A stretch of 45,910 nt of DNA from Nemertoderma westbladi. Lineage: Eukaryota; Animalia; Xenacoelomorpha. The position numbers were made by a program, and so were the translations under genes. Position 1 is the stretch's first letter. Every line of letters starts with the position of its first letter. Below the pieces are notes generated by a model. That model did no database searches, had not been told where the DNA came from, and saw nothing but the letters and a program-made list of their open reading frames with translations. The stretch spans positions 1-45,910 of the forward strand of contig JAUCBJ010003178.1 of the NCBI GenBank assembly GCA_032718475.1, given 5' to 3'. Positions 1 through 45,910 of this stretch are shown piece after piece.

Positions 1-715
1 CGAATGAATACATTTATAGCATGGGATATGGGGTCCAAACTAGACATGCCCCATTTGCTCTATATGAACCGTATGCCAAGGCTTGCCGACTACGTGCTGC
101 GCGAAGTCCCCACGAACGTGTATTATTTGGCTCTATTCACTATTCGTTGTTACAGTTTATCTGGTTGTGCATCATGGCCATTTTTTATACATATTCGGTA
201 ATCTTATATCTTGTTAACGTGCTTGATAATGAAATTATTTGCTTCATATTATATTTTTGTTAGTGGTAGCAAAGTTTCATTTTTATTATGTGGGGCGAGC
301 CACAAAGTCAGCTAGCTTCACACCGTTTGATTTGTTTAGTTTATTTGTTTAGTTTAGTCATATTATCTGCTGGTATGGGAACTTGAAAACTTTTAAAATT
401 ACCGGTTGGCCTTTTATACAGTACGAACACGCATGTTTGGGAAATGTGCCCTTTTTATACTCACCTTTTTTTGAGAAATATTCTCCTTATTTTTATATTC
501 ACCTATTCGTAAAAATGTCCTTTCCGACAAAGCAAATATTAAAGTTACGTTCAGACATTAGCAGCTAGAACAGTTGGATTCACCTTATCCCAGTGCCAAT
601 GGGCTTTAAAAGTACCCCACATATGTCGTATCGGGCTTCAGAACATGACTGGACATTTAATGTAGGTAAATAATACGTAATACAGTAGGCCCTAATAATG
701 AATTGTGAAAAAGAT

Positions 716-812
716 TATTATACGTGTACCGATAGGCCTACCCATTGCGAGAAAAGATTTACAGAGAAAAGTAATATGACTGATATGATCCGACATCGGA
801 AAACTGCACATC
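716..812 (+). pseudogene. Degenerate single C2H2 zinc finger
   Basis: YTCTD[RP]THCEKRFTEKSNM[TDM]IRHRKTAH. Removing a GGCCTA insertion (735-740) and a 9-nt duplication restores C-x4-C-x3-F-x5-M-x2-H-x4-H. Confidence 0.55.
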
Positions 813-1831
813 CCGACGACGTCAATGTCGACGAAAATGTCAATGTCGTGCTCTTTTTACCTTACATCTTTATTCCAAAATAAATAATAAATATAGTAGT
901 ACGTAATAAAAATCATTATTATTCTATCCATTATCCTGCCACAGCAACCTGCTCCTTTCCCTCACTTAATAATTATCATTGCTAATTCGCCGGGATGTGC
1001 TTTTAATTCACCAAGATAGGTTTTCGAAAATCCCCCCCCCCCCCCCCCCCCTCCATCATGCCTCCTGTGAAACATATTGACTCCTACTGTATATCTGTAC
1101 ACATTGATCAGTGCTTGTTGATTTAGTGTATTTAATACTGGCCAAGATTAGCAAGTAAATCACATAACAACCAATCAAACAGAACATCCCATAACAACTT
1201 AAAGCATTTATAAAACAGGCAATATCATTGGATGTTCACAAAATGATCGCTTGGGTTTTTACTCTCATGTGGCCTAGTCCAGTCTGCCAGTAGTCACTAG
1301 TCCGTAGTCAGTGATTTCTTATGGCAGTTGGGTATTCTCAGCGAGATTTCGCTGCTTTGTGAAACCAAATCTCGCTGCCTATTTCCTCACAATTGCAGCC
1401 AAATCGGGTTGCCTTTGAGATCTCCGAACATCAAAGGATGCCCGACTTGCTACTTGAGATCTGCTAGACATACCTGCTGGGATATGAGTGACATCTTTCT
1501 GAGTCTCAATTGCCTAACTACAAACTTCCCCAAGCCGTAGGTATCACGTACCTAATAGCAACAGACTCAGACTCCCAAATGGCCACTGGGCTTTAGTCAG
1601 ATTGATGAATAGGATGGCCGCATCTACCTACAGTAGGTCCAGAGGTCTATACCAGTATAGAGCTGTGATGTAACTCCTACATGTCTTACTACCAGCGAGG
1701 CTTTGTATTCACTTTCACAGGTTTCGTATATCAGTATAATCCTATTATATCGCTTAACAATCATGCATTAATATGCTAATATGCAGTATGCACTACTACT
1801 AGGATCGGCATGCTGCATTGCAGCTGCATTT

Positions 1832-2075
1832 TTAAGAATGCTGTGCCGGCTTGTCAACAAAATTGCACCGCCACAACTCCCTATCACCCATGACATTTGC
1901 TAGATCATCCGCATCTTTAAGGCCAGTGTCCTTTAAGATGCGTCTCAAGAAAGTCATGGGCTGTCCACCATGCTTATTCACTCCATGAGGCTGCCAAAGT
2001 ACAAGATTATGCACTGGCTGGTCCTCACGGCGAAAGCAATGTCCTGCAAAGCGGAGGCGATTTTGTTCTAGTGTC
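1832..2075 (-). pseudogene. 3' fragment of an RTE-like non-LTR retrotransposon ORF
   Basis: RLRFAGHCFRREDQPVHNLVLWQP..GGQPMTF..ILKDTG..MGDRELWR matches the RLRxxGHxxR...DRxxWR C-terminal signature of RTE-group LINEs. Confidence 0.75.
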
Positions 2076-2968
2076 AAGCTTGGGGGAACCAATGAGACAC
2101 CTCCAATGCAGTATGCACACTTCAGCACTTACAGTAGAGAATCAGAAATTGAATACATATCTGTATAAGTAAGTGAATAAGCGTGTATGTATAGATGTAC
2201 TGACTTCAGTTAGGGAGCACTACCCAGAATGGGGGTGGACGGACACCCTGAAAGGGGGTGGACAACTGTCGTCAACTGAGCAATTTTTGACTTGAATTTG
2301 TATGTAAAATTACAAAAATCAAGTACGAAAGTTTCGTGTTCGGTACGTTATATTGAAATTTATATCATTAGATAGAGCATATCGAAATACATATTTTGTA
2401 TGTACAAAAATAAATTTCTATGTATAGAAAAAGTTTTATTAGCAAATGAAGATGATCCACCCCGTTTCGCAGTGGACAGTCACTTTTTTAACAGCACACA
2501 AAAGCCAAGCGGCACTGCCTTTCAACTAGTCTGGAGAAGTGTGTAGTGGAGATAGAGATGCCTGATAATTGACAGATGCAGTTCTGGCAGAGAGCTCTCT
2601 TTATATTTAGGCTATTGAGGTATTGAGCTGTTTAATGGATTGGTTGTTGGAGACAATTAAATTGAACCAGTACACTGTTGCATTACATTACATAAAATAC
2701 ATTTTAAAATAAATTTTTGTTTGCCTCATATCTATAGTAGGTCATGTGTGTTGAATTATTAAAATAATATTATTTAATAAAAAAAAGAAATAATTTTTTA
2801 CTATGCTCAATTTTTTTTAGCAGAAGCGATGCAAAAAGGGATGCGCGTGCTAGGGGGGGTGGGGGGGGGGGGGGGGTGGTGTAAGTGAGATAATAAGGAT
2901 AGTTCTGGTATGGAAACGTGAAGCAGGACAGCGACAATATAATGGCGATTAGATTAGAATACTTCTAA

Positions 2969-3423
2969 AGGCCCGCCGCACACTAGAGCTGCAAGATGCA
3001 TCGTATTTTATTTTATATTGATAGCTTTTATGTTAATTATTTATTGAGTTTCTGACCATCCAAATATTTCACGAGAGCATTGTATACATCCAATAATTTT
3101 CAAGAGACCTGTGGCTGGCGTTATGGCAAAGTTGTTTGATCAACTGAGAGATGTTCCCGACCACAGATATTTGTGAATTATAATCGCATGTCCGCCCCTT
3201 GGTACATTTGTTGCTCTTTAGTCCCTAATTGATGGAAACATCCGAAAGTGTAGCACCAAGTTTAGAAAAGCGATTGGGATAAAGGTAAAACTGCTAGTCA
3301 CATTGCGGTGTAGTGTAATAATATTTGGCGGCAACACACACTAATATTACTTTGATTACTTTAATGTATATTTCAAAGAATTTATCATGCATGCATCTTG
3401 CTTCTCTAATGTGCGGCGGGCCT
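2969..3423 (+). mobile_element. PIF/Harbinger deletion derivative with transposase remnant
   Basis: 20-bp TIR AGGCCCGCCGCACACTAGAG / CTCTAATGTGCGGCGGGCCT (1 mismatch), flanked by TAA and TAG. Frameshifted peptide at ~3081-3309 (IHPI.., LFDQLRD, FVNYNRMS, STKFRKAIGIKVKLLVTLR) resembles the Harbinger transposase N-terminus. Confidence 0.75.
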
Positions 3424-5413
3424 TAGATAGCAAAAATACAGTAATAGTAAAGAAAATATTTTCTCCAGAAGTAATATCATTAATGGTAGTTAGAAATATT
3501 ACTGATAAATCCACTTGCTGTCAGTTTAATACATATTTAGTGACTTTTCCTCACAACTACTGTACTCGCAATCAGTATGATATTGGTTGCATATGGCAAT
3601 TACAAACTAACATTCGAATGGGTTTTATAGTATCATATTACAACCTATTTTTCCATAATTATTTCTATATTGTAATAAATAATATTTCAATTTTTAAATA
3701 ATAATGTGGCCCATTTAATGAATAAACTATTATTCGCTGCGCTGCTGTGTGTTGCCAATATAACAATAGGGCTGCCTATACACAAATTTAAGGTAGTGAG
3801 GTAAAAAACACTGTCCCACAAATGGCCCTCTTTTCAACACAAAGTGTTTGTCGGCATCGGCATCTGTGTCTGCACCTCTGTCGGCACTTGTATTGGCAGC
3901 TCTTAGCCTCTGTCGGGATCTGTGTAAGCACCTCTTTCGGTACCTGTGTCATCAGAACGACTACGCCCACCAGAACCACGCAGTAACTGCAACTGGCAAA
4001 GACTGCCCTGGCTATGTATCAATAAACAATAAGTGATAAGTACTGTACCTACCGTCAACTGGGTTTATATACAACAGTCAATAAGTCTGTCTACACTCTG
4101 CATGAATCTCAAGGGATACAGAATACTATATTTCAGCGTTTCTCTAAAATATTTAATATTGCAATCACTGTGTTCAAATATTCGCATCGCAACTATGCAT
4201 CAATCTGGCACACACGCATAAAAATATTTTTACAGAGGTTTTTTGCTATTCAGCCCAGCCAAGCAAGAAGCAACTTAAGCAAGGCCATCTACGAAAGGCA
4301 ATATGTGATTATATTGATGTAGATATATAAACCGCCACTAATAGAGACCAAAGGCCAACTAGTCCATGTCCAAGAATTAATTTAGGGAGCCAGCCCATCC
4401 TTCCTTCGTATACATACACTGATACAGTTATGGTACCAGTCACCAGTACTGTATAAGTTAAGGAAACCCCAGGCTCAGCCACAGGCCACAGAGCTGGAGG
4501 GCAGGAGGAGGCCTTTACATAGATTAATTACACTGTGGCTCTGGCACACAAACCCAACTACAGAACTATTGTATTATCCACAGGGCAAGCCCGAGTTAGC
4601 AAGAAGTCAATATTTGGTTATTAGTAATACCTACTTACTGGACACTGGGCAGTTGCTAGCTAGCCTGGCTTGGGCCTGTGCGTGTCTCTGCTGCTCTGTC
4701 TGTGCTACTGTGCATGCACCTCCCATCCCCCAGCCACCGCACCAGCCTGCCTAACTAAATGAATTCATAGACTTTCCTGTCACTCATCCCAGTTGTTGAG
4801 CTACCTCAAAGCCAGGCCGCCTTTACACTATTATTCCTACCTACGAAAACTACTGTGCAGCGAAATCTCGCTGTAAATTGTTTTTGTTGTGTTTATTCGA
4901 AAACGCAACATGCAAACAAAACGTCCAACATACAAATAACGTAGTTTTTTACAGGCTTTCTGATGGTGTAATTTTTGTACTGCAATAGTTTTTGTATCAT
5001 ATGCATATTTTTATTTTAAATTTTGAAAGGGATTTGTTAGTGATATTTTTAATTTGTGCAGCGAGATTTGGTTGCACGTGCAGCGAAATCTCGCTGAGAA
5101 TACCCAACTGTATGGCCTAGTATTGTTACTGTCTGACTGTAGTCAGGTCTGCAGGTAGCAGGGTAGTACCGGTAGCTACCGGTACCTACCTAAACCTACA
5201 GACAGACAGACTCACCGGCTGACCGGTAGCGCGTAGGGAGGTAGGCCGAATTTCTGAATTTATTTTGATATTTATCAGTCTGCCTCTGCAGTCAGTCAGT
5301 TTACTGGCTGACTGGTGTAGGCCTATGGTTTTACTTGGACAGTCTGACACTGACAGCAGTAGGCCTATAAGTACTGTAGTACGGTACCGGTAATTTAATT
5401 TATACAGTTTATA

Positions 5414-5542
5414 ATGGTGAAGGAAACAAAATATTACGATTTGCTAGGCGTCAGCCCCCATGCCTCAGATCATGAACTGAAAAAAGCTTATCGGAAAACA
5501 GCTCTACGTCTCCATCCAGACAAGGGGGGCGACCCTGAGAAG
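5414..5542 (+). CDS. DNAJA1: DnaJ class A (DNAJA1/4-like Hsp40) coding exon 1: J-domain N-terminal part
   Basis: Translates [43 protein letters not shown] with the HPD motif. Ends at AG|gtaagt (phase 0). A tatacag acceptor-like site at 5401-5407 suggests an upstream non-coding exon. The paralogue assignment (A1 vs A4) is uncertain. Confidence 0.93.
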
Positions 5543-5739
5543 GTAAGTCTGTAAGTTCAGAAGTTGCAATATTCTGATACCTATTGCAATTGCAAATAGG
5601 GCCTACCGAACAGCCGAACTGCCGAACACCGGTCAGCCGGTCTGTTCTGTCAGTCTGTCGGTTAGTCACAGTCGGTCTCGGTAGGCTGGTACCTGGTAGG
5701 GTTACCCTAACTATAGGCTGATAGGCCTACCAAACTCAA

Positions 5740-5910
5740 GTCTGGGAAATTAGCCCAATAGGCTGATAGGGAAATTCAGAAATTTATTTATTTCCCTATA
5801 GCCAGATAGCAGTATAGGGAAATTTGTGTTTCCCTATCTGCCTATAGCTGTAGGCTATAGCATACCGGTATAGGGAAATCGCAGTTTTCCCTATAGTAGG
5901 GAAATTATGC
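5740..5910. repeat. Cluster of TAGGGAAAT / TTTCCCTAT motifs in alternating orientation (probable MITE remnant)
   Basis: At least seven copies of the motif within ~170 bp. Termini are unclear. Confidence 0.5.
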
Positions 5911-6399
5911 AAATCTTGGTTTTTAATTCATTTTACGTGATTTTTATTTTTTTTAGACTAGGCCTATAAATTTCCTGGAATGCTGGTCACCTCGCTGCAC
6001 TGCCACTTCGCCGCAGGGCAGGTGTCTCACTGCAAATGCCATTTCGCCGCAAATTATTGGACACCCCGCCGCAAGTCAATATTAATAATTTATTTCTATA
6101 TTTCTATTTTATACCAGGACCAGCATTTTAATATTGTATTATAATCTTATATTAATAAACTAACAAGAGTCTAAGGTTATAGAACAGAATGGGACATAAT
6201 ATAACAAAACAATATTACAACAAACATTTTTTATATTACTGTATTATTCCCGTCAAGTGTTTGTATATAGCAGTATAGAGCCTGATAGCAGTACCGGTAT
6301 AGTGTACAAGAATGTAAATGTACGTGTACACACACTGGTACACACTACACACACACAAAATCTAACTTCTAAGGTTGCTCCTCTTACTGTCTTACAGAA

Positions 6400-6735
6400 A
6401 CTGTCTAAATGTCTGTCTGTCGTTTTGTCTGTCTGTTTGTCGGTCAGTCGGTCAAAAAATAAACAAAATCATTTAACCTCACCAAAATATGCCTATGGGG
6501 GTTTTCCAGGTCGGCGAACTCATTTCTGATGTCAGTTTCTCAGTTTTTACTTTTGACAGCATCTTGACTGTCTGTTTCTTTGTATGTCTGTCAGTCAGTC
6601 TGTTTGTCTGTCTGTATGTATGTCGGTCAAACAACAAACAAGTATTATTATTATTGTATTTTTTAATTACCATTACACCATTACCATTACTATTACTATT
6701 TTTACTATTATTACTATTCTACTATAATTACTATT
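6400..6735. repeat. Degenerate (TCTG)n and (TTA/CTA)n simple repeats
   Basis: TGTCTGTCTGT tracts at 6409-6445 and 6568-6625; ATT/ACT triplet tract at 6642-6735. Confidence 0.7.
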
Positions 6736-6808
6736 AGGCCTAATTACCAGTATTTATTATTGAAAATTTAATTGAGTGGTTGCTGGGCCTTCAGACAGGA
6801 TGCTTGAA

Positions 6809-6912
6809 TAGTGCATGTCACATCCGCATCCGCATACCATGTGTGCGGATGCGGATGCGAAAAATCATGCGGATATCCGCGGATGCGGATGCGGACATTC
6901 GCCACATCCCTA
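6809..6912. mobile_element. Small hAT-like MITE remnant with (GCGGAT)n motifs
   Basis: Ends are TAGTGCATGT and ACATCCCTA, with inverted ATCCGC/GCGGAT arrays inside. No TSD found. Confidence 0.5.
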
Positions 6913-7700
6913 CTAGTTATGGTTATGGTATTGCTCCATTGTACATCAGTACAAGAAGAAATAAACTAATACGGTAAGGTTTGTTGTTTTATTATAATTA
7001 CTGTATTATTATAGATACAGTAAGAGTATTTGAGGAGTAGGCCTAACATATTAGATTATAGTAAAACAATCCTATTTGTATGTTTGTCAAAAATGTTGAT
7101 CTGTTGTTTAAAACAAGTGTGACGTCATGAAAGGATTCATTTAAAAAATTTATATTTAAAATTGTAATGTATACCTACAGTATATTTCACTAGTTCAAAT
7201 TTGGAATAAATCATTTCATTGCGAAATGTATCTATCTAATAACTATTTACCTACATGTACGTACAGTACAATGCATACACGTAGTTTTAGTAATGCAGTA
7301 ACTAGGCCTAAGTACGGAAACGGAAGTAAGGCAACAAAGGTTAATATACTCATACTGTATGTTTATGTTAGCCGGATCACAGTTCTTAATTACAAATTCC
7401 AAAAATTACAAATGTTCTTAGTGGAATGATAAGCGTATTGATATACCGTACTTATATTTGTTGTCAGTGTTTTAATGTTCATAACGTCACACTTGTTTTA
7501 AACAACTGATCAACAATTTTAACAAATATAGGCCTATATACGATTAGGACTGTTTTTACTATAATCTAATACGTTACTCAAATACTCTTGCTTTGCTTAC
7601 TGCTGTACTGTATCTATAATAATACAGTAATTTTAATAGAACAACAAACCTTACCTTATTATTTTATTTCTTCTTGTAATAATGTCCAATGCTATAACTA
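6913..7700. mobile_element. Foldback-like element with diverged inverted arms of at least 220 bp
   Basis: 6913-7135 (..ACAAGAAGAAATAAA..GGTAAGGTTTGTTG..AAAACAAGTGTGACGT..) is an inverted match to 7475-7700. Confidence 0.75.
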
Positions 7701-7922
7701 GGCTTAGTAGGCTTCCCTGTATATATAGCAATAAATGATTAATATGACTTGCGGCGTGGTGTCCGATAATTTGCGCCGAAATGGCATTCACAGTGAGACA
7801 CCTCGCCGCAAAGACACATCGCCGCACATTATCTGCGGCGAGGTGACCTACGGCGAAGTGGCAGTATGGCGAGGTGACCAGCACCCGAACAATACGGTAT
7901 ATATTTATAATATTCTGGCAAC

Positions 7923-8248
7923 TGCGAATATTCGTATAGTGGGGCGGGCCAGTACTGCAGTGGGCACTGGGCATGGCTGCATGGGCTGATATATATTTCA
8001 GTATCAGTATTTTAATAAGATACCGGTTATATATATTTTTTTATTTAAATAATAATGTTATTAGATTTTAGAAATTATTTAATCAGGGTGCGAATATTCT
8101 TATTGTGGGGCGGGGCAGTGCTGCAGTGGGCATGGCTGCATGGGCTGATCCTAATATATATTTCAGTATCAGTATTTTAATAAGATAGGCTAGCTGTTAT
8201 ATTTTTGTATTTAAATAATAATGTTAGATATTGGAAATTATTTAATCA
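7923..8248 (+). repeat. Diverged tandem duplication, two copies of ~165 bp
   Basis: 7923-8085 and 8089-8248 both run TGCGAATATTC..GTGGGGCGGG..GCATGGCTGCATGGGCTGAT..GAAATTATTTAATCA. Confidence 0.85.
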
Positions 8249-8611
8249 AACGCTCCCTCTTACTACAGTACAGTATATTGTATATACTATACACAATCCA
8301 CATAAAGTCCAAATTGTCGCAAATCTTCAGAATGCTGTTGGGGCAATTTCCTTTGTGCAGTTGTGTTGTGGGGATTAACAACAAATGGGATACCGGTACT
8401 GATAAGAGGTATTTTTTTTCAATTATTTTTGTCTACTGCAGGAATATGAGGGTACCGGTAACCAATTAATAGTAACTAATATTTCTGATTTATTAGACTA
8501 GGCCTATGTATATGTACCGTAATTACTTAGAAAAAATAAGATGTGTGAAATACCGAACTAAATTTTATTTTTTAAATTAAACTGACTGCCCTATATATTG
8601 TTTATTTGTAG

Positions 8612-8762
8612 TTTAAGGAGATTTCCCAGGCCTACGAAGTTCTATCGAACCCAGATAAACGTAAACTCTATGATCGCTCAGGCGAGGATGGAATTAAGGA
8701 GGGGGGTAGTGAAGGACACAGGGATCCTTTCGATATATTTAATATGTTCTTTGGTGGCCGAG
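8612..8762 (+). CDS. DNAJA1: DnaJA coding exon 2: end of J-domain and G/F-rich region
   Basis: tttgtag|[51 protein letters not shown]|gtgagt. Contains the DIF motif; 151 nt, phase 0 to 1. Confidence 0.93.
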
Positions 8763-9134
8763 GTGAGTTAAAGTAGAACTTCAGTGCATACCGGTACTGT
8801 ACCGGTACTATAAAAACAACCGAGTCTCCTAGACATCTTGATCGAGTAGATAACGACTCAGTATAATAATTTGAATAATATATTACAATTTGTTTGGTTT
8901 CGCATAACATTATTACCGGTATATTAATTAATTGTTTTAAAATCTATTAATTTTCGAGTAGACGCCATTATCCCTTCGTCCATTCGACTACCACCAGTCT
9001 CCCCCCAGTCACTTAATTATTTAAACTGTTCGGTCTGTCTGTCTGCACATATTGATATATATACCGTATACAATCAAAATATCGTAAAAAACTGAATTCG
9101 AATCAAACATTTTTAATATTATTTTATTTTTCAG

Positions 9135-9266
9135 GCCGAACTCAAGAATCTGATCGCCGCGGTAAAGACGTGATTCACCAATTATCCGCGTCGTTAGAGG
9201 AATTATACAACGGATCAACCCGGAAACTCGCTCTACAGAAGAACACAATATGTTCGAAATGTGAAG
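9135..9266 (+). CDS. DNAJA1: DnaJA coding exon 3: start of CTD-I and first CxxCxGxG
   Basis: ttttcag|[45 protein letters not shown]|gtcagg; 132 nt, phase 1 to 1. Confidence 0.93.
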
Positions 9267-9614
9267 GTCAGGCGTTGCAAAATTATAGGCGTCACAATAA
9301 AACAATAAATTCTAGTATTATATTGCTACACGTTGTCATTCACTGGCCTCCCTTCCCTACCAACCTATACACATAGCACTACTTTATAATGGGTTCATTC
9401 ATTTATTACGATATGATATCATTGGGAGAAAATAAAAAAGACAAAAATAAACATGAAACGGAAAAAAGAACGAAAGTTTAAAAAAACAATTCAAAAACCC
9501 AGTTCAATACGTGTACAACTGTTCCACGCCGTACATATATTTTGTTTATGTATAACCAAGTAGAACCAATTATAGCACATTATTATACCGATTTATTTTA
9601 TTCCATTTGTTTAG

Positions 9615-9774
9615 GCCGCGGAGGTAAGGCTGGTGCTGTGGAGAACTGCGGGAATTGTCGAGGTACTGGAATGCAGGTTCACGTCCAGCGGATCGGCCCC
9701 GGGATGATACAGCAGGTTCAGAGTGTTTGTTCCGAGTGTCGTGGACAAGGGGAACGGATCAATCCAAAAGATAG
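9615..9774 (+). CDS. DNAJA1: DnaJA coding exon 4: zinc-finger region
   Basis: tgtttag|[55 protein letters not shown]|gtaggt; 160 nt, phase 1 to 2. Its last 34 nt are the first satellite unit. Confidence 0.93.
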
Positions 9775-12700
9775 GTAGGTTGAGTGGACAAGGGGAACGG
9801 ATCAATCCAAAAGATAGGTAGGTTGAGTGGACAAGGGGAACGGATCAATCCAAAAGATAGGTAGGTTGAGAGGACAAGGGGAACGGATCAATCCAACAGA
9901 TAGGTAGGTTGAGTGGACAAGGGGAACGGATCAATCCAAAAGATAGGTAGGTTGAGTGGACAAGGGGAACGGATCAATCCAAAAGATAGGTAGGTTGACA
10001 GGACAATGGGAACGGATCAATCCAAAAGATAGGTAGGTTGAGTGGACATGGGGAACGGATCAATCCAAAAGATAGGTAGGTTGACAGGACAAGGGGAACG
10101 GATCAATCCTAAAGATAGGTAGGTTGAGTGGACAAGGGGAACGGATCAATCCAAAAGATAGGTAGGTTGAGTGGACAAGGGGAACGGATCAATCCAAAAG
10201 ATAGGTAGGTTGAGAGGACAAGGGGAACGGATCAATCCAAAAGATAGGTAGGTTGACAGGACAAGGGGAACGGATCAATCCTAAAGATAGGTAGGTTGAG
10301 TGGACAAGGGGAACGGATCAATCCAAAAGATAGGTAGGTTGAGTGGACAAGGGGAACGGATCAATCCAAAAGATAGGTAGGTTGAGAGGACAAGGGGAAC
10401 GGATCAATCCAAAAGATAGGTAGGTTGAGTGGACAAGGGGAACGGATCAATCCAAAAGATAGGTAGGTTGACAGGACAAGGGGAACGGATCAATCCAAAA
10501 GATAGGTAGGTTGAGTGGACAAGGGGAACGGATCAATCCAAAAGATAGGTAGGTTGACAGGACAAGGGGAACGGATCAATCCAAAAGATAGGTAGGTTGA
10601 GTGGACAAGGGGAACGGATCAATCCTAAAGATAGGTAGGTTGACAGGACAAGGGGAACGGATCAATCCAAAAGATAGGTAGGTTGAGAGGACAAGGGGAA
10701 CGGATCAATCCAAAAGATAGGTAGGTTGAGTGGACAAGGGGAACGGATCAGTCCAAAAGATAGGTAGGTTGAGTGGACAAGGGGAACGGATCAATCCAAA
10801 AGATAGGTAGGTTGAGTGGACAAGGGGAACGGATCAATCCAAAAGATAGGTAGGTTGACAGGACAAGGGGAACGGATCAATCCTAAAGATAGGTAGGTTG
10901 ACAGGACAAGGGGAACGGATCAATCCAAAAGATAGGTAGGTTGAGAGGACAAGGGGAACGGATCAATCCAAAAGATAGGTAGGTTGAGTGGACAAGGGGA
11001 ACGGATCAATCCAAAAGATAGGTAGGTTGACAGGACAAGGGGAACGGATCAATCCTAAAGATAGGTAGGTTGACAGGACAAGGGGAACGGATCAATCCAA
11101 AAGATAGGTAGGTTGAGTGGACAAGGGGAACGGATCAATCCAAAAGATAGGTAGGTTGAGTGGACAAGGGGAACGGATCAATCCAAAAGATAGGTAGGTT
11201 GACAGGACAAGGGGAACGGATCAATCCAAAAGATAGGTAGGTTGAGTGGACAAGGGGAACGGATCAATCCAAAAGATAGGTAGGTTGACAGGACAAGGGG
11301 AACGGATCAATCCAAAAGATAGGAAGGTTGAGAGGACAAGGGGAACGGATCAATCCAAAAGATAGGTAGGTTGACAGGACAAGGGGAACGGATCAATCCA
11401 AAAGATAGGTAGGTTGACAGGACAAGGGGAACGGATCAATCCAAAAGATAGGTAGGTTGAGAGGACATGGGGAACGGATCAATCCAAAAGATAGGTAGGT
11501 TGAGTGGACAAGGGGAACGGATCAATCCAAAAGATAGGTAGGTTGACAGGACAAGGGGAACGGATCAATCCAAAAGATAGGTAGGTTGAGAGGACAAGGG
11601 GAACGGATCAATCCAAAAGATAGGTAGGTTGAGAGGACAAGGGGAACGGATCAATCCAAAAGATAGGTAGGTTGAGTGGACAAGGGGAACGGATCAATCC
11701 AAAAGATAGGTAGGTTGAGTGGACAAGGGGAACGGATCAATCCTAAAGATAGGTAGGTTGAGTGGACAAGGGGAACGGATCAATCCAAAAGATAGGTAGG
11801 TTGAGTGGACAAGGGGAACGGATCAATCCAAAAGATAGGTAGGTTGAGTGGACAAGGGGAACGGATCAATCCAAAAGATAGGTAGGTTGAGTTGACAAGG
11901 GGAACGGATCAATCCAAAAGATAGGTAGGTTGAGTGGACAAGGGGAACGGATCAATCCAAAAGATAGGTAGGTTGAGTGGACAAGGGGAACGGATCAATC
12001 CAAAAGATAGGTAGGTTGAGTGGACAAGGGGAACGGATCAATCCTAAAGATAGGTAGGTTGAGTGGACATGGGGAACGGATCAATCCAAAAGATAGGTAG
12101 GTTGAGTGGACAAGGGGAACGGATCAATCCAAAAGATAGGTAGGTTGAGTTGACAAGGGGAACGGATCAATCCAAAAGATAGGTAGGTTGACAGGACAAG
12201 GGGAACGGATCAATCCTAAAGATAGGTAGGTTGAGAGGACAAGGGGAACGGATCAATCCTAAAGATAGGTAGGTTGAGAGGACATGGGGAACGGATCAAT
12301 CCAAAAGATAGGTAGGTTGAGTGGACAAGGGGAACGGATCAATCCAAAAGATAGGTAGGTTGAGTTGACAAGGGGAACGGATCAATCCAAAAGATAGGTA
12401 GGTTGAGTTGACAAGGGGACCGGATCAATCCAAAAGATAGGTAGGTTGAGTGGACAAGGGGAACGGATCAATCCTAAAGATAGGTAGGTTGAGTTGACAA
12501 GGGGAACGGATCAATCCAAAAGATAGGTAGGTTGAGTTGACAAGGGGAACGGATCAATCCAAAAGATAGGTAGGTTGACAGGACAAGGGGAACGGATCAA
12601 TCCTAAAGATAGGTAGGTTGAGAGGACAAGGGGAACGGATCAATCCTAAAGATAGGTAGGTTGAGAGGACAAGGGGAACGGATCAATCCTAAAGATAGGT

Positions 12701-15700
12701 AGGTTGACAGGACAAGGGGAACGGATCAATCCTAAAGATAGGTAGGTTGAGAGGACAAGGGGACCGGATTAATCCTAAAGATAGGTAGGTTGAGTGGACA
12801 AGGGGAACGGATCAATCCAAAAGATAGGTAGGTTGACAGGACAAGGGGAACGGATCAATCCAAAAGATAGGTAGGTTGACAGGACAAGGGGAACGGATCA
12901 ATCCTAAAGATAGGTAGGTTGAGAGGACAAGGGGAACGGATCAATCCTAAAGATAGGTAGGTTGACAGGACAAGGGGAACGGATCAATCCAAAAGATAGG
13001 TAGGTTGAGTGGACAAGGGGAACGGATCAATCCAAGAACGGATCAATCCAAAAGATAGGTAGGTTGACAGGACAAGGGGAACGGATCAATCCAAAAGATA
13101 GGTAGGTTGAGTGGACAAGGGGAACGGATCAATCCAAGAACGGATCAATCCAAAAGATAGGTAGGTTGACAGGACAAGGGGAACGGATCAATCCTAAAGA
13201 TAGGTAGGTTGACAGGACAAGGGGAACGGATCAATCCAAAAGATAGGTAGGTTGAATGGACAAGGGGAACGGATCAATCCAAGAACGGATCAATCCAAAA
13301 GATAGGTAGGTTGACAGGACAAGGGGAACGGATCAATCCTAAAGATAGGTAGGTTGACAGGACAAGGGGAACGGATCAATCCAAAAGATAGGTAGGTTGA
13401 GTGGACAAGGGGAACGGATCAATCCAAGAACGGATCAATCCAAAAGATAGGTAGGTTGAGTTGACAAGGGGAACGGATCAATCCAAAAGATAGGTAGGTT
13501 GAGTGGACAAGGGGAACGGATCAATCCAAAAGATAGGTAGGTTGACAGGACAAGGGGAACGGATCAATCCAAAAGATAGGTAGGTTGAGTGGACAAGGGG
13601 AACGGATCAATCCAAAAGATAGGTAGGTTGAGTGGACAAGGGGAACGGATCAATCCAAAAGATAGGTAGGTTGAGTGGACAAGGGGAACGGATCAATCCA
13701 AAAGATAGGTAGGTTGAGTGGACAAGGGGAACGGATCAATCCAAAAGATAGGTAGGTTGACAGGACAAGGGGAACGGATCAATCCAACAGATAGGTAGGT
13801 TGAGTGGACAAGGGGAACGGATCAATCCAAAAGATAGGTAGGTTGAGTGGACAAGGGGAACGGATCAATCCTAAAGATAGGTAGGTTGACAGGACAAGGG
13901 GAACGGATCAATCCTAAAGATAGGTAGGTTGAGTTGACAAGGGGAACGGATCAATCCAAAAGATAGGTAGGTTGAGTGGACAAGGGGAACGGATCAATCC
14001 AAAAGATAGGTAGGTTGAGTGGACAAGGGGAACGGATCAATCCAAAAGATAGGTAGGTTGACAGGACAAGGGGAACGGATCAATCCAAAAGATAGGTAGG
14101 TTGAGTGGACAAGGGGAACGGATCAATCCAAAAGATAGGTAGGTTGAGTGGACAAGGGGAACGGATCAATCCTAAAGATAGGTAGGTTGACAGGACAAGG
14201 GGAACGGATCAATCCTAAAGATAGGTAGGTTGACAGGACAAGGGGAACGGATCAATCCAAAAGATAGGTAGGTTGACAGGACAAGGGGAACGGATCAATC
14301 CAAAAGATAGGTAGGTTGAGTGGACAAGGGGAACGGATCAATCCAAAAGATAGGTAGGTTGAGTGGACAAGGGGAACGGATCAATCCTAAAGATAGGTAG
14401 GTTGACAGGACAAGGGGAACGGATCAATCCAAAAGATAGGTAGGTTGAGTGGACAAGGGGAACGGATCAATCCAAAAGATAGGTAGGTTGAGTGGACAAG
14501 GGGAACGGATCAATCCTAAAGATAGGTAGGTTGACAGGACAAGGGGAACGGATCAATCCTAAAGATAGGTAGGTTGACAGGACAAGGGGAACGGATCAAT
14601 CCAAAAGATAGGTAGGTTGAGTGGACAAGGGGAACGGATCAATCCAAAAGATAGGTAGGTTGAGTGGACAAGGGGAACGGATCAATCCAAAAGATAGGTA
14701 GGTTGAGAGGACAAGGGGAACGGATCAATCCAAAAGATAGGTAGGTTGACAGGACAAGGGGAACGGATCAATCCAAAAGATTGGTAGGTTGAGTGGACAA
14801 GGGGAACGGATCAATCCAAAAGATAGGTAGGTTGAGTGGACAAGGGGAACGGATCAATCCTAAAGATAGGTAGGTTGACAGGACAAGGGGAACGGATCAA
14901 TCCAAAAGATAGGTAGGTTGAGTGGACAAGGGGAACGGATCAATCCAAAAGATAGGTAGGTTGAGTGGACAAGGGGAACGGATCAATCCTAAAGATAGGT
15001 AGGTTGACAGGACAAGGGGAACGGATCAATCCTAAAGATAGGTAGGTTGACAGGACAAGGGGAACGGATCAATCCAAAAGATAGGTAGGTTGAGTGGACA
15101 AGGGGAACGGATCAATCCAAAAGATAGGTAGGTTGAGTGGACAAGGGGAACGGATCAATCCAAAAGATAGGTAGGTTGAGAGGACAAGGGGAACGGATCA
15201 ATCCAAAAGATAGGTAGGTTGACAGGACAAGGGGAACGGATCAATCCTAAAGATAGGTAGGTTGAGTGGACAAGGGGAACGGATCAATCCTAAAGATAGG
15301 TAGGTTGAGTTGACAAGGGGAACGGATCAATCCAAAAGATAGGTAGGTTGAGAGGACAAGGGGAACGGATCAATCCAAAAGATAGGTAGGTTGAGTGGAC
15401 AAGGGGAACGGATCAATCCAAAAGATAGGTAGGTTGAGTGGACAAGGGGAACGGATCAATCCAAAAGATAGGTAGGTTGAGTGGACAAGGGGAACGGATC
15501 AATCCAAAAGATAGGTAGGTTGAGAGGACAAGGGGAACGGATCAATCCAAAAGATAGGTAGGTTGACAGGACAAGGGGAACGGATCAATCCTAAAGATAG
15601 GTAGGTTGAGTGGACAAGGGGAACGGATCAATCCAAAAGATAGGTAGGTTGAGTGGACAAGGGGAACGGATCAATCCAAAAGATAGGTAGGTTGAGTGGA

Positions 15701-18700
15701 CAAGGGGAACGGATCAATCCAAAAGATAGGTAGGTTGAGTTGACAAGGGGAACGGATCAATCCAAAAGATAGGTAGGTTGAGAGGACAAGGGGAACGGAT
15801 CAATCCAAAAGATAGGTAGGTTGAGTGGACAAGGGGAACGGATCAATCCAAAAGATAGGTAGGTTGAGTGGACAAGGGGAACGGATCAATCCTAAAGATA
15901 GGTAGGTTGAGTGGACAAGGGGAACGGATCAATCCAAAAGATAGGTAGGTTGAGTGGACAAGGGGAACGGATCAATCCTAAAGATAGGTAGGTTGAGTGG
16001 ACAAGGGGAACGGATCAATCCAAAAGATAGGTAGGTTGAGTGGACAAGGGGAACGGATCAATCCAAAAGATAGGTAGGTTGAGTTGACAAGGGGAACGGA
16101 TCAATCCAAAAGATAGGTAGGTTGAGTGGACAAGGGGAACGGATCAATCCTAAAGATAGGTAGGTTGAGTTGACAATGGGAACGGATCAATCCAAAAGAT
16201 AGGTAGGTTGAGAGGACAAGGGGAACGGATCAATCCAAAAGATAGGTAGGTTGAGTGGACAAGGGGAACGGATCAATCCAAAAGATAGGTAGGTTGAGTG
16301 GACAAGGGGAACGGATCAATCCTAAAGATAGGTAGGTTGAGTGGACAAGGGGAACGGATCAATCCAAAAGATAGGTAGGTTGAGTGGACAAGGGGAACGG
16401 ATCAATCCAAAAGATAGGTAGGTTGAGTTGACAAGGGGAACGGATCAATCCTAAAGATAGGTAGGTTGAGTGGACAAGGGGAACGGATCAATCCAAAAGA
16501 TAGGTAGGTTGAGTGGACAAGGGGAACGGATCAATCCAAAAGATAGGTAGGTTGAGTTGACAATGGGAACGGATCAATCCAAAAGATAGGTAGGTTGAGT
16601 GGACAAGGGGAACGGATCAATCCAAAAGATAGGTAGGTTGAGTTGACAATGGGAACGGATCAATCCAAAAGATAGGTAGGTTGAGTGGACAAGGGGAACG
16701 GATCAATCCAAAAGATAGGTAGGTTGAGTGGACAAGGGGAACGGATCAATCCTAAAGATAGGTAGGTTGAGTTGACAATGGGAACGGATCAATCCAAAAG
16801 ATAGGTAGGTTGAGAGGACAAGGGGAACGGATCAATCCAAAAGATAGGTAGGTTGAGTGGACAAGGGGAACGGATCAATCCAAAAGATAGGTAGGTTGAG
16901 TGGACAAGGGGAACGGATCAATCCTAAAGATAGGTAGGTTGAGTGGACAAGGGGAACGGATCAATCCAAAAGATAGGTAGGTTGAGTGGACAAGGGGAAC
17001 GGATCAATCCAAAAGATAGGTAGGTTGAGTTGACAAGGGGAACGGATCAATCCTAAAGATAGGTAGGTTGAGTGGACAAGGGGAACGGATCAATCCAAAA
17101 GATAGGTAGGTTGAGTGGACAAGGGGAACGGATCAATCCAAAAGATAGGTAGGTTGAGTTGACAATGGGAACGGATCAATCCAAAAGATAGGTAGGTTGA
17201 GTGGACAAGGGGAACGGATCAATCCTAAAGATAGGTAGGTTGAGTGGACAAGGGGAACGGATCAATCCAAAAGATAGGTAGGTTGAGTGGACAAGGGGGA
17301 CGGATCAATCCAAAAGATAGGTAGGTTGAGTGGACAAGGGGAACGGATCAATCCAAAAGATAGGTAGGTTGACAGGACAAGGGGAACGGATCAATCCAAA
17401 AGATAGGTAGGTTGAGTGGACAAGGGGAACGGATCAATCCAAAAGATAGGTAGGTTGACAGGACAAGGGGAACGGATCAATCCAAAAGATAGGTAGGTTG
17501 AGTGGACAAGGGGAACTGATCAATCCAAAAGATAGGTAGGTTGAGTTGACAAGGGGAACGGATCAATCCAAAAGATAGGTAGGTTGACAGGACAAGGGGA
17601 ACGGATCAATCCAAAAGATAGGTAGGTTGAGTGGACAAGGGGAACGGATCAATCCAAAAGATAGGTAGGTTGAGTTGACAATGGGAACGGATCAATCCAA
17701 AAGATAGGTAGGTTGAGTTGACAAGGGGAACGGATCAATCCAAGAACGGATCAATCCAAAAGATAGGTAGGTTGACAGGACAAGGGGAACGGATCAATCC
17801 AAAAGATAGGTAGGTTGAGTGGACAAGGGGAACGGATCAATCCAAGAACGGATCAATCCAAAAGATAGGTAGGTTGACAGGACAAGGGGAACGGATCAAT
17901 CCTAAAGATAGGTAGGTTGAGAGGACAAGGGGAACGGATCAATCCTAAAGATAGGTAGGTTGAGAGGACAAGGGGAACGGATCAATCCAAAAGATAGGTA
18001 GGTTGAGAGGACAAGGGGAACGGATCAATCCAAAAGATAGGTAGGTTGACAGGACAAGGGGAACGGATCAATCCTAAAGATAGGTAGGTTGAGAGGACAA
18101 GGGGAACGGATCAATCCAAAAGATAGGTAGGTTGACAGGACAAGGGGAACGGATCAATCCTAAAGATAGGTAGGTTGAGTTGACAATGGGAACGGATCAA
18201 TCCAAAAGATAGGTAGGTTGAGAGGACAAGGGGAACGGATCAATCCTAAAGATAGGTAGGTTGACAGGACAAGGGGAACGGATCAATCCTAAAGATAGGT
18301 AGGTTGAGTGGACAAGGGGAACGGATCAATCCTAAAGATAGGTAGGTTGAGTGGACAAGGGGAACGGATCAATCCAAAAGATAGGTAGGTTGAGTTGACA
18401 ATGGGAACGGATCAATCCAAAAGATAGGTAGGTTGAGTGGACAAGGGGAACGGATCAATCCTAAAGATAGGTAGGTTGAGTGGACAAGGGGAACGGATCA
18501 ATCCAAAAGATAGGTAGGTTGAGTGGACAAGGGGGACGGATCAATCCAAAAGATAGGTAGGTTGAGTGGACAAGGGGAACGGATCAATCCAAAAGATAGG
18601 TAGGTTGACAGGACAAGGGGAACGGATCAATCCAAAAGATAGGTAGGTTGAGTGGACAAGGGGAACGGATCAATCCAAAAGATAGGTAGGTTGACAGGAC

Positions 18701-21700
18701 AAGGGGAACGGATCAATCCAAAAGATAGGTAGGTTGAGTGGACAAGGGGAACTGATCAATCCAAAAGATAGGTAGGTTGAGTTGACAAGGGGAACGGATC
18801 AATCCAAAAGATAGGTAGGTTGACAGGACAAGGGGAACGGATCAATCCAAAAGATAGGTAGGTTGAGTGGACAAGGGGAACGGATCAATCCAAAAGATAG
18901 GTAGGTTGAGTTGACAATGGGAACGGATCAATCCAAAAGATAGGTAGGTTGAGTTGACAAGGGGAACGGATCAATCCAAGAACGGATCAATCCAAAAGAT
19001 AGGTAGGTTGACAGGACAAGGGGAACGGATCAATCCAAAAGATAGGTAGGTTGAGTGGACAAGGGGAACGGATCAATCCAAGAACGGATCAATCCAAAAG
19101 ATAGGTAGGTTGACAGGACAAGGGGAACGGATCAATCCTAAAGATAGGTAGGTTGAGAGGACAAGGGGAACGGATCAATCCTAAAGATAGGTAGGTTGAG
19201 AGGACAAGGGGAACGGATCAATCCAAAAGATAGGTAGGTTGAGAGGACAAGGGGAACGGATCAATCCAAAAGATAGGTAGGTTGACAGGACAAGGGGAAC
19301 GGATCAATCCTAAAGATAGGTAGGTTGAGAGGACAAGGGGAACGGATCAATCCAAAAGATAGGTAGGTTGACAGGACAAGGGGAACGGATCAATCCTAAA
19401 GATAGGTAGGTTGAGTTGACAATGGGAACGGATCAATCCAAAAGATAGGTAGGTTGAGAGGACAAGGGGAACGGATCAATCCTAAAGATAGGTAGGTTGA
19501 CAGGACAAGGGGAACGGATCAATCCTAAAGATAGGTAGGTTGAGTGGACAAGGGGAACGGATCAATCCTAAAGATAGGTAGGTTGAGTGGACAAGGGGAA
19601 CGGATCAATCCAAAAGATAGGTAGGTTGAGTGGACAAGGGGAACGGATCAATCCAAAAGATAGGTAGGTTGAGTTGACAAGGGGAACGGATCAATCCAAA
19701 AGATAGGTAGGTTGAGTGGACAAGGGGAACGGATCAATCCTAAAGATAGGTAGGTTGAGTTGACAATGGGAACGGATCAATCCAAAAGATAGGTAGGTTG
19801 AGAGGACAAGGGGAACGGATCAATCCTAAAGATAGGTAGGTTGACAGGACAAGGGGAACGGATCAATCCTAAAGATAGGTAGGTTGAGAGGACAAGGGGA
19901 ACGGATCAATCCTAAAGATAGGTAGGTTGAGAGGACAAGGGGAACGGATCAATCCAAAAGATAGGTAGGTTGAGAGGACAAGGGGAACGGATCAATCCAA
20001 AAGATAGGTAGGTTGACAGGACAAGGGGAACGGATCAATCCTAAAGATAGGTAGGTTGAGAGGACAAGGGGAACGGATCAATCCTAAAGATAGGTAGGTT
20101 GACAGGACAAGGGGAACGGATCAATCCAAAAGATAGGTAGGTTGAGTGGACAAGGGGACCGGATCAATCCAATTGATAGGTAGGTTGAGTGGACAAGGGG
20201 AACGGATCAATCCAAAAGATAGGTAGGTTGACAGGACAAGGGGAACGGATCAATCCTAAAGATAGGTAGGTTGAGAGGACAAGGGGAACGGATCAATCCT
20301 AAAGATAGGTAGGTTGACAGGACAAGGGGAACGGATCAATCTAAAAGATAGGTAGGTTGAGTGGACAAGGGGACCGGATCAATCCAATTGATAGGTAGGT
20401 TGAGAGGACAAGGGGAACGTATCAATCCAAAAGATAGGTAGGTTGAGAGGACAAGGGGAACGGATCAATCCTAAAGATAGGTAGGTTGTCAGGACAAGGG
20501 GAACGGATCAATCCTAAAGATAAGTAGGTTGAGAGGACAAGGGGAACGGATCAATCCAATTGATAGGTAGGTTGAGAGGACAAGGGGAACGGATCAATCC
20601 AATTGATAGGTAGGTTGAGAGGACAAGGGGAACGGATCAATCCAAAAGATAGGTAGGTTGAGAGGACAAGGGGAACGGATCAATCCTAAAGATAGGTAGG
20701 TTGTCAGGACAAGGGGAACGGATCAATCCAATTGATAGGTAGGTTGAGAGGACAAGGGGAACGGATCAATCCAAAAGATAGGTAGGTTGAGAGGACAAGG
20801 GGAACGGATCAATCCTAAAGATAGGTAGGTTGTCAGGACAAGGGGAACGGATCAATCCTAAAGATAGGTAGGTTGAGAGGACAAGGGGAACGGATCAATC
20901 CAAAAGATAGGTAGGTTGAGAGGACAAGGGGAACGGATCAATCCTAAAGAAAGGTAGGTTGTCAGGACAAGGGGAACGGATCAATCCTAAAGATAGGTAG
21001 GTTGTCAGGACAAGGGGAACGGATCAATCCTAAAGATAGGTAGGTTGAGAGGACAAGGGGAACGGATCAATCCAAAAGATAGGTAGGTTGAGTGGACAAG
21101 GGGAACGAATCAATCCTAAAGATAGGTAGGTTGAGTTGACAAGGGGAACGGATCAATCCAAAAGATAGGTAGGTTGAGTGGACAAGGGGAACGGATCAAT
21201 CCAAAAGATAGGTAGGTTGAGTGGACAAGGGGAATGGATCAATCCAAAAGATAGGTAGGTTGAGAGGACAAGGGGAACGGATCAATCCTAAAGATAGGTA
21301 GGTTGAGAGGACAAGGGGAGCGGATCAATCCAAAAGATAGGTAGGTTGACAGGACAAGGGGAACGGATCAATCCAAAAGATAGGTAGGTTGAGTGGACAA
21401 GGGGACCGGATAAATCCAATTGATAGGTAGGTTGAGAGGACAAGGGGAACGGATCAATCCTAAAGATAGGTAGGTTGACAGGACAAGGGGACCGGATCAA
21501 TCCAAAAGATAGGTAGGTTGAGAGGACAAGGGGAACGGATCAATCCTAAAGATAGGTAGGTTGAGAGGACAAGGGGAACGGATCAATCCAAAAGATAGGT
21601 AGGTTGACAGGACAAGGGGAACGGATCAATCCAAAAGATAGGTAGGTTGAGAGGACAAGGGGAACGGATCAATCCTAAAGATAGGTAGGTTGAGAGGACA

Positions 21701-24700
21701 AGGGGAACGGATCAATCCAAAAGATAGGTAGGTTGACAGGACAAGGGGAACGGATCAATCCAAAAGATAGGTAGGTTGAGTGGACAAGGGGACCGGATCA
21801 ATCCAATTGATAGGTAGGTTGAGAGGACAAGGGGAACGGATCAATCCAAAAGATAGGTAGGTTGAGAGGACAAGGGGAACGGATCAATCCTAAAGATAGG
21901 TAGGTTGAGAGGACAAGGGGAACGGATCAATCCAAAAGATAGGTAGGTTGAGAGGACAAGGGGAACGGATCAATCCAAAAGATAGGTAGGTTGACAAGAC
22001 AAGGGGAACGGATCAATCCAAAAGATAGGTAGGTTGACAGGACAAGGGGAACGGATCAATCCAAAAGATAGGTAGGTTGAGTGGACAAGGGGACCGGATC
22101 AATCCAATTGATAGGTAGGTTGAGAGGACAAGGGGAACGGATCAATCCAAAAGATAGGTAGGTTGAGTGGACAAGGGGACCGGATCAATCCAATTGATAG
22201 GTAGGTTGAGAGGACAAGGGGAACGGATCAATCCTAAAGATAGGTAGGTTGAGAGGACAAGGGGAACGGATCAATCCTAAAGATAGGTAGGTTGAGAGGA
22301 CAAGGGGAACGGATCAATCCAAAAGATAGGTAGGTTGAGTTGACAAGGGGAACGGATCAATCCTAAAGATAGGTAGGTTGAGTGGACAAGGGGAACGGAT
22401 CAATCCAAAAGATAGGTAGGTTGAGTGGACAAGGGGAACGGATCAATCCAAAAGATAGGTAGGTTGAGTTGACAATGGGAACGGATCAATCCAAAAGATA
22501 GGTAGGTTGAGTGGACAAGGGGAACGGATCAATCCTAAAGATAGGTAGGTTGAGTGGACAAGGGGAACGGATCAATCCAAAAGATAGGTAGGTTGAGTGG
22601 ACAAGGGGAACGGATCAATCCAAAAGATAGGTAGGTTGACAGGACAAGGGGAACGGATCAATCCAAAAGATAGGTAGGTTGAGTGGACAAGGGGAACGGA
22701 TCAATCCAAAAGATAGGTAGGTTGAGTGGACAAGGGGAACGGATCAATCCAAAAGATAGGTAGGTTGACAGGACAAGGGGAACGGATCAATCCAAAAGAT
22801 AGGTAGGTTGACAGGACAAGGGGAACGGATCAATCCAAAAGATAGGTAGGTTGAGTGGACAAGGGGAACGGATCAATCCAAAAGATAGGTAGGTTGACAG
22901 GACAAGGGGAACGGATCAATCCAAAAGATAGGTAGGTTGAGTGGACAAGGGGAACGGATCTATCCAAAAGATAGGTAGGTTGACAGGACAAGGGGACCGG
23001 ATCAATCCAAAAGATAGGTAGGTTGAGTGGACAAGGGGAACGGATCAATCCAAAAGATAGGTAGGTTGACAGGACAAGGGGAACGGATCAATCCAAAAGA
23101 TAGGTAGGTTGAGTGGACAAGGGGAACGGATCTATCCAAAAGATAGGTAGGTTGACAGGACAAGGGGACCGGATCAATCCAAAAGATAGGTAGGTTGAGT
23201 TGACAAGGGGAACGGATCAATCCAAAAGATAGGTAGGTTGAGTGGACAAGGGGAACGGATCAATCCTAAAGATAGGTAGGTTGAGTGGACAAGGGGAACG
23301 GATCAATCCAAAAGATAGGTAGGTTGAGTGGACAAGGGGAACGGATCAATCCAAAAGATAGGTAGGTTGAGTTGACAAGGGGAACGGATCAATCCAAAAG
23401 ATAGGTAGGTTGAGTGGACAAGGGGAACGGATCAATCCTAAAGATAGGTAGGTTGAGTTGACAATGGGAACGGATCAATCCAAAAGATAGGTAGGTTGAG
23501 AGGACAAGGGGAACGGATCAATCCTAAAGATAGGTAGGTTGACAGGACAAGGGGAACGGATCAATCCTAAAGATAGGTAGTTTGACAGGACAAGGGGAAC
23601 GGATCAATCCAAAAGATAGGTAGGTTGAGTTGACAAGGGGAACGGATCAATCCAAAAGATAGGTAGGTTGAGTGGACAAGGGGAACGGATCAATCCAAAA
23701 GATAGGTAGGTTGAGTGGACAAGGGGAACGGATCAATCCAAAAGATAGGTAGGTTGAGAGGACAAGGGGAACGGATCAATCCAAAAGATAGGTAGGTTGA
23801 CAGGACAAGGGGAACGGATCAATCCTAAAGATAGGTAGGTTGAGAGGACAAGGGGAACGGATCAATCCAAAAGATAGGTAGGTTGACAGGACAAGGGGAA
23901 CGGATCAATCCTAAAGATAGGTAGGTTGAGTTGACAATGGGAACGGATCAATCCAAAAGATAGGTAGGTTGAGAGGACAAGGGGAACGGATCAATCCTAA
24001 AGATAGGTAGGTTGAGAGGACAAGGGGAACGGATCAATCCAAAAGATAGGTAGGTTGAGAGGACAAGGGGAACGGATCAATCCAAAAGATAGGTAGGTTG
24101 ACAGGACAAGGGGAACGGATCAATCCAAAAGATAGGTAGGTTGACAGGACAAGGGGAACGGATCAATCCTAAAGATAGGTAGGTTGAGAGGACAAGGGGA
24201 ACGGATCAATCCTAAAGATAGGTAGGTTGAGAGGACAAGGGGAACGGATCAATCCAAAAGATAGGTAGGTTGAGAGGACAAGGGGAACGGATCAATCCAA
24301 AAGATAGGTAGGTTGACAGGACAAGGGGAACGGATCAATCCTAAAGATAGGTAGGTTGAGAGGACAAGGGGAACGGATCAATCCAAAAGATAGGTAGGTT
24401 GACAGGACAAGGGGAACGGATCAATCCTAAAGATAGGTAGGTTGAGTTGACAATGGGAACGGATCAATCCAAAAGATAGGTAGGTTGAGAGGACAAGGGG
24501 AACGGATCAATCCTAAAGATAGGTAGGTTGACAGGACAAGGGGAACGGATCAATCCTAAAGATAGGTAGGTTGAGTGGACAAGGGGAACGGATCAATCCT
24601 AAAGATAGGTAGGTTGAGTGGACAAGGGGGACGGATCAATCCAAAAGATAGGTAGGTTGAGTGGACAAGGGGAACGGATCAATCCAAAAGATAGGTAGGT

Positions 24701-26335
24701 TGAGTTGACAAGGGGAACGGATCAATCCAAAAGATAGGTAGGTTGAGTGGACAAGGGGAACGGATCAATCCTAAAGATAGGTAGGTTGAGTTGACAATGG
24801 GAACGGATCAATCCAAAAGATAGGTAGGTTGAGAGGACAAGGGGAACGGATCAATCCTAAAGATAGGTAGGTTGACAGGACAAGGGGAACGGATCAATCC
24901 TAAAGATAGGTAGGTTGAGAGGACAAGGGGAACGGATCAATCCTAAAGATAGGTAGGTTGAGAGGACAAGGGGAACGGATCAATCCAAAAGATAGGTAGG
25001 TTGAGAGGACAAGGGGAACGGATCAATCCAAAAGATAGGTAGGTTGACAGGACAAGGGGAACGGATCAATCCTAAAGATAGGTAGGTTGAGAGGACAAGG
25101 GGAACGGATCAATCCTAAAGATAGGTAGGTTGACAGGACAAGGGGAACGGATCAATCCAAAAGATAGGTAGGTTGAGTGGACAAGGGGACCGGATCAATC
25201 CAAAAGATAGGTAGGTTGAGTGGACAAGGGGACCGGATCAATCCAATTGATAGGTAGGTTGAGAGGACAAGGGGAACGGATCAATCCAAAAGATAGGTAG
25301 GTTGACAGGACAAGGGGAACGGATCAATCCTAAAGATAGGTAGGTTGACAGGACAAGGGGACCGGATCAATCCAAAAGATAGGTAGGTTGAGAGGACAAG
25401 GGGAACGGATCAATCCTAAAGATAGGTAGGTTGAGAGGACAAGGGGAACGGATCAATCCAAAAGATAGGTAGGTTGACAGGACAAGGGGAACGGATCAAT
25501 CCAAAAGATAGGTAGGTTGAGAGGACAAGGGGAACGGATCAATCCTAAAGATAGGTAGGTTGAGAGGACAAGGGGAACGGATCAATCCAAAAGATAGGTA
25601 GGTTGACAGGACAAGGGGAACGGATCAATCCAAAAGATAGGTAGGTTGAGTGGACAAGGGGACCGGATCAATCCAATTGATAGGTAGGTTGAGAGGACAA
25701 GGGGAACGGATCAATCCAAAAGATAGGTAGGTTGAGAGGACAAGGGGAACGGATCAATCCAAAAGATAGGTAGGTTGAGAGGACAAGGGGAACGGATCAA
25801 TCCAAAAGATAGGTAGGTTGACAAGACAAGGGGAACGGATCAATCCAAAAGATAGGTAGGTTGACAGGACAAGGGGAACGGATCAATCCAAAAGATAGGT
25901 AGGTTGAGTGGACAAGGGGACCGGATCAATCCAATTGATAGGTAGGTTGAGAGGACAAGGGGAACGGATCAATCCAAAAGATAGGTAGGTTGAGTGGACA
26001 AGGGGACCGGATCAATCCAATTGATAGGTAGGTTGAGAGGACAAGGGGAACGGATCAATCCTAAAGATAGGTAGGTTGAGAGGACAAGGGGAACGGATCA
26101 ATCCTAAAGATAGGTAGGTTGAGAGGACAAGGGGAACGGATCAATCCTAAAGATAGGTAGGTTGAGAGGACAAGGGGAACGGATCAATCCTAAAGATAGG
26201 TAGGTTGACAGGACAAGGGGAACGGATCAATCCAAAAGATAGGTAGGTTGAGTGGACAAGGGGACCGGATCAATCCAATTGATAGGTAGGTTGAGAGGAC
26301 AAGGGGAACGGATCAATCCTAAAGATAGGTAGGTT
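9741..26335 (+). repeat. 43-bp satellite, block 1 (~385 units), derived from the exon 4 end and 5' splice site
   Basis: Unit GTGGACAAGGGGAACGGATCAATCCAAAAGATAGGTAGGTTGA. The first copy overlaps the exon. Recurrent variants are GTG/GAG/CAG/GTT at the unit start, CCTAAA, CCAATTG, GGACCGG and ACAATGG. Copy number is estimated as length/43. Confidence 0.98.
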
Positions 26336-27765
26336 CAGGCCTCCCAGAGTTTCCTTTTTTCCTTTTTTTTCCTTTTTTTTAGAACGTTTCCTTTTTTTCC
26401 TTTTTTTTTAGAATGTTTCCTTTTTTCCTTTTTTTTTGTCCATTTTCACACCTTTTTTTCCTTTTTTTTTAGTTCAGAAAATAGCCTGCTGTAAGTGTAA
26501 CATATTCTATTCAGTACAAGGCATCGCGGAGACAGCTGGACAGGTCTTGCAGTCTAATCAATCTTACCGGTACTGTACCACTGTCTGACTATCAGTATAG
26601 TAGTCCTTGACTTGGTACTAAACTAATATAACAATGTACGGGACAAGTGATTTTCCTGTTATCTGCTATCATATACTTAACGGTACCGGTACCAATGGAA
26701 ACCATTAGATCCAAGCAATCATTGGCAGATAAGCTGAAATTTCAGGTTGCTGCTGATATTGACAAGGTTATAACAGAGATTGACGGGCATATGCCGATTA
26801 TTTTGATTATATATTTTATTGACAAAAAATGACAAGCTAAGCTACCATAAAAATGTAGCTGTGGAGAGAACTTTAATATATTTATTTCTGAGACAGAGGC
26901 TGTCTCTGTCTCAGAAAATATGTATATTAAAGTTCTCTCCACACCTACATTTTTAGCGTGTGATTTATTATAATTGACGCAAAACCCGCCTTTGTGAATG
27001 AACAATGATGATTTTCAATTTAGGGAAAGGAACAGGTTGCAGTGGCAGTCTATTCTAACCAAAACAATAAAAGAAAGCCTATAACACGGTTACAGTTTCA
27101 TTTTTGCTCGTTATCAGCTGATATTTGCATCTGTTTTCCCCTGGAGATGGTTGAATTTTGATTGCGTCTAAAAGCATTTTTGTTATTTATATAAATGTAG
27201 CCACGACCGGAAATCCGTTCCAAAGTTTTTATATCACTTTCAAACTAAAGTTATATTTACAATCGTTTGATAAACCTATATCAATGAGTGACCATCAATC
27301 GGCGGAACTCGACCATCTCTGATAACTAGGCAAAAAAGGTGAAAATATCTGTATAATAATATTAATATAGATGTATTAACTATAATTAATATTAACTATA
27401 TTGCCATTGATCTTTTTCTCTTTCCTGCGTGTTTATATTTTTTAACTTTCTTTGATATCTTCCTGTCATTTAAAACAGTGTCGTTTCTTAATGGGATTCT
27501 TCATAGTATTAACAGTAAAGTTAATGAAATAGAATCAAGAAACAGCACTAAAGACATAATGTTTACTATTACTTTTGTAAAGATAATATCTATTCAGTTT
27601 TTCCCTTTTTTTTAATTGTATTCGATCCTTTTTTTCCTTTTTTTTAACTGCATCCTATCTTTTTTTCCTTTTTTTTAACTGCATCCTGTCCTTTTTTTCC
27701 TTTTAATTGAAAATATAAAATCCTTTTTTCCTTTTTTTTCTCGATATTTATGGCTGGGAGGGCTG
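26336..27765. mobile_element. Non-autonomous DNA transposon (1430 bp) with 12-bp TIR and 6-bp TSD
   Basis: Ends are CAGGCCTCCCAG and CTGGGAGGGCTG (11/12 inverted match). TAGGTT is duplicated at 26330-26335 and 27766-27771. Subterminal TTCC(T)n repeats; no recognisable transposase ORF. Confidence 0.88.
26848..26955. repeat. ~108-bp near-perfect hairpin (possible nested MITE)
   Basis: TAAAAATGTAGCTGTGGAGAGAACTTTAATATA..TTTCTGAGACAGA pairs with TCTGTCTCAGAAA..TATATTAAAGTTCTCTCCACACCTACATTTTTA, with one mismatch in the outer 33 bp. Confidence 0.8.
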
Positions 27766-30700
27766 TAGGTTGACAGGACAAGGGGACCGGATCAATCCAA
27801 AAGATAGGTAGGTTGAGAGGACAAGGGGAACGGATCAATCCTAAAGATAGGTAGGTTGAGAGGACAAGGGGAACGGATCAATCCAAAAGATAGGTAGGTT
27901 GACAGGACAAGGGGAACGGATCAATCCTAAAGATAGGTAGGTTGAGAGGACAAGGGGAACGGATCAATCCTAAAGATAGGTAGGTTGAGAGGACAAGGGG
28001 AACGGATCAATCCAAAAGATAGGTAGGTTGACAGGACAAGGGGAACGGATCAATCCAAAAGATAGGTAGGTTGAGTGGACAAGGGGACCGGATCAATCCA
28101 ATTGATAGGTAGGTTGAGAGGACAAGGGGAACGGATCAATCCAAAAGATAGGTAGGTTGAGAGGACAAGGGGAACGGATCAATCCTAAAGATAGGTAGGT
28201 TGAGAGGACAAGGGGAACGGATCAATCCAAAAGATAGGTAGGTTGAGAGGACAATGGGAACGGATCAATCCAAAAGATAGGTAGGTTGACAAGACAAGGG
28301 GAACGGATCAATCCAAAAGATAGGTAGGTTGACAGGACAAGGGGAACGGATCAATCCAAAAGATAGGTAGGTTGAGTGGACAAGGGGACCGGATCAATCC
28401 AATTGATAGGTAGGTTGAGAGGACAAGGGGAACGGATCAATCCAAAAGATAGGTAGGTTGAGTGGACAAGGGGACCGGATCAATCCAATTGATAGGTAGG
28501 TTGAGAGGACAAGGGGAACGGATCAATCCTAAAGATAGGTAGGTTGAGAGGACAAGGGGAACGGATCAATCCTAAAGATAGGTAGGTTGAGAGGACAAGG
28601 GGAACGGATCAATCCTAAAGATAGGTAGGTTGAGAGGACAAGGGGAACGGATCAATCCTAAAGATAGGTAGGTTGAGAGGACAAGGGGAACGGATCAATC
28701 CAAAAGATAGGTAGGTTGAGAGGACAAGGGGAACGGATCAATCCAAAAGATAGGTAGGTTGACAGGACAAGGGGAACGGATCAATCCTAAAGATAGGTAG
28801 GTTGAGAGGACAAGGGGAACGGATCAATCCTAAAGATAGGTAGGTTGACAGGACAAGGGGAACGGATCAATCCAAAAGATAGGTAGGTTGAGTGGACAAG
28901 GGGACCGGATCAATCCTAAAGATAGGTAGGTTGTCAGGACAAGGGGAACGGATCAATCCTAAAGATAGGTAGGTTGAGAGGACAAGGGGAACGGATCAAT
29001 CCAATTGATAGGTAGGTTGAGAGGACAAGGGGAACGGATCAATCCAAAAGATAGGTAGGTTGTCAGGACAAGGGGAACGGATCAATCCTAAAGATAGGTA
29101 GGTTGAGAGGACAAGGGGAACGGATCAATCCAAAAGATAGGTAGGTTGAGTGGACAAGGGGAACGGATCAATCCTAAAGATAGGTAGGTTGAGTGGACAA
29201 GGGGAACGGATCAATCCAAAAGATAGGTAGGTTGAGTTGACAAGGGGAACGGATCAATCCAAAAGATAGGTAGGTTGAGAGGACAAGGGGAACGGATCAA
29301 TCCTAAAGATAGGTAGGTTGAGAGGACAAGGGGAACGGATCAATCCAAAAGATAGGTAGGTTGACAGGACAAGGGGAACGGATCAATCCAAAAGATAGGT
29401 AGGTTGAGTGGACAAGGGGACCGGATCAATCCAATTGATAGGTAGGTTGAGAGGACAAGGGGAACGGATCAATCCTAAAGATAGGTAGGTTGACAGGACA
29501 AGGGGAACGGATCAATCCAAAAGATAGGTAGGTTGAGAGGACAAGGGGAACGGATCAATCCTAAAGATAGGTAGGTTGAGAGGACAAGGGGAACGGATCA
29601 ATCCAAAAGATAGGTAGGTTGACTGGACAAGGGGAACGGATCAATCCAAAAGATAGGTAGGTTGAGAGGACAAGGGGAACGGATCAATCCTAAAGATAGG
29701 TAGGTTGAGAGGACAAGGGGAACGGATCAATCCAAAAGATAGGTAGGTTGACAGGACAAGGGGAACGGATCAATCCAAAAGATAGGTAGGTTGAGAGGAC
29801 AAGGGGAACGGATCAATCCTAAAGATAGGTAGGTTGAGAGGACAAGGGGAACGGATCAATCCAAAAGATAGGTAGGTTGACAGGACAAGGGGAACGGATC
29901 AATCCAAAAGATAGGTAGGTTGAGTGGACAAGGGGACCGGATCAATCCAATTGATAGGTAGGTTGAGAGGACAAGGGGAACGGATCAATCCAAAAGATAG
30001 GTAGGTTGAGAGGACAAGGGGAACGGATCAATCCTAAAGATAGGTAGGTTGAGAGGACAAGGGGAACGGATCAATCCAAAAGATAGGTAGGTTGAGAGGA
30101 CAAGGGGAACGGATCAATCCAAAAGATAGGTAGGTTGACAGGACAAGGGGAACGGATCAATCCAAAAGATAGGTAGGTTGACAGGACAAGGGGAACGGAT
30201 CAATCCAAAAGATAGGTAGGTTGAGTGGACAAGGGGACCGGATCAATCCAATTGATAGGTAGGTTGAGAGGACAAGGGGAACGGATCAATCCAAAAGATA
30301 GGTAGGTTGAGTGGACAAGGGGACCGGATCAATCCAATTGATAGGTAGGTTGAGAGGACAAGGGGAACGGATCAATCCTAAAGATAGGTAGGTTGAGAGG
30401 ACAAGGGGAACGGATCAATCCTAAAGATAGGTAGGTTGAGAGGACAAGGGGAACGGATCAATCCTAAAGATAGGTAGGTTGAGAGGACAAGGGGAACGGA
30501 TCAATCCTAAAGATAGGTAGGTTGAGAGGACAAGGGGAACGGATCAATCCAAAAGATAGGTAGGTTGAGAGGACAAGGGGAACGGATCAATCCAAAAGAT
30601 AGGTAGGTTGACAGGACAAGGGGAACGGATCAATCCTAAAGATAGGTAGGTTGAGAGGACAAGGGGAACGGATCAATCCTAAAGATAGGTAGGTTGACAG

Positions 30701-33700
30701 GACAAGGGGAACGGATCAATCCAAAAGATAGGTAGGTTGAGTGGACAAGGGGACCGGATCAATCCAATTGATAGGTAGGTTGAGAGGACAAGGGGAACGG
30801 ATCAATCCTAAAGATAGGTAGGTTGAGAGGACAAGGGGAACGGATCAATCCAAAAGATAGGTAGGTTGACAGGACAAGGGGAACGGATCAATCCAAAAGA
30901 TAGGTAGGTTGAGTGGACAAGGGGACCGGATCAATCCAATTGATAGGTAGGTTGAGAGGACAAGGGGAACGGATCAATCCAAAAGATAGGTAGGTTGTCA
31001 GGACAAGGGGAACGGATCAATCCTAAAGATAGGTAGGTTGAGAGGACAAGGGGAACGGATCAATCCAAAAGATAGGTAGGTTGAGTGGACAAGGGGAACG
31101 GATCAATCCTAAAGATAGGTAGGTTGAGTGGACAAGGGGAACGGATCAATCCAAAAGATAGGTAGGTTGAGTTGACAAGGGGAACGGATCAATCCAAAAG
31201 ATAGGTAGGTTGAGAGGACAAGGGGAACGGATCAATCCTAAAGATAGGTAGGTTGAGAGGACAAGGGGAACGGATCAATCCAAAAGATAGGTAGGTTGAC
31301 AGGACAAGGGGAACGGATCAATCCAAAAGATAGGTAGGTTGAGTGGACAAGGGGACCGGATCAATCCAATTGATAGGTAGGTTGAGAGGACAAGGGGAAC
31401 GGATCAATCCTAAAGATAGGTAGGTTGACAGGACAAGGGGAACGGATCAATCCAAAAGATAGGTAGGTTGAGAGGACAAGGGGAACGGATCAATCCTAAA
31501 GATAGGTAGGTTGATAGGACAAGGGGAACGGATCAATCCAAAAGATAGGTAGGTTGACTGGACAAGGGGAACGGATCAATCCAAAAGATAGGTAGGTTGA
31601 GAGGACAAGGGGAACGGATCAATCCAAAAGATAGGTAGGTTGAGTGGACAAGGGGAACGGATCAATCCAAAAGATAGGTAGGTTGAGAGGACAAGGGGAA
31701 CGGATCAATCCAAAAGATAGGTAGGTTGAGTGGACAAGGGGAACGGATCAATCCAAAAGATAGGTAGGTTGACAGGACAAGGGGAACGGATCAATCCAAA
31801 AGATAGGTAGGTTGAGAGGACAAGGGGAACGGATCAATCCTAAAGATAGGTAGGTTGAGAGGACAAGGGGAACGGATCAATCCAAAAGATAGGTAGGTTG
31901 ACAGGACAAGGGGAACGGATCAATCCAAAAGATAGGTAGGTTGAGTGGACAAGGGGACCGGATCAATCCAATTGATAGGTAGGTTGAGAGGACAAGGGGA
32001 ACGGATCAATCCTAAAGATAGGTAGGTTGAGAGGACAAGGGGAACGGATCAATCCAAAAGATAGGTAGGTTGACAGGACAAGGGGACCGGATCAATCCAA
32101 AAGACAGGTAGGTTGAGAGGACAAGGGGAACGGATCAATCCTAAAGATAGGTAGGTTGAGAGGACAAGGGGACGGATCAATCCAAAAGACAGGTAGGTTG
32201 AGAGGACAAGGGGAACGGATCAATCCTAAAGATAGGTAGGTTGAGAGGACAAGGGGAACGGATCAATCCAAAAGATAGGTAGGTTGACAGGACAAGGGGA
32301 ACGGATCAATCCAAAAGATAGGTAGGTTGAGAGGACAAGGGGAACGGATCAATCCTAAAGATAGGTAGGTTGAGAGGACAAGGGGAACGGATCAATCCAA
32401 AAGATAGGTAGGTTGACAGGACAAGGGGAACGGATCAATCCAATTGATAGGTAGGTTGAGAGGACAAGGGGAACGGATCAATCCAAAAGATAGGTAGGTT
32501 GAGAGGACAAGGGGAACGGATCAATCCTAAAGATAGGTAGGTTGAGAGGACAAGGGGACCGGATCAATCCAAAAGACATGTAGGTTGAGAGGACAAGGGG
32601 AACGGATCAATCCTAAAGATAGGTAGGTTGAGAGGACAAGGGGAACGGATCAATCCAAAAGATAGGTAGGTTGACAGGACAAGGGGAACGGATCAATCCA
32701 AAAGATAGGTAGGTTGAGAGGACAAGGGGAACGGATCAATCCTAAAGATAGGTAGGTTGAGAGGACAAGGGGAACGGATCAATCCAAAAGATAGGTAGGT
32801 TGACAGGACAAGGGGAACGGATCAATCCAATTGATAGGTAGGTTGAGAGGACAAGGGGAACGGATCAATCCAAAAGATAGGTAGGTTGAGAGGACAAGGG
32901 GAACGGATCAATCCTAAAGATAGGTAGGTTGAGAGGACAAGGGGAACGGATCAATCCAAAAGATAGGTAGGTTGACAGGACAAGGGGAACGGATCAATCC
33001 AAAAGATAGGTAGGTTGAGTGGACAAGGGGAACGGATCAATCCAAAAGATAGGTAGGTTGAGTGGACAAGGGGACCGGATCAATCCAATTGATAGGTAGG
33101 TTGAGAGGACAAGGGGAACAGATCAATCCAAAAGATTGTTAGGTTGAGTGGACAAGGGGACCGGATCAATCCAATTGATGGGTAGGTTGAGAGGACAAGG
33201 GGAACGGATCAATCCTAAAGATAGGTAGGTTGAGAGGACAAGGGGAACGGATCAATCCTAAAGATAGGTAGGTTGAGAGGACAAGGGGAACGGATCAATC
33301 CTAAAGATAGGTAGGTTGAGAGGACAAGGGGAACGGATCAATCCTAAAGATAGGGGAACGGATCAATCCAAAAGATAGGTAGGTTGAGTGGACAAGGGGA
33401 CCGGATCAATCCAATTGATAGGTAGGTTGAGAGGACAAGGGGAACGGATCAATCCTAAAGATAGGTAGGTTGAGAGGACAAGGGGAACGGATCAATCCTA
33501 AAGATAGGTAGGTTGAGAGGACAAGGGGAACGGATCAATCCAAAAGATAGGTAGGTTGAGAGGACAAGGGGAACGGATCAATCCAAAAGATAGGTAGGTT
33601 GACAGGACAAGGGGACCGGATCAATCCAAAAGATAGGTAGGTTGAGTGGACAAGGGGAACGGATCAATCCAAAAGATAGGTAGGTTGAGTGGACAAGGGG

Positions 33701-36700
33701 ACCGGATCAATCCTAAAGATAGGTAGGTTGAGTGGACAAGGGGAACGGATCAATCCAAAAGATAGGTAGGTTGACAGGACAATGGGAACGGATCAATCCA
33801 AAAGATAGGTAGGTTGATCGGACAAGGGGAACGGATCAATCCTAAAGATAGGTAGGTTGAGTGGACAAGGGGAACGGTTCAATCCAAAAGATAGGTAGGT
33901 TGAGTTGACAAGGGGAACGGATCAATCCAAAAGATAGGTAGGTTGACAGGACAAGGGGAACGGATCAATCCAAAAGATAGGTAGGTTGAGAGGACAAGGG
34001 GAACGGATCAATCCTAAAGATAGGTAGGTTGAGAGGACAAGGGGAACGGATCAATCCAAAAGATAGGTAGGTTGACAGGACAAGGGGAACGGATCAATCC
34101 AAAAGATAGGTAGGTTGAGTGGACAAGGGGACCGGATCAATCCAATTGATAGGTAGGTTGAGAGGACAAGGGGAACGGATCAATCCAAAAGATAGGTAGG
34201 TTGAGTGGACAAGGGGACCGGATCAATCCAATTGATAGGTAGGTTGAGAGGACAAGGGGAACGGATCAATCCTAAAGATAGGTAGGTTGAGAGGACAAGG
34301 GGAACGGATCAATCCTAAAGATAGGTAGGTTGAGAGGACAAGGGGAACGGATCAATCCTAAAGATAGGTAGGTTGAGAGGACAAGGGGAACGGATCAATC
34401 CTAAAGATAGGTAGGTTGAGTGGACAAGGGGACCGGATCAATCCAATTGATAGGTAGGTTGACAGGACAAGGGGAACGGATCAATCCAAAAGATAGGTAG
34501 GTTGAGTGGACAAGGGGACCGGATCAATCCAATTGATAGGTAGGTTGAGAGGACAAGGGGAACGGATCAATCCTAAAGATAGGTAGGTTGAGAGGACAAG
34601 GGGAACGGATCAATCCTAAAGATAGGTAGGTTGAGAGGACAAGGGGAACGGATCAATCCTAAAGATAGGTAGGTTGAGAGGACAAGGGGAACGGATCAAT
34701 CCAAAAGATAGGTAGGTTGACAGGACAAGGGGAACGGATCAATCCAAAAGATAGGTAGGTTGACAGGACAAGGGGAACGGATCAATCCAAAAGATATGTA
34801 GGTTGAGTGGACAAGGGGACCGGATTAATCCAATTGATAGGTAGGTTGAGAGGACAAGGGGAACGGATCAATCCTAAAGATAGGTAGGTTGACAGGACAA
34901 GGGGACCGGATCAATCCAAAAGATAGGTAGGTTGAGAGGACAAGGGGAACGGATCAATCCTAAAGATAGGTAGGTTGAGAGGACAAGGGGAACGGATCAA
35001 TCCAAAAGATAGGTAGGTTGACTGGACAAGGGGAACGGATCAATCCAAAAGATAGGTAGGTTGAGAGGACAAGGGGAACGGATCAATCCAAAAGATAGGT
35101 AGGTTGAGTGGACAAGGGGAACGGATCAATCCAAAAGATAGGTAGGTTGAGAGGACAAGGGGAACGGATCAATCCAAAAGATAGGTAGGTTGAGTGGACA
35201 AGGGGAACGGATCAATCCAAAAGATAGGTAGGTTGACAGGACAAGGGGAACGGATCAATCCAAAAGATAGGTAGGTTGAGAGGACAAGGGGAACGGATCA
35301 ATCCTAAGGATAGGTAGGTTGAGAGGACAAGGGGAACGGATCAATCCAAAAGATAGGTAGGTTGACAGGACAAGGGGAACGGATCAATCCAAAAGATAGG
35401 TAGGTTGAGTGGACAAGGGGACCGGATCAATCCAATTGATAGGTAGGTTGAGAGGACAAGGGGAACGGATCAATCCTAAAGATAGGTAGGTTGACAGGAC
35501 AAGGGGGCCGGATCAATCCAAAAGACAGGTAGGTTGAGAGGACAAGGGGAACGGATCAATCCTAAAGATAGGTAGGTTGAGAGGACAAGGGGAACGGATC
35601 AATCCAAAAGATAGGTAGGTTGACAGGACAAGGGGAACGGATCAATCCAAAAGATAGGTAGGTTGAGAGGACAAGGGGAACGGATCAATCCTAAAGATAG
35701 GTAGGTTGAGAGGACAAGGGGAACGGATCAATCCAAAAGATAGGTAGGTTGGCAGGACAAGGGGAACGGATCAATCCAAAAGATAGGTAGGTTGAGAGGA
35801 CAAGGGGAACGGATCAATCCAAAAGATAGGTAGGTTGAGAGGACAAGGGGAACGGATCAATCCTAAAGATAGGTAGGTTGAGAGGACAAGGGGAACGGAT
35901 CAATCCAAAAGATAGGTAGGTTGACAGGACAAGGGGAACGGATCAATCCAAAAGATAGGTAGGTTGAGTGGACAAGGGGAACGGATCAATCCAAAAGATA
36001 GGTAGGTTGAGTGGACAAGGGGACCGGATCAATCCAATTGATAGGTAGGTTGAGAGGACAAGGGGAACAGATCAATCCAAAAGATAGTTAGGTTGAGTGG
36101 ACAAGGGGAACGGATCAATCGTAAAGATAGGTAGGTTGAGAGGACAAGGGGAACGGATCAATCCTAAAGATAGGTAGGTTGAGAGGACAAGGGGAACGGA
36201 TCAATCCTAAAGATAGGTAGGTTGAGAGGACAAGGGGAACGGATCAATCCTAAAGATAGGGGAACGGATCAATCCAAAAGATAGGTAGGTTGAGTGGACA
36301 AGGGGACCGGATCAATCCAATTGATAGGTAGGTTGAGAGGACAAGGGGAACGGATCAATCCTAAAGATAGGTAGGTTGAGAGGACAAGGGGAACGGATCA
36401 ATCCTAAAGATAGGTAGGTTGAGAGGACAAGGGGAACGGATCAATCCAAAAGATAGGTAGGTTGAGAGGACAAGGGGACCGGATCAATCCAAAAGATAGG
36501 TAGGTTGACAGGACAAGGGGACCGGATCAATCCAAAAGATAGGTAGGTTGAGTGGACAAGGGGAACGGATCAATCCAAAAGATAGGTAGGTTGAGTGGAC
36601 AAGGGGAACGGATCAATCCTAAAGATAGGTAGGTTGAGTGGACAAGGGGAACGGATCAATCCAAAAGATAGGTAGGTTGACAGGACAATGGGAACGGATC

Positions 36701-39700
36701 AATCCAAAAGATAGGTAGGTTGATCGGACAAGGGGAACGGATCAATCCTAAAGATAGGTAGGTTGAGTGGACAAGGGGAACGGTTCAATCCAAAAGATAG
36801 GTAGGTTGAGTTGACAAGGGGAACGGATCAATCCAAAAGATAGGTAGGTTGACAGGACAAGGGGAACGGATCAATCCAAAAGATAGGTAGGTTGAGAGGA
36901 CAAGGGGAACGGATCAATCCTAAAGATAGGTAGGTTGAGAGGACAAGGGGAACGGATCAATCCAAAAGATAGGTAGGTTGACAGGACAAGGGGAACGGAT
37001 CAATCCAAAAGATAGGTAGGTTGAGTGGACAAGGGGACCGGATCAATCCAATTGATAGGTAGGTTGAGAGGACAAGGGGAACGGATCAATCCAAAAGATA
37101 GGTAGGTTGAGTGGACAAGGGGACCGGATCAATCCAATTGATAGGTAGGTTGAGAGGACAAGGGGAACGGATCAATCCTAAAGATAGGTAGGTTGAGAGG
37201 ACAAGGGGAACGGATCAATCCTAAAGATAGGTAGGTTGAGAGGACAAGGGGAACGGATCAATCCTAAAGATAGGTAGGTTGAGAGGACAAGGGGAACGGA
37301 TCAATCCTAAAGATAGGTAGGTTGAGTGGACAAGGGGACCAGATCAATCCAATTGATAGGTAGGTTGAGAGGACAAGGGGAACGGATCAATCCAAAAGAT
37401 AGGTAGGTTGAGTGGACAAGGGGACCGGATCAATCCAATTGATAGGTAGGTTGAGAGGACAAGGGGAACGGATCAATCCTAAAGATAGGTAGGTTAAGAG
37501 GACAAGGGGAACGGATCAATCCTAAAGATAGGTAGGTTGAGTGGACAAGGGGAATGGATCAATCCAAAAGATAGGTAGGTTGAGAGGACAAGGGGAACGG
37601 ATCAATCCTAAAGATAGGTAGGTTGAGAGGACAAGGGGAACGGATCAATCCAAAAGATAGGTAGGTTGACAGGACAAGGGGAACGGATCAATTCAAAAGA
37701 TAGGTAGGTTGAGTGGACAAGGGGACCGGATCAATCCAATTGATAGGTAGGTTGAGAGGACAAGGGGAACGGATCAATCCTAAAGATAGGTAGGTTGAGA
37801 GGACAAGGGGAACGGATCAATTCTAAAGATAGGTAGGTTGAGAGGACAAGGGGAACGGATCAATCCTAAAGATAGGTAGGTTGAGAGGACAAGGGGAACG
37901 GATCAATCCAAAAGATAGGTAGGTTGACAGGACAAGGGGAACGGATCAATCCAAAAGATAGGTAGGTTGACAGGACAAGGGGAACGGATCAATCCAAAAG
38001 ATATGTAGGTTGAGTGGACAAGGGGACCGGATCAATCCAATTGATAGGTAGGTTGAGAGGACAAGGGGAACGGATCAATCCTAAAGATAGGTAGGTTGAG
38101 AGGACAAGGGGAACGGATCAATCCTAAAGATAGGTAGGTTGAGAGGACAAGGGGAACGGATCAATCCAAAAGATAGGTAGGTTGAGAGGACAAGGGGAAC
38201 GGATCAATCCAAAAGATAGGTAGGTTGACAGGACAAGGGGACCGGATCAATCCAAAAGATAGGTAGGTTGAGTGGACAAGGGGAACGGATCAATCCAAAA
38301 GATAGGTAGGTTGAGTGGACAAGGGGAACGGATCAATCCTAAAGATAGGTAGGTTGAGTGGACAAGGGGAACGGATCAATCCAAAAGATAGGTAGGTTGA
38401 CAGGACAAGGGGAACGGATCAATCCAAAAGATAGGTAGGTTGAGTGGACAAGGGGAACGGATCAATCCTAAAGATAGGTAGGTTGAGTGGACAAGGGGAA
38501 CGGATCAATCCAAAAGATAGGTAGGTTGAGTTGACAAGGGGAACGGATCAATCCAAAAGATAGGTAGGTTGACAGGACAAGGGGAACGGATCAATCCAAA
38601 AGATAGGTAGGTTGACAGGACAAGGGGAACGGATCAATCCAAAAGATAGGTAGGTTGAGTGGACAAGGGGAACGGATCAATCCAAAAGATAGGTAGGTTG
38701 ACAGGACAAGGGGAACGGATCAATCCAAAAGATAGGTAGGTTGAGTGGACAAGGGGAACGGATCAATCCTAAAGATAGGTAGGTTGAGTTGACAAGGGGA
38801 ACGGATCAATCCAAAAGATAGGTAGGTTGACAGGACAAGGGGAACGGATCAATCCAAAAGATAGGTAGGTTGACAGGACAAGGGGAACGGATCAATCCAA
38901 AAGATAGGTAGGTTGAGTGGACAAGGGGAACGGATCAATCCAAAAGATAGGTAGGTTGACAGGACAAGGGGAACGGATCAATCCAAAAGATAGGTAGGTT
39001 GACAGGACAAGGGGAACGGATCAATCCTAAAGATAGGTAGGTTGAGAGGACAAGGGGAACGGATCAATCCTGAAGATAGGTAGGTTGAGTGGACAAGGGG
39101 AACGGATCAATCCAAAAGATAGGTAGGTTAGAGGACAAGGGGAACGGATCAATCCAAAAGATAGGTGGGTTGCCAGGACCAGGGGAACGGATCAATCCAA
39201 AAGATAGGTAGGTTGAGAGGACAAGGGGAACGGATCAATCCAATTGATAGGTAGGTTGGGAGGACAAGGGGAACGCATCAATCCAAAAGATAGGTAGGTT
39301 GTCAGGACAAGGGGAACGGATCAATCCTAAAGATAGGTAGGTTGCCAGGACAAGGGGAACGGATCAATCCAAAAGATAGGTAGGTTGAGTGGACAAGGGG
39401 AACGGATCAATCCAAAAGATAGGTAGGTTAGAGGACAAGGGGAACGGATCAATCCAAAAGATAGGTAGGTTGCCAGGACAAGGGGAACGGATCAATCCAA
39501 AAGATAGGTAGGTTGAGTGGACAAGGGGACCGGATCAATCCAATTGATAGGTAGGTTGAGAGGACAAGGGGAACGGATCAATCCAAAAGATAGGTAGGTT
39601 GTCAGGACAAGGGGAACGGATCAATCCTAAAGATAGGTAGGTTGAGAGGACAAGGGGAACGGATCAATCCAAAAGATAGGTAGGTTGAGTGGACAAGGGG

Positions 39701-40634
39701 ACCGGATCAATCCAATTGATAGGTAGGTTGAGAGGACAAGGGGAACGGATCAATCCTAAAGATAGGTAGGTTGAGTGGACAAGGGGAACGGATCAATCCA
39801 AAAGATAGGTAGGTTGACAGGACAAGGGGAACGGATCAATCCAAATGATAGGTAGGTTGACAGGACAAGGGGAACGGATCAATCCTAAAGATAGGTAGGT
39901 TGAGAGGACAAGGGGAACGGATCAATCCTAAAGATAGGTAGGTTGAGAGGACAAGGGGAACGGATCAATCCTAAAGATAGGTAGGTTGAGTGGACAAGGG
40001 GAACGGATCAATCCAAAAGATAGGTAGGTTGCCAGGACAAGGGGAACGGATCAATCCAAAAGATAGGTAGGTTGACAGGACAAGGGGAACGGATCAATCC
40101 AAAAGATAGGTAGGTTGAGAGGACAAGGGGACCGGATCAATCCAATTGATAGGTAGGTTGCCAGGACAAGGGGAACGGATCAATCCAAAAGATAGGTAGG
40201 TTGACAGGACAAGGGGAACGGATCAATCCAAAAGATAGGTAGGTTGAGAGGACAAGGGGAACGGATCAATCCTAAAGATAGGTAGGTTGAGTGGACAAGG
40301 GGAACGGATCAATCCAAAAGATAGGTAGGTTGACAGGACAAGGGGAACGGATCAATCCAAAAGATAGGTAGGTTGACAGGACAAGGGGAACGGATCAATC
40401 CTAAAGATAGGTAGGTTGAGAGGACAAGGGGAACGGATCAATCCTAAAGATAGGTAGGTTGAGAGGACAAGGGGAACGGATCAATCTTAAAGATAGGTAG
40501 GTTGAGTGGACAAGGGGAACGGATCAATCCTAAAGATAGGTAGGTTGACAGGACAAGGGGAACGGATCAATCCAAAAGATAGGTAGGTTGAGAGGACAAG
40601 GGGAACGGATCAATCCAAAAGATAGGTAGGTTGA
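27766..40634 (+). repeat. 43-bp satellite, block 2 (~300 units)
   Basis: Same unit, resuming in register after the transposon and ending at ...GATAGGTAGGTTGA|cttgtaatc. Confidence 0.98.
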
Positions 40635-40639
40635 CTTGT

Positions 40640-41457
40640 AATCATATGTTGTTTAAAAATATGGACCGCCGTATCGGCACAATTCATGGGAATCCCAAGA
40701 CAAAAGTTATATGTTGCTACAGTCCAACCAATGCCTCAGAGCCAGAACAAGCAGTCAAGTTTTTTGAAGATCTGACTGGACTTTTAAAGGAAAGGACATT
40801 CCGAAACACAATGTCGAATAATTGCTGGTGACCTGAATACGCAAATTGGCCCAGAAGACATCAAGGGTTACACATATAACACCAGTTCTAATGGAAATGG
40901 GTACTTACTTTTAGACCTAATGGTGAATGTGAATTGATAGCAACAAACAACACATTCGAAAAGAGTAAGGGGAAGCTATGGACCTTTCAATACCCTAATG
41001 GAACCAAAGCACAACTGGATTACATCCTTATAAGTGGAGAAACAGCATGATCAACTGCGAGGCATACAGCTTGTTCAACCTAATTGGTTCGGACCACAGA
41101 ATTGTGACTGCAGAGATCAGACTCAGTTAGAGAACCAGCAAACCCAGGACAAGCAAGCAAATCAAGTATGACTGTAAAGGATGCTTACACAGTAGAAGTT
41201 CAACGTAAACAGCGAAAACATCAACAAGGTTGAGAAAGCTAAAGAAGATCTTAAATTGGCCTACAACATCAGCCTTGAGAAGTACATACAAGATGGAAGA
41301 AATTACAACTGCTTACATACAGCAATCCAATCAAGACTTACCTGGCAAACTGTAAATGAGGTATCTGGTCGGAAAAGTTGTGCAAAGGGGTGCCTCAAAA
41401 CTGATAGTCCCGAAGAACTTGATGGGAAATGGAAAGATGACATCAGCAACTTATACT
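40640..41457 (+). pseudogene. Decayed non-LTR retrotransposon fragment: APE endonuclease region, RTE-like
   Basis: Frameshifted pieces give GNPKTKVICCYSPTN, AGDLNTQIG, NGNGYLL, IATNNTFEKSKGKLWTFQYPNGTKAQLDYILI and GSDHRIVTAEIRLSLR, which are the APE motifs YxP, GDxN, LDY and SDH. Confidence 0.85.
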
Positions 41458-41518
41458 AAAAATTCTGCTTATAATTATTACTTTAATTAATTATAAATTA
41501 ATTAATTAATTAATTATA

Positions 41519-44500
41519 ACGGTACGCACCAGCGCCCTCAGTACCCATTGTCCATCGTGCGCGCGGTTAGTGGCCATCAAAGCAAATGGTACTCTACGCA
41601 TTCACGGACCAGTCTCCCAACGTTGCCCAGGGTCAGATCACCCTGCAGGAATGACAACTGGTCCCCCAACCCATTTGGGAAGCCAATCATCTGGTGAGAC
41701 AGTGGAGCCATCAGACAGGGATATTCTTAATCAGTTACAGGGATGGCGATGTCGCCAGTTGAGACATGTCCCTAAGGCATCGAGGACCAGCTTAGCGGAC
41801 CTATTGGGTGAAATCTTAACTACGGTAGCGGAAGACCCATTGAACATACAGGCTTGGGTCCGGTTACTCATGGTTGGACACTGCTGTATCCCGGCCCCTA
41901 GACGAGGTGGAAGGAAGCACCATCGATCCCTTGCCACTCATGTCAACCAGAAGATTGCGGACTTCCGAGCTATGACTCAAGGGGGCCTGGGTCTCCCTCC
42001 GCCACGGTCTGTTCCCCCGAGATCAGTTTCACAAAAGATCCAAGGGGACTCCATTCGCCTAGCCACAGCGGTTGCCGAGAAGATAGAGGATGGGGACATT
42101 AAGGGAGCCATCAGGTTGGCATCCTCAAGGGATACTATCGCCCCAGATACACCAGAGACACGTTTAGGTCTACAGGAGAAACACCCACCCCGACCCCTTG
42201 ATAGGAGAGAACCACCCCCACCAGTTACTCAATCCGCTCGACCCTGCTCTCCCACCATTCTTCGGCAGTTAATCGCTTCATTCCCCAGTGGAAGTGCAGG
42301 TGGGCCAGATGGGCTGCGTCCCCAGATTCTGAAGGATTTAGTTTCACCTACCAATGGTGAAGCAGGTGAGCGCCTACTCACATCCCTTGCATGTTTTGTT
42401 GACAGCACTGTTGCAGGCGAGATACCAGTTCCTGTCCGCCCACTTTTCTTTGGGGCTAATCTTTTTGCCTTCACAAAGAGAGGTGGTGGAATCCGCCCTA
42501 TTGCTGTTGGGGTCACCTTACGACGGCTATGTGGAAAGTTCGTCGGTTACATAGTGGCGGACCAACGGACCCAGTCATATGGGGCAGTGCAGCTAGGAAT
42601 TGGTTGCAAGCTTGGCGCTGAGGCGGCAGTCCATGCTACAAGGGCACTTGTGTGTGGTGAGAACCATCCGGGGACGGTGTTACTTAAAGTTGATTTCAGC
42701 AACGCGTTTAATTCCATTAGACGAGACACCATGCTGGAGAGCATACATTCCCAGTATCCCTCCATCTATAACTACACCCTCGCGGCGTATGGAGCGGCAA
42801 CCTTCCTTCTCCATGGTAATGACACCATCCTCTCCGACGAGGGAATACAACAGGGGGATACTGATGGACCTCGCCTCTTCGGGGATACTGCGAATCCAAT
42901 CATCCAGGGGCTGGAATCTCGCTTCAATGTCTGGTACCTGGATGATGGGAACATTGCTGATGACTATCGCACTGTCCTACAGGACCTGGAGAAGGTTATT
43001 AACGAAGGGAAGGGATATGGGCTATCTATCAACCCAAAGAAGAGTGAGGTGTTCTTCCTGGGTACTGAGTCAGAGGAGTCCCAGGCCCAAATACGATCAG
43101 CATTTGATGCCATTTGCCCGGGTATCCAGTACCCTCCACTGGACCAGTTAACAATGCTGGGGTCTCCGATTGGTGAAACTGCCATCACCTCCTGTCTGAC
43201 AAGAAAGGTGGGGGACCTCTCCACGCTTGTCAGCCGTCTTCCACTGCTGGAGGCCCACCACGGTTTCTTCCTCCTGAGGAACTCGTTCGCCATGCCACGG
43301 CTTACGTACTTCCTCAGGACGGCTCCCTGCTTCCAGTTCCCAGCACTTCTCAGGGACTACGACCGAATCCTCCGAAGTGCCCTCCAAGAGGTCGCCAATA
43401 CCGACATTGGCGATCAAGCCTGGGCCCAGGCCTGCCTCCCAGCACGATTGGGTGGACTAGGATTGAGCTCGGCGGTGCAGCTCGCACCCTCTGCCTTTTT
43501 GGCTTCAGCGGCTGCCTGTACCGAGCTCTCCAACCGTCTACACCAGTCCGAGGGGTCTCCTGGACCATACATGGAGTCGGCCCATGCTACCCGAAGTGCA
43601 TCCCTACCGCGAGATTCAGCACCACCTCCCGCTGTATCGAGTCAGAGAGCCTGGATGCTCCCAGTTCACGAGGAGAATCTCGCCACCCTACGCCTCGTGG
43701 CTACACCCCTTGATCTCGCCCGTTTGAACTCCCTCGCTGACCCTACTGCGGGCTGCTGGATCGATGCACTTCCTAGCGCCTCATTAGGACTGAAGCTTTC
43801 GAATTCGCAGTTTCGAATCGCCATTGCCACTCGCCTTGGATGTAAAGTAGTGGAACCCCACACATGCGATCGATGTGGAACTCCAGTGGCTGCGAATGGC
43901 CTCCACGGCCTTTCCTGTCGGAGGAGCGCTGGCCGTCATGCCCGCCATGCGATGTTGAATGACATTGTGAGGCGGGCGCTGGTCAGCTGTGGGGTCCCTT
44001 CCATCCTGGAGCCCCCAGGCCTCTGCAGGAATGATGGGAAGAGGGTAGATGGAGTCACCCTGGTTCCATGGTCCCAGGGCCGAACCCTCACCTGGGATGC
44101 CACAGTGGTCGATCCGCTGGCACCAAGCCATGTGCACCAGACGCTAATTGCCGGAGGGCGCACCGTGGAGGGAGCAGAACGTGGCAAAAATGCCACCTAC
44201 AACGAGGTGATGGAGCGAGGCCACATCTTCCATCCCGTGGCCTTTGAAACCTTGGGTCGCCCCGGCCCGGAGACCTCCAACTTCCTCCATGAGATTGGTT
44301 CCCGTCTGCAGATAGTTACCCACGAACCCCGCTCTCACCGGTTCCTTCTACAACGAATCGGTATAGCCATTCTCGTGGGTAATGCCGCTTCCATCCTAGC
44401 GACGGCGGGACCTTCTCCAGGCGGCCTCTTTGAGCACCCAGACCAACATCGTTAGTTAGGATGTAGAAAGGGCGAAACCAATCGAAATCACCGAAATGGT

Positions 44501-44742
44501 AGCCAATGGAGGAACCAATGGGACAACTGGAACAGTGGTCAATAAAATCTCGCTGCTATCAATAAACTCAAGGAGACCCCACAGAGCGCTGAAGATACCG
44601 CGTAGCCGTAGAGACTGATACCCTGTGCTACATTAATATCACTTTATATACTCTATATATATTTAGGAGTTCGTGTATTCATTGCATATCGTATTGTTTA
44701 AGTAGGATATTAAAAAAGTTTCAAACTAACCCAAAAAAAAAA
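41519..44742 (+). mobile_element. CRE-like (R2 group, RLE-type) non-LTR retrotransposon, near full length
   Basis: Single long ORF, ~280-bp 3' UTR and an A10 tail at 44733-44742. Candidate TSD TAATTATA at 41511-41518 and 44743-44750. GC-rich relative to the AT-rich flanks. The boundaries lie in low-complexity DNA and are approximate. Confidence 0.85.
41570..44455 (+). CDS. Reverse transcriptase + zinc knuckle + restriction-like endonuclease polyprotein (961 aa from GTG; frame open from 41510)
   Basis: RT motifs GPDGLRP, IRPIAVG, QLG, KVDFSNAFN, GIQQGD, WYLDDG, GLSINPKK and LGSPIG, followed by LPARLGGLG. Zinc knuckle CDRC-x9-H-x3-C. RLE motifs RHAMLND, KRVDG, WDAT, K..Y and FETLG. No internal stops. 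Confidence 0.92.
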   Translation: MAIKANGTLRIHGPVSQRCPGSDHPAGMTTGPPTHLGSQSSGETVEPSDRDILNQLQGWRCRQLRHVPKASRTSLADLLGEILTTVAEDPLNIQAWVRLLMVGHCCIPAPRRGGRKHHRSLATHVNQKIADFRAMTQGGLGLPPPRSVPPRSVSQKIQGDSIRLATAVAEKIEDGDIKGAIRLASSRDTIAPDTPETRLGLQEKHPPRPLDRREPPPPVTQSARPCSPTILRQLIASFPSGSAGGPDGLRPQILKDLVSPTNGEAGERLLTSLACFVDSTVAGEIPVPVRPLFFGANLFAFTKRGGGIRPIAVGVTLRRLCGKFVGYIVADQRTQSYGAVQLGIGCKLGAEAAVHATRALVCGENHPGTVLLKVDFSNAFNSIRRDTMLESIHSQYPSIYNYTLAAYGAATFLLHGNDTILSDEGIQQGDTDGPRLFGDTANPIIQGLESRFNVWYLDDGNIADDYRTVLQDLEKVINEGKGYGLSINPKKSEVFFLGTESEESQAQIRSAFDAICPGIQYPPLDQLTMLGSPIGETAITSCLTRKVGDLSTLVSRLPLLEAHHGFFLLRNSFAMPRLTYFLRTAPCFQFPALLRDYDRILRSALQEVANTDIGDQAWAQACLPARLGGLGLSSAVQLAPSAFLASAAACTELSNRLHQSEGSPGPYMESAHATRSASLPRDSAPPPAVSSQRAWMLPVHEENLATLRLVATPLDLARLNSLADPTAGCWIDALPSASLGLKLSNSQFRIAIATRLGCKVVEPHTCDRCGTPVAANGLHGLSCRRSAGRHARHAMLNDIVRRALVSCGVPSILEPPGLCRNDGKRVDGVTLVPWSQGRTLTWDATVVDPLAPSHVHQTLIAGGRTVEGAERGKNATYNEVMERGHIFHPVAFETLGRPGPETSNFLHEIGSRLQIVTHEPRSHRFLLQRIGIAILVGNAASILATAGPSPGGLFEHPDQHR

Positions 44743-45127
44743 TAATTATATTAATTATACTTATAATAAAAATTAAAAGGGAAAATAAAAATTCTGGCTT
44801 CATCTTAACCTCGGCGGTGAATTGAACTAGTTTTGTTTCAAATTTCAAGCAAAATGATGAAAATTTGTAGAAAAATATGGGGGGGGGGGGGGTGGGTCAT
44901 CAGAAAATCGGGTAATCTAAAAAAGGCTCATGGTTATAATGGCCATGTAATTCGGTAATTGTTCTTGTCTACATACCCGGTATGATACCATAATATCTAA
45001 TTACACTGCTCGAGTTAGAACCTTAGCGATGGTTTGTTTTAGCTGCTTAAACTTATCGAGAACGCATTGCATTGACCTGAACTGAACTGAACTGTAATTT
45101 ATAATTGATTCGACTATTTATTTTCAG

Positions 45128-45195
45128 GTGTAGAACTTGTGAAGGGAAAAAAACAGTCAAAGAACGGAATATCCTGGAGGTGCATATCGATAAAG
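45128..45195 (+). CDS. DNAJA1: DnaJA coding exon 5: fourth CxxC motif and LEVHIDKG
   Basis: atttattttcag|G completes AGG (Arg) with exon 4, then CRTCEGKKTVKERNILEVHIDK G|gttag; 68 nt, phase 2 to 1. Gives KDRCRTCEG, the expected DnaJA continuation. Confidence 0.92.
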
Positions 45196-45883
45196 GTTAG
45201 ATTTTATTATATGTTCAACAATAGTGACCATTCGACACCTGGATTGTAATACTGTCGGTTTTCTTTGGCGCAAGATAGAGACCTTCTATCACTTATTCAG
45301 TTAGGTTTCTGGTTGGATCGCTCAGCAACAATGACTCCAACAAATTGGAAATTGAATATCGGAAGGCCCTTCGGGGCTTGTTACACGTAGGATAGTATGT
45401 GGATAACCAATAATCTACAGTTTATTCGGATGGTTGCCTCTCCACAGTGAGATCTACAAAATGTGTATAGATATCACCTTGAGAGTTGTTTGCTGCCAAG
45501 TCCCTTTCCTACAATCCCTTGTTAGATCTTCAATGCGGTTCAACAATAATTCGAACGTTAACTACGTTGGCCTCGCTTCCACTTACACTAGATACAGGAA
45601 TAAGTTTGCAATGCGTAGTGTACCGGTACATAGTCTGCTACCTTACAGTTTCAGCAGTCGCTCATTATTTGATCAATTCCGAGTCTCTAACTCACAGAGA
45701 GACAGCGGGGGTGAATTTCATACAGGATTGCTATAGCAACAGTGCGACGTTTACATCTAAGCATAACCGAATTGTTTCCTACTTTAATGTTACACAATGT
45801 TATTCGGCTCCTCAAGTGCATTCGTTTTGTTTTACTTATGATTAGCTCACGATGTTTTATTATTTACCTTATTTTTATTGCAG

Positions 45884-45910
45884 GGATGAAAGATGGATCC
45901 AAGATCACAT
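45884..45910 (+). CDS. DNAJA1: DnaJA coding exon 6 (partial, runs off the window)
   Basis: tttttattgcag|GG ATG AAA GAT GGA TCC AAG ATC ACA T = (G)MKDGSKIT, matching the DnaJA GMKDGxKITF motif. Confidence 0.88.

Follow-up and report, generated by a model that had tools for sequence, protein, structure and literature searches.

The window analysed here, a stretch of 45,910 nucleotides from Nemertoderma westbladi (contig JAUCBJ010003178.1), carries five coding exons and the start of a sixth of a gene for a class A J-domain protein (DnaJA, an Hsp40 of the animal DnaJA1 type), in which a J domain with HPD, a G/F region and four CxxCxG motifs are present (Table 1). When joined, the six exons gave 222 codons without a stop, the window ending at codon 222, and this confirmed the claim of a first-pass annotation that the flanking exons are open and in phase. 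All five introns keep GT-AG ends with T-rich acceptors and measure, in order, 3,069, 372, 348, 35,353 and 688 nt, in agreement with the earlier description of a 35.4 kb intron against 0.35-3 kb for the others. The 222-residue product is 64-70% identical to the top animal DnaJA1 matches, while no database protein matched exon 4 above 83%. Judged from its 222 open codons and this level of identity, the gene looks alive. The best matches to exon 1 alone were basidiomycete proteins; however, a fungal origin of the gene was rejected, since the animal set outscored the exon-1-match set over the 222-residue frame (median of 296 bits, n=72, against 252 bits, n=115).

Table 1. Features of the DnaJA locus and of its intron 4 (positions in the window)
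Feature	Position	Strand	Remarks
DnaJA coding exon 1 (J-domain start, HPD motif)	5414..5542	+	PF00226, E 1.3e-13
DnaJA exon 2 (J-domain end, G/F-rich region)	8612..8762	+	joined frame
DnaJA exon 3 (first CxxCxG motif)	9135..9266	+	joined frame
DnaJA exon 4 (zinc-finger motifs 2 and 3); repeat derived from its last 34 nt	9615..9774	+	PF00684, E 5.6e-11
Unit 1 (functional exon end and authentic donor TAG/GTAGGTTGA)	9741..9783	+	read-through meets an in-frame stop at 9776-9778
5' part of the 43-bp array	9741..26335	+	many units identical to the exon copy
Inserted element, 1,430 bp	26336..27765	.	12-bp terminal inverted repeats (1 mismatch), 6-bp target duplication TAGGTT
3' part of the 43-bp array	27766..40634	+	last donor 40626
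Decayed LINE endonuclease and linker remnant	40650..41453 (5' end approximate)	+	homologs with PF03372/PF14529, one also PF00078
Non-LTR retrotransposon-like ORF, 981 uninterrupted codons, reverse transcriptase domain	41510..44455	+	PF00078, E 1.1e-12
DnaJA exon 5 (fourth CxxCxG motif), T-rich acceptor ahead	45128..45195	+	joined frame
DnaJA exon 6 start (window ends here)	45884..45910	+	joined frame

Intron 4 owes most of its length to a tandem array whose 43-bp unit consists of the last 34 nt of exon 4 and the first 9 nt of the intron, as the first-pass annotation had proposed; in unit 1, the 34 exon nucleotides are in frame and are followed by GTAGGTTGA. That copy 1 is the functional exon end was likewise borne out, the exon ending at 9774 and its frame continuing into 45128. 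Tandem Repeats Finder reported a single array (9743-40634, period 43, score 44,681), and tiling extended it to 9741-40634, about 31 kb, resolving 668 regular units (at most 5 mismatches against unit 1) and 13 of irregular length (59 nt in eight, 68 nt in two and 42 nt in three), with a single break of 1,436 nt. The array had been taken as unbroken, but the 1,430-bp element splits it. Under a looser tiling (670 units), mean identity to unit 1 was 96%, and 75 distinct unit sequences occur in position-dependent order. The head-to-tail copies carry the splice signal into the intron: 670 intact AG/GTAGGT donors were counted, the first at 9775, at a density of 45.5 per 2 kb. The earlier figure of about 685 donors thus stands as the array length in unit equivalents, but the intact donors number just 670. 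The unit is 71% purine. In the window it was found nowhere outside the array, where the best match had 17 mismatches in 43 positions; the array junction had 0 matches in a metagenome collection, which is weakly informative for an animal genome, and Rfam gave no match over the window.

The remainder of the intron is rich in mobile elements. The 1,430-bp insert is probably a non-autonomous DNA transposon and bears T-rich acceptor-like sites on the plus strand. Downstream of the array lie 4.5 kb of retroelement-rich DNA, beginning with a LINE remnant about 15-40 nt past the last unit, for which a full HMMER search gave 44 relatives, while a word-index search found nothing and Pfam missed all six remnant pieces. 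The LINE homology stops at 41453; an AACTG repeat at about 45076-45094 is a possible tail of this element. Derivation of the donor from the GGVG motif of the LINE was rejected by eye on its spacing to GNP, given that GGVG lies 87 nt before GNP in homologs and the donor here 62 nt before it; LINE likeness tails off roughly 40 nt before GNP. Some tblastn alignments reach 40592 across array sequence and were taken as over-extension.

The position of intron 4 is absent from all 18 intron-bearing loci of distant genomic relatives, as is that of intron 2 from the 7 covering loci, the relatives in both cases all being distant. With this position and an mRNA junction reading AG/GT, intron 4 may resemble introns gained when a stretch of exon containing AGGT is duplicated in tandem in the genome (PMC3443670). 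By contrast with that model, the intron end here is unlike the end of exon 4, and the intron part of the unit appears to differ from the start of exon 5. Between the intron start and the downstream exon start, a 6-nt run is shared; among 706 background GT sites, 1.8% have a run as long and 3.7% reach the alignment score. For the intron end as a copy of the upstream exon end (Rogers model), the longest shared run was 2 nt beyond AG. The array itself appears younger than intron 4.

Signs of tandem-repeat turnover are present in the array. Duplicated blocks of 828-1,374 nt, with 1-4 differences each, lie at offsets of 1.2-8.1 kb, all four two-site combinations of common variants occur (recombinant units), and one tandem duplicate is exact (1,298 nt, offset 1,236). 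Units one base short number only 3 among about 680. Two further features are that the two commonest unit variants, at unit columns 2 and 26, leave the protein unchanged in the exon frame and dominate the distal array, and that exon-identical units cluster near the exon; this combination is not predicted by plain neutral drift.

Among the array units, rare alleles fell in donor columns in 9 of 37 cases, donor columns making up 9 of the 43 positions (p=0.55). Donor columns thus mutate at the background rate, and the copied donors show no sign of being protected or purged. Common variants occur in 9 columns, all of them outside the donor (p=0.09). The unit holds no acceptor-like tract: sequence upstream of the 3,572 AG dinucleotides in the array is at most 50% pyrimidine, against 67-78% at the 5 real acceptors. 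Recursive splicing was rejected on the same grounds, no array AG/GT having a pyrimidine tract ahead of it. The 29.4 kb of units contain neither AATAAA nor ATTAAA, whereas the 3.1-kb intron 1 has 5+1 of these hexamers. No unusual RNA fold was detected at donor 1 or in two internal stretches (z of 0.12, 1.02 and 0.61), giving no signal of structural masking of the donors; a coding role for the array was rejected, the longest open stretch in its 5' part, the part scanned, being 85 codons.

Taken together, neutral growth of the boundary repeat, with the spliceosome using the first donor and ignoring its copies, is the explanation that we favour (probability about 0.7), because the unit contains no acceptor-like tract and its donor columns change at the background rate. 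Unequal exchange, acting without selection, would be the likely means by which a piece of the exon 4/intron 4 boundary came to be repeated about 680 times into the intron. Donor 1 would be the only one with a true acceptor upstream (160 nt away) and thus the only one to define an exon, and it would also be transcribed first, while the purine-rich unit (71%) would leave the remaining donors with nothing upstream to pair with. Reading through donor 1 gives AGG TAG, a stop after residue 191 that costs the fourth CxxCxG motif and the C-terminal domain, and the prediction that any later donor would truncate the protein is upheld by the retained TAG. Donor 2 or 3, if rarely used, would yield such a stop-containing message for removal by NMD. 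The host gene would tolerate the array because the protein is unchanged, no cleavage signal is brought in and only transcription length is added. Against this reading, splicing in vitro prefers the downstream one of two duplicated donors. A literature search for this preference gave no passage, PMC3973305 yielding nothing on donor proximity.

Behaviour of this kind would match that of the human F7 intron 7 VNTR and of lancelet mirages, at satellite scale, and the array belongs to a known kind, the exon-intron boundary minisatellite (F7-type or mirage), at exceptional size. The human 37-bp VNTR of F7 intron 7, together with those of IFI6 (6-16), CBS intron 13, LMNB2 and PDGF intron 4, likewise has a boundary-spanning first monomer, a similar unit size and identical donors repeated into the intron (PMC1557585). 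These number 5-26 copies, compared with about 680 here; the exon contributes 34 of 43 nt here but 4 of 37 in F7, and kilobase block duplications and an inserted element set the present array apart (PMC1557585). In F7 minigenes, the most upstream site alone was used with up to 12 monomers, even against stronger pseudo-sites, while CBS and IFI6 leaked to the next two pseudo-sites (PMC1557585). Donor use was thus measured for the F7 type, whereas here it is predicted from sequence. Lancelet mirages (Adh3, the globins BflGb6/BflGb9, troponin C and PGBD5) are an invertebrate case of tandem boundary copies, sharing 10-160 bp units, turnover by unequal exchange and many intact splice signals, and splicing there is undisturbed with the first donor dominating (PMC3087553; PMC3902484). 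The globin and PGBD5 cases have 2-6 copies, so that the present array is about a hundredfold longer, and length instability was demonstrated in mirages, while this array is known from one assembled sequence (PMC3087553; PMC3902484). First-donor use here is likely, as an extrapolation from arrays 25-100 times smaller. The first-pass annotation had presented the locus as an extreme test of splice-site choice; its anatomy and scale stand, but the surprise does not, since the published arrays use the first donor (PMC1557585, PMC3087553).

We found no larger published array of this type in Creative Commons papers and bioRxiv. Satellite-filled introns of Drosophila Y genes hold simple satellites unrelated to exons. 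They resemble intron 4 in that satellite DNA drives intron size, although they reach megabase scale, against 35 kb grown from the gene's own boundary here (PMC6508621, PMC11207136).

Functional roles for the array, as an attenuator or a U1 sink, both have published analogues (PMC3510495; bioRxiv 10.64898/2026.03.19.712899) and may be considered on that analogy. As a stress-sensitive attenuator, the array would let heat or another stress open later donors, the retained TAG would route the message to NMD, and array length would tune Hsp40 output. An in-frame stop precedes every downstream donor (TAG at 9776-9778), which is the definition of a latent donor; latent 5' splice sites are likewise intronic donors behind an in-frame stop whose use yields NMD substrates, and heat shock activates them in human cells, although they are scattered single sites in human genes, unlike this array (PMC3510495). 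The CBS and IFI6 leakage described above also speaks for such a role. However, donor columns lack excess conservation (p=0.55), though none carries a common variant; one or two extra donors would be enough and 670 are unneeded; and F7 site choice was independent of stop codons and copy number (PMC1557585). These points make an attenuator improbable. Moreover, a lower chaperone level under heat runs contrary to a chaperone's usual role. Equally improbable is a joint reading in which the exon end would be a live member of the satellite, trading sequence with it so that only silent variants pass selection, while the 670 stop-guarded donors would gather U1 and, under heat, divert to NMD a share of the Hsp40 message that scales with the length of the array, making a copy-number dial on the chaperone.

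Could the array have grown free of cost in a dead or relaxed paralog? At 11 of 106 near-invariant columns (71 animal homologs) the product does not carry the animal consensus residue, and three mobile elements have accumulated in the intron. Three of these 11 differences (R32, L33 and G38), however, reproduce a motif of the exon-1 matches, the named ones among which are fungal (HPDKGGD in 115 of 115 full-length exon-1 matches, ALRL in 12 of 12 among the matches listed). The 222 codons run without stop or frameshift, the HPD and four zinc motifs are present, the five introns are all GT-AG with T-rich acceptors, and only silent differences separate exon unit 1 from the two commonest variants. 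We consider a dead gene copy unlikely on these grounds, and decidedly so.

An even slimmer chance attaches to the nascent intron acting near its locus as a sponge for U1/snRNPs or as the seed of a condensate, or to U1 sites shielding the intron from premature cleavage. The donor density (about 46 per 2 kb) and the units without a poly(A) hexamer fit such a role, and a parallel comes from the chicken LL2R repeat, whose RNA has more than 5 donors per 2 kb, is poor in poly(A) signals and recruits snRNPs to its own locus (bioRxiv 10.64898/2026.03.19.712899). LL2R and the present array are both tandem repeats with donors far exceeding acceptors and few poly(A) signals, the density here being about nine times the figure given for LL2R; by contrast, LL2R is a stand-alone non-coding transcription unit with a retrotransposon promoter and demonstrated snRNP recruitment, whereas this array sits in the intron of an open coding gene (bioRxiv 10.64898/2026.03.19.712899). 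U1 may well bind the array incidentally, but no sign of selection for this was seen, and the array itself makes up most of the intron length to be shielded (29.4 of 35.4 kb). A few nascent transcripts would offer thousands of U1 sites at most, small against cellular U1.

That the array is mostly an assembly expansion is very unlikely. The exact 1,298-nt tandem duplicate could suggest it, yet its loss as a false duplicate would remove about 4% of the array, the remaining large duplicates carry substitutions, and the 75 distinct unit sequences follow a position-dependent order. The nested diverged blocks, the recombinant units and the insertion with its target duplication point to a real array. 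An older dispersed satellite inserted here or captured by the exon, a case raised by the first-pass annotation, is extremely unlikely, there being no copy elsewhere in the window and the direction, read from coding content, being from exon to satellite, because 34 of the unit's 43 nt are coding and specify a protein motif that is conserved in DnaJA1 homologs of animals; the same motif supports the earlier proposal of a satellite born from a functional exon end and its donor.

If the gene is spliced normally, first-donor selection would extend from about 26 identical competing sites, the largest case among the published reports that we found, to about 670 over 31 kb, and in an invertebrate. The general principle would be unchanged unless the downstream donors prove to be regulated or the exon exchanges with the array. 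The array would also document cleanly how a satellite changes when its founder sequence is known and remains constrained by coding, making mutation, polarity and exchange with the exon directly readable.

The first-pass annotation proposed a satellite assembled from the end of a coding exon together with its own 5' splice site, and this anatomy holds: unit 1 (9741-9783) comprises 34 exon and 9 intron nucleotides of DnaJA, and Tandem Repeats Finder returns a single 43-bp array at 9743-40634. The array tiles into 668 regular units, 13 irregular units and one 1,436-nt break, which is accounted for by an inserted 1,430-bp element that the earlier description omitted. AG/GTAGGT was found intact at 670 donors in an array scan; among the 668 regular units, the donor 9-mer is altered in 13 and GT is lost in 3. 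Since the motif that the unit encodes is one that animal DnaJA1 proteins share, the unit originated in the gene, as had been suggested, and no further copy lies in the window outside the array. The unit junction gave no match in a metagenome scan. The array holds 75 unit sequences whose order shifts along its length, six duplicated blocks (828-1,374 nt, each with 1-4 differences), and all four pairwise combinations of the common unit variants. One block of 1,298 nt, some 4% of the array, is repeated in tandem without any difference, and this copy could be either very recent or false. Judged from the sequence, the varied and ordered units, diverged blocks, recombinant variants and inserted element favour a genuine array, to which we assign a high probability.

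The six exons join into 222 codons without a stop, in keeping with the claim that the flanking exons are open and in phase. Pfam detects a J domain in exons 1-2 and a zinc-finger domain in exon 4. The joined frame shares 64-70% identity with the best-scoring animal DnaJA1 matches and scores higher on the animal homologs than on the mostly fungal set drawn by exon 1. No identical protein was found in a protein database search. Counting against full gene health, 11 of 106 near-invariant columns deviate from 71 animal homologs, three of them within a J-domain motif common to fungal-type matches. The J-domain loop in exon 1 (5414-5542) reads HPDKGGD, like the fungal-type DnaJA matches (115/115), where the animal set has HPDKNP; the remaining protein is animal-like.

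Intron 4 is outsized as reported (35,353 nt versus 348-3,069 nt for the remaining introns), and reading through donor 1, the authentic exon 4 site, ends the frame after residue 191, at the stop in 9776-9778. Since the donor copies are equal in sequence, position must decide donor choice. Donor 1 agrees with the U1 consensus at 7 of 11 positions (the gene's five donors span 6-9), and it is the only donor with a true acceptor at normal exon length upstream. The pyrimidine content before AG is at most 50% at all 3,572 array AGs versus 67-78% at the five real acceptors, ruling out ratchet-type recursive sites. No special RNA fold was found for the units, and Rfam gave no match. Rare alleles fall in donor columns at the background rate (9/37 in 9/43 columns, p=0.55), and no common variant does (p=0.09). 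Exon definition combined with first-come use would lead to donor 1 being chosen, NMD would remove rare leakage to later donors, and the array would have grown neutrally.

An NMD-coupled attenuator and a U1 snRNP sink, both raised by the first-pass annotation, are plausible by analogy. Every later donor in the array is stop-guarded, and latent donors of this type become active on heat shock in human cells (PMC3510495). Likewise, the array, with 45.5 donors per 2 kb and neither AATAAA nor ATTAAA in its 29.4 kb of units, resembles the donor-rich, poly(A)-poor repeat RNA that gathers snRNPs in chicken oocytes (bioRxiv 10.64898/2026.03.19.712899). However, there is no sign of selection for either at the locus, and most likely the array has no function. 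A scheme in which the exon end exchanges silent variants with the array, the 670 donors gather U1, and heat-driven Hsp40 NMD scales with array length is very improbable.

The two commonest variants, in unit columns 2 (411/668 units) and 26 (209/668), are both silent in the exon frame, and the next six are non-silent; with 24 of 102 possible unit changes silent, the top two being so has p of about 0.05, post hoc. Exon-identical units number 74 in the first 200 and 37 in the other 468, a trend (block-wise rho -0.65, 22 non-independent blocks) due to column 2, not column 26. This pattern fits exon-array exchange, or a founder type simply retained near the edge.

Among 26 related loci (18 with introns, 7 transcript-like and 1 distant locus excluded), none of the 18 intron-bearing ones has an intron at the intron 4 position; the exon 4 and 5 region is a single exon in 13, split elsewhere in 4 near-identical loci and partial in 1. 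Intron 4 may be a lineage gain. The exon 4/5 junction is AG/GT, and the intron 4 start and exon 5 have a common 6-nt run, reached by 1.8% of 706 background sites; comparing the intron 4 end with exon 4 revealed no copy. Gain by tandem duplication, the route described in PMC3443670, is not established for intron 4. The intron 2 position (8763-9134) is absent in all 7 related genomic loci covering the site, so at least two introns of DnaJA may be gains of this lineage. A relative's DnaJA locus (L013, 1821-2001) carries a 26-bp tandem repeat with CAG/GTAAGA-like motifs and no copy of the exon 4 end.

Mobile elements and other repeats in the window
Feature	Coordinates	Strand	Remarks
Inserted element	26336-27765		12-bp terminal inverted repeats; duplicated 6-bp target TAGGTT
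Non-LTR retrotransposon-like ORF	41510-44455	gene's strand	unbroken 981 codons; RT PF00078
Decayed LINE endonuclease remnant	40650-41453		adjoins array 3' end
Two tandem copies of 166-bp unit	7923-8248		intron 1

Close to each end of the inserted element lie T-rich direct repeats, and its interior holds an inverted repeat of 40 nt (26848-26955). The element supplies strong acceptor-like sites at 26382, 26411 and 26472, together with a GTAAGT donor at 26491; of the potential pseudo-exons, those of 108 and 18 nt would be in frame and stop-free, and that of 79 nt would not. The 981-codon ORF is possibly recent, has C-terminal cysteine and nuclease-like motifs, and presumably resembles the CRE clade. 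An AACTG repeat (45076-45094) lies 33 nt upstream of the acceptor. It may be the LINE remnant's tail, and a TGTAAT at both ends the target duplication, in which case the earlier intron 4 was only about 46 nt long. By eye, intron 1 seems to hold nested inverted-repeat elements, and intron 5 (45196-45883) what looks like a decayed retroelement fragment.

The same exon-intron boundary anatomy is described in PMC1557585 for human F7 (5-9 copies), IFI6 (26 sites), CBS (15-20), LMNB2 (10-15) and PDGF (16-18), all with far fewer units than the Nemertoderma array. According to that paper, only the first donor is used in F7, LMNB2 and PDGF, and the next two also in CBS and IFI6; minigenes of F7 are spliced at the most upstream site with up to 12 monomers, even against stronger pseudo-sites. 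Lancelet 'mirages', which leave splicing undisturbed (PMC3087553, PMC3902484), are an invertebrate counterpart. We found no published array of comparable size in the open-access literature. On every sequence feature tested, the array appears to belong to this known boundary-minisatellite kind, and it exceeds in size every case found there.
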